The translations under genes and the position numbers were made by a program. Under the pieces are notes generated by a model, which saw nothing but the letters and a program-made list of their open reading frames with translations, searched no databases and had not been told where the DNA came from. From assembly GCF_004010195.1 (NCBI RefSeq), contig NC_057718.1, forward strand, positions 9,806,872-9,870,871: a stretch of 64,000 nucleotides of DNA, given 5' to 3'. The stretch is from Chiloscyllium plagiosum. Its lineage: Eukaryota. Of this stretch, positions 1 through 64,000 are shown piece after piece (position 1 is the first letter of the stretch; each line of letters begins with the position of its first letter).

Positions 1-111
1 GAAATTCCTCTCCATCTAAACCTTTAACACTATGGCAGTCCCAGTCGATGTTTGGAAAGTTAAAATCCCCTACCATAACTACCCTATTATTCTTACAGAT
101 AGCTGAGATCT

Positions 112-413
112 CCTTACAAGTTTGTTTCTCAATTTCCCTCTGACTATTGGGGGGGTCTATAAGACAATCCCAATATGGTGACCATACCTTTCTTATTTCT
201 CAGTTCCACCCAAATAACTTCCCTGGATGTATTCCCGGGAATACCCTCCCTCAGCACAGTTGCCTTACAAGTTTGTTTCTCAATTTCCCTCTGACTATTG
301 GGGGGGTCTATAAGACAATCCCAATATGGTGACCATACCTTTCTTATTTCTCAGTTCCACCCAAATAACTTCCCTGGATGTATTCCCGGGAATACCCTCC
401 CTCAGCACAGTTG
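112..413. repeat. Exact 151-bp tandem duplication within the CR1 endonuclease (probable assembly artefact)
   Basis: 112-262 is repeated at 263-413. Confidence 0.85.
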
Positions 414-1987
414 TAATGCTATCCCTTATTAAAAATGCCACTCCCCCTCCTCTCTTGCCTCCCTTTCTCTCCTTCCTGTAGTATTTGTATCCTGGAACAT
501 TAAGCTGCCAGTCCTGCCCATCCCTGAGCCATGTTTCTGTAATTGCTATGATATCCCAGTCCCAAGTTCCTAACCATGTCCTGAGTTCATCTTCCTTCCC
601 TGTTAGGCACTTTGCATTGAAATAAATGCAGCTTAATTTATTTGTCCTACCTTGTCCCTGCCTGCCCTGACTGTTTGTTTGATTCACTTCTGTTCTCAAC
701 TGTACCAGTCTCAGATTGACCTCTTTCCTGACTATCTCCCTGGGTTCCCACCCCCCCAACCTTACTAATTTAAATCCTCCCAAGCAGTTCTAGCAACTTT
801 CCCTGCCAGTATGTTAGTCCCCTTCCAATTTAGGTGCAATCCGTCCTTCTTGTACAGGTCACTTCTATCCCAAAAGAGATTGCAATGATCCAAAAATGTG
901 AATCCTTCTCCCATACACCAGCTCCTCGGCCATCCATTCATCTGCTCTATCCTCCTATTCCTGCCCTCACTCGCTCATAGCACTGGGAGTCATCCAGATA
1001 TTACTACCCTTGAGGACCTCCTTCTTAAATTTCTGCCTCACACTCTGTAATCTCCCTTCAGAATCTCAACCTTTTCCCTTCCTATATTGTTGGTTCCAAT
1101 GTGGACAATGACCTTTTGCTGGCCCCTCTCCCCTGTGAGAACATTCTGCACCCTCTCTGAGACATCCTTGATCCTGGCACGAGGGAAACAACACACCATT
1201 CTGCTTTTTCTCTGCTGGCCACAGAAACATCTGTCCGTACCTTGGACTACAGAATCCTCTAACACAATTGATCTCCTGGAAGCCGACGTACCTGTCATTC
1301 TGAATACCTGAAACTTGGCTGTTCGTGCTACGTTTCCCTGAGAATCCATCATCCCCTACATTTTCCAAAACAGCATACCTGTTTGAAATGGGTATATCCA
1401 CAAAAGACTCCTGCCCTAGGTGCCAACCTCTCTTCCCCTTCCTGGAGTTAACCCATCTATGTGACTGTATCTGAGACTTTCCCCCCTTCCTATAACTGCC
1501 ATCCATCACACACTGTTGCTGTTGCAAATTCCTCATTGCTTCTATCTGTCTCTCCAACTGATCCACTCGATCTGATAAGATTCGCATCCAACAGCATTTA
1601 TGGCAGATATAATCCGCAGTTACCCTTAAACTCTCTTTAAACTCCCACATCTGACAAGAAGTACATATCACTGCAAAGGCCATTTTTGCTCCTTCACAAT
1701 CTACAGACCCAGAAAATAACACCGTCTTATTCCTCTACAAACACTACCCCAGGTTAAATTAATAATTATGGCTTATAGTTTAAGTTTAATCAAGAGACAT
1801 ATCTCCAAAAACATATAATCAAGAAAGAATCCACTATAATCACTAGTGCAGCCTTTCTCTTGGACAGACTTAAAACAATGATTAATTTATCTGATTCTGT
1901 GCTGTGAACTTCGCCCAACAGTTCCTCCAAGATTAGTTGTGAATTNNNNNNNNNNNNNNNNNNNNNNNNNNNNNNNNNNNNNNNNNN

Positions 1988-2372
1988 TTCTGAAATGCTC
2001 CTGATGTATGGTAGTGTGGCTAGTCCTTTGGGTTGCGGCATGTCCTCGTTCCGTTGTCTTTCTCTTCGGCATCTGTTGATGAAATTGCGCGGGTATCTGT
2101 TTTTGGCGAATACCTTGTATAGGTGTTCCTCTTCCTCTTTTTGCAGTTCTGGTGTGAAAGCAACCACCCCAACACACACAAACGAAGTTGCATCAAGACA
2201 CTATTCAAAAGGGCCACAACACACTGCAGCACACCAGGGACAGGCCACTATAAATGCCGGAGGGAACACCACAGAAGCGCTTCACAGGAGGCTCCCAAGC
2301 ACTGAGGATGTCATCTAGACAGGGGACGAAACGTTTGCAACAAAAATTTCCAGCTCGGCGAACAAAACCACA
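1988..2372. mobile_element. Penelope-like element fragment (family C), internally inverted
   Basis: Minus strand encodes EEEEHLYKVFAKNRYPRNFINRC..ATLPYIRSISE and plus strand encodes SNHPNTHKRSCIKTLFKRATTHCST (PLE RT C-terminal region). These are followed by the same terminal sequence as 44380-44504. Confidence 0.85.
2299..2338 (+). ncRNA. Minimal type-I hammerhead ribozyme motif (family C)
   Basis: GCA-CTGAGGA-T-GTC..GAC-GAAA-CG-TT-TGC; stem I GCA/TGC; palindromic ACGT stem III. Confidence 0.75.
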
Positions 2373-3114
2373 TCTCTTTAAACTCCCACATCTGACAAGA
2401 AGTACATATCACTGCAAAGGCCATTTTTGCTCCTTCACGATCTACAGACACAGAAAATAACACCATCTTATTCCTCTACAAAAAACTGCACCAGTTAAAT
2501 TAATAGCTATGGCTTATATTTTAAGTTTAATCAAGAGACGTATCTCCAAAAACATATAATCAAGAAAGAACCCACTGTACTCACTAATACAGCCTTTCTC
2601 TTGGACAGACTTAAAACAACAATTAACTTATCTGATTCTGTATGGTGAACTTCGCCCAAACCGGTTCCTCCAAGATTAGTTGTGAATTTCACTGTTTGTT
2701 AATTTTCCCAGATGCACTCCGATGTCCAGCGACACATGAATTCAAAAACAGCAAAGGCAATAACTGTGCAGGTTCGTTTTTTTTTTTTCTCTCTCTCTCT
2801 CTCCTGCACTGCCCTCACAATGTGCTTCCTTTGTCTGCTCTTCTCCCTTTTAAAACTGCTGTTGTTTTGACTTTTTTTTTTCCAAAGTTCCAAAACAATG
2901 CAACAGCGTATAAAACAGTAATTACTGCTCCTGGAATTCGAGGAAATTACTTCCAGCACCTAAAATATCTCAAAAAAGGAGCAGCTCTTGCAGCCAGAAA
3001 ATTTTCCCGTCCTCCATCTTGGATTACCCAGAATGATTGAACAAAAATTTCTCCCGCTTTACTATGTGCAATTGGCATGTGTTGGGAGGATTTTCGAGTT
3101 TATGCTTGATCAAA

Positions 3115-3720
3115 AGACCATTAATGTAGGAGCAGAAGTAGATAATTCAGCTAATTGAGACTGCTCTGCCATTCAGTGAGATCATAGTTGATATGATAAT
3201 CATCTACTCCACGTTTATGCCTTTTCCCTATAGGTCTTGATTCCCTTACTGATTAAAAATCTATCAACTCAGCCTTAAATATACTTATTGATCCAGCCTT
3301 GACAATCTTCTGTGGTAAAACTTTCCACAGATTCACTACTGTCTCAGAGAAGAAATTCATTCCTCATCTCTATCTTAAATGTGCGACCCCTTGAACTTAG
3401 GTTATTCCCTCTGGCCCTAGACTCTCCCAGAAGGGGAAGCAGTCTCTCCACAGCATCCAAGAATCTTAAATGTTTCATTAAGGTCACCACTTGTTCTTCT
3501 CAACTCCAATGAATATAGGCCCAACCTACTCAACCTCTCCTCTTAAGAAAATCCCTCTATACCGAGGATCAACCTCAGGAGCCTCTTCTGGACTGCCTCC
3601 AATGCCAGCATATCTTTCCTCAGATAAGGGGACCAAAACTAATCATGATATTCTAGGTGTGGTCTGACTTGTGCCTTTTATATTTTAGAAAGACCTTCCT
3701 ACTTTTATACACCATTTCTT
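3115..3720 (-). mobile_element. Old CR1 3' fragment
   Basis: Degenerate reverse-complement match to the RT C-terminus and 3'UTR of other CR1 copies in the window. Confidence 0.7.
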
Positions 3721-4491
3721 TTGTTTCAATCTATTTGTGCATGTTATGAATGCACCATCCTTGGCCAGAACGAATGCTCCAGTGGCAAGCACTTGACTGA
3801 ATGCATCACAAAAGCCCTTTTAAAGATAGCTGTAGGCATCCCTATATAATTCTAAATACTTTTGACATTTATGTTTTTCCCTTTCCTTCCTACCTTTTCT
3901 GTTGCTTTCTTGTGTTGTCAGTCTCTGAGGACAAACCCAATCGGGCAATATATAAGCTAAGGCCTGGCAGTAATCTAGGCCATTATTGATGGTTGGTCCA
4001 TGAACCTGTATTACTAATAGGACCCAGTAAAGAGACTTGCAACTGGGGAGGGTGGATGAGAATTCTTCCTGCTCCGGTCCAAATAAAAAAATACCACTCA
4101 GAATTTGTCCGCATGTGCCATGTGCTGACAAACTGTTGAGTTTGGAAGAAAGTGCCTTTCGTGGCCTTCAGAAATCTTAAGCACTTTAAAGCCATTGAAC
4201 TACTTTTAGAATGTAATTACTATTGTATTGTAGGGAAATATGGCAACTGATTGGAACGCTCCCAGAAACTGCAATAATTTGAGTAAATCATCTGCTCTAC
4301 TGATATTGTTTGATGAGTATAAACAGTAGCCAGGACACTGGGGAGATGACAAGAATGAAGGAAGTGGATATTGTCTACATGGACTTTAGTAAGGCATTTA
4401 ATGGTACCTCATGGCAGACTGGTACAGAAGGTAAATTCTCATGGGATCCGGGGTGTGCTGGCCAGATGGATGCAGAACTGGCTTGGTCATA

Positions 4492-4661
4492 TAATCAATC
4501 AAAAATCAGATGACATCGGGTTATAGTCCAACAGGTTTATTTGAAACCACAAGCTTTTGGAGCCCCCACTCCTTGCGGTTTCAAATAAACTTGTTGAACT
4601 ATAACCCGGTGTCATGTGATTTTTGACTGTGCACTCCAGTCCAACACTGGCACCTCTACAT
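4492..4661 (+). mobile_element. Fold-back mini-element, family B (putative PLE pseudo-LTR)
   Basis: Imperfect inverted arms plus an unpaired 3' tail. TSD cttggtcata at 4482-4491 and 4662-4671. It splits the CR1 RT at NWLGH|RRQRV. Confidence 0.85.
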
Positions 4662-4833
4662 CTTGGTCATAGAAGACAGAGAGTAGTGGTGGAAGGGTGC
4701 TTTTTGGAGTGGAGATCAATAACTTGTGGTATTCCACAGGGATCAGTATTGGGACCTTTATTCTTTGTAAGATATATAAATGTGTTTTTGAAAGAAAAAA
4801 ATCATTGGGGTTGGTTAGCTTAGTTAGCTGGGT

Positions 4834-5037
4834 TGAAACTTTATTGCTGGAACAGCACAGCAGGTCAGGCAGCATCCAGGGAACAGGAGATTCGACGTTT
4901 CGGGCACAGGCCCTTCTTCAGGCCTGTGCCCGAAACGTCGAATCTCCTGTTCCCTGGATGCTGCCTGACCTGCTGTGCTGTTCCAGCAATAAAGTTTCAA
5001 CTTTGATCTCCAGCATCTGCAGACCTCACTTTCTCCT
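4834..5037 (+). mobile_element. Fold-back mini-element, family A (PLE pseudo-LTR)
   Basis: Perfect 81-bp inverted arms (4832-4912 and 4921-5001), 8-nt spacer, ~36-nt tail. 15-bp TSD cttagttagctgggt at 4819-4833 and 5038-5052. Confidence 0.92.
4890..4922 (-). ncRNA. Minimal hammerhead motif (family A)
   Basis: Reverse complement reads C-CTGAAGA-A-GGGC-CTGT-GCCC-GAAA-CG-TC-GAAT; the 5' strand of stem I is truncated by the inversion. Confidence 0.7.
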
Positions 5038-6944
5038 CTTAGTTAGCTGGGTGCCTGCTTTGTGTTGAGTGACATAAATGATCTGGAGGAAAATGTAAGT
5101 TTGTTTCTGACACCAAAACTGGTGGAGTTGCAGACAGTGAGGAGGCTTGTCTAAGGATACAGTGGGATATAGACAAATTGTACGTTTGGGCAGAGAATTG
5201 ACAACTGGAGTTTAAATGCAAGGTGATCCATTTTGGAAGGTCAAATTCAGATGCAAATTATGCAATAAATGGCAGAATCCTTAGGAGCATTGACATAAAA
5301 AGGGATCTGGGTGTATAGATCCACAGATCCCTGAAAATGGTAATACAGGTGGATTAGGTGGTCAAGGACACGTGCAGCATGATTACCTTCATTGGTCAGG
5401 GCTTTGAATGTAAAAGTTGGCAAGATATGTCACAGCTGTGTAAACCTTAATGAGGCCACATTTAGAATATTGTGTGCAGTTCTGGTTATTGCACTACCAG
5501 AAGGATGTGGATGCTTTGGAGAGAGTGCAGAGAAGATTTACCAGGATGTTGCCTGGTCCGAATGGTTTTAGGAATGAGGAGAGGTTGGATGAACTCTGAT
5601 TGTTTTCACTGGAAAGATGAAGGCTGAGAGGCGACCTGATAGAGGCTTTCAAAATTAAAAGAGGCCTAGATAGAGTGGATAGTCAGAGGCTTTTTCCCAG
5701 GTTACAAGAGGGCAGTTTCAAGGTGAGAGAGGGAAAGTTTAGGGGAGAAATGCAGGGAAAACATTTTACATAGAGAATGGTGAGTGCCTGACGCACTGCC
5801 AGTGGAGGTGGTGGAAGCAGGCATGTTAGCAACATTTAAGATGTATCCTGATAGACACGTGAACAGAGGGATAGAAATCGCATATGGGCAAAAAGTAGTG
5901 GGTCTAAATAAAGAATAGGAATCAGCGCAGACTTGGTGGGCCAAAGGGCCTGTTCCTGTTCCATTTTGTATTGTATTGTAACTCTCCTGGTTTTCTTCAA
6001 AATTTTATAACTGCCTGAGGTGAAAGATGAAGTTTCAGTGAAAGATGGCACCTCTGACATTGCTGCACTCGAATGTCACCATACATTTTGTACTCAACTC
6101 TGGCATGGAACTTAACCTTCTGCTACTCACTGAGCCAACTAATATTAGCTCATTAAAGTCGGTGGTCCCCTGGTCCTGACTCTTGCCAATCATCTGCTTA
6201 AATGTCCTCAACTTAAGAATATGAACTTTGTCCATATAGAATGTAGCATGTCACACCAGAAATTTGGCAGGATACCTTTGTCACTTAATTTGGAGACTTG
6301 TATGATGCTTTATCATAGGTAAAATTTTAAAAATGTTGGATGACTTGCTAATTGAAACATGCCAAGACACAGCTTTCCTATTGCCAGGAACTCTCCACCA
6401 CCCTAGCCCACAGGACTGTCCTTAACATAAGCCCAGGGAGTAGAAAGCTGTTTGATCTCCTGTGCGAGTGATCATTGAGCTCTATTCATGTTCTTGCCCG
6501 GCAACAACATATGTGTAACTTCTGGTATTGACATTGGATACCGATCACGAACAGGAATTTTGGCTATTTTGCCCCTTACAACTAAGCCATTAGTGGTCTT
6601 TGAACCACTGTCCAGAAATAAAGAAACAAAAAAAATGGACCATTATTGTTTTGCTGGAAAAAAAGACACATTTTGTCAATTTTTTTAATTTTACACTCAT
6701 CAGGGCATCCACAAGATCACTAATTTAAAGGGAACAAAATCTATTCTGTATAGTAAAGTAGTGTTTGGTACAGGTATTGCAATGGAAAATACACCAGTGA
6801 GATGATGGCTGACAGTTAACTGATAAGCTTTGTTTAGAACTAAACCATACAGGTTGTTGGTTATCAATTATAACTTATTGGTTGAAGTGTTGCAGTCCTC
6901 CACATGGCAATGTCTGCACGAGTGAGTAACATATGCTGTAAGCT

Positions 6945-7220
6945 TTGGTTCAATGGGTAGTGCTGTTGCTTCTGAGTCAGAACATTAAGGATGTACATGA
7001 CACTCTGTGGCCTTGAACACAATATTAGCTAACATCCCAGTGCAGTACTGAGGGGGAGCTGCACAGTCGGTACTACTAATATTCAGGTAAGAAGTTAAAT
7101 TAAAGCCCACAGACTGCCTTCTTAGGTACACATAAAAGTTCCCTCATTGCTGTTTTGTAAAGCAGGGGAGTTTGTTCACCTAAATAATCCAATCAATATT
7201 ACATCACTGTATGTGGGAAC
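6945..7220 (+). mobile_element. Old tRNA-derived SINE (DeuSINE/SacSINE-like). Similar relics near 9700, 27140, 30880, 40420, 59960
   Basis: Degenerate tRNA-like head and shared core cccagtgcagtactgaggg..gctgcac. Family name from recall. Confidence 0.55.
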
Positions 7221-7224
7221 TTAT

Positions 7225-7575
7225 AGAAATAGAATCCCTGCAGTGCAAAAAATAAGCTATTTGGCCCAACACGTCCACACTGACCCTCTAAAGAGTAACC
7301 CACCCAGACCCATTCCCCGTACCCTTTACTCTACACTTATGCCTGACTAATGCTCCTAACCTACACCTGAACACTATGGGCAATTTAGCATGGTCAATTC
7401 ACCTAACCTGCACATCTTTGGATTCTGCAAGGAAACCTACATACTCAGAGAAAACCTATGCCCACACGGGGAGGATGTGCAAACTCCACACAGACAGTCT
7501 CCTGAGGCTGGAATTGTACCCAGATCCCTGGCGCTGTGAGGCAGCAATGCTAACACTGAGCCACCGTGCTGCCCT
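7225..7575 (-). mobile_element. HE1-like V-SINE
   Basis: Reverse complement ggcagcacggtggctcagtgttagc head, V-domain tgtggagtttgcacatcctccccgtg, CR1-like tail. Confidence 0.85.
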
Positions 7576-7749
7576 TACTGTCCTTACCGTACTGCCCTTA
7601 CAAATTGGCTGCCATGCTTTTTTTCCATTACAACAGTTACTATCTTTCAAAAAAAGTATTATAGAACATTTTGAGATATCCAGGGAATGTGAAAAGTACT
7701 ACACAGTATAAGTACAAGCCCTTTTACTGAAGGTGCAAATTAGCCCAAC

Positions 7750-8108
7750 TTTTTTTATTCATTCATGGGATGAGGGTGTTGCTGACTCAGCATTTATTGC
7801 CCATCCCTAATTGCCCAGAGGGCAGTTGAGATTCAACCATGTTGCTGTGGGCCTGGAGTCATATGTAGTCCACATCAGTTAAGAATGGTAGATTTCCTTT
7901 CCTAGAGGGCATTAGTGGACCAGATGGATTTTTCTGACAATCAGCAATGGTTTCGTGCTCATCATTAGACTCTTACTCCATGACTTTTTAAAAATTGAAT
8001 TCAAATTCACCATCTGCCAGGGTGGGATTCAAACCCAGGCTGCCAGAACATTACTGGAGTACCTAAATTAACAGTCCAGTAATAATACCACTGGGCCTTC
8101 GCCTCCTC
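7750..8108. mobile_element. Old dispersed repeat (LINE-3'-derived; tttattcattcatgggatg terminus)
   Basis: The same terminus recurs near 32235, 34865, 46400, 50355 and 61605. Confidence 0.6.
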
Positions 8109-9904
8109 TAAAACATTAGCTGCAATTTAAGCATCTTGTTTTAGAACTCTCCTTTTAACACATTTCACTGCTGTAGAAAATTAGCTCTCAATCATTTGAG
8201 CGAAATAAAATCTGTTAAAATCCATAAAATTTTACAGTCCTTCAGTATAAACTATGCTATAATAAAAAAAAACTAATTGCAAATATAATGGACCAGATGC
8301 ACATGTGGATTTTCTTATCAATTTTACCGACCCAATTAAACTGTAAAAAACCCCAGGGTAGTGTGGTTAGTGATGACACTCATCTTTTCATTTGATAGCT
8401 TTTTCCTGCCTTATTATTAGTACAAGACCTCACTGGTGGTAAAACTTCCAGATTAGATATATTATTTATCAAGCTTCATCTTGAAGAATCATTTTTACAA
8501 TGAATCGTTATGGCTTTTTCAAATACCAAATCAAGCAATATGCTGACCAGATGTCTTATTCGGAGTGTGAGCATATTCACGAAGTTTTGTACCAGTTCTG
8601 TGATGTACTATTCTGCTCCCAGATTTGAACCCTCATCCACTCTTGTGATACATTTGGCTTTTTTTTTCCAGTCAACCTCTTACTGGCCTCCTGAACTCTT
8701 ACATCAACTTATCCAAATATCTACAGTCCTAAGCCTAGCCCCAATCATAAAGCACATAAGGAGGCAATTTATTCCATTGTACCTGTGTTGGTTCTCTAAT
8801 AAACTTATCTAATTAGTTCCTCTCCCCTCCTAACCTTTCTCCATTGTTATAGAAAGATCTCTTTTTACAGTTATTTCTAATTCTCTTCTGAGCATTTCTG
8901 TTAAATCTGCTTCCAAAACCTCTTTCAGTTGGTACATTCCAAATCATAACTCACTGCAATACTTTTAAATCCTCATCTCTCTTCTGGTACTTCTGCCAGT
9001 TATCTTACACTTATATCTTCTCATTCCTGATTTTCCTGTCTGTAGAAACTGTTTTCTCTTATTTATTCTATCAAACCCATTTTAAAATCTCCCTTAATTC
9101 CTTATCTGGTCTAAAAGGTCCCTTATGCCATGTGCCTGCCCTGCTCCTCTATCATCCTCAACGTGCCAAAGACACACTGACCACAGCCACACTGCTCTCC
9201 CACATGTAAACCCTACCATGATCTTGAGGCACACTGCTACCATTTCCAGCGTTCTATTTCCCTCCCCAAATGCTGGTCACCCCATCCTTGTCTGCTTTAT
9301 GTTCCCACGCCCTTCCATTTCACATGAGCAAGGGAACACTTTTTTTCAAGTCCTTCAATCTTGCTACATCTGTCCTCAACTTCAGAATCCTTTCGAAAAC
9401 CATTTTGCTGTCAGTCATTTCTCTTCCTGCACAAGTCTAATTTCCAGTTTTCTGAAATGTCTCTGGACGATTTTGCTGTATTGAAGAACTCTTTCAGTTC
9501 AATGGTAATTTCTTAGTTTATCTGATCTCAGACTATACTGGTTTGCAGTAAACCGACAATCCCTGTGTCACCACAGAGAAAACTCAAGAAAACTCTAGTT
9601 TTAGCATTTGAAATGTCACAATAGTACAGTAGTAAGTGCTTTTTCATGTTTGGGTTTAAGTGAAGCAGAGATAAGGTATGTTTACAACTGTTAGCCATGG
9701 CTCAGTTGATAACGCTCATCTTAGGTTGTGGGTTTGAACCCCAGCCCAGAGAAATGAACTCAAAATCTTGGCTGATCCCCTTCAGCACTGTTGTAAGTAA
9801 TGTCTTTCAAACAAAACTTTTCAGCTGCCCAATATTCATCCTTCAACCAACATTATTAAAAAGAACAAATGATTTGTCTCATTTGTAAATACTGAAGAAA
9901 AATA

Positions 9905-11356
9905 CTCAGATAGGAGAGGTCTTGAATGAGTACTTTTCTTCAGTATTTACAAATGAGAGGGACCATATTGTTGAAGAGGAGAGTATGAAACGGACTGGTA
10001 AGCTAGAGGAGATACATGTTAGGAAGGAAGATGTGTTGGGCATTTTGAAAAACTTCAGGACAGACAAGTCCCCCGGGCCTGACGGGATATATCCTAGGAG
10101 TATGTGGGAAGCAAGAGAGGAAATTGCAGAACTGTTGGCGATGATCTTTTCATCTTCACTGTCAACGGGGGTGGTACCAGGGGACTGGAGAGTGGCNNNN
10201 NNNNNNNNNNNNNNNNNNNNNNNNNNNNNNNNNNNNNNNNNNNNNNNNNNNNNNNNNNNNNNNNNNNNNNNNNNNNNNNNNNNNNNNNNNNNNNNNNNNN
10301 NNNNNNNNNNNNNNNNNNNNNNNNNNNNNNNNNNNNNNNNNNNNNNNNNNNNNNNNNNNNNNNNNNNNNNNNNNNNNNNNNNNNNNNNNNNNNNNNNNNN
10401 NNNNNNNNNNNNNNNNNNNNNNNNNNNNNNNNNNNNNNNNNNNNNNNNNNNNNNNNNNNNNNNNNNNNNNNNNNNNNNNNNNNNNNNNNNNNNNNNNNNN
10501 NNNNNNNNNNNNNNNNNNNNNNNNNNNNNNNNNNNNNNNNNNNNNNNNNNNNNNNNNNNNNNNNNNNNNNNNNNNNNNNNNNNNNNNNNNNNNNNNNNNN
10601 NNNNNNNNNNNNNNNNNNNNNNNNNNNNNNNNNNNNNNNNNNNNNNNNNNNNNNNNNNNNNNNNNNNNNNNNNNNNNNNNNNNNNNNNNNNNNNNNNNNN
10701 NNNNNNNNNNNNNNNNNNNNNNNNNNNNNNNNNNNNNNNNNNNNNNNNNNNNNNNNNNNNNNNNNNNNNNNNNNNNNNNNNNNNNNNNNNNNNNNNNNNN
10801 NNNNNNNNNNNNNNNNNNNNNNNNNNNNNNNNNNNNNNNNNNNNNNNNNNNNNNTTGGTGTACTGTGTGCAGTTCTGGTCGCCTCATTTTAGGAAAGATG
10901 TGGAAGCTTTGGGGAGGGTGCAGAGAAGATTTACCAGGATGTTGCCTGGAATGGAGAATAGGTCGTACGAGGATAGGTTGAGAGTGCTAGGCCTTTTCTC
11001 ATTGGAACGGAGAAGGATGAGGGGTGACTTGATAGAGGTTTATAAGATGATTAGGGGAATAGATAGAGTAGACAGTCAGAGACTTTTTTCCCGGGTACAA
11101 CAGAGTATTACAAGGGGACATAAATTTAAGGTGAAGGGTGGAAGGTATGACGGGATGTCAGGGGTAGGTTCTTTACTCAGAGAGTGGTGGGGGCATGGAA
11201 TGCGCTGCCTGTGGGAGTGGCAGAGTCAGAATCATTGGTGACCTTTAAGCGGCAATTGGATAGGTACATGAATGGGTACTTAAACTAGGACAAATGTTTG
11301 GCACAACATCGTGGGCCGAAGGGCCTGTTCTGTGTTGTATTGTTCTATGTTCTATG
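9905..11356 (+). mobile_element. 5'-truncated CR1 LINE spanning an assembly gap (N 10197-10854)
   Basis: LNEYFSSVFT..KSPGPDGIYPR before the gap and [18 protein letters not shown] after it; tail tgttctatgttctatg. Confidence 0.93.
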
Positions 11357-11390
11357 AAGTCATTACCTCATGACTGTTAATCGGGGCTTG

Positions 11391-12020
11391 TGTTATGGAC
11401 CGGCCAGACCCCCTCAAAACATTTCAAGAATGTGGCCCAGACCCTAATTTTGCGAGTTGTTTTAAGCAGATGAACGGCGGATATTCCAGGAATGATGCAG
11501 CTAGTCAACCCATTTAGTTATAAACAACACAGAATTTGTTTTCAAGGTTACTGAATGAATCACAAACAAATGAGAACAGAATACAGAATAACTTAATGTA
11601 TCCAAAAACCCAACAGATTATCCCAACGTAATGATGCTGTTCCAAATACTTGTAACAATTCCTATAAATATTTCTTGGCACAAAAGGTCAAATCAAACAC
11701 AGGGCCTTATAGGAGAGATGTCAGAAAGAGAGTACCAGCATGGACCTGCTTCTTTGGGTCCAGCAGCTTCAGAACAGTACTGTGTTAAAACCAAACCAAA
11801 CCAGAGAAAAGCTGACTTGAGAGAACTGGCCATTCCTCTTTCATTGTACAAGCGTTTTTTTTTAAACTTGAAAGCCTTTTGTCTCAGGTAATATCTGTTA
11901 GCGATAATCAAACTGGCCCTAAAACCCTTTCACTTAGACTTTTTGGAGTCTGTGTCTTTTACGACCCTGAAACAAAATTCAAGGACAACATAACCTTGTT
12001 AAAGGAGCAGCATTGTCATG
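11391..12020. mobile_element. Solo LTR (Ty3/gypsy-like)
   Basis: Starts TGTTA. 4-bp TSD cttg at 11387-11390 and 12021-12024. Both ends are similar, in reverse complement, to the LTR at 35657-36900. Confidence 0.75.
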
Positions 12021-12199
12021 CTTGTAGCGCATATATTAACTGCTATGTATATACATTACAACAGCAACTAAACTTCACAAGTACTGCATTGGCTATAACA
12101 TGCTCTGGGTGCAATATATAAATGTAAGTTAATGTCTTTCTTTACTAATCTATTATATAATGATTCAATAGTCCTTGATAGTGACAACGGTGTCAAATA

Positions 12200-14925
12200 T
12201 TGGCTACTACCTGTTCCAGGATATAGACGCTTCAGACAGGACAGGGAGGGAAGTAAAAGGGGGGTGGAGTTGCATTGCTGGTCAGGAATGATATCACAGC
12301 TGTGCTAAAGGAGGACACTATGGAGGGCTTGGGTAGTGAGGCATTATAGGTGGAGCTGAGAAATAAGAAGTGTGTAGTTACATTGTTGGGGCTGAATTAC
12401 AGACCTCCCAACAGTGAGTGTGAGGTAGAAGAACAAATAGATAACAGATTATGGAAAGATGTAGCAGCAATAAGGTAGTGGTGATGGGAGATTTCAATTT
12501 TCCCAACGTTGACTGGGATACACTTAGCACCAGAGGTCTGGATGGGATAGAATTTGTAAAAAGCGTCCAGGAGAGTTTTCTAGAACAGTGTGTCAATAGT
12601 CCGACCATGGAAGGGGCCATATTGGACCTGGGAAATGAGCCAGGACAGGTGGTAAGGTTGGGGTGGGGGACTTCTTTGGGAACAGTGACCACAATTCTGT
12701 AAGTTTTAGAATACTCATAGACAAAGATGAGAGTGGTCCTAAGGGAAGAATACTAAACTGGGCTAAGGCCAATTATATCAAAATTAGGCAGGAGCTGGGA
12801 AATGTGGATTGGACACAGCTATTTGAAGGGAAGTCCATATTTGAGATGTGGGAGGCTTTCTAGGTTAAAGATAGTGCAGGATAGGCATGTCCCATTGAAG
12901 GCAAAGGATATGAAGGGCAAGATTTGTGAACTGTGGATGACAGGAGAAATCTGTCAAGAGGAAAAGGGAAGCATACATAAGGCCTAGGCAGCTAAGAACA
13001 GAATGGGCCCTGGAGAAATATCGGAACACTCGGACCAGTTTTAAAAGAGGAATCAAGTGGGCTAAAAGGGGTCATGAAATAGCTTTAGCGAGCAGAATTA
13101 AGGAGAATCCCAAAGCATATTATTCTTGTATAAGAAGCAAGCAGGTAACTAGAGAAAGGATTGGTCCACTAAAGGATAATGAAGGAAGGCTGTGTGTCGA
13201 ACCTGAAAGAGTGGGTGAGATTCTGAATGATTACTTTGCATCTGTATTCACTGAGGAGGTGAACATGATGAATGTTGAGATTAGAGTTGGAAGTTTGATT
13301 AGTTTGGATCACGTTGACATAAGTAGGGAAGATGTGTTGGGTAGGCTAGAGGTTATTATGGTGGACAACAATCCCCAGGACCAGATGGGATCTATCCCAG
13401 GTTGCTGAGGGAGGAAAGAGAGGAAATAGCTGGGGCCCTGACGGATATCTTTGTGGCTTCCTTAAACACAAGTGAGGTGCCAGAGGACTGGAAGGTTGCT
13501 CACGTTGTCCCCCTGTACAAGAAGGGTAGTAGGGATATTCCAGGTAACTACAAACCAGTGAGCATGACGTCGGTGGTGGCAACATTGTTGAAGGTACTGA
13601 GGGATAGGATCTATTCATATTCAGAAAAGAATGGGCTTATCAGTGATAGGCAACATGGTTTTCTGCGATGGAGATCGTGCCTTACCAATTAATAGAGTTC
13701 TTTGAGGAAGTGACCAAGTTGATAGATGAAGGAAGATTGATGTCATATACATGTACTTTAGCAAGGCATTTGATAAGGTTTCCTATGGTAAACTAATAGA
13801 GAAAGTGAAGTCACATGGTATGCAGGGTGTTCCAGCTAGGTGGATAAAGAACTGGTTGAGCAACAGGAGACAGAGAGTAGTAGTTGAAGGGAGTTTCTTG
13901 AAATGGAGAAAGGTGACCAGTGGTGTACCACAGGGATCAGTGCTGGGGCCACTGTTGTTTGTGACATACATAAACGATCTGGAAGAGGGCACTGCTGGAA
14001 TAATCAGCAAGTTTGCAGATGACACGAAGATTGGTGGAGTAGCAGAAAGCATAAGGGACTGTCAAAGAATACAGGAGAATATAGATAGACTGGAGAGTTG
14101 GGCGGAAAAGTGGCAGCTGGAGTTCAATCCCGACAAATGTGAGATGATGCATTTAGGCAAGACTAATTCAAGAGTGAATTATACAAGGAACGGAAGAGCC
14201 CTGGGAAAAGTTGATGAGCAGAGAGATCTGGGAGTGCAGATCCATTGTACCCTGAAGGTTGCTGCACAGGTGGAGAGAGTGGTCACGAAGGCATATAGTA
14301 TGTTTGCCTTCATCGGATGGGTTATTGAGTATAAGAGCTGGCAAGACATGTACAGGACATTGGTTCTGCCGCATTTAGAATACTGTGTACAGTTCTGGGC
14401 GCCACATTACCAAAAGGATATGCACGCTTTGGAGAGGGTGAAGAGAAGGTTTAAGAGGATGTTGCCTGGTATGGAAGGTGCTAGCTATGAAGAGAGGTTG
14501 AGCAGGTTAGGTTTGTTTTCATTAGAAAAAAGGAGATTGAGAGGGGACCTGTTTGAGGTTTACAAAATCATGAAGGGTGTAGACAGGGTAGATAGAGATA
14601 AGCTTTTTTGCAGGGTGATGGATTCAGCAACGAGAGGTCATGCTTTCAAGGTGAGAGGTGAAAAGTTTAAGGGGGACACACGCGGCAAGTACTTCACACA
14701 GAGGATGGTGGGTGTCTGGAACACGTTGCCAACAGAGGTGGTAGAGGCAGGCACAGTAGATTCATTTAAGGTGCGTCTGGACAGATGCATGAGTAGGTGG
14801 GGAGCAGAGGGATACAGATGCTTAGAAATTGGGTGACAGGTTTAGACAGTAGATTTGGATCGGCTCAGGCTTGGAGGGCCGAAGGGCCTTTTCCTGGGCT
14901 GTAAATTTTCTTTGTTCTTTGTTCT
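12200..14925 (+). mobile_element. CR1 LINE, nearly complete but frameshifted ORF2 (APE + RT) with 3'UTR
   Basis: VMGDFNFP and NSDHN (APE); FSKAFDKV, GVPQGSVLGPLLF and FADDTK (RT, ORF 13751-14836); tail ttctttgttctttgttct. Confidence 0.96.
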
Positions 14926-16545
14926 AAATAGTAGAAAAGCTACACCTTGCAAATGAAGCCTTGCTGTCCACATTGAGCTGAGAGCATTATTTTATCTCTG
15001 TTGACATGAGGCAGAGGTCAACTCTGCTGATTTAAGTAGGTGTTAAAGATCCAGTTTTCAGATCTCCTGGACAACCATATCAGTGAAATGAAACTGTGTT
15101 TGTCCATGTTGCTAACCGTTGGATTTCAAGATATCTTAGTGTACACAGTGTTTTGAGATGTGATGAGGTTCCATATAAATCTGACTATTTCACTACAAAG
15201 GAAACATGGAACTTTACATCACCAAGTTAAAATTACTGTATTTCCGATCTACTTACTAACGTCTGGTCGTTACCAATAGTAGCACAGATCTGTTGTATTA
15301 GTAACGTAAAAAGCAACTTGCCTTCATCAGACAAATCCGACAGAAAAAATAGACCAAATCCATGACAATCAGCCCATGAGAGTGCTGGCACCTTGGGTAA
15401 ATTGCTTAATGCATTGCATATATATGACCAGTGTGGAGGCAATATATTTTACTAGTTTAGGAAATGATGTTTTGCAGTCAGCAATAACAAGAACAATTTG
15501 CTTGTCTGCAGCGTCTAGTTTTCTTTTTAGTTAAAAGTCACTCAAGTGCAATTTTCTAAATGGTTAAATTTCCTGCACAAATTGAAAATGTTATAAAGAG
15601 GTCCACATCCTGGGGGACGAGTGAGCTAATGTGGAGTATTCAGATTCTGAAAGATGAAAACTACTTTCGATCCAGCTACTTTGCCCAACAATTCAATGAG
15701 GTAAGACATTCTGCTAAGTCTGAGAAGTATAATGTCACTAAAGCAACTTGAATAGACAGGATATACTCTACAACTGTTAAGGACGTAAGTGAGGAAATAG
15801 GCGAAGCTGTGACAGGAACATTGAGTGACGAGTGCACAATAGAGAATGTTATCCAGACATGTGGGGCACGAAACTAAACAATAGTGAACCGTGAGCTTGA
15901 AAGTTATGGCCTACTGCGTATAGCAGAGAAAACACAAGAAAGTAAGATGTCAATCATGTCTGTACTAACGTCACAACAGACAGGAAGTAGTCAATATGGC
16001 CTCAGAAACATTAGGTTGTAATAATTTACAGATATATAGCATTTGCTTTTGGGAAGGTAATTGAACTATATGTGAGGGCTATCCAATGGACTTAAGCTAC
16101 TTGGAATTTGAGGAGGCATTCCACTATCTACCTTCCATAAAATGTAGAGCCAAAACTGCTGCCCATAACCAATTCAGTGGCTGTTCGGCCCACTGACTCT
16201 TGATAAGACCAATGGCAATGAAAATGAGAAAAGGTACCATAAGATGGAATCAAATCCATTTAAAATAATGCATTATTTTTGGGTTATTAATTTTGGATAT
16301 GGAGACTACATTGCATGTTATTTCGTGTAGATAGTGCCAGTGCCGATGGAAAGCATTCACAAAGTATGTTCACCATTAAAAACACTTCATGACAATGGTC
16401 CCTGTTGAACAACTGTTTAATTTTTCTTTATTGTTTTACTTCTTGTCCTCAATGCCAATGTTCAGTGATCTAGTGAGAAAACCAGGAGTTACAGCACCCT
16501 AAACTCAACACTGGGATCAGTGTGTCAGCAAAGAAACCAGGAAGT

Positions 16546-17222
16546 TATACAGTCATAGAGTCATGGAGACGTACAGCATGGAAACAGACCCTTCAGTCCA
16601 ACCCGTCCATGCCGACCAGATATCCCAACCCAATCTAGTCCCACCTGCCAGCACCCGGCCCATATCCCTCCAAATCCTTCCTATTCATATGCCCATCCAA
16701 ATGCCTCTTAAATGTTGCAATTGTACCAGCCTCCACCACTTCCTCTGGCAGCTCATTCCATACACGTATTATGCTCTGCGTGAAAAAGTTGCCCCTTAGG
16801 TCTCTTTTATGTCTTTCCCCTCTCACCCTAAACCTATGCCCTCTAGTTCTGGACTCCTCCACCCCAGGGAAAAGACTTTGTCTATTCCAACAGTGGCCTA
16901 ACCAATGTCCTGTACAGCTGCAACATGACCTCCCAACTCAATACTCTGACCAATAAAGGAAAGCATACCAAATGCCGCCTTTGCTATCCTATCTACCTGC
17001 GACTCCACTTTCAAGGAGCTATGAACCTACACTCCAAGGTCTCTTTGTTCAGCAATATTCCCTAGGACCTTACCATGAAGTGTATAAGTCCTGTTAAGAT
17101 TTGCTTTCCCAAAATGCAGCACCTCACATTTATCTGAATTAAACTCCATCTGCCACTTCTCAGCTTATTGGCCCATCTGGTCAAGATCCTGTTGTAAACT
17201 GAGGTAACCATCTTTGCTGTCC
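16546..17222 (-). mobile_element. CR1/HER1-like 3' fragment with internal deletion
   Basis: Tail (catagagt)n and SRTRGHRFRVRGE..WNELPEEVVEAG. Same subfamily as the copies at 36977, 56556 and 60191. Confidence 0.9.
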
Positions 17223-18826
17223 TATGGTACCTGAACATTATGCAGGGACAGATGAGAAGACTAATGTAACTCCTAGTTGAGTTGAATGTTGGGAGTAAAT
17301 GTCAGTGAGGAAACCAGAATTAACAGGAACTAGAATTAAGTATAAAGGTTCGGAATATTAGCAAGAAACTCAGGACTGGCAGCTTGAATGTAACACACAA
17401 CCACATTGTCACAGTCTCTATCTCTTAATACTTCCTTTGGCCTGGCTTCCATTTGTGCCTGACAGCAGCAACTTGGAATATTTTCCTATGTCACTATATA
17501 ATTCTGAGTTGGCACTGTCTCTGATTTTCTAAGATGGTAGCTGATATTCCTTATTTCCGGATCGGCAATCCATCTAAATGCCTGTCATTTTCTCAGACAG
17601 ATCTCTGTTCTGAGTTCAGCTTGCTCTTCTGACTAATTCTGATTCCTCTGTTGTGTTCAGTTTACTAGTATTCCTGGTTTTCTCACAGATCCCATGTTCA
17701 ATTTTGGTTGAAATCATTCCAGATTTCTTAATGAGGCTGATCCCTGGTGTTGAGAAATTAAGTTGCTTAGAAACATGTGAAGGCAAGAAGATCTCCCAGG
17801 TGTTAACAAGATACTTAATCAGTTCAACATCACAGTAGAATTCAGATCGCCATTCACAAAATAGATATAGCTGAGGAAGTCATATCTTAGTTCACCCATC
17901 CAAAAAGATTCTACGGTTCCATCATTTTAGAATCCAATTGTTTATGTTAATATTTTTGAGTCTTTGCCTCTTCCTGGGAGTGTATTCCCTATTTTAATCC
18001 CTACATTCTCCTTTCCACATTTCCCTCAATCCCACAAGTATGTGTATACTACCAGACTACACCTCTTATATCAATTTGTGGAGGATAACCTTTTCTTCAG
18101 TTGAACAATAGGAGGATTAAAGTCCCCAATTTTGGTTACTGTAATAAACTATATTTTCTTATCAGAGACACTATCTCCCTCTTAGTCACATACCCAGGTC
18201 AGACCTAACCTCTGATCAGCCCATAGCTTGTCCTATACATCACCAAGACTTTATATTTCCATGTCCATGAAGCTTACTGCTCCAATATGACTACTGCTAA
18301 ACAAAAAAGGTTAAGGTTAGGTGGAACTAAACATACACTTTTCTAGTCATCATTTTATTCTAAATTTCACTTCACAAATCTCCAATGGACTGATTATTTG
18401 TTCTATATCGGTTAGCACAGTTGGCTGGATGACTGGTTTGTGATGCAGTATGATACCAGCCACACTGTCTGAGGTTACCACGAAGGATTCTTCTTCTCAA
18501 CCTCTGCCCTTGCCTGAAGTGTGGTGACCTTTGGGTTAAACTACCATTGGTTGCCTACTTGATGATAACAACTCCCCAGAAACATGCCTTATAATTTTGA
18601 TTTTGGTTTGATTTGTTCAACTCAACAAGGCCCCATTGACAGCACCTTCTTGTGACCTCTAGCACCCAAAAGAACAAGAAAATTGCTGGGATCACGACTA
18701 TTTGCAAGTCTCCCTCCAAACATGCACTATTCTGGCTTGAGGTTATATTGCTGTTGCATCACAGTCAGTGGGTCAAATTCCTGGAATTCCCTCTTGAACA
18801 GCACTATTGGTGTATCTACACCCCAA

Positions 18827-19158
18827 GGACAGTGGCTTAGTGGTTAGCACTGCTGCCTCACAGCACCAGGGACCTAGGTTTGATTCCAGCCTTGAGTAAC
18901 TGTGTGTGGAATTTGCATATTCTCCCCATGTCTGGGTGCTCCGGTTTCCTCCCACAGTACAAAGACGTGCATGTTAGGTGGATTGTCCATGTTTAATTGC
19001 GCATCGTGTCCAGGGATGTATAGGCTAGGTGAATTAGCCATGCAAAATGTAGGGATACAAGGATAGGATGGGTCTGGGTGGGGTGCTTTTTGGAGGTTTG
19101 ATGTGGACTTGATGGGCTGATTGGCCTGCTTCCACACTGTAGGGGTTCTATGATTCTA
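18827..19158 (+). mobile_element. HE1-like V-SINE inserted in an older LINE fragment
   Basis: A box gtggcttagtgg, B box ggtttgattcc, V-domain, tail ttctatgattct. Confidence 0.85.
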
Positions 19159-19639
19159 AGGACTGCCACGATTCAAGAATTCAGCTCACTACCACCTTCT
19201 CCAGGGCTGTTAGGAATGGGCAATGAATGATGGTTCACCCACTGAAGCGCACATCCTATTGATGACTTTTTAAAAAATCTTTGGGCTTGGCTTTCATGTT
19301 CCACTTTCTTTAAATTCCAGTTTGTTGAAACTCAGTTACCTCACATTGCAATGTCCAACCTCATCTTGAATTGTCTACTCATCCATCACACTCATCCTCA
19401 TTTATATGCTTTGGTTTTCTGAAATCCTGTGCATTTAAACTTAGAATTCTTGTTTGTAAATGCTTAATTTCTCCGCAATTACCTCCACCTTTGAGTCACC
19501 TGTTTCATTCTTTGATCCTCCGACAAGGGATTAATGTGAGTCATTTCCTTTTATCCCAGTCTTTAGCCACATTGACCTTACTGTCAATAATCCTCTTCCC
19601 AAAACACTTCACCCCTCTTCATCTTTTTTTAAAATAAAT

Positions 19640-19970
19640 TTGGCAATGTGGCTCAATGATTAGAACTGCTGGCTCACTGCAGTTAGCTTCAGGTGATTGT
19701 GTGGAGTTTGCATGTTCTCCCCAGGTCTGTGTGGGTTTTCTCCAGGTGCTCCACTTTCCTCGCACCATCCAAAGATGTTAGATGTGTTAGCCATGCTAAA
19801 TTATCTGTAGTGCCCAGGGATGTACTGGGTAGGTAGATCAGCCATGGGGAGTGCAGGGTTACAAGGATAGTTTAGGGAGGTATGGCTGGATGTGATGCTC
19901 TTCAGAGGGTTGGTGTGGACTCAATGGGCCAAATGGCCTACTTCTGCACTATAGGGGTGCTATGATTCTA
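19640..19970 (+). mobile_element. HE1-like V-SINE (decayed)
   Basis: V-domain tgtggagtttgcatgttctcccc; tail ctatgattct. Confidence 0.8.
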
Positions 19971-20177
19971 ATGCTTCCCAAACAGCAACAATTGTTTGGT
20001 CATGTCTGCAAAGTCACATGGCATAGCAAAATATTTAGACTTCATTCTTTAGGCCTAGTTTGTCCCTTCCCAACCCAGGTGAAAGTTGCCTTCAGGGATC
20101 TTCTGTATTAGAATAACTATACAAATGCAGCATTTGCTGTTAATCTGGTTTTTCAAGTGACAGTCCAATCCTCATGA

Positions 20178-20306
20178 TGGAGTTCAGGTTGCTGCTGTTC
20201 CTGGTTTTCCTAGTATCCCTGTGCTTCACTGTGTTGGAGTTCAGGTTGCTGCTGTTCCTGGTTTTCCCAGTGGCCCTGTGCCTCACTTGTGTTCAGGTTC
20301 CTGGTT
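20178..20306. repeat. 57-bp tandem duplication (2 copies plus partial third) upstream of the exon
   Basis: tggagttcaggttgctgctgttcctggttttcc starts at 20178 and 20235; partial gttcaggttcctggtt at 20291. Confidence 0.85.
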
Positions 20307-20527
20307 CTGTGTGCTGTAGCTTTCTGTCCCTGGCAGTTCGATGAGTGGAGTTTTCTCTCCGTTTGTATGGGTTTTATTCCTGCCCTGACTCTCTGCAATA
20401 TTGAACCCAAAAATATGGCGGAGGACCCTGAGGAGAGAGTTCTGTTGGAAAGTTGGAGTTGCCCAATTCACCTTTAAAGACAAAACGAAATTAAATTAGC
20501 AACTTAAGGAAAGTTTGTTTTCGGAAG

Positions 20528-20927
20528 ATGCCGTTCTATAAGAGGATCGTGGCACCCCAGTTGGTGTCTAGGTTGAGCACTGAAGACTTTGGAAGAGTTT
20601 GGGAAGATGGTGAGGATGAGGAAGGGGTCGAGGAGGATGGGCACGGGCTGCAGAGGAGGAAGAGGAGGAGAAGGAGGAAGAAGAAGCTGGAGCAGGAGCC
20701 CCCCCAGCCCAGTGCTTTGCTCTTCGAGAGCCTGCAGAACGTGTCCAGCCACACACTCGCCTCGCTGCTCCGGCAGCTGGCCGACCTCAGCCGCCTGGCT
20801 ACCGGCATCTTCCAGGAGCTGGAGCTGGAGGCGAACTCGCTGTGTGTCCGCTGCAGTCATCTCCACAGCCGGCTACACAGCCTGCAACGCCGCACCCTCC
20901 GACTCGACGCCAAAAAAGTCGCCGTCC
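20528..20927 (+). CDS. NHSL1: First coding exon of an NHS-family actin regulator (N-terminal WAVE-homology domain), most similar to NHSL1
   Basis: ATG in gaagATGc context. Translation MPFYKRIVAPQ...LFESLQNVSSHTLASLLRQLADLSRLATGIFQELE...LHSRLHSLQRRTLRLDAKKVAV matches the NHS/NHSL exon-1 pattern (MPFxxR, LLxQLxDLSR, IFxELE, RLD). It ends at a consensus donor C|GTAAGT (20927|20928), phase 1, as expected before the P-VSNLD exon. The family call is firm. The paralogue call (NHSL1 vs NHS/NHSL2) rests on recall of the SLxxVSSHxL motif. Confidence 0.8.
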
Positions 20928-22653
20928 GTAAGTGTTGAAACAAAACTGCAACATCTGCTTCTCGCCGTGTGGCCCCTTTCCCTTGAATTTCCCGTGTGTG
21001 TGTGTGTATGCTTTTTTAACAAAGTTACATTCAGCTTTCTACATTCTTGGGCATTTCTAGCACGTTTATAATTTAGCATATTGCCCTTTTTACTGGCAGT
21101 TACTTTGCTGAAACATGTTTATTTAGCAGTAAACACGTTTAACTATAAACACGCGCGTCAGTAGAAGGCTGATCTTAGTTTTAAAATTCATCTCCGACTA
21201 TTTTCTTCGGACTGTGCGTTAGGATGGGGAGGGAGGAGGGTGTGACGCCTCTTGTTGTTTAAATTAAAACTGTTTGAGAAAAATGATACACTTGGATATT
21301 TATCATCAAACTCTCTTTTTGTGCTGAGAATTTGAAAAGTACACATTACATTTTTAATTTGGCTATTTGTTTTGGGAATGGCCTTGATGCAGTCTACATC
21401 CAGAGTAGACTTGCTCACTGTTTTTAAAACACATTTTTGTTGAGCAACAAAGCTGTAATTTAGAAATTGCGCTCTTTGGTTCCTCTGGTTGAAGCCTATG
21501 TTTATTGTACTAAATAATATATAATTTAAAATTTATTGTTATTTTTCCCACCCATATGTTGTGACACAAGAGTGATATTTGCGTCGTGTTTTTCTTTAAC
21601 CAGTTGTAAGTTTTTGGTTATTTTGTCTCTTTCTCAAGTACTCGGTGGAGTAAAAATGTTCCTGAATAGTTGCCGTCCGAACGCAGCATATAATTTTGTA
21701 TTGAACCATTGAAGTTAAATATCACGTTGTTTTAGTAAGTGTTATTGAACTGTGTAGCTAAACATCCAGGAGAAAGAAGCTGTCCCATGATCAGTCCAGA
21801 TCGGTTCCAGTTTAGGCTTCAGTGCATTGTTGGTTGTAGAGATGGTGCAGCACGGAAAGAGGCCATTCGGCCTTGGGACCATGACGACACTGTGTGTAGC
21901 GCAAGTGTATGCTTCCACCACCCTTGTAAAGTCACGCTGGAGCGAATCATCCAAAAGTTTCATTCTCGGCTGCGATTGTACATAAATCGATTTTGCGTGT
22001 GTGCTGCCTCGCCATGCCAAATAGCCTGTCACCATTCATTGAAGCTGCGCTTGGAATGCACCTTCCGAGGGTAACTGGTAGTTGGAGGGTATTTCAAGGA
22101 GACAAAAGCCGTCAGAATATAAGACGAATTAGCAGAAGAGAGCAACGAAGTAATTTTTCTTTTCACTTTTCTCCACACTTATTTGGAAGTTGTTTAATTT
22201 CTGTAAAATTTGATTTTATTATTTCTGTCCAAAAACCTTGATTAATCAAATATTGCGAACAGTACAGTATTATCTCTGGGACTGTAGTCAAAGGAGTATG
22301 GCAATTGAAAAAAAAACAGGCCATTTTGACTGATATTGTATGTACTCTGTACAATTGTGTATTTTGCTGTTTGACAATTGTAACTAACTTAAGATGCAGT
22401 TAATAATCTGTCACATCCACACTGTAGGGATTTTATTCTGTGATAAATGGCTTTGGCAATACAATGAGGAAAATCTCGCAAGAAAAATTACAGAAAGATG
22501 TATTGAGTGTTTGGGGCATGTGTTTGATGCTAGGTGGATTTGGGTGCTTGTGTTGAGTGTTAGGTGGAAAGTTGGGGGGGGGTGGTGCCTGTTTTTAGTA
22601 CTAGATGGAGGGGTTTGTGTTTGGTGCTAGACGGAGAGGAGACCACAGTAATC

Positions 22654-24183
22654 TTAAGATACAGGAGCAAAATTAGGCCATTTAGCCCATTTGTCTGTTT
22701 CAGTATTCAATAGTGGCTGATAGATGTCTCAACCCGATTCTCCTGCCTTCTCCTGTAACCCTTGATCCCCTTACTAATCAAGAGCCTATCCATCTCTGTC
22801 TGAAATGCAGTCGATGAGTTGACCTCCGCAGCCTTCTACGATTAATGAGTTCCACAGATTCAGTACCCTCTGGCTGAATAAATTCCCCTCATCTCGGAAT
22901 ACTGCGTCCAGTTCTGGTCGCCCTATTATAGGAAAGATGTGGATGCTTTGGAGAGGGTTCAGAGGAGGTTTACCAGGATGCTGCTTGGACTGGAGGGCTT
23001 ATCTTATGAAGAGAGGTTGACTGAGCTCGGACTTTTTTCATTGGAGAAAAGGAGGAGGAGAGCCTAATTGAGGAATACAAGATAATGAGAGGCATAGATA
23101 GAGTCGATAGCCAGAGACTATTTCCCAGGGCAGAAATGACTAACACGAGAGGTCATAGTTTTAAGCTGGTTGGAGGAAAGTATAGAGGGGATGTCAGAGG
23201 CGGGTTCTTTACACAGAGAGTTGTGAGAGCATGGAATGTGTTGCCAGCAGCAGTTGTGGAAGCAAGGTCATTGGGAACATTTAAGAGACTGCTGGACATG
23301 CATATGGTCACAGAAATTTGAGGGTGCATACATGAGGATCAGTGGTCGGCACAACATTGTGGGCTGAAGGGCCTGTTCTGTGCTGTACTGTTCTATGTTC
23401 TATATCTCTGTACTGAAGGACTATCTCTTCCCTCTGAGGTTGTTCCTTTGGTTCCTTGTGTCCTCTCAGTATTCTGCAAGTTTCAAAGATAAACCCCCGC
23501 CTTATTATTTTAAACTCCAACAAGTGCAGATCCAGATTCCTCAATCACTCCACATATGACAAGGCTTCATTCGGGATCATTCTTATAAATCCCCTCACGA
23601 CACTTACCAGCATGTCCTTAGATACGGGGCCCAAAACTGCTCTCAATATGGTTTTAAATTTCAAGTGCAGTCTGACCAGAGCCTTATAGAGCTTCCGTTT
23701 TTGTACTCAAGCCCTCGCAAAATGAATGCTAACATTGCATTTGTCTTCCTAACTGCCAACTGAATCTGAATGTTAACCTTAAGAAAATCCTGACCAAGGA
23801 CTCGCAAGTTCCTTCAAATTTCCAAAGCCTTTTCCATTTAGAAAATAGTCTAACATTGATTCTGCCTACCAAAGTGCATAATCTTACTTTGTCACATTGC
23901 TTTCCATCTGCCACTTCTTCACCCACTCCCCTCGACTGTCTACTATCTCTGCAGCCTCCCTGCTTCCTCAATGATACCTGTGCCTCCACTGACCATTGTG
24001 TCACCTGCAAATGTAGCAACAATGTCCACAGTTCCTTCATCCAAATTGTTAATGTATAGTGTGAATTGTTGTGGTCCCAACATTGACCCCTGGGGAACTC
24101 CACTAGTCACTGGCTGCTACCCTGAAACAGATCCCTTTATCCCCTCTCTGACTTCTGCCAGTCAGCCAATCCTCTGTCAATGC
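22654..24183 (-). mobile_element. Older CR1 fragment, interrupted by a younger CR1
   Basis: Reverse complement of gactagtggagttccccaggggtcaatgttgggacc (GVPQGSMLGP); 3' end near 22654. Confidence 0.8.
22896..23403 (+). mobile_element. Young 5'-truncated CR1
   Basis: [17 protein letters not shown]..; tail tgttctatgttctat; TSD atctc at 22891-22895 and 23404-23408. Confidence 0.9.
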
Positions 24184-25037
24184 CAGGGAAGTGTGACATT
24201 TGGCATTTGGTGGAGGAGAGTTACATCAGTTGGGAACTGGACACTGCAAGTCATGCCAGTTAGGTGCTGGATGTGTGTGTGGTGGTGGTGGTGGTTGTTG
24301 GGGGGGGGGGGGGGATGGTTGTTGGAGGAGGTGTAAAGAGCTGTAATGTTTTGCTAGGTATGTTTACATAGGAGAAAGCACTGTGAACACCTGCTACACA
24401 GCAACACACACCATGCAAATATTTGTGCGCTACAAGCAGGATTTGAGCCTGGATGAAGCATCAGGGCTCCCCTTTAAATTTTATTCATATTATTATATAA
24501 ATTAAATTAGAAATCCTACTTTGAAGCTACATTTCTCTTTGCATGATGTTATTCATTCAGAAGTCTTTGACTTAATGTCTGTTGGATCTATGTGGCATCA
24601 GAAAATTCACCTTCTGTTAAATTCAGTTTACCTGCAGTCTTCTCGACTTTAAGTGCCTGACTTGTGGATGTCTGCAAAGAGAGAGACTTAAGTGAAGAAA
24701 CTATAGAAATGGAATCTGTTCCCCATATAGTAGAGGAGAGGAGATTTAATAGACCTGTTCTAAATGCTGAGTGGTTTGATAATATAAATGAATGGAAAAT
24801 GGTTCCAAGGGCAGGATGGTTAGTGATCAGAAGCGATAGATTTTAGAAGCAAACACCAGAGGGGAAATGAGAGTTGTTTTTGTGTAGCATTGGTGGAGAA
24901 GCAGATTTAGTGACAAAAGTGAAACATTTGATAGCGACAGAGAAAATAATGGGAATAATTAGATAGCAACTGATTCCAATTAATAATTGGATTATTGGAT
25001 AATGAATAATTGATTTTAACATTCTATCAATGGAGGT

Positions 25038-25355
25038 TTAGATTAGATTACTTACAGTGTGGAAACAGGCCCTTCGGCCCAACAAGTCCACACTGACCCG
25101 CCGAAGCGCACCCACCCAGACCCATTCCCCTACATTTACCCCTGCACCTAACACTACAGGCAATTTAGCGTGGCCAATTCACCTGACCTGCACATTTTTG
25201 GAGTGTGGGAGGAAACCGGAGCACCCGGAGGAAACCCACGCAGACACAGGGAGAATGTGCAAACTCCACACAGTCGGTCGCCTGAGGCGGGAATTGAACC
25301 CGGGTCTCTGGCGCTGTGAGGCAGCAGTGCTAACCACTGTGCCACCGTGCCGCCC
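25038..25355 (-). mobile_element. Young HE1-like V-SINE
   Basis: Reverse complement gggcggcacggtggcacagtggttagc (A box), gggttcaattccc (B box), intact V-domain with CpGs retained. Confidence 0.93.
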
Positions 25356-25779
25356 AAGGTATTCAGCACTGAGGGGTGCTAACTCTGCCCAGAAAATGAG
25401 GCACATGGCCAAGAGTGATCATTCTTGCTGTTTGCCTAATTATTGAATTCCCTATTGGACCTCGTCCCTGATGTAACAGCGAATCCAAAACAGCTCTCCT
25501 GTGGCAGAACAGAAAATATACCTTAAATTGATTGCATAGAAGGCCATTTGACTCAACATTCCAGCGTCTGCCCTTTGAAAGAACTGTCCAATTAATGTCT
25601 CCCAGAGCCCCACAAATTACCAATGAGTCCTGAAGACTAATTGCCAAATTATTTTTGGCGTTGCTTGAGATGTCAAGCAATCCAAAATACTTAACAGCTG
25701 TCTTTGAAAGGAGGGCAATATCACAATTTTGATTTGAGATTTGCTCATCTAAAATACTATGTTGAGAGTATACTCAATG

Positions 25780-26935
25780 CATACCCACCATTGATGAGGC
25801 TCAAGTAGGAAATGTGATGAATACTCTCCATTTGCCTGGACAATGACTAAAGCAACACTTGAAACTTAACACCATCCAGGGCAAAGCAGCCCACTTGATC
25901 GGTACTCCATCTACTGGTACCATCTCCATCATTCGCACCCTTCCCTACTGACACTGTATGGTAGCAATGTGTACCATCTGCATGATGCATTGCAACCACT
26001 CACTAAGACTTGTTTGACAGCACCATCAAACCTGTAATGTCTATACCTGGAAGGTTAAAGGCAGCAGATGCATGGGAGCAGTTATGTCACCATCTTCAAG
26101 TTCCCCTGTAAGTTGTGCGCCATCCTGACTTGGATGCCTATCACTGTTGTGATGAAGCTACGTAATATGGTTTGGAGCGGGCAATGTTTGAGGTCAGAAA
26201 CTCATTTAGAGCAGTAAACTAAATACATCATTTCAAACAAAACATGTAACTTGAGTGCTTAGCAAGGTACCGATGGAGTTAATTGATTATGTTTGTAATG
26301 GCATACAGAAAAACAAGAAGTGAAGGGCCACTAGTATTTTGAGAAGAATCAGGTTTCAGATCGGCAGAACAGTTTAATATCAGCAAAAGCATGGATCAGT
26401 TTGTAGAAATTTCTACAATAAGAGTTTTCAGTTGGGAGAAATCTTTAGCTTTTGAGAACTGAAAATAAATCTAGACTTTATAAACCGTTTACAGCCAAAT
26501 AAATAAGAAATCTTGAAAAAAGGAGTGATACTTCCCTGGATTTGATAATCTGCAAGGAATTTTGCTGGAGAAAGGATTGAATCTTTGCTTTTTGCTGTTT
26601 TATGTATGTGTAACTTTGTTTATTTTTTCTCCTTTTTATATAAATGAGCATGCATTCATTTAAAAAAAACAAATTTATAGTCTTGTATGAACATGTTCAA
26701 GGGCAAAACATCATGGTAACTAAACCAGAAAAAGTGTGATTTGTCCAGCATTTGCATCAGCTGGGATCATAGTACTGTTCTTCTGCTGTCACTGGCAAAA
26801 TCCTCCACAGCACCACAGTTGTCATTACACCAGGAGGACTGCAGTGATACAAGTAGGCGGCTCTCCAACACCACCTTCAAGGCAATTAGCAAGAGACAAT
26901 AAAAGCTGCCCTGCCTGCATTTCATGAATTTTTAA
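25780..26935 (+). mobile_element. Old CR1/L2-superfamily LINE 3' fragment interrupted by a solo LTR. Related fragments at about 34865-35650(-), 58380-58670(+), 61605-62150(-)
   Basis: Encodes an EYSPFAW..LNTIQGKAAHLIG-like RT C-terminus; compare ORF 62156-61827 AWMGAAPTLLKKLDTIQDKAALLIG. Confidence 0.7.
26148..26774. mobile_element. Probable solo LTR
   Basis: TGTGATG...CATAGTA insert with 4-bp TSD ctgt (26144-26147, 26775-26778); the host repeat resumes across it. Confidence 0.6.
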
Positions 26936-27368
26936 GAAAAAGTAAACTTGTTAAGTACCTTTTTGCTTGTACATTCTTCCTCCCTCTTGTTGTTCACTGC
27001 TTTTGAAGAGGAGGAGGGACATTGTCACCAGCATTCTGGCTAATCCTTGTGGCTCAACCGAAACCCTTAAAAGTAATCTGCTGATTTATTATGCTGTTTC
27101 TAAGACCTTTGTGTAAATGGACGGTTGACTTTCCAGCTGTAGCTTAGTTGGTCACATTTTGGTCTCTGTCACAAAACTCTAGATTCAAATCTTGGTGCAG
27201 GATTTGAGCAGAAAATTCAATGCCAATAGGCTAGTACATTTCTGATGGAGTGCACACTGTCTGAGGTATATTCTTTTGGATGAGACCTTAAACTAAGGAC
27301 TTGTCTTACCCCTTGGATAGACAAATAATAAACAGTAGGTGCAGGAGTAGGCCATTCTGCCCTTCGAG

Positions 27369-27607
27369 GTAAAAACAATGACTGCAGATGCTGGAAACCA
27401 GATTCTGGATTACTGGTGCTGGAAGAGCACAGCAGTTCAGGAAGCATCCAAGGAGCAGCGAAATCGATGTTTCGGGCAAAAGCCCTTCATCAGGAATAAA
27501 GGCAGAGAGCCTGAAGCGTGGAGAGATAAGCTAGAGCAGGGTGGGGGTGGGGAGCTGCTCCTTGGATGCTGCCTGAACTGCTGTGCTCTTCGAGCACCAC
27601 TAATCCA
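27369..27607 (-). mobile_element. PLE family A' fold-back insert in the CR1 3'UTR
   Basis: 16-bp TSD cattctgcccttcgag (27353-27368, 27608-27623); partial inverted pseudo-LTR. Confidence 0.9.
27462..27497 (-). ncRNA. Minimal hammerhead motif
   Basis: Reverse complement ATTC-CTGATGA-A-GGGC-TTTT-GCCC-GAAA-CA-TC-GATT. Confidence 0.75.
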
Positions 27608-30600
27608 CATTCTGCCCTTCGAGCCAGCACCACCATTCATTATGATCATGGCTAATCATCCACAATCAGTATCCTGTTCCTGCCTTATCCCCCTTAAGAA
27701 CGCTATCCAACTCTTTCTTGAAAGTATCCAGAGACTTGGCCTCCACAGCCTTCTGGGGCAGAGCATTCCACACACCCACCACTCTCTGGGTGAAGAAGTT
27801 TCTCCTCAACTCTATTCTAAATGGCCTACCCCTTATTTTTAAACTGTGTCCTCTGGTTCGGGACTCGCCCATCAGCGGAAACATACTTCCTGCCAATCCT
27901 TTAATAATCTTATACGTCTCAATCAGATCCCCTATCAGCCTTCTAAACTCAAGGGTATACAAGCTCAGTCGCTCCAATCTTTCAACGTAAGATAGTCCCG
28001 CCATTCCGGGAATTGACCTCGTGAACCTATGCTGCACTCCCTCAATAGCCAGAATGTCTTTCCTCAAATTTGAGACCAAACTGCACACAGTATTCCAGGT
28101 GTGGTCTCACCAGGGCCCTGTACAGCTGCAGAAGGAACTCTTTGCTTCTATACTCAATTCCTCTTGTTATGAAGGCCAGCATGCTATTAGCTTTCTTCAC
28201 TGCCTGCTGTACCTGCATGCTTGCTTTCATTGACTGATGTACAAGAACACCTAGATCTCTTTGTACTGCCCCTTTACCTAACTTGACTCCATTTAGGTAG
28301 TAATCTGCCTTCCTGTTCTTGCCACCAAAGTGGATAGCCACACATTTATCCACATTAAACTGCATCTGCCATGCATCTGTCCACTCACCTAACCTGTCCA
28401 GGTCACCCTGTAATCTCCTAACATCCTCCTCACATTTCGCCCTACCAACCAGCTTGGTGTCATCAGCAAATTTGCTAATATTACTTTTAATACCATCATC
28501 TATATCATTAATGTATATTGTAAAAAGCTGTGGTCCCAGCACTGATCCCTGCGGTACCCCACTGGTCACCGCCTGCCATTCCGAAAGGGAGCCGTTTATC
28601 ACTACTTTTTGTTTCCTGTCACCCAACCAATTTTCAATCCAAGACAGTATCTTTCCCCCCATACGATGTGCCATAATTTTGGTCACTAACCTCCTATGTG
28701 GGGCTTTATCAAAGGCTTTCTGAAAGGTACACTACATCCACTGTATCTCCCTTGTTCATCTTCAGAGTTACATCAAAAAATTCCAGAAGATTAGTCAAGC
28801 ATAATTTCCCCTTCATAAATCCATGAAAGATCTGATGTCACTATCTTGAAGAGGAGCATTGGAATTAACCCAGTATCTTTATGAATATTTATTTCAATCA
28901 CCAAAATAGAGATTATCTGATCATTATCAAGTTATTTTTTTGTAGGACTTTATTGTTGCAAGATTGCTGTCTATGTTAAAATGACTACATTCAAAAAATA
29001 TTTAATTCAGGCAAAGCGATGAGATGCATGATGGACCTGCTGAGCACTATCTAGATGCAAATATTTCTTTAATTTTTTCCAACTTGGTTGCCACGTTTTC
29101 TACCTTGCAACAGTTCCTACATTTCAGAAAGTTCTTCATTGCTTGTAAAGCACTGTGGGATGTCTTGGGGTCGTTGAAAGCAAAATATAGATGTGTGTCT
29201 GCCTTTGTTTCAATAGAATACATTTCAAGTGTGGTCTCTGCTGGAGAGAAAATTATGGGGTAAGTGTCGTCAAGTACAGGTTGCAAGTTATTTCCTTGCT
29301 CTTGCTCTCTGTAAGTCTGTGTCTGCGAACTGTACAACTCTATGCATAATGTGAATTTTCTTTGCAATTAGCTGCGTGCTACTTCTTGATTTATTTAAAG
29401 GTGACAGTAATTGCTAGGATAAATGATTTTGTTGTTGTGCTGAAACTGATACTTGCAGCACCTCCAAGATTTCCTATGCATAACTGTGGGACTTGGCCAG
29501 CAAGTTGTGCGGGGAGTTCAAACCGTGGGGCCCTATGCTTGACATAAAAATTCAAGGGTTTTGAAGATGTAGCTGAGATACTGTTGTTTCAACAGGCAGC
29601 AGGGTTGGTAATTTAAGATAATTGGCAAAAAGAAAATCAGAGGGAAGTTGAGACTTTTGTGTTACTGAGCAAGTTGTGATGTTTTGGGACATGATGCTAA
29701 AAGCATCAATGGTAACTTCAAAAGAGAATGGGATACATACTTATGTGGGGCTCCAGAAATGAGCAGGGGTGTGAGATTAAGTAGGTAGCTCTTTCAAAGA
29801 GTCGGTACAGATAAGATGGGCTGAATGACCACCTCCCATTCTGAATAATTGCATGTAAAGCTGTAACATACTCTGTTGTGATGTATTGTCTCCACCCAAT
29901 GCCTCAATTCAATTGCTACCTGTAGGAAGCCCATTATTTTATGACTTCATGATTCTATCCATATTCCTTTGATCACTTTGTCTTTAGCTTGTCTGCTTTG
30001 TGCGGCAAAGAGTCTTCAAACACATCTATCAACCTGGTTTCTTTCAGCACTTGAGTCAAGACAAACATTGGAAATAAAAGCAGAGATATGCTGTTCAGTT
30101 CGTTGAGCTTGTTTTGGTTATTCATCTAAATCAAGGCTCATCTTCCACTTTGACACAATTTACCTGCGCTATCACCTTAATCCCCGATGTTTTTAATAGC
30201 TACAATTCAATTGATTTCTCTCTCAAATATGCTCAATGATTGAGTCTCCACAGCCCTCTGAAGCTGAGCATTCCAAAGATTCACAACCATCTGGGAGAAG
30301 AAATTCCTCCTTGTTTTAGTCCTAAATTGCTTACCTCTTATTCTGAAACCATGTTCTCTGGTTCTGGGCACACACAGACAGACAGGTAGACACCAAGCCA
30401 GGGGAGAAATCTTTCCTATTGCAACTCTGTCATATTTATGCAATGTTTCAATGAGGTTAAGAAAATAACAAGGTGGAGATCAAATATCTTCTTTCAACAT
30501 GTGGATCTATTTACTGTATGTTGCAAGGTCTTGCCATTGTGAGCTGCTGGACAGTCCATAGATTTCATTAATTACGAATGGGAGATCAGTGTTAAGGCTG

Positions 30601-32769
30601 GTCATTGACCCACTTTTAGTTAAGATTCGTCTCCTGTCGACTCTGAACCACAACGCCACTCATTGTTTATCTCAACACCTCTTCCGGATGCTTTTTTTTG
30701 TGTCCTTGTAGTTTTGGTTGTTTTTGATGCTAGTTTTAGTTTGCCTGCTTGTTTACTCCTGTGTCATCTCGTTCGCTTTAATGATTTATGTTATGATTTG
30801 ATGTATTGGAAATAGATGAGCATGGAAAAGGTGGCCCATGTTGTGCATGGAATTTAAAGTCGGCCAACCATGATGCACTGAACCAGAAGTCACAAGATTG
30901 TAGATTCAAATCCCCCTTCAGGGAATTGAACATATAGTCCAGACTGGCATGGCAAGATGGTACAGTAATGAGGGAGTGCCAAAGGATGCAGCATTACTCT
31001 CATTTGCCAACCCTCATCTCCTGAAACTACTTGGATACTTTACCTCTCTCTCCTCCTTTGAAGCACTCTTTAAAATCCACCTCAGGAACAAGCAGCCAAG
31101 CAAACATTTCCTAATGTGGCTTGGTGTCCATTTTTCTTTGAGAAATATTTCTAGTAAAATGTCTTGGGACTCTGTTTACTAGCTTGAAGGTGCTATAGAA
31201 ACTCCAGTTGTTGTTGTGACAAAATTTGATTATGAGCTCTGTCCTCTCACTAGCTTCCCTCTTTTTTTCATGCTTGCAAAGTGTCAATCATAAATTTAAT
31301 TGCATCATCAGAGAGAGCAGAGGTTGGAATATTGGAGGCAATGAACTGGGCCTTTTGGGTTTGGGAGTTGTTGTTGGGCTGTGGCGTGTTGAGAGTTGGT
31401 ACAGAATGTAGAAACGACTGTGAAAGAAATGGCAGGGTGGGATGGGGATGATTAAGAAAGAGGAATTTTAAAGCATGGAATCAAACCTCACACAGACTTA
31501 TTCAGTTGAAGACTAAATCCACAGACTTTTATTTTCTGCTTCAAATGATAGTTTCTGTTGTGGCAGGGAAAGTTTTTTGTTCTCAATCTTATCCCGCAGG
31601 AAATACAGCACTCCTTCCACTCTGCCTGCTCTGATTCTGAAATGTGCTTGTGTTAATACCGATGCTAGCGAACAGATGGGACTCTCCATTTGGGTTAAAC
31701 CCAGCGGGAACCAGCCAGCCTTGTGCTTTGTGCCTCGGAGCAGTGTGTAATGCTCTGGTTCCCACAGGGAGAGGAGACAAAAGGCTTTAACAAGACATAG
31801 TCCTGATTGTGGCTTCGACTGTGTAACGTTTTGAAAAACAAAAGGGGAACAGACTTGCAGATGCTTTTTGAGTTGAGGGAATAGTAATTGTCAGTTTAAA
31901 AAAAAGGCGGTGTGGAGTTTATTTTTAAACAAGCATTCAAAGCATACAGTGGGGCACTGCTGTTCAAACAAAACATTGAGGCAGCGAGAGATCTACCCAA
32001 AGAAGCTTTATCGTGACTTTCATCCAGTCACGTTCTTTGTCCTCCCAGTCAAGGTGTTCTTAATATTTCAGTCTCTGTTCTCCAGTAGATTTTAGTGGAA
32101 GATTTGTTTTCGTTTTTGACCCTCCAAGCCTTCATCCCACCACAGGTTCTGCGCTCTGCCAATTCTGGCCCCTTGCATATCTTGCATTGTGATCGTTCTA
32201 CCATTAGTGACTCTGCCTTCTACTGAGTGTTCTATTTATTCATTCAGGATTGTGGGCATTAATGACTGAGCCAGTATTTATAGTCCACCCCTAGTTGCCC
32301 TTGAAGTGGTGTTGAGTTGCTGCCTTGAATCACCGTAGTTGTAGTGTCGAGTCATCCACATATTGTTAGGGACAAAGCTCCGCAATTTTGACCTAGCAAC
32401 ACTAAATCAACTATGTTCTGGAGATTTTAGAGGAGTTCTCGACGTCCTCCCCTAAACTACTTTAAGATGCTCCTTAAATCAGACCTCTTTGGTCATGCTT
32501 ACGGCCTTCTCTCCTGTTATGCATCTTGACATTTAGTAAACATTTTTGTGGAGCATTGTGAGAATTTAAAGATGCTGCTTAAACCAAGATGCGGGGTGTA
32601 TCTGATTTGAATTACGTTGTTAATTGAATCTTTGGTTGAAGATGACATTAGCATGGTTGGCCATTCCCAAACTCTGAGCTTCGATTTGAAGGGCTTTCTG
32701 CAATGGCTGGATTCTTGAGTCTCTCAGAGCAAAGGCCAGAAACAGTCTCAAATTGGACAGCATGCTCAT

Positions 32770-32892
32770 ATGTCGAGATGAAGGGTCCTGCCCAAAACAT
32801 TGACTCTCCTCTGCTGCTTGAACTGCTGTGCTTTTTCCAGCTCCATATTTTACTGAGTCTGACTTTCCAACATCTGCAGTTCTCACTATCTC
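32770..32892 (+). mobile_element. Decayed family-A-related mini insert starting at a degenerate hammerhead
   Basis: gagatgaagggtcctgcccaaaacattgac...ccaacatctgcagttctcact; TSD cagcatgYtcat (32758-32769, 32893-32904). Confidence 0.7.
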
Positions 32893-33019
32893 CAGCATGT
32901 TCATCCAGAAGTTTTTCTGATCTTTTGCCATGTGAAATCATAGCAATCTCCTGCTCTTCGTGTGGCTTTATTTAAATCCAGTTTTGTGAAGTATTCGTAT
33001 AAGGTTAAGTATGGACATA

Positions 33020-33234
33020 GCTGAAAATGTGTTGCTGGAAAAGCGCAGCAGGTCAGGCAGCATCCAGGGAACAGGAGAATCGACGTTTCGGGCATAAGCC
33101 CTTCTTCAGGAATGTCAGCTTATGCCCGAAACGTCGATTCTCCTGTTCCCTGGATGCTGCCTGACCTGCTGCGCTTTTCCAGCAACACATTTTCAGCTCT
33201 GAACTCCAGCATCTGCAGACCTCACTTTCTCCTC
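33020..33234 (+). mobile_element. Fold-back mini-element, family A
   Basis: Perfect 81-bp arms (33019-33099 and 33118-33198), 18-nt spacer, tail. 14-bp TSD taagtatggacata (33006-33019, 33235-33248). Confidence 0.93.
33078..33113 (-). ncRNA. Minimal hammerhead motif (family A)
   Basis: Reverse complement ATTC-CTGAAGA-A-GGGC-TTAT-GCCC-GAAA-CG-TC-GATT. Confidence 0.78.
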
Positions 33235-34256
33235 TAAGTATGGACATAAGAAATGGAATAATGTACGTCAGTAATAAATCTATTTGATTACATCAGGACA
33301 GATTTGTGTTAGACAGAGATAAAGACAAGTACTTTGTAGTTATGTGGAACTGTTGTTGGATATGTTACCATGTTTTAAGAAAAAAACTTGCTTTATATAT
33401 GACACGTTTCATGATCGTAAGACCTCCAGATCTCCAAAAACATTTCACAGCTTAAGAAATACTTTTGTCATCCAGTAACTTTATGCACTTTAGCAAACTT
33501 CTGCATGTAAGTTCCCACAATCAGTATTCAAGTAATGATCAGGTAATCTGCTGTGAGGTGAGAATTCTATGATTAAGTTATAGCTTTTACTTTATTATTT
33601 TAATTAATTTTGAAGTGTGCTAAGCAAATAGGGCAGACATTCTCCATCAGCAATGTTTTCAGCTCTGTTGTTTGACCTGGAGAAGAGTTCCTTGCACCAT
33701 GGGAAGGGCTGTGGAGGTTTCAATCCTAAACTTGAAGCACCAGAATGGGTGAACTTGGCAAAAGCAGAAAACCTCAGACATTGCTTCAATTGCTTCATAC
33801 TGCACTGCAGACAAATGTCAACCCAAATGTGGACTTGTGCTCACAACCACCTAACCTGTGTGCTACTAAATAAGCCAGCCTGGCCAACAACAATGATGCA
33901 GAGTCAATACTTGATTTTTGTTGAGTTGCAGGTCTGCATCAGGTATTGAAACAAATATCCGAGTTTGGACATGGGATGATGCGGAGACAAAGAAAAGGGA
34001 TCAGGTAAATTTAGTAATGTGTCTGGGGTCACTGTCTCGGTAAGGGTATGCAGATATTCACTAAAGGTGGGATCAGACTCTGCTGTGATAAACCCATATT
34101 GAATCCCTCACTCACCAATGCCATGGCCTTGGCTCACCTGAGATGAACGGCTGCTTGGATATCCTGTCACCTGACAAGAAGGTTTGCCCCCTTCAGGGAA
34201 GAGCAGAGAAAGACTTTAAACCAGTGGAAGTGTGGGCATGCGAAGAATTGTTGTTA

Positions 34257-34790
34257 CATAAGAACATAAGAAATAAAAGCAGGAGTGAGCCATCTGGCCT
34301 GCTGAGCCCGCTACATCATTCAATAAGATCATGGCTGATCATTTTGTGGACTCAGCTCCACTGACCCACTCATTCCCCATAACCCTTAATTGCTTTACTG
34401 TTCATAAATCTATCTCTCTTTGCCTTAAAAATATTCATTGTAGTAGCCTCAACTGCCTCACTGGGCAGGGAGTACCACAGATTCACAACCCTTTGGGTAA
34501 AGAAGTTCCTCAGCAACTTCTGCTCCCCTTATTTTGAGGCTATGCTCCTACATCTAGTTTCATCCGCCAGTTGAAATAACCTCCCTGCTTCTATCTTATT
34601 TGTTCACTTCATAATTTTATATTTCTATAAGATAATCCCTCATTCTTCTAAGTTCTAATGAGTACAGTCCAAGCCTACTCAATCTTTCCTCATAAGTCAG
34701 CCCTCTCAACTCTGGTATCAAACTAGTGAACCTCCTCTGCCTCCCTTCCAATACCAATACATACTTTCTCAAGAAAGGAGACCAAAATTA
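34257..34790 (-). mobile_element. CR1 3' fragment
   Basis: Tail cataagaacataagaa followed by the reverse-complemented 3'UTR and RT end. Confidence 0.8.
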
Positions 34791-35656
34791 TTGCTGACAA
34801 CATAGCAACAGGAGGAGGCAGTTCTGAACCTCAAGCCTGTTTGACAGTTCATTAAGACATCTTTCTTTCAGTCTTTCATGGGTATGAGCATCGCTGGCTA
34901 GTCCAGTGTTTGCTGCCCATTCCGTAATGCCCTTGAGAACGTTGTGTGACCTTGAACTGTTGTTATCCATATGGGGAATATGTTCAGAAGGGGTTTTCTA
35001 AAGTTTTTGATCAAGTGACAGTGAAGGAACAATAGTACAGTTCCAAGTCGGGATTGTTTGTGGCTTGGAGGTAAACTTGCAGGTGCTAATCCTCTGTTGG
35101 ATTAGCTGCCCTCGACCATCTAAGTGGTCACAAATTTCGAAGCATCTGTTGAAGGGACCTAGGCAAATTGCTACAGTGCATCTTGGCGATGGTGCATATT
35201 TCTGCCATTGTGCCTTGGTGGTGGAGGGAGTGATTGTTGAAATAGTGGATAAAGTATTATTCAAGTGTGATGCAGCACGCTGCTCTGTCCTGGATGGTGT
35301 TAAACTTGTGTTGAGTATTGTTGGTCCTGTATTGATCCAGGCAAGTGGACAATATTCTACAAAATTTCTGATTTGTGCCTTATGGATGGTTTACAGGCTT
35401 TAGGGATTCAGAGAGTGGGTTATTCACTGCAGATGTACGACCCTCTGACATACTCTAACTACCATAGTATTTATGTGACTGTTCCAGTTATGTTTCTAAT
35501 CAGTGTTAACTTTGTGTGTCATTGGTGTCACATTAAACAATGGTAATGTTAATAGCTAGGTTGTCTCTTTTTGGAGAGGGTCATTCCTGAAACTTGTGTA
35601 GCACAAATGACACTTATCAGCCGAAGCCCAAATACCATCAAGGTTTTGTTGCATCT

Positions 35657-36900
35657 TGTGATGATGACGTCACTTCAAGAGGTTATTTTGTCTTGTTTTT
35701 TTTGGAGAAGTTGTAAGGCAGAGAACACAAGCCGGGTCTAAGGAAGTAAACAATTTGTGAGGCCTTTGACGTTTATTTTAAAGTTGGAACAATGCAAGCA
35801 GCCTGGGTGTGGCCAGCTCTCTCAGACCATGCTTTCTCTTTTTTTTATATAGTTTTTAGGTGTAGTTTTAAGCAGATGCCTTTGGAGTCTCAAAAGAATC
35901 GGAAGCTTCAGTGAATGTCTTCTAGCTGCTATTTTTTTCTGAACCTGCTTTTAATGTTTCTTCCTGCTGGATTGGAGAACTGCATCTGAGAATCTGTGTC
36001 TGAACTTGCCAGGGGGCATTTTTATGGGCTGTTACTATATTGGAGCAGGGTAAAAACAATGACTGCAGATGCTGGAAACCAGATTCTGGATTAGTGGTGC
36101 TGGAAGAGCACAGGAGTTCAGGCAGCATCCGAGGAGCAGTAAAATCGATGCTTCGGACAAAAGCCCTTCATCAGGAATACAGGCAGAGAGCCTGAAGGGT
36201 GGAGAGATAAGTGAGAGGAGGGTGGGGCTGGGGAGAAAGTAGCATAGTGAACAATAGGTGAGTGGGGGAGGGGATGAAGGTGATAGGTCACGGGGGAGGG
36301 TGGAGTGGATAGGTAGAAAAGAAGATAGGCAGGTAGGACAAGTCATGGGGACAGTGCTGAGCTAGAAGTTTGGAACTGGGGTGAGGTGGGGGAAGGGGAA
36401 ATGAGGCGAGTTTGTTTCAGAACATGGTTGAAGAGCTTCAGGGCAGAGGAAATGACTTGGGAGTTGCAGTGGGAGAGGGACTTCCTGAGATTCTTGTAGA
36501 GAGAGGAGGAAAACTTCTTCAAGGCAGGCATCCTCGCGAGAGGATTCGCAGTAGGGTTAAAATCAACGAGGTAAAAACAATGACTACAGATGCTGGAAAC
36601 CAGATTCTGGATTAGTGGTGCTGGAAGAGCACAGCAGTTCAGGCACAGTTAATTAGTAATTGTTACTGTATTGATTATTCGGTTAAGTTCTCCAATAGTT
36701 AAGTTATTCTAAATTCCTCTTTCTTTTGTTTTATATTTTAACTGTAGCATTTAAATAAAATGTGTTTTGCTGACTGTCAAGTAGTTTGGTCAGTCGCATC
36801 GCATCTGGAACACAGTACTTCACATCTGCCTTTAAAGTAGGAAAAAGTTTGGGTCTGGGCTACCTTCTTAAAACATGGGGAGGAGATCTGGTCCAGAACA
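35657..36900. mobile_element. Solo LTR (TG...CA) containing a nested PLE
   Basis: TGTGA..GAACA termini; TSD atct/atat with one mismatch; related to 11391-12020; the host LINE fragment resumes after 36900. Confidence 0.75.
36050..36645 (-). mobile_element. Internally deleted PLE (family A') with two direct pseudo-LTR copies
   Basis: gtaaaaacaatgact..ggaagagcaca is repeated at 36050 and 36571. Between them lie the 3' region shared with 43465-43570 and a probable ORF N-terminus (MPALKKFSSSLYKNLRK). Decayed hammerhead at 36143-36178 (GAAA>GAAG). Confidence 0.85.
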
Positions 36901-36976
36901 ATATGGGTACAGGCTGCATCAGTATTTGAGTTGTGAATGGTACTGAAAACTAGAAAATTCAATGATTGTTCCATTT

Positions 36977-37535
36977 ATAGAGTCATAGAGATGTACAGCA
37001 TGGAAACAGACCCTTAGGTCCAACTCGTCCATGCTGACCAGATATAACAACCCAATCTAGTCCCACCTGCCAGCACCCGACCCATATCCCTCCAAACCCT
37101 TTCTATTCATATACCCATCCAAATGCTTCTTAAATGTTGCAATTCTACCAGCCTCTACCACATCCTCTGGCAGCTCAGTCCATACATGTACCACCCTCTG
37201 CGTGAAAACGTTGCCCCTTAGGTCTCTTTTATATCTTTCCCCTACCAAAATTGCACGCAATATTCCAACAGCAGCCTAACCAATGTCCTGTACAGCCACA
37301 ACATGACTTCCCAACTCCTGTACTCAATACTCTGACCAATAAAGGAAAGCATACCAAACGCCGCCTTCACTATCCTATCTACCTCCCACACCACTTTCAA
37401 GGAGCTATGAACCTGCATTCCAAGGTCTTTTTGTTCAGCAACACTCCCCTAGGACCTTACCATTAAGTGTATAAGTCCTGCGAATATTTGATTTCCCAAA
37501 ATGCAGCACCTCTCATTTATCTGAATTAAACTCCA
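36977..37535 (-). mobile_element. CR1/HER1-like 3' fragment with internal deletion
   Basis: Near-identical to 16546-17222. Confidence 0.9.
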
Positions 37536-38987
37536 GAATCTGACGTGTACCCTAACTCACCCAATTGTCAATGCTCCTTCCTCCATATAACCTGTGGAGG
37601 ATGGAGCATAATGCACAAATATCATTGATTTAAAATGGCTGATTGACCCCAGCATCTACTGCTTTCTGTGGGACAGCATTTGACACTACTTACCACGTGT
37701 TGCCTGCAGAATTACTTCCGTGTTTCTGAGTATCTTTGCACTGATTTTAAGTCTGTGTCCTGTAGTCCTCAATCCCTCCAGAGGAAGAAGTTCCTTTTTA
37801 CTGTATCAATGTCTTTCAAACTCTGAAAATCTACTCTGTGCGAGTTGGCTTCTGGTAGCATGGTTGGATTCTGAAGCCACAGGTTGCCAGCATTGAAGCA
37901 AAACAATGGGCTAGTCGGCAGCTGCTCAGCACCCTGCCAGAAGCAATCTGATCAGCTTTTTGATGCGAGGGCTGCTGCTCTCAATCCTATCTACAGCAGT
38001 GAGTGTGATTCAAAGCACACGGTCCCAACATGTGGCCACACAACCCTCTGCATTCCCTGAATTCCCTTCTCTTCCTGTTGTGGTTTAGTTTCCTTTCTGT
38101 CTCTCTGTTTAGCCACTTGCCCACCGTCAACAAAAGCCATTAGTCTCAAGCTGGCGATTGTTCAGCGGGTTCCTGGCAGCCTCTCTCAACTCTCCAGTGT
38201 AAAGCTAGCATTAACATGATATCTGTCAGGGAATCCAGCTGTTTAGCAGTGTCTGCCTTTGTGCACAATTCCTATTACATGCACAAATGACACAGCTGAT
38301 GCGGGACTTGCTCCATGTGCTCTACTCTAGCCCAGTTAGCGGATGTCCACTCACTCTTGATTGGTGTTGCTTCTCTCTGTCTCCTCAGTTGCACGTGATT
38401 TTTATCTGTTGAAGCATCAGGTAGCTTAATGGTCATCCATCATCCTGAACCCAGGGCCAATAACAATAGGCCCCTTGTTCTACCTCCCATATTCAGACTA
38501 AGACTAAGCAAAACATCATTCGGTGATACAGAACTTGAGTACTTCTGAACAAAAAGACAAATTTTCTTGCAGTTTTTAAAATCTTGTTCTCAGACAATTC
38601 ACAAGAAGAGGAAAGAACTTTTGTACTGTTTGAAAGAAGAGTGCTGATTGGTTATCAAGTGGATTCTAATTGGTAGATGCATTGCCATTGACAATACACC
38701 ATTTAGATTGACAATTAACTGCCAAACTTTTAAAACAATTTAACCAGGCTGGCTGATTCTGGATAGGACATTGCTCAGAGAAATGGACTAGAAATTGACT
38801 GTCAGTAGTTTTAAGTTTAAACAGGCACCACATGTTGACCCCTCTTCTGCTTGCGAGGAGGACTTTATATGTAGCTTCCACCTTCAAGTACACCATTTTA
38901 TTTAATTACGTGACTTTTTATAATGTGAAAGAAAACTCTAATATATAATATGTTTTACATTGGTATTTCATGCAAATTGTCCTGATG

Positions 38988-39467
38988 CATAGGAAGGATA
39001 TTATTAAATTGGAGAGGGTTCAGAAATTATTTATCAGGAATGGAGGGTTTAAATTGTAAAGATAGGTTGGGATTTTTTTCAACTGAGTCAAGGAGGTTGA
39101 GGGGTCATGTTATTGAGGTTTATAAAATCATGAGGGACATAGATAAGGTGAATAGCAAATATCTTTTTCCTAGGGTGGGCAAGTTCAAATCTAGGCAGAA
39201 TATTTTTAAAGTGAGAGGAGAAAGATTTAAAAAGAAAATGAGGGGCAACTTCTTTACACAGTGGTTTGTGTGTGGAATGAACTGCCAGAGAAAGTGGTAG
39301 ATGTAGGTTCAGTTATAACGTTTAAAAGACACTTGGATTAGTATGTGAATAGGAAGGGTTTGGAGGGATGTCGGCCAAATGCAGGCAACTGGGGCTAGTT
39401 TAGTTTGGGAACACAGACAGCATGGACTAGTTTGACTGAAGGGTCTGTTTCTGTGCTGTAGGACTCT
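38988..39467 (+). mobile_element. CR1 3' fragment
   Basis: RKDIIKLERVQ..RLRGHVIEVYKIM; CR1 3'UTR. Confidence 0.85.
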
Positions 39468-39896
39468 GAGTGCAAGAAGAAAAGCTTCAGCAAAATCTCT
39501 AGGTAATACTTCAGTAAAATGTGTAGTATGGAGTTGTCACTCACAAATATCTGCTAGTTTCATTTCTTTCGGCACAAGTTGTAATTTTGGACCAGACGGT
39601 GTGTGTTGCTATGGCAGCAGCAGGACAGAGAAAGAGAGGGAGTCATAACATTGGAACCCAGTATACTTGGTTGAAAGGTGTTGAGAGCAGAAACAATGGA
39701 TTTATTTTCCATTCTTGTTCCCACTCATTTTGCTCTCATTCTCTTAACTCTATTCCATCCCCACCTTTTAAAAATCCCTGGAGACCTTTGACTCAAAACC
39801 TAAATCATGTGAGAGGCCAAGTGGGTTTGTTATTGATGGCCAGAACCCTGAGCCAATACTGCTATTTGTATAAATGTTAGACTGGTAACTTGCACA

Positions 39897-39980
39897 GGGT
39901 AATTGCCCGAAACGTCGATTTTGCCTGTCCTCGGATGCTGCCTGAATTGCTGTGCTCTTCCAGCACCACTGATCCAGAAT
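39897..39980 (+). mobile_element. 84-bp PLE pseudo-LTR fragment beginning at hammerhead stem II
   Basis: GGGT-AATT-GCCC-GAAA-CG-TC-GATT...; 15-bp TSD ctggtaacttgcaca (39882-39896, 39981-39995). Confidence 0.88.
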
Positions 39981-40689
39981 CTGGTAACTTGCACAAACTA
40001 TCTGTGATTGTACAAATGAAAGGCACCCAGTGGTCCCCACATGTGCCGCTGTCGTTTGTACATGAGCTGTTGTCTCACTGGGGAATGTTGTGCCTGGAAC
40101 AAGGTTTTGCTGGAGTCAGCTTTTCTGTAAACTGCAGATAAAAAAACAGTGAAACACGCACATTCTTTTTTACATTGCAGTCTGTTGAGTCATTCATTCA
40201 ATCTAAACAAAATCGTAAAATGCTGATCAGAGGCCTGTTTTACATTGAAAAAACCCTTTTAATGAAGATGTTATTACTTGTGATCCTGCCACCCTCTTTG
40301 CCTGTGCCATCCATTACTGAAAGTGTGCTATTTCTTGGCGTGTAGAATTCCACAATCTCCAGTTGTTCTGCGGCACCTCATCCAACTGACTATTCACTGT
40401 GCCAGCCACAGCTTCCTGTATAACATTCGCATCTCTGAATTTGTAGGTTCAACTTCCACTTCAGAGACTTGAGCTCTGGATTTAGGCTGACTGCTGACTA
40501 CAAGTATAGTGCTGTACTGAGTGAGTGCTTCACTGTTGCTGTGCTGCTTTCAGATGGATGTAAACAATCTTGTGGCACTATTTCAGAGAACAGCAACAGG
40601 ATTCATCTTGGCTTCTATCTAGCAGCATTCTCCCTGATGTCCTGGGCCTTATTTATCACTCAACTAATCCAGACAATCTGGCCATTACG

Positions 40690-41594
40690 AAGTTAAGTGG
40701 ACAGGCAGGTAGTACTGAGGAGATGGGGAGGCTCAAAGATTTAGACAGTTTAGGAGAGTGGTCCAGGAAATGGCTGATGAAATCCAATGTGAGCAAGCGC
40801 AAGGTCTTGCACTTTGGACAAAAGAATACAGGCATGGACTATTTTTTTAAATGGTGAGAAAATTCATAAAGCCAAAGTACAAAGGGATCTGGGAGTGCGA
40901 GTCCAGGATTCTCTAAAGGTTGATTTGCAGGTTGAGTCTGTGATTAAGAAAGCGAATGTAATGTTGTCGCTCATCTCGAGGTTTGGAATATAAAAGCAGC
41001 GATGTGCTTCTGAGACTTCATAAAGCTGTAGTTTGGCCCCCATTTAGAATACTGTGTCCAATTTTGGGTCCGCACCTCAGGAAGGACATACTGGCACTGG
41101 AGCGTGTACAGCGGAGATTCACACGGATGATCCCTGGAATGGTAGGCCTAACATATAATGATTGGCTCAGGATCCTGGGATTGTATTCATTAGAGTTTAG
41201 AAGGTTGAGGGGAGATCTAATAGAAACTTACAAGATAATGAGTGGTGTAGAAAGGGTGGATGCGGGAAAGTTGTTTCCATTAGGCGGGGAGACTAGGACC
41301 TGTGGGCATAGCCTTAAAATTAGAGGGGGTCAATTTAGAACGGAAGTGAGGAGACATTTTTTCAGCCAGGGAGTGGTGGGCCTGTTGAATTCATTGCCGT
41401 GGAGTGCAGTGGAGGCTGGGTTGTTAAATATCTTCAAGGCCGAGATTGATAAATTATTGATCTTGCAAGGAATTAAGGGCTATAGGGAGAGTGTGGGTAA
41501 GTGGAATTGAAACACCACTTCAACCATGATTAAATGGCGGAGTGGACTCGATGGGCCAAATAGCCTTGCTTCAGTTCCAATGTCTTATGGTCTT
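40690..41594 (+). mobile_element. CR1 3' fragment
   Basis: ORF 40983-41510 [29 protein letters not shown]; tail tcttatggtcttat. Confidence 0.92.
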
Positions 41595-42504
41595 ATTATT
41601 TCGTTGCTGTCTGTGAGCTCTTGCTGTACAGATTGACACGTAGGTTTCCAACATTGCAAAGGTGGCTACATATATGTACCTTCAGGATTAGCTTGGCTAA
41701 TAAGCGCTCTCTCATTTTAAAACATCTATCACTGTACATTACAGTGTGGTTTGGTTGTATTGGACAAATTGCCTCTAAGGTTTTGACGTGTAACAATTCA
41801 GTCAGCACCACACAGACTATCACACTTAAAGTAATGTCACTATGCTCTGATGTATACTTCCTTTTGTGGGTGAAGTCTCTTGAGATTTGCTGTATTCAGT
41901 GAGGTGGGGTTAGAGCTTACTGCCAATGTTTGTGGTTGAATAGTTTGCCTGAAGTTGCTGTCTAGGCCTCTGAGGAAGCGGGCAGTTTGAGAGAATGTTT
42001 AAACAAAGAGCTGATGAATTCAGGATGTTTCATGTATGTATCTCTAATGGATAGGAGATCTGTCCATCTGATAATATTGGAAAGAAGTGGCCCCTCAAGA
42101 TTGCTTCATTTTTCAATTTGTTTAATCTCAACATCATCTCCTCCCCTCCTCCCTTTCCCATTCTCCATCTCCCTTTTAAAAACTTGAACTGATTACATCC
42201 ATGGCCCTCTGAGCATTAGCAATGTACTCATTGTGTAAAGTTTTGTGTCAGTAATTGCTATAAAATAGCACTTAAACAGATTACTGCCCATTATCATGTA
42301 GCTGTTTGTGGGATTCCTCAGAGTAGGCTGCCATGTTCCCTGAATTACAATGGTGACTGCTCTTCAGAAGTAGTTGGTTGTAAAGCATTTAAGACCTACT
42401 GTGGCCATCAAAGCTGCAGCCTAATGGATTTGATTCAAAATCTAAGCTTGTCTATTGTTTTTTTTAGCGTCAGTAGTTGCTGGTGTTGGGTATTCTGTGC
42501 AAAC

Positions 42505-43050
42505 ATATGAATGTGGAAATTAGGACCAGAGGTAAACTGCTTGCTCCAGCATTCAATGGGATCACGGCTGATCTGATTATAACCTCACTCCGCATTGCTG
42601 CTGACCCCTAATAACTTTTCACCCTTTTGCTGACCAAGAATCTATCTACTTCATCCTTTAAAATTATTCAAAGCCTCTGTTTCCACTGCTTCTTGAGGAA
42701 GTGAGTTCCAAAGATATGCGGTTCTGAGAAAATTTTGCATCACCTCTGTTTTAAACGGTAACCCCTGATTCTTTTTTTAAACAGAGACCCTCTAGTTCTA
42801 GATTCTTCTTTACGAGGAATCACCTTTTCCACGTACACACTGTCAAACCCTAGGAGGAACTTATGTTTCAATCGTGTCACCTTTTTCCGATCTAACCTCC
42901 AACCTTTCCTCATCAGATGCTCTAGGTATTAGGCAAGTAAACCTTCTCTGAATTGCTTCCAGTGCAGTTACATCTTTCTCTAAATAAACACTGTACACTG
43001 GACTCCAGATGTGGCCATGCCAGTGCCCTGTACAAATGAAGCGTACCTTT
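42505..43050 (-). mobile_element. Old CR1 3' fragment
   Basis: KDVTALEAIQRRFTCLIP on the minus strand. Confidence 0.75.
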
Positions 43051-43109
43051 AGTCTTCGGCAATTTAGCATCTTTAGTAGAAAAACACCCTCAGGCACTTT
43101 GAGGCATGA

Positions 43110-43675
43110 GTTATCCAAGGCCCTAAAGGAGCCTTCCACATCCATCAAAGTTTTACTTGCACATCCACTAATATCATTTATTGTATCCGTTGCTCCCGAT
43201 GCGGTCTCCTCTACATCAGGGAGATTGGGCGCCTCCAAAAGCAGAGTGCTTTAGGGAACATCTCCAGAACACCTGCACCAATCAACCACACCGCCCCGTG
43301 GCCCAACATTTCAACTCCCCCTCCCACTCTGCCGAGGACATGGAGGTCCTGGGCCTCTTTCACCGCTGCTCCCTCACCACCAGACGCCTGGAGGAAGAAT
43401 GCCTCATCTTCCACCTCGGAACACTTCAACCCCAGGGCATCAATGTGGACTTCAACAGCTCCCTCATTTCCCCTTCCCCCACCTCACCCCAGTTCCAAAC
43501 TTCCAGCTCAGCACTGTCCCCATGACTTGTCAGGAGTTGTCCTACCTGCCTATCTCCTTTTCCACCTATCCACTATTTCGAAGCTCTTTGGATGCTGCCT
43601 GAACTGCTGTGCTCTTCCAGCGCCACTAATCCAGAATCTGGTTTCCAGCATCTGCAGTCATTGTTTTTTACCTTG
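43110..43675 (+). mobile_element. PLE (family A', Neptune-like) GIY-YIG endonuclease and 3' end; hammerhead segment deleted
   Basis: Reads IQGPKGAFHIHQSFTCTSTNIIYCIRCSRCGLLYIRE, then after a frameshift FREHL..PVAQHFNSPSHS..LEEECLIFHLGTLQPQGINVDF. This is a GIY-YIG domain with CxxC/H ligands, followed by the family A' pseudo-LTR and tail. Confidence 0.88.
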
Positions 43676-43880
43676 TTTTAAAAAGAAGGTCTGCTTCAGG
43701 AAAGTGAAAATAATTAAGGATACCAACTTGAAGCATTAACCAACTCTGAGCTCTCTTCACAGATGCTGGCAGACCTGCTGAGTATTTTCCAGTATTTTGT
43801 GTTTTTCAAAGTTTGTGAAAAGATTTATAGCTCGGGTGCTCATTGTCGTGGTTCTATTCGCCGAGCTGGGAATTTGTGTT

Positions 43881-43920
43881 ACAGATGTTTCGTCCCCTGA
43901 CTAAGTGACATCCTCAGTGC
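43881..43920 (-). ncRNA. Minimal hammerhead motif (family C)
   Basis: Reverse complement GCA-CTGAGGA-T-GTC..GAC-GAAA-CA-TC-TGT. Confidence 0.7.
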
Positions 43921-44428
43921 TTAGGAGCCTACTGTGAAGCGCTTCTATGATCTTTCCTCCGGCATTTGTAGTGGTTTGAATCTGACGTTTCCAGTTGTCA
44001 GTTCCAGCTGTCTGTTGCAGTGGCCGGTATATTGGGTCCAGGTTGATGTGCTTATTGATTGAATCTATGGATGAGTGCCATGCCTCCAGGAATTCCCTGG
44101 CTGTTCTCTGTTTGGCTTGTCCTATGATAGTAGTGTTGTCCCAGTCAAATTCATGTTGCTTGTCATCTGCGTGTGTGGCTACTAAGGATAGCTGGTTGTG
44201 TCGTTTTGTGGCTAGTTGACTACACCAACGACAAGCCAAACAGAGGACAGCCAGGGAATTCCTAGAGGCATGGCACTCATCCACAGATTCAATCAATAAG
44301 CAGATCGACCTGGACCCAATATACTGGCCACTGCAACGGACAGCTGGATCTGACAACCGGAAGCGGCAGATTCAAACCACTACAAATGCCGGAGGAAAGA
44401 TCATAAGCGCTTCACAGGAGGCTCCCAA

Positions 44429-44468
44429 GCACTGAGGATGTCACCTAGACAGGGGACGAAACATCTGT
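44429..44468 (+). ncRNA. Minimal hammerhead motif (family C)
   Basis: GCA-CTGAGGA-T-GTC-A-CCT-AGAC-AGG-G-GAC-GAAA-CA-TC-TGT, with an extended stem II. Confidence 0.75.
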
Positions 44469-44524
44469 AACACAAATTCCCAGCTCGGCGAACAGAGCCA
44501 CAACATTTTGTGTTTTTGTTTCAA

Positions 44525-45250
44525 AGAACAGCACAGTGCAGGAACAGGCCTTGGGCCTACCAAGCCTATGCTGACACATAACACCTTCCGAAACTAAAAA
44601 CTCCTTGCGTCCATGCAATCCATAATCCCTCTATTCCCTGCCTATTCATGTATCTGTCAAGGTGTCTCTTAAGCATTGCTATTGTATATGTTTCTCCACA
44701 GCCCTGAAGAAGGGATACACCTGAAACGTCGACTTCTCCACCTCCTGATGCTGCCTGGCTTGCTGTGTCCTTCCAGCCTCTCGCCTCTCTATTTTGGATT
44801 CCAGCATCTGCAGTTTTTTTTTTTGTGTCTCTCTCACTTCCTCTGGCAGCGCATTCTAGGCACATACCACTCCCTGTGCTTCCAAATAAACCTGTTGGAC
44901 TATAACCTGGCACTGTGTGATTTTTAATTTAGTTTAAAAAAAGATTTGCCTCTCAAGTCTCCTTTAAACTTTCCCTTGTTTACCATAAACCGATGTCCCC
45001 TAGTGACTGAGATTTCTGCCCTGAGAAAAAGACTCCAACTCTCCGTTCTATCTATGCCACTCATAATTCTGTAAATTTCTATCAGGTCGCCCCTCAGCCT
45101 TTGATGTTCAAGTGAAGGCAAAACCGCATTTGTCCAATCTCTCCTTGTAGCCAATGCCCTCCAAACCAGGCAACCGCCTGGCAAACCTATTCTGTACCCT
45201 CTCCAAAGCATTTATATTGTTTTGGTAGTGTGGTGACTAGAACTATATTG
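44525..45250 (-). mobile_element. CR1 3' fragment with nested family-A-related (44701-44825) and family B (44875-44930) pieces
   Basis: QRLRGDLIEIYRIMSG..TRGHRF on the minus strand; the nested pieces match other copies in the window. Confidence 0.8.
44703..44733 (+). ncRNA. Minimal hammerhead motif (family A variant)
   Basis: C-CTGAAGA-A-GGG-ATACA-CCT-GAAA-CG-TC-GAC; the insert begins at the core. Confidence 0.65.
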
Positions 45251-45914
45251 ATTTCAAGGTTCCAAAATAATTTGCTTTTGTAGGGGCTTTTGTAATTTGC
45301 ATTGCTTAGTTATTAGCATGAAGGCACAAATGAATTAAAATCCAACTGTTTACATGTTATCTCTTTTAGTATCATTTATTTTTGAAATCTGACATTCCTC
45401 ATGAGAGATAATTATCAATGCCTGTCACACTCAATGACTCAAATGTGGCTCAGTGGCTCGTCAGTCCATTGCTGAGTCCAAGTAGATTTGTAAAGTTTTG
45501 AAATTATGATGAATTTAGCACCACATTTGTTCTCCTTGATTAGGGAAAATGGGTCAATGTGTGTCTGTTGGTTGAAAATTGTTTGAAGGCTACACAGTTA
45601 GGGTTATATAGTTGCCAATATTCATTGTTCAGCATCAAACATGGATTTATTAGGTATTGACAGTGGGTGATGAGCGCATTTGAGACGAGGTATCAGTGCA
45701 CTTGAGATCATGTATCAGCACTATTGAGACTAGGTATCTTAATGAGAATTGGGAATAATAAAACATGAAGTGAAATACGAATTGTAACAAATTACAGAGC
45801 AAAAGAAAAATGTTAATACATCAGTGAAAACCTTGTTGAATTTACTATGTTTGAGGATTTTTTTTTTGAGACTTTGCCCCAAAGTCTCATGCTGAATCTA
45901 TGATTACTACTGAG

Positions 45915-46160
45915 ACATAAAGTTAAAAATCACACAACACCAGGTTATAGTCCAACAGGTTTAATCCGAAGCACTAGCTTTTGGAGCGCCACTCCTTCAT
46001 CATCACAATCACCTGATGAAGGAGTGGCGCTCCGAAAGCTAGTGTGCTTCCAATTAAACTGTTGGACTATAACCTGGTGTTGTTGTTGGACTATAACCTG
46101 GTGTTGTGTGATTCTTAACTTTGTACACCCCAGTCCAACACTGGCATGTCCAAATCATGT
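45915..46160 (+). mobile_element. Fold-back mini-element, family B
   Basis: Inverted arms meet at about 46003-46012; 3' tail; internal ~24-bp duplication; TSD ctactgag (45907-45914, 46161-46168). Confidence 0.88.
46010..46044 (+). ncRNA. Minimal hammerhead motif (family B), all core bases intact
   Basis: CAC-CTGATGA-A-GGAG-TGGCG-CTCC-GAAA-GC-TA-GTG; stem I CAC/GTG, palindromic AGCT, predicted cleavage after 46041. Confidence 0.82.
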
Positions 46161-48749
46161 CTACTGAGGTACAGTGTGATAGTCCTGTTGAAGAGTCTGT
46201 GTTGGATGCTAATTCAGCCATAACCTAATAATTTTGTGCTTTCAAAGGAGCAATGACAAAACTTCCAATATTAGGAATCCCGGAGAAGTGAGAAGGCCCT
46301 TAATGCATCCAGTGATGATAATAACATTCTTGAAGTTTCTGTGCTATCTCACTGCACTGCTTCCTTTGGATGAGTGTGTTGAACAATGAGGAGAGGTTTT
46401 TATTCACTGATGCGATGTGGGTGTCTCTGGCTAGGCCAGCATTCATTGCCCAAGCCTATTTGCTCAGAACGCTGTCAAGAGTCAGCTATATTGCTGTGCA
46501 TCTGGAGTCACATGCAGCCACACCAGCTAAGATTGGCAGATTTGGTGGATAGTCTGAGGCCTTTTCCCAGGGTGGAAAAGTCAACTATGTGATGGCACAG
46601 GTTTGCAGTGAGTGGGGAAAAGTTTAGGTGAGATGTGCAGGGAAAATTTTCCTCACATTGAGTGGTGGGTGTCTGGAATGCACTGCCAGTGGGGATGGTG
46701 GAAGCAGGTATGTTCGCAATATTTAAGGCGTAGCTTGATCGGCAAATGGAAGGAGTCTAACTAAGGACGTGGAATCAGCGCAGGCGTGGTGGGCCAAAGG
46801 AGCTGTTCCTGTGCTGTTTTGTATTTCCCTTCCCAAAGGACTTGAGTGAGGTCTGTTTCTTTACAGCAATTGACACTGGTTACGTGGTTGCCAATAGGCT
46901 AGCTTTTAGTACAAACTTTTAAATTGATTTCAAATGTCACTATCTGTTATAGTGGGGATTAGAAACCACATCCCCCTAGGGTCCTGAATTACTAGCCCAG
47001 TGACATTTCCGCAATGCCACAATTTTCCCTCAGATTAAATACAATGGACCATTATCTTCAGGATTTTAAAAGAATGAGCAATGGTGTGATTGGAATGATA
47101 AAGTCTTTGAGGGTTTGGCAAGATATATGCTGAGAAGCTGTTGCTCCTCGTTTGAGAGCCTAGAGATAGGGATCGCAGCTTCAGAATATACTGTATAGGT
47201 GGCCGTTTAGGACTAAGATGAAAAAATGTCTCTTTTCTCAGATGTTTGTAAATCTTTGAAATCCTCAACCCAGAATGCTGTGGATGCCTAGGCATTGTGT
47301 GTATTCAAGGCTGAAATGGGAATAAATTTCAGGCACTCAAGGGTTTGAGAGAAAGGGATGAGGCAGAAGTGGAATTGAAGTGACCTTACTGAATGGCTGA
47401 GTGGATGTGAGGAGCCATGTGGCTCACATTCTTGGGTACTGTAAGCTACATGGAGTGTTTCACCAGAAGATTAGTCCCTCTAGTGCCAAAACAATCATCC
47501 ACTATCAATCGTACGCTTGCATGTTTTCCAACAATTTACAACGTGGTGACTTTAGAAAATCCAATCACTTTATGTTTACTTTGGGGGGTCTTTGAAGGGG
47601 TGTTAATTTCTGCTCAACATTAAGATTTAAATTTAAATTAAGAAGCGAAGATGCACGACCAGTGTTGTAGCACGGGTTACCGCCTGATATGAATAGGAGA
47701 AGATGAGACAAATGAGTCAGCATTGAAATTACCTCAAATTCTGAAAGCTCACGTATGGTGGAAACGGAAGGTTTAAGGCTGAGAAAAATCCATGCTTTGG
47801 ACAAACTTTTGATTCCGCTGATCAAGGGTTAGGGAAGGGTTAGGGATTGAATGTCATGTAGCATGTCAAATCAGAAGGAACTGCAGGATACAGGCTGTCC
47901 ACGTTGACTGACCATGTTAATATTGAAACAATAGAGAGAGGTTGGCTCTAATGATGATATTGTTTCTCATTGAATTACATCCAATGAATTTAGGAAGTGA
48001 GTTGTAAAGCCTTTAGTTTTAAAAGCTGTGCAAACATGAATTCTTGGCTGGAGCTTGTCCTCCTGGCAACCGAGCCTAGACAGACAGAGTCAGCCTTTGG
48101 GACAGGTCCAGTTGTTGCCTTGGACTTCATTCACTTACAGTTGATTTCAAAATCAAATGGCTGAAGCACAAAGTTTATTTTTCTTTCCCCCTTGCCTGAG
48201 CTTGTCTTGGAGCCAATTGGATGGTGAACCTAGATTCTAATCTCTGTCAGTGCTGCTGTAAGCTTGCTCTGAGCTTTCATGAGAATAGTCACACTCCTCT
48301 TTACTACTTGACTCTTTACATTAGTAGCTAAGCAATCATCTCAATTTTTGTTTTCTAGTGATATAAAATAGAGTCACCAGAGAGGCCATTGTAAAGTGAA
48401 TAGAAATGTGTGTCTTATGCAAATATATGAAGAATTTTCATTTCTACAGTCTTTTTTATTAACCACCTGATGTTGCAAGTGTTTCACAGTCAATGAATGG
48501 CTTCTGAAGTGCGGTCAGTAGTAACTTAAGGAGCCTCTGCTGTCAATTACATACAGTAAACACCCACAAACCAGCTGTGAAATAGGCGAGTTGATAATCT
48601 GATCTAGATTTTGGCTGAGGTATGATCTTGATCAAGATATTGGAAGAACTCTGCTGCTACTCTGTAATAGTGTAACAGGAGCTTTTATGTTCATCTGAGG
48701 AGGTAGTCAGGATTTCACTTTAATATCTCAAATGAAAGATAGCAACTCT

Positions 48750-49119
48750 AGAATCCATAGAATCCCTACAGTGTGAAAACGGGCCAGTTGGCCCAACAAG
48801 TCCACATCAACTCTTTGAAGAGCTTCACACCCAGACTCATTACCCCACCCACCCAATCGCTGTAATTCTGTACCCCACCCCAATGGCCAATCCAGCCACC
48901 CTACACATCCCTGGTCACTGTGGGCAATTAGCATGGCTATTTCATGTAACCTGCACATCTTTGGACAGTGGGACAAAACCAGAGCACCCAGAGGAAATGT
49001 ATGCAGACACTGGGAGAATGGGCAACTGTCTGTGTGGTATTTGCACCACGCAGGAATTGAACTCAGCTTCCTGATACTGTAAGGCAGCAGTGTTAACTAC
49101 TGAGCCACTGTGCTGCCCC
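48750..49119 (-). mobile_element. HE1-like V-SINE
   Basis: Reverse complement gggcagcacagtggctcagtagttaac head; tail aatccatagaatccctacag. Confidence 0.85.
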
Positions 49120-50449
49120 ATAAACTGCCCCATTCCTTCAGTCCTGGATAGAACTGTCAGCATAAATTGTGTGCTCAAGTCTGCAGAGTGGGATTTAAGT
49201 CCACACCCAATATCGCAATGAGCCTGTCTATACCTTCTGTACTCATTGCACACAGATCCTTTGACATCAGCTGAAAAAAGCAGGCCTTGTATTTCATGAT
49301 CTGAACCCCCGAGTTAATACCTGCTTTACAGTAGCTAATTAGCCTGGTTTACATTGAAAATTTTTAACTCTTGACCTGCCTCAGATCATTTTTGCGTTCA
49401 TTAGTTGACAGCTGAAAGTGCAAATCCTTGTTCTTGGTTGTAACAAGGCAAGAGAACTAATATTGAATTATTGTAAAAGTGCATTTGAGCAAGGTGCTCA
49501 GAATAATGAAAGAAACAGATCAGATAAAAGTAGATTACTTACACTAGAAGGTAAATTGGCAACAAGGAGTCATGATCACAAGATAAACTGAATACACAAA
49601 GGAGGAGATAAAGTAAAACTTTCTCTTTGTAAAATGTTATCATAATTCAGAAGGCTCCACTGCAAGTTATTAATGTTAAGTTGGCCATGACTTTCAAAAG
49701 GTGCTACTACTTAAAAAGAAAATGTGGGAAGCAGTCAGAGAAAGCAGGAAATGACTATTAAGATCAGCCCAAGCATAGAACTTAACTTCAAAGTAAGTAT
49801 TTTAGTTTTGGGATATGGCACAGAACCAAACTTTTTGGGTACATCCTCTTCACAACTTGTCTGGGTCTTCTGCACATTAAATGGGTAAAAATTGGCAGCA
49901 CCTCAGGTTTTGCGTTAGCCTGAAAGGTGTTCTAGCTGACTCGACGCAAAAAGTAAAATGATTGATGTCAGGCACCTGGACACAACTGCACACAACCTTG
50001 AGCTATGTATTTGCAAACTGGTGTAGTGTTAGCTCACGGCACACATGTGCAGACATAGAGTCATGGAAGTCTATAGCATGAAAACAGGTCCTTCAACCCA
50101 ACTTGCCCATGCTGCTGAGTTTTCACAATTTAAACTATTCCCATTTGGTCCATATTCCTCCATACCTATTCCATCCATTTACCTGTCTAAATGTCTCTTA
50201 AAAGACACAATTGTACTATCTTCCACCATTACCTCTGGTAGCCTATTCCAGACACTCACCACCCTCTGTGATTATGCTGAACTGGTGATCACCATATGCA
50301 GCAGGCCAGTGAGAGAGAGAGAGAGACATCTAGGATTGCCAGTACTCTATTCTTTTTATTCATGATGGGATGTGGGTGTCGCTGGCTGGGTCAGCATTTA
50401 CTCCCATCCCTAGTTACCCTTGAAAAGGTGATGATGAGCTGTCTTGAAT

Positions 50450-50967
50450 CACGATATGGAGGAACCGGTGTTGGACTGGGATGGACAAAGTTTAAAAATC
50501 ACACAACATCAGGTTGAAGTCCAACAGGTTTATTTGGAAGCACAAGCTTTTGGAGCACCGCCCCTTCAGGTAGCTGTGGGTCAGGACCATAAGACACAGA
50601 ATTTTTATAGCAAAAGATTACAGTGTCATGCAACTGAAATGATATTTTGAACAAACCTAGATTGCTGTTAAGTCTTTCATCTTTTAGAATAGGTTGTAGG
50701 TTTTGCTTCATTAATATGTAAATCCCAGAACAATTATTAAGTCACATTCTATTTTACTGAAAAAGTAAACAACCCTGCAGGCAGTCAATTCATGTAATAT
50801 TTTAATAAATTCCTCTTTGGAAGTAGAACTAGTCTGACTCAAAATTTGAATACAGGCACACTCTAACCTCACACCTTTGATGCTTTGTCTGAGTTGAGAT
50901 GTCTCCTTTTTAAATAAAACCTTAAGTTATCTCGTGAATCTGATTTAAAAGAAGTTCTGGGATTTAC
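50450..50967 (-). mobile_element. Longer family B element 3' region with decayed hammerhead (about 50540-50572)
   Basis: Shares tail and pseudo-LTR with 45915-46160, then extends ~400 bp of AT-rich sequence. Confidence 0.75.
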
Positions 50968-51286
50968 AGTAGCAATAAAAATGTTGGGTGTGGGTGAGAC
51001 AAGACTGACGGTCAAGAATGATTCAATTGGGTCATGAAGCTTATGTTCAGAGAATATGATAGGTGTGGAAGGGCAGAGGATCTTGAAATTAGCATGTTGG
51101 GTAACCAATGGTTTTTTGAGTAAGTAAGAGATCATGTGATGAAATCTCCAGAAACATCCAACTACAGTTCACAATCTGAGACATTATTGATCCCAATCAA
51201 GTGGGATCACTCCATCTTTAGTTGAGTGGAGTTTGAGTTTTTCTGTGCTTTAAGCTGCACGATGCTTAACTGCACTTAATAAGGTA

Positions 51287-51393
51287 GGAGAAAGTGAGGT
51301 CTGCAGATGCTGGAGATCAGAGCTGGAAATGTGTTGCTGGAAAACCAAAACCAAAAGCGCTGGACCTGCTGCGCTTTTCCAGCAACACATTTC
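51287..51393 (-). mobile_element. 107-bp family A fold-back remnant
   Basis: Tail plus 20-bp inverted arms (51325-51344 and 51375-51394); 17-bp TSD ctgcacttaataaggta (51270-51286, 51394-51410). Confidence 0.88.
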
Positions 51394-52172
51394 CTGCACT
51401 TAATAAGGTATAAAGCTATTGTAAACAATCCTGATAGAATGAGGTGAGAAGGCTAGAAGAAAAGCAGAGAAGCCAGTGTTAAACATCTAACACATTTGAC
51501 GAATTTCTGCCCTGAGCATCTGTCAAAATTGCCTGATATGAACAGAGGGAAAGTGACTGAATTTTGAGCTGATTGCTCGAACTCCAATGGCATTGCTCAG
51601 AAACAGCGATTTAGACAACACACAGTTGTGGTCAAATAAAGAAAAACTGCTCACTACGGTTTTGCAAAAATCAGAGCATGATGAAGAGAGGAACGGGAAA
51701 TAGAGACTTTGAGAGTTCTGTTTTTGTTAGTGCCTGATGTTGTGTGGTGTCAAGAGAGATGTTATAGGGCTGGAAACCTGCCTCCCTTTACCCAGCCTGA
51801 TGGTACATGACTCCAGTCCCACAGCAATTGGGTAACTCTTAGAGGTCTGTAAAGCAGCCCAAGAGAGCTACCCAAGTAAGATAAAACTGGTTCTATTACC
51901 TTCTCCAGACACTGACTGTAGCAGCTCAAGGATGATATGAACAATAGACGCCAGCCTTGCTTATGTCCGGTACTAATGGACAATTCTGATCGCAGAATAA
52001 AATATGGATTGATAGATCATATGTTTGTTTTAATTTGTTCATTTAGTTAATGTGGTGATTAGTAATTGAGAAATTCTCTCATAAGACTTCAGATTTTCTT
52101 TAACAGAAGTAATTATGCAATTTTTAAAAAACATGCTAACTAAATATGGAAGACAGTTAGATCACAAAATAT

Positions 52173-52964
52173 TGTTACAACATGGAGGTGAACCTTTTCT
52201 GTTAACTAAACCAAACACCCAGAAGAGGTTGTCTAGCCTTGTAATCTGTTAAAATATGAGTGACAGAAAACTCTTAAATTCCACTATTTAAAGAAAATAA
52301 CATCAATTTATTTTCTAACTGTAAAAGTGAGCATTAAACAAAAAACCTATTCACAAATCTAAGCCCCCTTTTCTCTTAACTGCTTACTATCTGGCTCCAA
52401 CTCTCATAACAATATGCTGTTCCAATAAGACACTTAATAAAATTACATTAAGTTAATCTAAAAATCACACAGTCTCTGTCTTCTGAGTCTTCACTTTTCT
52501 GGCTGCTGATCATCCTGGGTCATCGTCTGTCTTTTCACTGTGAATAGGCATTACATGGAAAAGGAACCTTTTGATAGAGAGGGTTTTTTTCTGATTTCTT
52601 AAGAGCACAATATTAGATGGGCATTTAGCGCTCTGGCATTTTCTCTCTGACTAATTTTCAAAATGTCCACATTCTTATACCCCCAACATCGGATCACCTC
52701 ATTGGTTCAATGTTGGCAAAACACTAAATTCAAACTTGATTGGGTTTTAGTATCCTGGGGCAAAATTTAAACTGGTTAAATTCAACTTGTTGTCCAAACA
52801 TTAACCAAAACTCAGGGTCCATTTCACAGCCAAACGTTACATATTTTCAATTTCAAGTATACTCTGGGACTACCATCCAATCATATACACAGGTGCTTCT
52901 AATCTCTCAGTTCAGAACAGCATTCTTTCTTAAAGGTACAGTACATGCTTTCAACTTCATAACA
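52173..52964. mobile_element. Solo LTR (Ty3/gypsy-like)
   Basis: TGTTA...TAACA inverted termini; perfect TSD atat (52169-52172, 52965-52968). Confidence 0.85.
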
Positions 52965-53384
52965 ATATGCGGCAAAACAAAGTCCCCTGACACCAATCAT
53001 TACAAAGAGTCCAGCCCAAAAAGAAATTTTTCCCTTGTCTTGATTCTTTTAGGTTTAACTTACCTGACTCCCTAAAGTTCATTTGTGAAGACAATTTCCC
53101 AGTCTGCCAAAATGAACTTTTCACCAACCTGAGTGTCTAAATGTTCTCAGTTCTAATGACCTGCAGGTGGGAGAGCTTCACAAATTAAACACTTGCGCAG
53201 ATAACCGGTTCCCTGATCTGCCTTGAACTGCTCCTAGGAGGGAAACTACGTTTTCTTCTGAACTGAGAAGAAGGCTAACAGCTGAAGATGTTTGCCCTAC
53301 TTATCATAAATCCAACAGTAGAAACATTTTTCCATTAATACCACAAAGGTCAGTAAACACAATACTGGATTTAGTCACTGTTTC

Positions 53385-53970
53385 AGAATATTGAGGTTGT
53401 ACAAGATATTGATGAGGCCTTGTCTAGAGAACTGTGTCCAGTTCTGTTTGGCCTGGTATAGGAAGGATATTATTAAACTGGAGAGGGTTCAGGAAGGATT
53501 TACCAGGATGTTGTCAGGAATGGAGAGTTTGAAATACAAAAATAGACTGGAAAGACTCAGTCTGTTTTCACTGGAGCATAGGAGGTTATTAAAAATTAAA
53601 CCTTATTGAGGTTTATAAAATCATGAAAGGTATAGACAAGGTAAATGACAAGGGTCCTTTCCCTAGGGTGGGTGAGATTGAAACAAAGGGACATATTTTT
53701 AAGGTGAGAGGAGAAAAATTTAAAACAAGACATGAGGGACAACTTTTTGTTATATGAAGAATGGTTTGTGTGTGGACTAACAACATCCTGATAAATCCTT
53801 CAGAAGTGGTGGGTGCAGGTACAGTTAGAATGTTCAAAAGACATTTGGATAGGTTTATGAATAGGAAAAAGTTGGAGGGATATGGGCCAAGCGCAGGCAG
53901 GTAGGGCTAGTTTAGTTAGGGATTGTAGTTGGCATGGGCTGGTTGGATTGAGGGGTCTGTTTCTATGGTG
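53385..53970 (+). mobile_element. CR1 3' fragment
   Basis: LYKILMRPCLENCVQF..RKDIIKLERVQ. Confidence 0.85.
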
Positions 53971-54753
53971 AGTGACCCCGACTTGTCGACTTTCTAATTT
54001 CTTAGAACTGACCCCGATGATTCTGCCTCTTTTTTCAAAACAATACAAATTTCAAGAATGGTACATATCGCACCCCTTTCACCACAATATAAACAGGTTC
54101 ATGTGAAACAGAACTGCTAAACAAGAATTCTACCTGATGTTTCAGAGCCCAGGGAAAAGTTACTTTGTGATGCAGGATAGGATTACCTGGGGATAATGTA
54201 GGATACTGCACTTAGGTAGAGAAGTGATATCATCAGTCAATGAAAATAAATCTAGAAGTTAGTTACAGTCATTCCTTTCTTCTGCATTATTGTCCTTTCC
54301 CCTTCTCAATAGAAGCTGGAGTAAGCCATTTTTAAAATTCCTTCCTTCCTTCCTCTCTACCCCCAAGCATTGCTGTGAAGACCAAATTTCTAATGGATGC
54401 AAAAGTCTCCAATAGTCGAGGAAGGAAGCTTACATTTAACACTCGGTGACAGTTTCTGCAGCTGGCCTTCCTTCCTGAACCATATATCACCCTTGGTTGC
54501 CTGTGCAACTGTCTGCTCTGATTTAGAGGCGTTACATTCTCTGTCTCTCTCTCTTCCTCTCCACCTGCCTCCACCTCACCAAATGATGACCTTAAATACA
54601 TTTTTTAGCATAATGAACCCTTATTTGGGCTGTTGTTGTAACTGTTCCAATCCACAATTATATGCTAGGTTGTTTTGCCACACAGGTGGGGCTGGGGACA
54701 TATCTCAGTGAATAAGGCCCAGCTGTGTTGCTCCCTGTATTAATGTGATTATA

Positions 54754-55660
54754 GCTGAAAATGTGTTGCTGGAAAAGCGCAGCAGGTCAGGCAGCATCCA
54801 GGGAACAGGAGAATCGACGTTTCGGGCATAAGCCCTTNNNNNNNNNNNNNNNNNNNNNNNNNNNNNNNNNNNNNNNNNNNNNNNNNNNNNNNNNNNNNNN
54901 NNNNNNNNNNNNNNNNNNNNNNNNNNNNNNNNNNNNNNNNNNNNNNNNNNNNNNNNNNNNNNNNNNNNNNNNNNNNNNNNNNNNNNNNNNNNNNNNNNNN
55001 NNNNNNNNNNNNNNNNNNNNNNNNNNNNNNNNNNNNNNNNNNNNNNNNNNNNNNNNNNNNNNNNNNNNNNNNNNNNNNNNNNNNNNNNNNNNNNNNNNNN
55101 NNNNNNNNNNNNNNNNNNNNNNNNNNNNNNNNNNNNNNNNNNNNNNNNNNNNNNNNNNNNNNNNNNNNNNNNNNNNNNNNNNNNNNNNNNNNNNNNNNNN
55201 NNNNNNNNNNNNNNNNNNNNNNNNNNNNNNNNNNNNNNNNNNNNNNNNNNNNNNNNNNNNNNNNNNNNNNNNNNNNNNNNNNNNNNNNNNNNNNNNNNNN
55301 NNNNNNNNNNNNNNNNNNNNNNNNNNNNNNNNNNNNNNNNNNNNNNNNNNNNNNNNAACTCAGCACCGCCTTCCTAACCTGCAATCTTCTTCCCGACCTC
55401 TCCGCCCCCACCCCAGTCTGCCCTATCACCCTCACCTTGACCTCTTTCCACCTATCACATTTCCGACGCCCCTCCCCCAAGTCCCTCCTCCCTACCTTTT
55501 ATCTTGGCCTGCTGGACAAACTTTCCTCATTCCTGAAGAAGGGCTTATGCCCGAAACATCGATTCTCCTGTTCCCTGGATGCTGCCTGACCTGCTGCGCT
55601 TTTCCAACAACACATTTTCAGCTCTGATCTCCAGCATCTGCAGACCTCACTTTCTCCTCC
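54754..55660 (+). mobile_element. Family A PLE with inverted pseudo-LTR, spanning a gap (N 54838-55356)
   Basis: The left end is the reverse complement of the right pseudo-LTR; 14-bp TSD ttaatgtgattata (54740-54753, 55661-55674). Confidence 0.92.
55529..55564 (+). ncRNA. Minimal hammerhead motif (family A)
   Basis: ATTC-CTGAAGA-A-GGGC-TTAT-GCCC-GAAA-CA-TC-GATT. Confidence 0.75.
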
Positions 55661-56555
55661 TTAATGTGATTATATTGTGGTTGTGTGACCAAACAGTCTA
55701 AGGCACTAGATTTGGGTTCCAACGGCCCTTGTGGTACAGTGGTTATGACCCTATCTCTGAGTCAGAAGGTCGGAGTTCAAGTCCCACCTGCACCAGAGGT
55801 GTCTAATAACATCTCTGAACAGGTTGGCTAGAAAATATCTACAATAGCCATACCCATTTGTAGAGATGACTGTGAACCAGCTGAAGGTAAGGAACAAGAG
55901 TCAGGTTTGTATCATCTCACAATGAGACTTTTATTTTACTGTTCCCAGTCTTGTCTGGTCTCACCCCTCCGCACTTGGGGAAGGTTTGTTATCGTTAGAA
56001 CCAGTGTAGTTTTCCATGCCACGAGCCTAGTGATGGCTGCCATATTCTGTATAGAGGGTCAGAAAGCAAGCAACCGCATGTGTTTAGAGCATTTTCATGA
56101 ACTGATGACATTTCAAAGTATTCTGTGGCCCGTGAATCACCTTTTGTTTTAAGGTGAAGTCGCTGTTGTGATATAGTAAATGCAGCAGCAGATTTATACA
56201 CAGTACGCTCCCACAGGCAGCAGTGTGAAAAAGTAGAGATGATCAGTCTTATTTATTTCTGACGTTTGTTTGAGAAGCAACTTTTTTGTTCTTGTCACCA
56301 GGGAAGGTTGACCCCCCACCCTGTTCTCATAGATCTTCTCTCACTTCCTTATACCCCTCCATCTCCACATTTATGTTGTGCAGAGCTTCAAGAGAGCTAA
56401 GAAAACCCGGAGCTAACCTGGATGCTTATAAATGTGCTCCTTGTCCAAAAGAAACCCGATGATGTAGTAAATAACTGAAAGGCATTTTTAAAAGTTTGAT
56501 CACATCTCACAATAGCCTAATATTGTGAAGTAAAAGATATTGGGAGAATACTTTT

Positions 56556-57030
56556 CAGATGTTCATAGCTCCTTGAAAGTGGAGTTGCAGGTAGGTAGGA
56601 TAGTGAAGAAGGCGTTTGGTATGCTTTCCTTTATTGGTCAGAGTATTGAGTACAGGAGTTGGGAGGTCATGTTGCGGCTGTACAGGACATTGGTTAGGCC
56701 ACTGTTGGAATATTGCGTGCAATTCTGGTCTCCTTCCTATCGGAAAGATGTTGTGAAACTTGAAAGGNNNNNNNNNNNNNNNNNNNNNNNNNNNNNNNNN
56801 NNNNNNNNNNNNNNNNNNNNNNNNNNNNNNNNNNNNNNNNNNNNNNNNNNNNNNNNNNNNNNNNNNNNNNNNNNNAGAGGCATTTGGATGGGTATATGAA
56901 TAGGAAGGGTTTGGAGGGATATGGGTCGGGTGCTGGCAGGTGGGACTAGATTGGGTTGGGATATCTGGTCGGCATGGATGGGTTGGACCGAAGGGTCTGT
57001 TTCCATGCTGTACACCTCTATGACTCTATG
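56556..57030 (+). mobile_element. CR1/HER1-like 3' fragment with gap (N 56768-56875)
   Basis: [19 protein letters not shown]; tail ctctatgactctatg. Confidence 0.92.
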
Positions 57031-58010
57031 TTCTTAATGTAGCCAAACATCATTTTTATGGGGTTTTTTTGTGCTGCTGAGCAAATTCCCAAAGCATCTC
57101 TACAACCGTTGCAGCTTCAGCTAGAGAACCAGGTGAGTAAGCAGGTGGGCATTTTACAGACCACTCGTGAAAATCTTCCTTTTCTTTCATTGATGCATTT
57201 TGTTTGTTATCCTGATCCACGCCTCAGAAATGCTTGCGGTTATCTAGGGCAGTTTTATTGGTTTCCTACTGCATGGTTATTGTGTGATGTCGTAGGTAAC
57301 ATGACTACCTGGACCTTCTAATCAACTTTTCGGGTGTCATCTGTATTAGTCCAAGACATTCCTTGACTTGCTTCCACCATCTCTCGTTTCATTTCTAGAG
57401 TTAAAGAAAGATCTGGTAAAAGCTGGGTAACAGTCTGGCTTTAGCTGCATTGAAATATCTCTTGGTGCATTCCAGATGACAGCGAGAGCAGTTTGCAGGC
57501 ATTGCCCCAGGCTTGCCTGTGCTTTCACAATCTAGTGAGGCCTAACTCTGTTTCAGTTGCTTGCACAGCCATATGACTAATCCACAGTTGCCAATCCAGA
57601 ACTTTGATTTATCATGTGAATCTTTTTTCTATTGGGTTTCCTATTCTGCGGAAGGTGGCTGATGGTTTTGCCACAAATGGAGTTTCAGGTTTTCCGAATT
57701 TGACTGTTTGTGATTTCAGTATATGTCCAAGTAGTATGCCACTCTATTTTGGATGTATATCACTGTCCCTTCATTGCTGGTCAAAACATTTGGAAACTGG
57801 CAACTTCAATGTGCAGATGGCTCGTGAAGAATTCCCATCAGCTTTCTCAAGGTCCTTGAAGTATGAGGAATAAATGCTAGCTGAGCTGGTGATGCTCCTA
57901 TTTAGAAAGAGAACTTCTAAAATCTGTTACAGGGGTTGCAAACTGGAAGTGATGAGAGGGAGGTGAACAGAGTTGAGATTTAATTGCTGTGTGTAAATGG
58001 ATATATGAGT

Positions 58011-58101
58011 TTAGATCAGAGTGGTGCTGGAAAAGCACAGCAGGCAGCATCCGAGGAGCAGGAAAATTGACGTTTCGGGCAAAAGCCCTTCATCAGGAAT
58101 A
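58011..58101 (-). mobile_element. ~90-bp family A-type pseudo-LTR insert whose 5' end is the hammerhead (58065-58100)
   Basis: Reverse complement ATTC-CTGATGA-A-GGGC-TTTT-GCCC-GAAA-CG-TC-AATT, then pseudo-LTR sequence. Confidence 0.82.
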
Positions 58102-60190
58102 GAGTGGGTAGCAGAGGTAGTGTGCTTTTGAATGTTGAGATTTGTTCTTTGTAATCCTGCTTGATTGTGTAATTGATTTAGAGAAAACAAAGGCAGAAAT
58201 ATTGTACATGTGATTTAATTATACCTGTTATTTATCTCATCAAATCGGAGTACAAAAGGAAAAACTTATCAATTGTAATGGCTGTGTTTTCACCTACAGT
58301 GTTAATTATTGATGTTTTGTTCTGGAGACATACTATGTATAAATTTTTAAAATTTTCTTCCTTGCGGACAAACTTTAAATTGCGAATCCTTGGACAGCAT
58401 CTTCTTAAACTGGTGAAATCTGCACCAGGAAGGACAAGGACAGCACCCACAGGTTCTCCTCCAAGCCATACACCATCCTGACTTGGAATAGATAGCTGTT
58501 CCTTTAATTGCTGGGTCAAAATCTTGGCCCATCCTTCCTCACAGCACTGTGGGTGTACCACAGGTCCTGCAGAGATTCAAGAAGGTGATTCGCCACCATC
58601 CTATCAAGGGCAATTAGGGTTAGGAAGTGCTGATTTAACAACCTATGTCCACGTTCCCTGAACCAATAAAATGTCAAACTATCATCTGTATTGAATCCAA
58701 ATCCTGAAGTGCGGTTTTTTTAATTTCCTCGGACGTTCTGGGGTTAGAGGACTGTGTTGTATTCAGTGGGGGACTTTCTTTTTTGTATGCTTGCTTGCTT
58801 GGCATTATCCATCCTGAGAGACTGTGAATGATTCCTGAAGTTCAGTAAACTTGATTCGCAATCCTTTTGTTTTGTCAGTCCTGATCTTTTAGGGGTACTT
58901 GCACGCTTCACTGAGCTCGGACAATAAATTGCTCGGGTTGGGTTTAATCCTTTTCAGAACCACAGTTTCTGGCGGGACTTGTTTCAGAATTGGTTATATC
59001 TCTTGTTCCTAAACCCAAGGGTGCTGACGCCGATTCCTGTTCCCAGACCTGGCTGGTTTCACCTTCCATTAACTCAGAATGGAATGTGAATTTTCCCAGC
59101 TCTGGGAAGTGACACCACAGAGTTTGTGTTTTTTTCTTTTTTTAAAAAAAATAGAAATCTCAATGGTATTAGGACTGTTTGGTTGAATCAAATTGCTTAG
59201 TAACAAATGCCAGCTGTTTCCTATTTGGATTGTGTGGGGTTTCAGGATCTGAAATATTTAACAAGCGATTCTCATTAAACAAACTGAGTGTGTAATCCCT
59301 GGAATTAGTGCATGGCAGCTTTTTATTTGAGTAATTTTCTATGTTGTTCAGAGAGCATTGGCTAGTCTGAAGGTAACAAACGGGGCTGCAGCGAATTCAG
59401 CGGGGACACTACAGGAAGGGAGGTTATGTATCCAGACACTTGAGCCTGTCTGGAGATTGACGGCTGGAAAGCATCCTGACGAGGGAATTCAGTCTGTCTC
59501 TGGGCTGTCGTGATCATGTGGAGAGTGCAAAAGCTGTTGCCCTTGAGGCTTTGCAATTGTTGAAAAGCACAGGTGCAGTCATTGTCCATCTCCTCCCACC
59601 GTTCTCCGCACGCTTCATTAAGCCAATTTTAATTATGAAATCCAGTATTTATTCATGTCTGTTGACAGAAAGTGATTTGTTATAGAGTTCATCAGCTCAA
59701 AATGCTTTTTGAATTTTCTTTTGGAGCAATCTCATTATGAATATTAGTCTGACCCTTCTATCCCTTCTTCCCAATGCCTGTATTTTCTTCTCCAATTGAT
59801 TTGGGTTTACCTACTTTGTATATACTACCAATGTGGAGGATTAATTTGGGTCTTGTCAGTGCACCTTCTAACTGACTCCAGACGGGGTTTTAACGCCTTC
59901 CCCTCGCAGAGGAAGGTGAAAGTGTCTCCTTTCTGCAACAGAATGCTGTGGTTAGAGGCCCCCTTCAGACCCGAGAAACACAAACACCAGTCCGGGCTGA
60001 TGGTCCTGTGGGGTACTGAGGGAGGGCTATACCGTGGAAGGTACCATTCTCTGACCGAGATATTAAAAAGAGACCCTGTCACATGGACACAAAATATCCT
60101 ATAGTATTGTCTTCAAGAAGATCAAGAGAACGTTCTTCCACTTGACTTCACCAATGACTTATCACTAAAATAGATTATTGGCTAATATCA

Positions 60191-61317
60191 CATAGAGTCA
60201 TAGAGATGTACAGCATGGAAACGGACCCTTTGGTCCAATCCGTCCATGCCGACCAGATATCCCAATCCAATCTAGACCCACCTGCCAGCACCCGGCCCAT
60301 ATCCCTCCAAACCCTTCCTATTTATATACCCATCCAAATGCCTCTGAAATGTTGCAAATGTACCAGCCTCCACCACATCCTCTGGCAGCTCATTCCATAC
60401 ACTTACCACCCTTTGCATGAAAAAGTTGCCCCATAGGTCTCCCTCTCCCTGTAGTTGAGATCCTCTAACCCTGGCAACATCCTTGTAAATCTTTTTTGAA
60501 CCCTTTCAAGTTTCACAACATCTTTCTGATAGGAAGGAGACCAGAATTGCACGCAATATTCCAACAGTGGCCTAACCAATGTCCTGTAGAGCTGCAACAT
60601 GATCTCCCAACTCCTGTACTCAATACTCTGACCAATAAAGGAAAGCATGCCAAACGCCTTCTTCACTATCCTATCTACCTGCAACTTCACTTTCAAGGAG
60701 CTACGAACCTGCACTTTTTGTTCAGCAACACTCTCTATGACCTTACCATTAAGTGTATAAGTCCTGCTCAGATTTGCTTTCCCAAAATGCACACCTTGCA
60801 TTTGTCTGAATTAAACTCCATCTGCCACTTCTCAGCCCATTGACCCATCTGGTCAAGACCCTGTTGTAATCTGAGGTAGCCCTCTTCGCTGTCCATTACA
60901 CCTCCAATTTTAGTGTCATCTGCAAACTTACTAACTACCTCTTATGCTCGCATCCAAATCATTTATGTAAACGACAAAAAGTAGAGGACCCAGCACCGAT
61001 CCTTGTGGCACTCCACAGGTCACAGTCTGAAAAGCAACCCTCCTCCACCACCACCCTCTGTCTTCTACCTTTTGAGCCAGTTCTGTATCCAAATGGCTAG
61101 TTCTCCCTGTATTCCATGAGATCTAATCTTGCTAATCAGTCTCCCATGGGGAACCTTGGTGATGCCTTACTGACGTCCATATAGATCACTATCTCTAATC
61201 AGTCCTTGCCTTTCCAAATACATGTCCCTCAGGATTCCCTCCAACAACTTGCCCACCACTGAGGTCAGGCTCACCGGTCTATAGTTCCCTGGCTTGTCTT
61301 TACTGCCCTTCTTAAAC
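60191..61317 (-). mobile_element. CR1/HER1-like RT-3'UTR fragment with deletions
   Basis: ORF 60801-60403 RT C-terminus; aagtttgcagatgacact (KFADDT) near 60920; tail catagagtcatagag. Confidence 0.93.
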
Positions 61318-61787
61318 ATAGTGGGAACTTGCTGTGTTCAAATCAGCTGGCAAGTTTCCTGCTTCACAGCTGTGACTACACTTCAAAAGCAAGCACTTGA
61401 TTGGCTGTAAACTGTTTTAGATCATTCTAAGGACATGAACAAACCTATATAAATGAATGTCTGAATGTCCTTGCATTTAATATCAGGTTTTGAATCTAGT
61501 TTGCGTAACAACGGTGTCCACATTACAAAAGTACTTCAGTAGCTGTAAAGTGCTTTAGGATGAGGTTGTGAAGAATGATTTTTTTAAAAAAAAGACTTCT
61601 CTATTATTCACTTTTGGAACATGGACATCACTGGCTGGGCATAATTTTTATTGCTTGTTCCTAGGTGCTCTTGAGAAGGTGTTGGTAAGCTGCCTTCTGG
61701 AATGCTCCACTCCACATTCTTTAGGTTGACTTAGAATACCCTTAGGAAGGAAATTCGAGAATTTTGACTCAGCAACAGTAAAGGAAC

Positions 61788-61856
61788 TAGGCAGAAGTGA
61801 GGACTGCAGATGCTGGAAACCAGAATTTAGATTACAGTGGTGCTGGAAAGGCACAG
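61788..61856 (-). mobile_element. 69-bp PLE tail-only insert
   Basis: gcagaagtgaggactgcagatgctggaaaccag..; 12-bp TSD cagtaaaggaac (61776-61787, 61857-61868). Confidence 0.8.
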
Positions 61857-62729
61857 CAGTAAAGGAACAGCAATATATTTCCAAGTCTGGATGGTAACTG
61901 ACACTGAGGGGATCTTGCAGGTGGCGGTGTTCCCATAGATCTGCTGCCCTTGTCCTTCCAGGTGGAAGTGGTCAGTGGTTGGAAGGTGCTGTCTGAGGAT
62001 CTTTGGTGAGTTTCTGCAGTGCACCTTGTAGATAATACACACTGCTGCTACAGAGATGCTTGTGGATGCAGTGCCAATCAAGAGGGCTGCTTTGTCTTGG
62101 ATGGTGTCAAGCTTCTTAAGTAGTGTCGGAGCTGCGCCCATCCAGGCAATATACACATTTGTTCATTCTCGTGTTAACTGCAGCAAAGAAGTTGTCACTG
62201 CAGATCAAGGGCAGTGAATCAAGATGAACAGCAACACCTACAATTAAGGCAGTGACAGGGAAGTCAAGGTTCTGAAAACAAAAGAAAGGCAGGTGGAGCT
62301 CTCTCACGGCATGGAATTCCCACCCTCTTACGTATGACGAGTTCACCCACAATCCTGGGAAAACCATTTAGCTACTGTGCAACATGCAGAAGAATGAAGC
62401 TAACTTAAACTCCATTCAGAGAACAGAGTAGATTGTCCCTGTTTACATCAAGCTTTATATATTTACTTTGTTCAAGTCTGTATCAGTTTCATTTCCTTTG
62501 GGCTGAAGTGCCCTTTTATTCTCCTCATCCTTATTCAATTCTTCCATCTCTTCCAAAAAAAAAGACCCACTTTTTGTCAGAAAATAGTACATTATGTTTA
62601 TAGCACCAACAATTGGAGATTTTGGCAGAGAAAACGTGTGCTTTTGAAATATTAGCAGCTAACAATGACTAAGTTCTCTTTCTGCAGTCTCAAAATGGTG
62701 ATCTTTGGGTGAGGTCGCCAAAAGCATCA

Positions 62730-63360
62730 CATTTTATATAGAGTTAGATCAGTATCAGTAGATCAGTCGTCCATGCTACTATTTATGCTCCGGAACAGCT
62801 CTCTCCCCTCCCTGTTTTATGTAACTCTATCAGTGTAAACTTCTATAATCAAAGAAAAGTTACTGCAAAGAGGCCAGTCAGCCCATTACCTCTGCACCTG
62901 CTGAATAAACTAGCTGCCAATTCTAATCCCACTTACCTCTTGGGTTACAGCGCTTCAGTTGTGGATCCAGGTTCCTTTTACATTGGTTAAAGGCTTCTGC
63001 CTCAAACACCAGAGTGGGTGCAAATTCCACACACCTGCCCTCTGGGTGAAAAACTTTTTTGACTCCTGCACCCTCTCATCCTTCTGTTGATCATCTTAAA
63101 CTCTCCCAACCCAGCCCAGTAGGCAATCTCTCTGCTCGGGGAAACATGTCTTTCCTGTCCACTGTGCAACTCCATTATTATTTTGTGCACCTCGATTTAA
63201 GTCACTCTGCAGTCTCCTGTTGTAAGGATAATCCAATCTTTCTTCACAGTTGTAAGCGTCATGCTCTGCCAACATTGTTAAAAAAAAAAATCCCCTGTAC
63301 ACTCTACCTTGATCAATTATGTCCTTCCTGTAATGTGATGACCAGAAATGTGCGCAAAAC
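62730..63360 (-). mobile_element. Old CR1 3' fragments
   Basis: FCAHFWSSHYRKDI..RLQSDL on the minus strand; degenerate. Confidence 0.6.
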
Positions 63361-64000
63361 CAAGGCTGTATCTCCTTCCCTCCAAATTGTTTCCATAACG
63401 GCACTTTTTGTGATTGGATAAGGCCAGTTGCTGCCCTGTCGGTGACAACTATAGATGACCCCAGTCTGAACTCATTCTTCCCATGTGTACTTCGAACAGA
63501 GGTCACTCGATAATGCTCAGAAGTGGAAACCTTGCCTTTTTGTTCGTCCAAAACAAGTTGGCACTGTTGGAACATGGAGTCTTCCCAGTATCTGAGCTGT
63601 TGCACACCAAGCATGGTTGTCGGTTGTAGGTAAAATTGTAAGTAAGATGTGACAGTGCAATGTTAGGCTATTTAGCCCTTAATGTATGTGCTGGTGCTTC
63701 CACTCAGCCTAAAGTATTTGGAATCGATTTATTTGGGTCTGTTGCGATACATTCCCATAGCAGGTGTGACTGGAACTTGGATCTTTTGACTCAGAGGCAA
63801 GGCCTTAACACCATTTTTCTGCATCCTGCTTGATGTAAACACACTTCAAACAATCTTTGTTACTATCAATTAACACCTTGGCTTCAACAACCAACTTCTC
63901 ATCCAGAATTCCATATTTTAAATCACTGCAAGAATTTTCTTTCTCGTCAGCTCATCATATTTTTTGACTTAAATTTGTGCTCTCTTATTATCAACTTGTC

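Follow-up and report, generated by a model that had tools for sequence, protein, structure and literature searches.

The pairing of Penelope-like elements (PLEs) with hammerhead ribozymes has been on record since 2014 (Cervera and De la Pena) and is already described from other animals. The minimal hammerheads (min-HHRs) of metazoan PLEs in PMC4209133 sit in PLE flanking repeats, have type-I topology with CUGANGA and GAAA boxes, a single unpaired base between A9 and 10.1, a G10.1-C11.1 pair and a loopless palindromic stem III, form several consensus families in each genome, and occur predominantly as solitary copies, with additional opposite-strand pairs 100-700 bp apart. The motifs considered here, from a 64-kb stretch of genomic DNA (the window), resemble them in each of these respects. 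Their host appears to be a shark, whereas those of PMC4209133 come from fishes, coelacanth and Xenopus; helix I also differs, with 3 bp, or 2 bp, a mismatch and 1 bp, in place of the 4-5 bp given there.

In the Poseidon element PAc of Anolis carolinensis (PMC11167929), the hammerhead lies a fixed distance upstream of two internal reverse-transcription start sites with a 30-40 bp ‘tail’ between them. A similar arrangement is found here, with the predicted cut site 39-63 nt before a short 3' end and ~79-100 nt before a long one; in PAc the cut site precedes the start sites by 85-92 nt. PAc cuts and extends both strands of the DNA, which fits the head-to-head pairs described below. In contrast, the PAc ORF begins at stem II whereas that of our family C ends in loop II, and PAc cutting is protein-assisted and sensitive to C3 and G8 mutations. 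Animal ‘non-LTR retrozymes’ (PMC7229834; Li et al. 2026, 10.64898/2026.07.22.740005), which the latter work reports from 31 vertebrates, one of them a cartilaginous fish, share with our families a small non-coding structure, type-I hammerheads and an origin in PLE pseudo-LTRs. Retrozymes by definition form tandem arrays and circular RNAs, whereas our copies lie scattered, alone or as inverted pairs, and are flanked by target-site duplications, and the window holds no array. We consider it highly likely that the window motifs are min-HHR motifs within the 3' module, the pseudo-LTR part, of PLEs.

Motif sites in the window and across the genome

The initial annotation had listed ten hammerhead sites in the window, and a core-box check of the full 64 kb bore this out, with CTGANGA and GAAA both present at 10 of 10 in the orientation given. 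The exact spans are 2299-2338, 44429-44468, 44702-44733, 46010-46044 and 55529-55564 on the plus strand, and 4890-4921, 27462-27497, 33078-33113, 43881-43920 and 58065-58100 on the minus strand. Copies absent from that listing are found at 36143-36178, 54812-54837 and 50541-50573, all on the minus strand, together with a B-like hairpin at 4513-4608. A first descriptor, which called for three or more helix I pairs in a row and for a palindrome in stem III, was passed by two of the ten sites (2302 and 46013). A second descriptor (pairing at 1.1-2.1 and at no fewer than three of the four helix I positions, a helix II of 3 bp or longer, bulge of 0-1 nt) was passed by four distinct sites when stem III had to be palindromic and by eight once that demand was dropped and CpG-decayed stems admitted. 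Its two failures are 4890, where an inverted-repeat junction stands in place of the helix I 5' strand, and 58065, with a G>A change at position 1.1. The reversed window gave no match to the second descriptor in either its strict or its relaxed form, and 100 first-order Markov shuffles of the window gave a mean of 0.02 (strict) or 0.08 (relaxed) matches, with a maximum of 1.

The earlier description of the stems was correct in part. Stem III is indeed a palindrome, ACGU or AGCU in intact copies, decayed to ACAT in 4 of 10 (27462, 43881, 44429 and 55529). Loop II varies freely across copies as claimed; the loop AATT is not seen among the window sites. For family A, the ATTC/GATT version of helix I is present with both strands and forms 2 bp, a U.U mismatch and 1 bp, and the 4-bp pairing of ATTC with GAAT is never realised in the window: the sole GAAT copy, 4890, is without ATTC, and 58065 reads ATTC/AATT because of its change at 1.1. 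Helix I has 3 bp in families B and C. The diverged A-like hammerhead at 44702..44733 (+), listed as 44703, retains intact core boxes and a degraded helix II (GGGATACACCT; GGGAUACACCU).

The motifs are genome-wide, not peculiar to the window. Exact-core patterns matched 52,878 times for family A, 21,178 for B and 11,601 for C, and 0 times when reversed. Generic descriptors gave 133,505 and 32,288 matches against 103 and 14 in the respective reversed controls, or 165,793 against 117 in sum. The corresponding figures in PMC4209133, obtained with different descriptors, are far lower, at ~4,000 for coelacanth and ~9,000 for Xenopus. The 3' modules of the three families A, B and C are unrelated in sequence and all contain the core; at least two further families with the shared core are seen in flanks (L045, L057). 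Within family A, 26 of 28 core-pattern positions are identical between subfamilies A1 and A2, and among subfamilies in general N7 differs (A, U, G or C) and loop II is variable. Every family leaves one base unpaired between A9 and 10.1, which is A in families A and B and U in family C, and all three have the G10.1-C11.1 pair and a palindromic 15.2-16.2 (CG or GC); the search pattern demands none of these three features. With the existence of within-genome consensus families, these are the four descriptor-independent hammerhead features of PMC4209133, and families A, B and C each show all four.

Module layout, insertion scars and coding context

Read 5' to 3' in the sense direction, a module opens with a non-coding leader or the end of an RT-endonuclease ORF and continues with the hammerhead, a spacer, a first 3' end and an optional tail. 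The spacer from hammerhead to first 3' end is 39 nt in C, 52-55 nt in B and 62-63 nt in A, and the tail adds 35-40 nt to a second 3' end; among unique sampled copies the tail is present in 5/15 of A1, 6/15 of A2, 11/30 of B and 20/30 of C, always at a fixed offset. Inverted arms are found in 8/15 A1 and 9/30 B copies, and target-site duplications measure 13-15 bp at five window insertions and 8 bp at one. The optional tail, the inverted 5'-truncated arm and the target-site duplications, traits listed for PLEs (PMC8557442), occur in all three families. What we observe is a motif of one anatomy and high copy number, in a fixed place and strand within three unrelated 3' modules that bear PLE-type scars; core anatomy, the four features of PMC4209133 and these hallmarks support the initial annotation in calling the motifs minimal type-I hammerheads of the PLE kind.

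Family A supplies most of the insertions. The A1 snap-back insertion at 33020..33234 (-), with 14-bp target-site duplications TATGTCCATACTTA, has a fully intact hammerhead (33078-33113), the long tail on its inverted arm and the short end on its sense arm. In the snap-back insertion of the loop CUGU subfamily at 4832..5037 (-), with 13-bp duplications CCAGCTAACTAAG (4819-4831 and 5038-5050), the long tail is likewise restricted to the inverted arm, which replaces the helix I 5' strand of an otherwise intact core (4890-4921). The A1 inverted pair at 54754..55660 is one insertion with 14-bp duplications TTAATGTGATTATA (54740-54753 and 55661-55674) and the long tail on its plus arm; its hammerheads are 54812-54837 (-), interrupted by an N run (54838-55356), and 55529-55564 (+), with ACAU as stem III. 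Subfamily A2 is represented by a 240-nt insertion inside the 3' UTR of a LINE, 27368..27607 (-), composed of a 54-nt inverted arm and a 5'-truncated copy between 15-bp duplications TCGAAGGGCAGAATG (hammerhead 27462-27497, stem III ACAU); by a long-tailed copy at 36049..36235 (-) whose hammerhead (36143-36178) is decayed (GAAA>GAAG, GCCC>GUCC); and by the hammerhead at 58065..58100 (-), with an intact core, ACGU as stem III and the first helix I pair broken by its G>A change.

The family C hammerhead at 2299..2338 (+), of the H17 = U subfamily, has an intact core and ACGU as stem III, and overlaps the final six codons of a PLE ORF (STEDVI, then stop), placing the stop codon within loop II; at all three C sites of the window the ORF terminates within the hammerhead. 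The other two belong to a head-to-head pair at 43807..44504, one insertion with 13-bp duplications ATTTTGTGTTTTT, in which an endonuclease C-terminus of ~100 aa precedes each hammerhead (43881-43920 (-) and 44429-44468 (+), stem III ACAU in both) and only the minus arm carries the long tail. An inverted 5'-truncated piece of C-type PLE ORF at 1988..2200 (-), abutting an N run (1946-1987), derives from the pre-endonuclease linker (...LPYIRSISE). The same stretch is readable in protein P0001, and the piece has 150 scored genome matches, the best of them with E from 5.9e-43 (the window's own copy) to ~5e-28.

Family B is represented by a snap-back insertion at 45915..46160 (+) between 8-bp CTACTGAG repeats (45907-45914 and 46161-46168), with an intact hammerhead (46010-46044, stem III AGCU, H17 = A) and a sense arm whose long tail contains a 24-nt internal duplication. 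A decayed copy at 50503..50573 (-) has a remnant (50541-50573) with CUGAUGA shortened and GAAA turned to AAAA, and the B-like snap-back hairpin at 4513..4608, which lost CUGANGA at its junction, gave a miRNA-like hairpin match in Rfam far under the gathering score. The longest unmasked genomic B copies reach no further than ~340 nt 5' of the hammerhead, where they stop in non-coding DNA. One copy (L047/L048) extends upstream into an A-like PLE ORF that is decayed, and N fills several of the upstream flanks. As the earlier suggestion had it, family B (~0.5 kb) is plausibly non-autonomous, a passenger of the same PLE machinery.

Families A and C are linked to GIY-YIG ORFs. The only A-type GIY-YIG copy in the window, a frameshifted endonuclease remnant (43110-43525) followed by an A2 3' module at 43110..43673 (+), is without a hammerhead: the motif and ~52 nt are gone, and the sequence picks up at most 1 nt from the predicted cut site. 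Two genomic A2 copies (L011, L024) have the endonuclease immediately upstream on the same strand, and an A-type ORF relative, P0015, combines an RT remnant, a CxxC linker and GIY-YIG. The C-type ORF is 58% identical to residues 388-523 of P0009, a region that covers the Pfam GIY-YIG match of that protein; P0007, P0009 and P0014 each carry both RVT_1 and GIY-YIG. A Pfam scan of the window's own peptides gave no GIY-YIG match. Of the proposed link of A and C to GIY-YIG and RT coding sequence in the window, the endonuclease part holds and the RT part does not: among ORFs of 90 aa or more, just two carry RVT_1 (13730-14833+ and 28045-28731-), and both are LINE-type and belong to unrelated LINEs. 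Compared with the PLE protein P0007 they gave a best E of 0.35. The window showed no PLE-type RT, and the one long genomic copy examined is N over 2,117 of 3,401 bases.

Folding, RNA reads and the role of the motif

A search of the window against the Rfam hammerhead families (types I, II, III, HH9 and HH10) gave no match at the gathering score nor at E up to 10. Their catalytic core is the same as here, but the models expect a stem III hairpin; the miss is expected because our motifs are without one, and it is still counted as a miss. Single copies gave no hammerhead fold, helix II alone forming, in A and B (z-scores -2.05 to +1.27). In the raw RNA run X20 (1,878 reads), no place had piled-up read ends and read depth showed no step at the predicted cut 55560|55561; read ends at the cut site are absent for PAc as well (PMC11167929). 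Of the X20 reads, 92 in 100 continue into unlike flanks, and both orientations are present, which fits passive co-transcription. Most window copies are dead 5'-truncated insertions, passive in host transcripts.

By analogy with published PLE work, the two 3' ends might be two internal start sites of reverse transcription, and extension of both cut DNA ends would yield the head-to-head pairs. The hammerhead, with no more than the palindrome ACGU or AGCU as stem III, would perhaps be active only when two copies arranged in tandem on a single transcript pair with each other, or when the protein of the element assists; so paired or assisted, it would cut after H17 and process multi-unit transcripts. 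Neither a direct tandem pair of one family nor an array of hammerhead units was found within the window.

It is possible, but in our view unlikely, that the motif persists because it serves as a folded handle or template-RNA boundary and not as a ribozyme, cutting at H17 being irrelevant to transposition; the PLE protein might recognise the hammerhead-like fold, or the fold might mark the 5' end of the copied RNA. In line with this, 14 of 15 unique A1 copies begin at most 12 nt upstream of CUGA, 8 being joined there to an inverted arm, and X20 depth rises from ~122 to ~453 at 55529/55530, where position 55529 has loose ends and joints to the opposite strand, while the predicted cut site is left unmarked in the RNA reads. 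Catalytic hammerhead mutants of Anolis PAc also showed unchanged insertion in vitro, with no reads ending at the cut site (PMC11167929), and PLEs without hammerheads proliferate well according to Craig et al. (PMC8557442). However, three families of unrelated sequence, with over 165,000 copies, keep every catalytic core position while N7 and loop II are free, and a mere hairpin handle would not need such conservation. Related PLE hammerheads cut as dimers or with protein (PMC4209133; PMC11167929), and family C 5' boundaries lie away from the hammerhead edge.

We find it still less probable that families B and A1 are non-LTR retrozymes, that is, small non-coding tandem transcripts that are self-cut, circularised and copied back by a PLE reverse transcriptase. 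The 5' end that B copies share ~340 nt before the hammerhead, with non-coding DNA in between (L048, L037 and L032, all long and unmasked), the mostly 94-130 nt unit of A1, a few head-to-tail joints (3 reads in X20, single contigs in X2) and the derivation of vertebrate retrozymes, one cartilaginous fish included, from PLE pseudo-LTRs in a 2026 preprint (10.64898/2026.07.22.740005) would suit such an origin. Yet the window has no tandem array of units, circular-junction reads do not stand out among the RNA reads, and L047/L048 runs into a PLE ORF. The copies we sampled lie scattered, singly or as inverted pairs, and bear target-site duplications and PLE tails, the marks left when linear RNA is inserted by target priming; this argues against retrozymes.

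A third reading, to which we give almost no credence, makes family A the 3' UTR of abundant LINEs or a LINE-derived SINE, its hammerhead likeness unrelated to PLEs. The window is saturated with LINE fragments, and a LINE ORF2 with RVT_1 ends ~170 nt upstream of the A2 hammerhead at 27462 (27497 vs 27666). This reading is already refuted by the 15-bp target-site duplication around that A2 unit, a separate 240-nt insertion within the LINE 3' UTR; moreover, other A2 copies follow GIY-YIG ORFs (L011, L024 and 43110-43673 in the window), and A-type ORF relatives have an RT remnant and GIY-YIG. Lastly, the chance that a loose pattern merely matched within repeats is negligible: the pattern is short, helix I weak, Rfam without a match and each family's copies one event, but at least three independent families and at least two more (L045, L057) share core, bulge, G10.1-C11.1 and palindromic stem III and agree in strand and place within the PLE 3' module, against 0.02-0.08 matches per shuffled window and 117 versus 165,793 with reversed patterns.

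We favour min-HHR motifs in PLE 3' modules, and families A-C are extra examples of the known PLE/hammerhead pairing, notable chiefly for their copy number.

Hammerhead motifs in the window and across the genome

All ten sites listed in the initial annotation, at 2299(+), 4890(-), 27462(-), 33078(-), 43881(-), 44429(+), 44703(+), 46010(+), 55529(+) and 58065(-), carry, on the given strand, the claimed series: CTGANGA, then a hairpin and GAAA, then two bases, a T and a base other than G (10/10). Expressed in hammerhead numbering, the core C3-U4-G5-A6-N7-G8-A9 with G12-A13-A14, followed by A15.1 ... U16.1 and an H17 other than G, is present at every one of the ten sites, and H17, the base preceding the predicted cut, is C in family A, A in family B and C or U in family C. 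Helix II pairs in 9 of the 10 copies, closed by G10.1-C11.1 and with one unpaired base between A9 and 10.1; family A has the strands GGGC/GCCC, family B GGAGC/GCUCC and family C GUC(A)CCU/AGG(G)GAC, and the bulged base after A9 is A in families A and B and U in family C. Stem III (15.2-16.2) is a loopless palindrome, ACGU in A and C and AGCU in B, which has decayed at its CpG to ACAU in 4 of the 10 window copies. Helix I consists of 3 bp in B and C and of 2 bp, a U.U mismatch and 1 bp in A. The claim that the stems differ between families but keep pairing holds for most sites but not for 44703, where helix II is degraded, and the helix I pairing claimed for family A was found, but in a weaker form, ATTC/GATT with the U.U mismatch.

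How many of these sites a search recovers depends on the descriptor. A strict one, which requires stem III to be a palindrome and helix I to hold an unbroken run of at least three pairs, passes only 2 sites in the window. A second descriptor, fitted to the literature (first helix I pair present, at least three of four positions paired, helix II of at least 3 bp, bulge of 0-1 nt), recovers 4 distinct window sites if stem III must be a palindrome and 8 if it need not be, compared with none in the reversed window and means of 0.02 (palindrome asked) and 0.08 (not asked) in 100 Markov shuffles. It fails site 4890, where an inverted-repeat junction stands in place of the helix I 5' strand, and site 58065, where position 1.1 is mutated. 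Absent from the initial list are two decayed copies, one of A2 at 36143-36178(-) and one of B at 50541-50573(-), as well as an A1 copy that an N run interrupts, at 54812-54837(-), and a B-like hairpin at 4513-4608; A1 and A2 belong to family A, whose two subfamilies are CUGAAGA with loop UUAU and CUGAUGA with loop UUUU. An Rfam scan of the window gave no match at gathering, and the 23 matches at E up to 10 included no hammerhead, these being miRNA-like and snoRNA-like hairpin matches on snap-back repeats only. One near-perfect AT-rich inverted repeat at 9881-9954, matching mir-9457 at 38.8 bits against a gathering threshold of 90, is probably a small inverted-repeat element.

A genome-wide pattern search of the 3.56-Gb assembly, with reversed patterns as control, found exact cores to be abundant in all three families: 52,878 matches for A (the A1 and A2 subfamilies), 21,178 for B and 11,601 for C, with no match to the reversed pattern in any of them. 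A generic pattern, in which CTGANGA, N and G are separated by 6-24 N from C and GAAA, and the bases from A15.1 on read either ACGT or AGCT, gave 133,505 matches in the ACGT form and 32,288 in the AGCT form, against 103 and 14 in the controls. More subfamilies appear among the matches listed, with loops CUGU, UCAU and UAAU, with C at N7 in part of B, and with a C-like form carrying CUGAUGA. A descriptor scan of 272,640 bases of sampled loci returned 37 A, 32 B, 35 C and 8 other motifs; by eye, 2 of these 8 represent further families (loci L045 and L057), the other 6 being copies of A, B or C in decayed or variant form. A1 and A2 are identical at 33-34 of 36 hammerhead positions and at about 52-56% of positions upstream, segment identities that are partly circular because the copies were selected for an intact core, and we rely on the family-level pattern counts instead. 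One A-type copy on another contig (G000:C1:2971216-2971242) has helix II as GAGC/GCUC instead of GGGC/GCCC, a two-sided change that keeps the pairing, and single-side variants GAGC/GCCC recur among the generic matches listed.

Insertion structure and coding links to Penelope-like elements

In sampled copies of all three families the 3' end falls at one of two fixed offsets. Counted from the predicted cut, the short end comes after 62-63 nt in A, 52-55 nt in B and 39 nt in C, and the long end extends 35-40 nt beyond it; the latter is carried by 5/15 A1, 6/15 A2, 11/30 B and 20/30 C unique sampled copies. An inverted, 5'-truncated arm adjoins the 5' end in 8/15 A1 and 9/30 B sampled copies, and head-to-head C pairs are frequent among the genome matches listed. 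Five insertions in the window are bounded by target-site duplications of 13-15 bp, at 4832-5037 (A), 27368-27607 (A2), 33020-33234 (A1), 43807-44504 (a C pair) and 54754-55660 (an A1 pair), and a sixth, the B hairpin at 45915-46160, is bounded by a repeat of 8 bp. Of the two arms of each inverted pair in the window, a single one carries the long tail. Penelope-like elements (PLEs) are described in PMC8557442 as heavily 5'-truncated, with a further 5'-truncated copy adjoining in inverted orientation and a tail of 30-40 bp at one of the ends, and families A, B and C show these insertion traits. The insertions also fit the Anolis element PAc, for which PMC11167929 describes cutting and extension of both DNA strands, two adjacent internal reverse-transcription start sites 111-118 nt into the ORF, and a hammerhead cut site at +26. 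The family B 3' module contains an exact 24-nt duplication at 46060-46107.

No direct tandem of one family, the pseudo-LTR arrangement, was found in the window; since the sampled copies are truncated insertions, this says nothing on full-length members. The hallmark of animal non-LTR retrozymes is tandem arrays of the hammerhead unit that give rise to circular RNA, and the window holds no such arrays.

The window is saturated with LINE fragments (13730-14833(+), 28045-28731(-), 298-789(-) and about 20 more) carrying RVT_1 and Exo_endo_phos endonuclease domains. The ORFs at 13730-14833(+) and 28045-28731(-) match RVT_1 and have about 20 relatives within the window; the C-terminal domain that follows them we take to be CR1-type, and neither resembles the PLE database protein P0007 (best E 0.35). 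Several of the LINE fragments have PLE insertions within them. A reading of family A as the 3' UTR of an adjacent LINE was dropped in view of the links to GIY-YIG and of the target-site duplication of 15 bp; at 27.5 kb, the A2 element is an insertion into the 3' UTR of such a LINE. Elsewhere in the window, an exact 151-bp tandem duplication (112-413, 2.0 copies, 100% match) lies within a LINE endonuclease region, and an ORF at 18877-19155(-), with a weak uDENN domain match just under the cut-off (E = 4.8e-4), may be a host exon.

The A2 and C hammerheads come after GIY-YIG ORFs on the same strand, and for B we infer placement in a PLE 3' module only from its PLE-type scars. In family C the hammerhead extends over the final six codons of the ORF (...STEDVT), with the stop codon in loop II, and longer genomic C copies read ...NVVYKIPCKDCTKHYIGQTGR...HEH...HEFDWDN.... 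The C-type peptide matched 14 longer proteins, the best from carpet sharks at 81-88% identity; further relatives have RVT_1 followed by GIY-YIG (P0007, P0009, P0014), and the alignment covers the Pfam GIY-YIG match of P0009. The A-type endonuclease lies, frameshifted, at 43110-43525(+), and its database relatives P0015 and P0016 have a remnant of reverse transcriptase, a C..CxxC linker and GIY-YIG, the latter scoring 21.7 bits against a cut-off of 22.6 in P0015 (E = 2.5e-4). In the genomic A2 copies L011 and L024 the A-type endonuclease ORF is directly 5' of the hammerhead on the same strand. A Pfam scan of the window's own endonuclease peptides gave no GIY-YIG match, and a search of solved structures with these peptides gave nothing useful. 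Judged by these sequence relationships, the A- and C-type elements encode the C-terminal GIY-YIG endonuclease of PLEs, the type with the CCHH motif, and the CxxC linker of the A-type suggests a Neptune-like element, while the lack of CxxC in the C-type suggests a Poseidon-like one.

The initial annotation had tied A and C to both GIY-YIG and reverse-transcriptase coding sequence in the window. The tie to GIY-YIG stands, but no PLE reverse transcriptase was seen there. All four genomic stretches taken upstream of hammerheads are 5'-truncated within or just before the endonuclease; a genome search for the C-type ORF gave long open frames among its matches, and in the one long copy examined, L095, the frame is filled by N. 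Only in database relatives was RVT_1 seen upstream of the endonuclease. N runs in or beside PLE coding parts occur in the window at 1946-1987, 10197-10854, 54838-55356 and 56768-56875 and at loci L031, L051, L054 and L095; one of them separates the arms of an insertion bounded by duplications, and another takes up the entire frame of a long copy. Three related-shark gene models, a MAP3K7 isoform, a 5'-nucleotidase domain protein and a CUE domain protein (P0004, P0005 and P0012), match the C-type endonuclease at 61-92% identity over 53-86% of the query, matches that represent either exonised pieces of PLEs or artefacts of annotation.

The stretch 5' of the hammerhead that sampled B copies have in common measures about 340 nt at most and is AT-rich and closed in all frames; three unmasked copies (L048, L037, L032) end at one and the same point upstream, and in L031, L051 and L054 the upstream sequence is partly N. 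The copy L047/L048 has a decayed A-like PLE ORF that ends where the endonuclease should start, then the B leader, and leader and ORF are flanked as a whole by an inverted B arm. From the non-coding upstream stretch and this ORF without endonuclease, B would most likely be a passenger of about 0.5 kb that is non-autonomous or has lost its endonuclease. Of the two possibilities first raised for B, the non-autonomous element is the more plausible and an unclassified PLE the less so.

Cleavage and the 5' edge of helix I

Monomer folds of six stretches recovered helix II only, for A and B, with unremarkable z-scores, as expected where stem III is a bare palindrome. Such motifs are described as acting as dimers or with protein, and poorly in vitro, in PMC4209133, PMC6765202 and PMC11167929. 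Some 2% of run X20 gave 1,878 mapped raw RNA reads; these cover the A1 copy at 55529-55564(+) in both orientations, and 92 in 100 of them run on into unlike flanks. There were no piled-up read ends anywhere and no depth step at the predicted cut, 55560|55561, in this run, a single-cell poly(A) library and as such a weak test of a 5'-OH cut end; a second run, X21, contributed no reads. Head-to-tail joints are rare in the reads. One A-type copy with GIY-YIG, at 43540-43600(+) and the only such copy in the window, lacks the hammerhead, with about 52 nt missing, and its sequence picks up no more than 1 nt away from the predicted cut that follows C17. A cleaved template with template switching may have left this trace, or it may be due to chance.

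Family A1 has a sharp 5' boundary at the 5' edge of helix I. X20 depth makes a fourfold step at 55529/55530, precisely this edge, with loose ends and opposite-strand joints at the same place, in agreement with the A1 start positions, 14 of 15 copies sampled among loci L002-L029 beginning within 12 nt of CUGA. In some B and A copies head-to-head arms meet bluntly at this edge. The automated 5' boundaries are ungapped, and indel differences between subfamilies make them unreliable in B and C; what we use is restricted to the A1 values and the counts of inverted arms.

Let us assume, from the sharp A1 boundary, that the amplifying unit of A1, and partly of B, is the hammerhead plus the reverse-transcription entry site, 94-130 nt in all, and that the template RNA starts exactly at the helix I 5' edge. 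The hammerhead fold, rather than a cut after H17, would then set or protect the template's 5' end, or serve as the grip of the PLE protein. We regard this scenario as unlikely, though, if true, it would explain why, with the core intact in more than 130,000 copies, neither the 5' ends of insertions nor the RNA reads bear a mark of cleavage, and why the arms of head-to-head pairs join bluntly at the edge of the ribozyme.

Relation to described PLE hammerheads

The motif is the PLE minimal hammerhead in every sequence feature save the length of helix I. Core, helix II with its bulge, stem III palindrome and PLE placement, as described in PMC4209133, are all present here, whereas helix I has 4-5 bp there and 3 bp, or 2 bp, U.U and 1 bp, here. 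That 2014 paper already describes dispersed solitary motifs and opposite-strand pairs, and a 2026 preprint reports PLE-derived hammerhead elements in one cartilaginous fish (10.64898/2026.07.22.740005); our literature search found no paper uniting a shark genome, Penelope and the hammerhead ribozyme. In light of these reports, the finding is one of new members of already described PLE hammerheads, and neither the element type nor the ribozyme type is new. The initial annotation was correct in observation and largely correct in interpretation.

The interest is limited to copy number and the 5'-edge boundary, and the importance is modest. This is a cartilaginous-fish genome with well over 100,000 PLE hammerhead motifs, exceeding at least tenfold the numbers that the founding paper gives for coelacanth and Xenopus, and standard Rfam scans overlook all of them. 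The many insertions delimited by target-site duplications form a natural record of where PLE reverse transcription starts, at two fixed 3' ends, and where it stops, which for A1, according to this record, is the 5' edge of the ribozyme; the same record could be mined for whether the ribozyme ever cuts its template.

What the first reader, a model, noticed from the sequence alone, without database searches (positions are those of the whole stretch)
4819..58101. 5' truncation and inversion breakpoints of mini-inserts cluster at the hammerhead itself
Seen: independent inserts (most with their own distinct TSDs) start or fold back within a few nt of the ribozyme. At 4913-4922 and 33100-33118 the inverted arm stops at the core/stem I and the direct arm starts in stem II. 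At 46003-46012 the two ribozyme copies meet back to back. At about 4573 the inverted arm ends in stem II, and 39897 is the first base of stem II. The inserts at 44701, 58101 and 32770 begin at stem I/core. Inference: reverse transcription stalls or template-switches at the ribozyme fold, or a ribozyme-bounded RNA is the mobilised template. Either would generate a stereotyped ~80-250 bp non-autonomous element.
Basis: partly seen in the sequence, partly recalled or inferred. Interest (0 to 1): 0.75.

Follow-up and report, generated by a model that had tools for sequence, protein, structure and literature searches.

The report
Penelope-like mini-inserts ending at hammerhead edge
The short inserts and fold-backs are stubby copies of an active Penelope-like retrotransposon, and most of them stop within a few bases of the upstream edge of its small hammerhead ribozyme motif, a regularity that may help explain how these elements copy themselves.

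Summary
Every named coordinate is as described. The inserts are 3'-terminal pieces of Penelope-like elements (PLEs): GIY-YIG endonuclease and RT coding lie upstream on the same strand.

I added 300 kb of flanking genome. Counting from C3 of CUGANGA as 0:
- Family A: 33 of 55 mapped 5' ends fall in -8..+15, 18 of them in -8..-1, with the mode at -4/-5.
- Family B: 15 of 27 fall in -10..+16.
- Per-base stop rate at the family A edge is about 11-20 times that of the flanks (p 3e-12; flanks only 7e-9).

Reads laid on a long copy show a 4.5-fold depth step at the same place and loose ends at -4.

Fold-backs are single insertions. They carry 10-17 nt target duplications, and 29 of 34 have exactly one tailed arm.

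Best reading (0.5): both target strands prime reverse transcription, as published for a PLE. cDNA runs off a discrete RNA 5' end at the ribozyme's upstream edge and then jumps templates. A stall at the fold is less likely, and ribozyme cleavage does not set the ends.

This is known PLE architecture with an apparently unreported positional rule.

The parts
4496..4665 (.). Family B fold-back. Inverted arm 4496-4574 has no tail and its 5' end is at +6 in stem II. Direct arm 4572-4665 has a tail and its 5' end is at +26. Flanked by a 10-nt TSD.
4834..5037 (.). Family A fold-back. Inverted arm 4834-4922 has no tail and its 5' end is at -1. Direct arm 4921-5037 has a 37-nt tail and its 5' end is at +9/+10. 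The arms are 81/81 identical. 15-nt TSD at 4819-4833 and 5038-5052.
27367..27641 (.). Family A2 fold-back whose joint is not at the hammerhead. The tailed arm 27367-27555 (-) starts at -62. The partner arm 27554-27641 (+) starts at +34.
32777..32895 (+). Diverged family A copy that begins inside the core. The CUGA is missing.
33019..33234 (.). Family A fold-back. Inverted arm 33019-33114 has no tail and its 5' end is at -5. Direct arm 33118-33234 has a tail and its 5' end is at +10. There is a 3-nt filler, the arms are 81/81 identical, and the TSD is 14 nt.
36049..36235 (-). Family A2 copy that runs on upstream of the hammerhead (a long copy). A separate 3' fragment starting at +52 lies at 36569-36643 (-).
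39896..39985 (+). Simple untailed mini-insert that starts at the first base of stem II (+7/+8). 15-nt TSD.
43401..43673 (+). Old long copy. It holds the endonuclease C-terminal coding, the 3' UTR, a decayed hammerhead region and the tail.
44702..44838 (+). Diverged family A mini-insert that starts at -2.
44875..44933 (+). Family B 3' fragment that starts at about +30, next to the would-be cleavage site.
45919..46160 (.). Family B fold-back. Inverted arm 45919-46002 has no tail and its 5' end is at +1. Direct arm 46003-46160 has a tail and its 5' end is at -10. The two hammerhead motifs sit back to back.
50453..50651 (-). Family B long copy that runs at least 78 nt upstream of the hammerhead.
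51286..51397 (.). Family A fold-back made of 3' ends only (5' ends at +67 and +50). 17-nt TSD. Its joint lies far from the hammerhead.
54753..55657 (.). Inverted pair split by the assembly gap at 54838-55356. The untailed arm is 54753-54837 (-). The tailed long arm is 55363-55657 (+), reaches at least -170, and has C3 at 55533. This arm was the reference for the read lay.
57998..58100 (-). Family A2 untailed mini-insert that starts at -4.
61789..61867 (-). Family A 3' fragment that starts at +50.
43798..44551 (.). Head-to-head inverted pair of a third hammerhead-bearing family (C, core CUGAGGA). Its joint lies about 257 nt upstream of the motifs, so it is a counter-example to joints at the hammerhead.

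Best explanation
The mini-inserts and fold-backs are dead-on-arrival 3'-terminal copies of active Penelope-like elements (PLEs).

The element's GIY-YIG/RT protein cuts both target strands, 10-17 nt apart. Each 3'-OH primes cDNA on element RNA at one of two internal start sites. These sites lie about +126 (tailed) and about +90 (untailed) downstream of a minimal hammerhead.

Most cDNAs run only 95-130 nt. They end at a discrete RNA 5' end that sits 0-1 nt upstream of helix I of the hammerhead (-4/-5 in family A, about -7 in family B). That end is most likely the transcription start of the element's terminal-repeat promoter (an initiator-like CA), or otherwise a processing site.

At that end the RT adds a few bases and jumps onto the other, usually unfinished, cDNA. 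The two antisense copies are thereby welded head to head.

Shown here: PLE identity, the pile-up of ends, single-event fold-backs, and one tailed arm per fold-back.

Inferred: that the boundary is an RNA 5' end, how that end is made, and the order of the jumps.
For: PLE identity:
- GIY-YIG hit PF01541 and RVT_1 hit PF00078 lie upstream on the same strand as the family A hammerheads.
- Homologues P0004 and P0008 carry RVT_1 together with endonuclease-region domains; my own scan of P0004 gave GIY-YIG at 21.1 bits, below the 22.6 cutoff.
- Endonuclease copies are 93-100% identical, and some lie in open frames of up to 1467 aa.

Pile-up of ends:
- Family A: 18 of 55 ends fall in -8..-1 and 15 in 0..+15. 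Of 51 arms that reach +15, 18 pass -8.
- Family A stop rate is 0.084 per nt at the edge, against 0.0078 downstream and 0.0042 upstream.
- Family B: 9 of 27 ends fall in -10..-1.

Sharpness:
- Curated joints put many arms exactly at -4/-5.
- Loose ends in laid reads sit at 55529 (= -4; 69 RNA reads with unlike flanks) and 55530.
- Many joints land on 55529/55530, and depth steps up 4.5-fold there.

Position, not length: tailed and untailed arms both end there.

No hairpin is predicted just upstream of -4.

Fold-backs are single events:
- TSDs of 10-17 nt flank the whole structure.
- Arm-to-arm identity ranges from 84.5 to 100%, so they are of varied age.
- Exactly one arm is tailed in 29 of 34.

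Literature:
- A PLE protein nicks and extends both strands, starts RT at two internal sites that explain the tail, and gives products whose length follows the RNA 5' end. Hammerhead mutants change nothing (PMC11167929, main text).
- D. virilis Penelope has an internal initiator-type promoter in its terminal repeat (PMC2377424, passages).
Against: - No pile-up of read starts at -4 appeared in the one RNA run that laid (table 6: none). That library is single-cell poly(A), and 92% of its reads run on into unlike sequence, so they come from embedded copies.
- In D. virilis the start site lies 46 nt plus a 75-nt intron upstream of helix I, not next to it.
- I could not fetch a full-length copy to see where its 5' end lies.
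- 15 of 55 family A ends lie inside the motif (0..+15). A single sharp RNA end explains these only through unfinished second cDNAs or trimming.
- No consistent extra G, which a copied cap might leave, precedes -4.
- The match to an initiator consensus rests on my recall of that consensus.
- Family B starts are more ragged (-6 to -10).
- The one family C fold-back has its joint about 257 nt upstream.
Confidence: 0.5

Rival explanations
1. The RT itself terminates or switches template at the hammerhead. Either the folded three-way junction, or element protein bound to it, acts as a barrier or template boundary, even on RNAs that continue upstream.
For: - Ends are enriched across the whole motif, not only at its edge. 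Family A has 15 ends in 0..+15 and a local group of 6 in +31..+39. Family B has 6 in +23..+30.
- The start coincides with the first helix I base in two families whose helix I differs in length (4 and 6 nt).
- The published hammerhead cleaves only when protein is present, which implies protein contact near it (PMC11167929).
Against: - The mode is at the far (5') side of the fold, after every helix has already been copied.
- The genome-wide depth step at +16..+39 is only about 8%.
- No structure is predicted upstream of -4.
- In vitro, a PLE RT copies through its hammerhead to the RNA end, and hammerhead mutants do not change product size.
Confidence: 0.27
2. The mini-inserts form a self-propagating non-autonomous lineage (SINE-like, or a monomeric 'retrozyme'). 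Its master copies begin at the hammerhead and borrow the PLE machinery.
For: - Units are stereotyped at about 95-130 bp, and the laid depth in a DNA run is very high.
- If the promoter is internal, as in D. virilis Penelope, mini copies would carry it.
- A 2026 preprint relates animal retrozymes to PLE terminal repeats (abstract and results section read).
Against: - Each subfamily (A1, A1b, A2, A2b) has both long copies that run into RT/EN coding and mini copies with the same diagnostic bases.
- No mini-specific variants were seen.
- No tandem arrays were seen in the 364 kb.
Confidence: 0.12
3. Hammerhead self-cleavage makes the template's 5' end.
For: A few ends lie near the cleavage site. 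Family B has ends at +29, +29 and +30. Family A has ends at +26 and +28.
Against: - Cleavage would put ends at +28 (A) or +29 (B).
- Only 2 of 55 family A ends lie within 2 nt of it, while 33 lie 13-36 nt upstream of it.
- There is no depth step at that place.
- Published data found no reads ending at the cleavage site.
Confidence: 0.04
4. The short fold-backs are assembly artefacts, that is, collapsed longer inverted repeats.
For: 8 of 85 family A arms abut runs of N on their 5' side, one of them in the window at 54838-55356. PLE structures are known to trouble assemblies (PMC8557442).
Against: - TSDs flank whole fold-backs.
- Each joint has its own unique filler.
- Older fold-backs have arms that have diverged to 84.5-97% identity.
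- Raw RNA reads (12 reads from 11 starts) and contigs of other runs carry opposite-strand joints at -4/+7.
Confidence: 0.03

Closest known systems
Insertion architecture of endonuclease-bearing Penelope-like elements (Penelope/Poseidon/Neptune)
   Same: All of the following are described in PMC8557442 and PMC4209133 (passages read) and are seen here:
- heavy 5' truncation;
- an inverted 5'-truncated copy placed head to head;
- a 30-40 bp tail at only one end;
- a hammerhead near the 3' end;
- dual hammerheads on opposite strands;
- most hammerheads occurring as single motifs of truncated copies.
   Different: Those papers, as far as I read them, do not say where truncation and inversion points fall. 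Here they pile up at the upstream edge of the hammerhead. My searches found no statement of this. Papers behind paywalls and supplements were not seen.
PAc (Poseidon of Anolis) in vitro target-primed RT, Frangieh et al. 2024 (PMC11167929)
   Same: Both strands are nicked and extended, and two internal RT start sites explain the tail. The hammerhead lies about 90-120 nt upstream of the start sites, the same spacing as here (+90 and +126).
   Different: In vitro, start-site choice did not differ between strands. Here 29 of 34 fold-backs have exactly one tailed arm. The paper reports raised RNA coverage at the repeat-ORF junction but no rule for 5' ends.
L1 twin priming (5' inversions of LINE-1); recalled, not read here
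   Same: The second target strand primes a second cDNA, which produces an inverted 5' part.
   Different: Twin priming gives inversion with deletion of non-overlapping segments. Here both arms copy the same segment, giving an inverted duplication, and the joints cluster at one place.
R2 and other non-LTR elements with HDV-like ribozymes (mentioned in PMC4209133); RT template jumping is recalled
   Same: A ribozyme sits at the RNA's 5' end, and 5' junctions are formed by run-off followed by a template jump with added bases.
   Different: HDV-like ribozymes cut at their own 5' edge and so create the end. A hammerhead cuts about 30 nt inside, and the ends here are not at that site. No HDV-like, hatchet or other 5'-cutting ribozyme matched at E up to 10.
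Animal non-LTR retrozymes and hammerhead satellites (bioRxiv 10.64898/2026.07.22.740005; PMC4209133)
   Same: Short hammerhead-bearing repeats related to PLE terminal repeats, with dispersed monomers.
   Different: Retrozymes are defined by tandem units processed into circles at the cleavage site. Here there are no tandems in 364 kb, and unit ends are not at the cleavage site.

Membership tests
Penelope-like element (EN+) | [quoted passage not shown] | tested here: met
   PF01541 at 23.9 bits (cutoff 22.6) on L014:8649-8939. The coding lies upstream of family A hammerheads on the same strand.
Penelope-like element (EN+) | Reverse transcriptase in the same ORF (telomerase-like clade) | tested here: inconclusive
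   RVT_1 at 31.5 bits (cutoff 29.6) on L023:8416-9597, about 400 nt plus an N gap upstream of a family A hammerhead. Homologue P0004 has RVT_1 plus a GIY-YIG hit at 21.1 bits, below the 22.6 cutoff. Clade placement was not tested, and no intact ORF was fetched.
Penelope-like element (EN+) | Partial-tandem pseudo-LTRs | not testable with these tools
Penelope-like element (EN+) | Inverted 5'-truncated copy adjacent head to head | tested here: met
   21 family A pairs and 13 family B pairs in 364 kb.
Penelope-like element (EN+) | 30-40 bp tail at one end only | tested here: met
   The tail is 37 nt in family A and about 40 nt in family B. Exactly one arm is tailed in 29 of 34 fold-backs.
Minimal type I hammerhead of PLEs (min-HHR) | Conserved cores CUGANGA and GAAA around helix II with a G-C closing pair | tested here: met
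   38 exact-core hits with a helix II of at least 3 bp in 364 kb. Helix II pairs 3 and 4 covary between families (G-C/A-U and C-G/G-C).
Minimal type I hammerhead of PLEs (min-HHR) | Very short palindromic helix III (works as a dimer) and a cleavage-site H | tested here: met
   ACGU followed by C (family A) or AGCU followed by A (family B) in 26 of 38 hits. Most of the remaining hits are CpG-decay variants.
Minimal type I hammerhead of PLEs (min-HHR) | Helix I | tested here: inconclusive
   Only 3-4 pairs in family A and 5 of 6 in family B. Contiguous pairs counted in 26 hits were 0 to 4.
Minimal type I hammerhead of PLEs (min-HHR) | Self-cleavage | not testable with these tools
   Needs an in vitro assay with dimeric constructs or with added protein.
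Rfam hammerhead families | Match to a curated covariance model | tested here: not met
   No hammerhead hit at gathering score or at E up to 10. This is expected for motifs without a helix III hairpin.
Non-LTR retrozyme | Tandem units bounded by hammerhead cleavage sites | tested here: not met
   No tandem arrays of families A or B in 364 kb. Unit ends are not at +27/+28.

The most novel reading that the evidence does not exclude
The minimal hammerhead, held by the element's telomerase-related RT, marks a template boundary, much as the boundary element of telomerase RNA does. It would set the 5' limit of the segment that is normally copied. The about 95-130-nt unit from start site to hammerhead would then be the element's default product and longer copies would be boundary read-through. 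That would give the PLE hammerhead, whose role is still called unclear in the literature, a non-catalytic function.
Probability: 0.15. Interest if true: 0.8.

Novelty: new member of a known kind. Interest (0 to 1): 0.5.

Why it matters
How PLEs transpose, and why nearly all of them carry a hammerhead, are open questions. The papers read here call the hammerhead's function unclear.

A sharp, family-specific 5' limit at the motif's upstream edge accounts for about two thirds to four fifths of copies. That turns the question into simple experiments: map RNA 5' ends, and run in vitro target-primed RT on templates that extend past the motif.

Three other points follow:
- It explains why animal genomes hold huge numbers of solitary and back-to-back minimal hammerheads.
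- It shows that such fold-backs, which are perfect hairpins of up to about 90 bp, are made in one insertion event. This matters for small-RNA biology and for assembly gaps.
- The rule of one tailed arm per fold-back constrains models of how the two strands are primed.

Tried and rejected
- Rfam at gathering score and at E up to 10: no hammerhead or other ribozyme. Only sub-threshold miRNA-like hits, caused by the palindromes.
- DNA search of the window's own genome with a family A arm: nothing, because its words are too common.
Loci of endonuclease hits could not be cut. No full-length copy was therefore seen.
- Sequencing runs: no RNA holder listed. Run X22 laid 0 reads. Table 6 showed no places where many molecules begin.
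- Earlier findings of this scan: none.
- Supplement search of PMC11167929: no hits in 3 files.
- Family C: only 3 copies, too few to test.
- A fixed cDNA length as the cause: rejected, because tailed and untailed arms stop at the same base.
- A hairpin upstream of -4 as a block: not predicted.
- Cap-derived extra G at 5' joints: not seen.
- Which arm is the longer one: the untailed arm in 18 of 27 pairs, not significant (p 0.12).
- A downstream-promoter-element reading of the ACGU helix: dropped. The spacing is off by about 3 nt, and in D. virilis that element lies upstream of the intron.

Rows dropped before the counts, from 85 family A arms:
- 5 abut N runs with nothing known beyond.
- 9 are old or below 75% identity, or belong to another old family.
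- 5 are ORF-part or duplicate HSPs.
One long copy was added back as censored. Three gap-adjacent arms with RT/EN coding beyond the gap were counted as running on.

Full report
**What is there**

The window lies in a 3.56-Gb genome. Rfam finds no hammerhead at gathering score or at E up to 10. The named sites nevertheless belong to two abundant repeat families with the anatomy of the minimal hammerheads described for Penelope-like elements (PLEs):
- a CUGANGA core;
- a one-base bulge;
- a 4-5 bp helix II;
- GAAA;
- a 4-nt palindrome in place of helix III (ACGU in family A, AGCU in family B);
- a cleavage-site C or A;
- a short helix I.

In 364 kb there are 38 exact-core hits with a paired helix II, and 26 of them keep the palindrome. 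Most of the remaining hits are CpG-decay variants. Helix II pairs 3 and 4 covary between families. A third, rare family C has a CUGAGGA core.

**Identity**

Long copies continue upstream into coding sequence on the same strand.
- A 97-aa stretch scores as GIY-YIG (PF01541, 23.9 bits, cutoff 22.6).
- A 394-aa stretch about 400 nt plus a gap upstream of a family A hammerhead scores as RVT_1 (31.5 bits, cutoff 29.6).
- Homologues found with the endonuclease piece include 812- and 897-aa proteins with RVT_1 and endonuclease-region domains. The closest named hits are from cartilaginous fishes. My own scan of the 897-aa one gave RVT_1 plus GIY-YIG at 21.1 bits, just under the cutoff.
- In the window's own genome the endonuclease piece has 114,614 first-look candidates. 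The 150 that were scored are 93-100% identical, and some sit in open frames of 700-1467 aa.

This is therefore a young, probably active PLE. The layout is ORF, then a 3' UTR of 0-190 nt, then the hammerhead, then about 90 nt to an untailed end or about 126 nt to a tailed end.

**Checking the observation**

Positions are counted from C3 of CUGANGA = 0. Every coordinate in the finding is as described; the details are in the observation check.

To test for chance I added 300 kb of flanking sequence. I mapped all arms by BLAST against natural long and short copies, building no consensus.

Family A, 67 usable arms (dropped rows are listed under Tried and rejected). Twelve run on upstream, and 55 end as follows:

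| Interval | Ends |
|---|---|
| +40 or beyond | 7 |
| +16..+39 | 9 |
| 0..+15 | 15 |
| -8..-1 | 18 |
| -13..-9 | 2 |
| further upstream | 4 |

- The stop rate per base is 0.084 in -8..-1, against 0.0078 downstream and 0.0042 upstream.
- The likelihood-ratio p is 3e-12 overall and 7e-9 in the flanks alone.
- For the a-priori motif interval -4..+31 the flanks give p 4e-4. The window alone gives p 0.4 (n=16).

Family B, 35 arms. Eight run on upstream, and 27 end as follows:

| Interval | Ends |
|---|---|
| -17..-11 | 3 |
| -10..-1 | 9 |
| 0..+16 | 6 |
| +17..+34 | 6 |
| further downstream | 3 |

- In the flanks, p is 2e-3 to 4e-4.

The edge intervals were chosen after seeing the data, and BLAST ends are good to about 3 nt.

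**Genome-wide check**

I laid four runs on the long copy at 55357-55700, where C3 = 55533 and -4 = 55529.

| Run | Depth at -20..-9 | Depth at +4..+15 | Downstream |
|---|---|---|---|
| X1 (DNA contigs) | 2.17 M | 9.76 M | roughly level (6.8-14.3 M) |
| X21 (RNA raw reads) | about 120 | 578 | 815 two bins on |
| X17 | 11.8 k | 191 k | not summarised |

- The strongest upstream loose ends are at 55529 (69 RNA reads with unlike flanks, agreement 0.36) and at 55530.
- Opposite-strand joints link 55529 to 55540 (12 raw RNA reads from 11 starts, plus one DNA contig) and 55529 to 55622.
- Many 'goes back' joints land on 55529/55530.
- Caveats: contig depth is not a copy number. The 90% likeness filter favours subfamily A1. 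X22 laid no reads.

**Anatomy of the fold-backs**

- There are 21 family A pairs and 13 family B pairs.
- Many are flanked as a whole by TSDs of 10-17 nt, so each is one insertion.
- Arm-to-arm identity runs from 100% down to 84.5%. This is the age spread expected of real loci, not of assembly collapse.
- Exactly one arm carries the tail in 29 of 34 (binomial p 4e-5 against independent choice).
- Usually one arm reaches -5..+5 and the other stops short. The longer arm is the untailed one in 18 of 27 (p 0.12).
- Joints show fillers of 1-12 nt, microhomologies of 1-4 nt, and small duplications or inversions of the last 6-12 nt. These are marks of repeated template switching at a template end.
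- Not all joints are at the motif. The fold-backs at 27367-27641 (-62/+34) and 51286-51397 (+67/+50), and the family C pair (about -257), are exceptions.

**Mechanism**

Published work on a lizard PLE (PMC11167929, main text read) shows that:
- the protein nicks and extends both strands;
- RT starts at two adjacent internal sites, whose spacing is the tail;
- product length follows the 5' end of the RNA supplied;
- hammerhead mutants change neither activity nor product size;
- no RNA-seq reads end at the cleavage site.

That accounts for the inverted duplication and the tail. It also argues that the fold is not a strong block.

In my data the mode lies at the upstream edge of helix I, after the RT has copied every helix. 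It is the same for tailed and untailed arms, so it is a position and not a length. No hairpin is predicted just upstream.

I therefore favour a discrete RNA 5' end at -4/-5 (family A) and about -7 (family B). The RT runs off this end, adds a few bases and jumps to the other cDNA.

How that end arises is inferred. The bases there read pyrimidine-A and fit an initiator-like start (consensus recalled). D. virilis Penelope has an initiator-type internal promoter in its terminal repeat (PMC2377424, passages). In that species, however, the start lies 46 nt plus a 75-nt intron upstream of helix I, and the intron's 3' end abuts helix I (PMC4209133, passages).

The RNA run gave no read-start pile-up (table 6), but it is a single-cell poly(A) library dominated by embedded copies.

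**Rivals**

- A barrier made by the fold or by bound protein remains possible (0.27). Ends are enriched across the whole motif, and the start tracks helix I in two families with different helix I lengths.
- A separate non-autonomous lineage is unlikely. Long and mini copies share subfamily-specific bases.
- Ribozyme cleavage does not set the main peak.
- Assembly artefact is unlikely. Even so, 8 of 85 arms abut N runs, including the window gap at 54838-55356.

**Comparison and novelty**

The following are all described for PLEs (PMC8557442, PMC4209133; passages read):
- heavy 5' truncation;
- inverted 5'-truncated partners;
- a one-sided tail;
- terminal hammerheads;
- solitary or opposite-strand hammerhead pairs.

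I did not find a statement that truncation and inversion points concentrate at the hammerhead's upstream edge, or that fold-backs carry exactly one tail as a near rule. Paywalled papers, figures and most supplements were not seen. The 2017 paper on dimeric PLE hammerheads appears only in others' reference lists.

So these are new members of a known kind of element, with a positional regularity worth testing.

Noticed in passing
364 kb around the window (L001-L030 plus window); in the window 4496-4665, 4834-5037, 33019-33234, 45919-46160: Exactly one arm of a fold-back carries the 37-40 nt tail in 29 of 34 cases (16 of 21 family A, 13 of 13 family B). That is far from independent choice of the two published RT start sites (p 4e-5). 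No fold-back clearly had two tailed arms.
   Followed up: partly
window 54838-55356; L-loci arms at S coordinates 90825, 96039, 129930, 137222, 294106, 338831: 8 of 85 family A arms abut runs of N on their 5' side. For 3 of them RT/EN coding lies beyond the gap. Assembly gaps seem to sit at inverted or long PLE structures.
   Followed up: partly
window 4517-4608, 4862-4971, 33050-33167: The fold-backs would fold into near-perfect hairpins of up to about 90 bp. They draw sub-threshold Rfam hits to miRNA precursor families (36-37 bits against gathering scores of 82-104). They could be sources of hairpin small RNAs if transcribed.
   Followed up: no
window 9881-9954: An unrelated AT-rich perfect hairpin hits mir-9457 on both strands (38.8 bits, E 3e-4, gathering score 90).
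   Followed up: no
window 1902-2421, 43798-44551: A third hammerhead-bearing family (C) has core CUGAGGA, a 3-bp helix II with a long loop, and at least 250 nt of shared upstream sequence. There are only 3 copies in 364 kb, two of them forming a head-to-head pair.
   Followed up: partly
family A copies, e.g. window 4921-5037: Predicted long-range pairing between about +44..+52 and the tail (about +98..+110) encloses the untailed end. This may correspond to the stem-loop in which the published PLE RT starts.
   Followed up: no
L005 (S 48467-48479) and L021 (S 267930-267941): Joints carry small duplications or inversions of the terminal 6-12 nt of the element. It looks as if the RT switched back and forth at the template end.
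   Followed up: no
G000, many contigs: The endonuclease piece has 114,614 first-look candidates. The 150 scored are 93-100% identical, and several lie in open frames of 700-1467 aa. The element family looks recently or currently active.
   Followed up: partly
window 55357-55700 as laid: 92% of the laid RNA reads continue into sequence unlike the element. Most expression signal therefore comes from copies embedded in other transcripts. One flank recurs with 0.85 agreement behind 55656.
   Followed up: no
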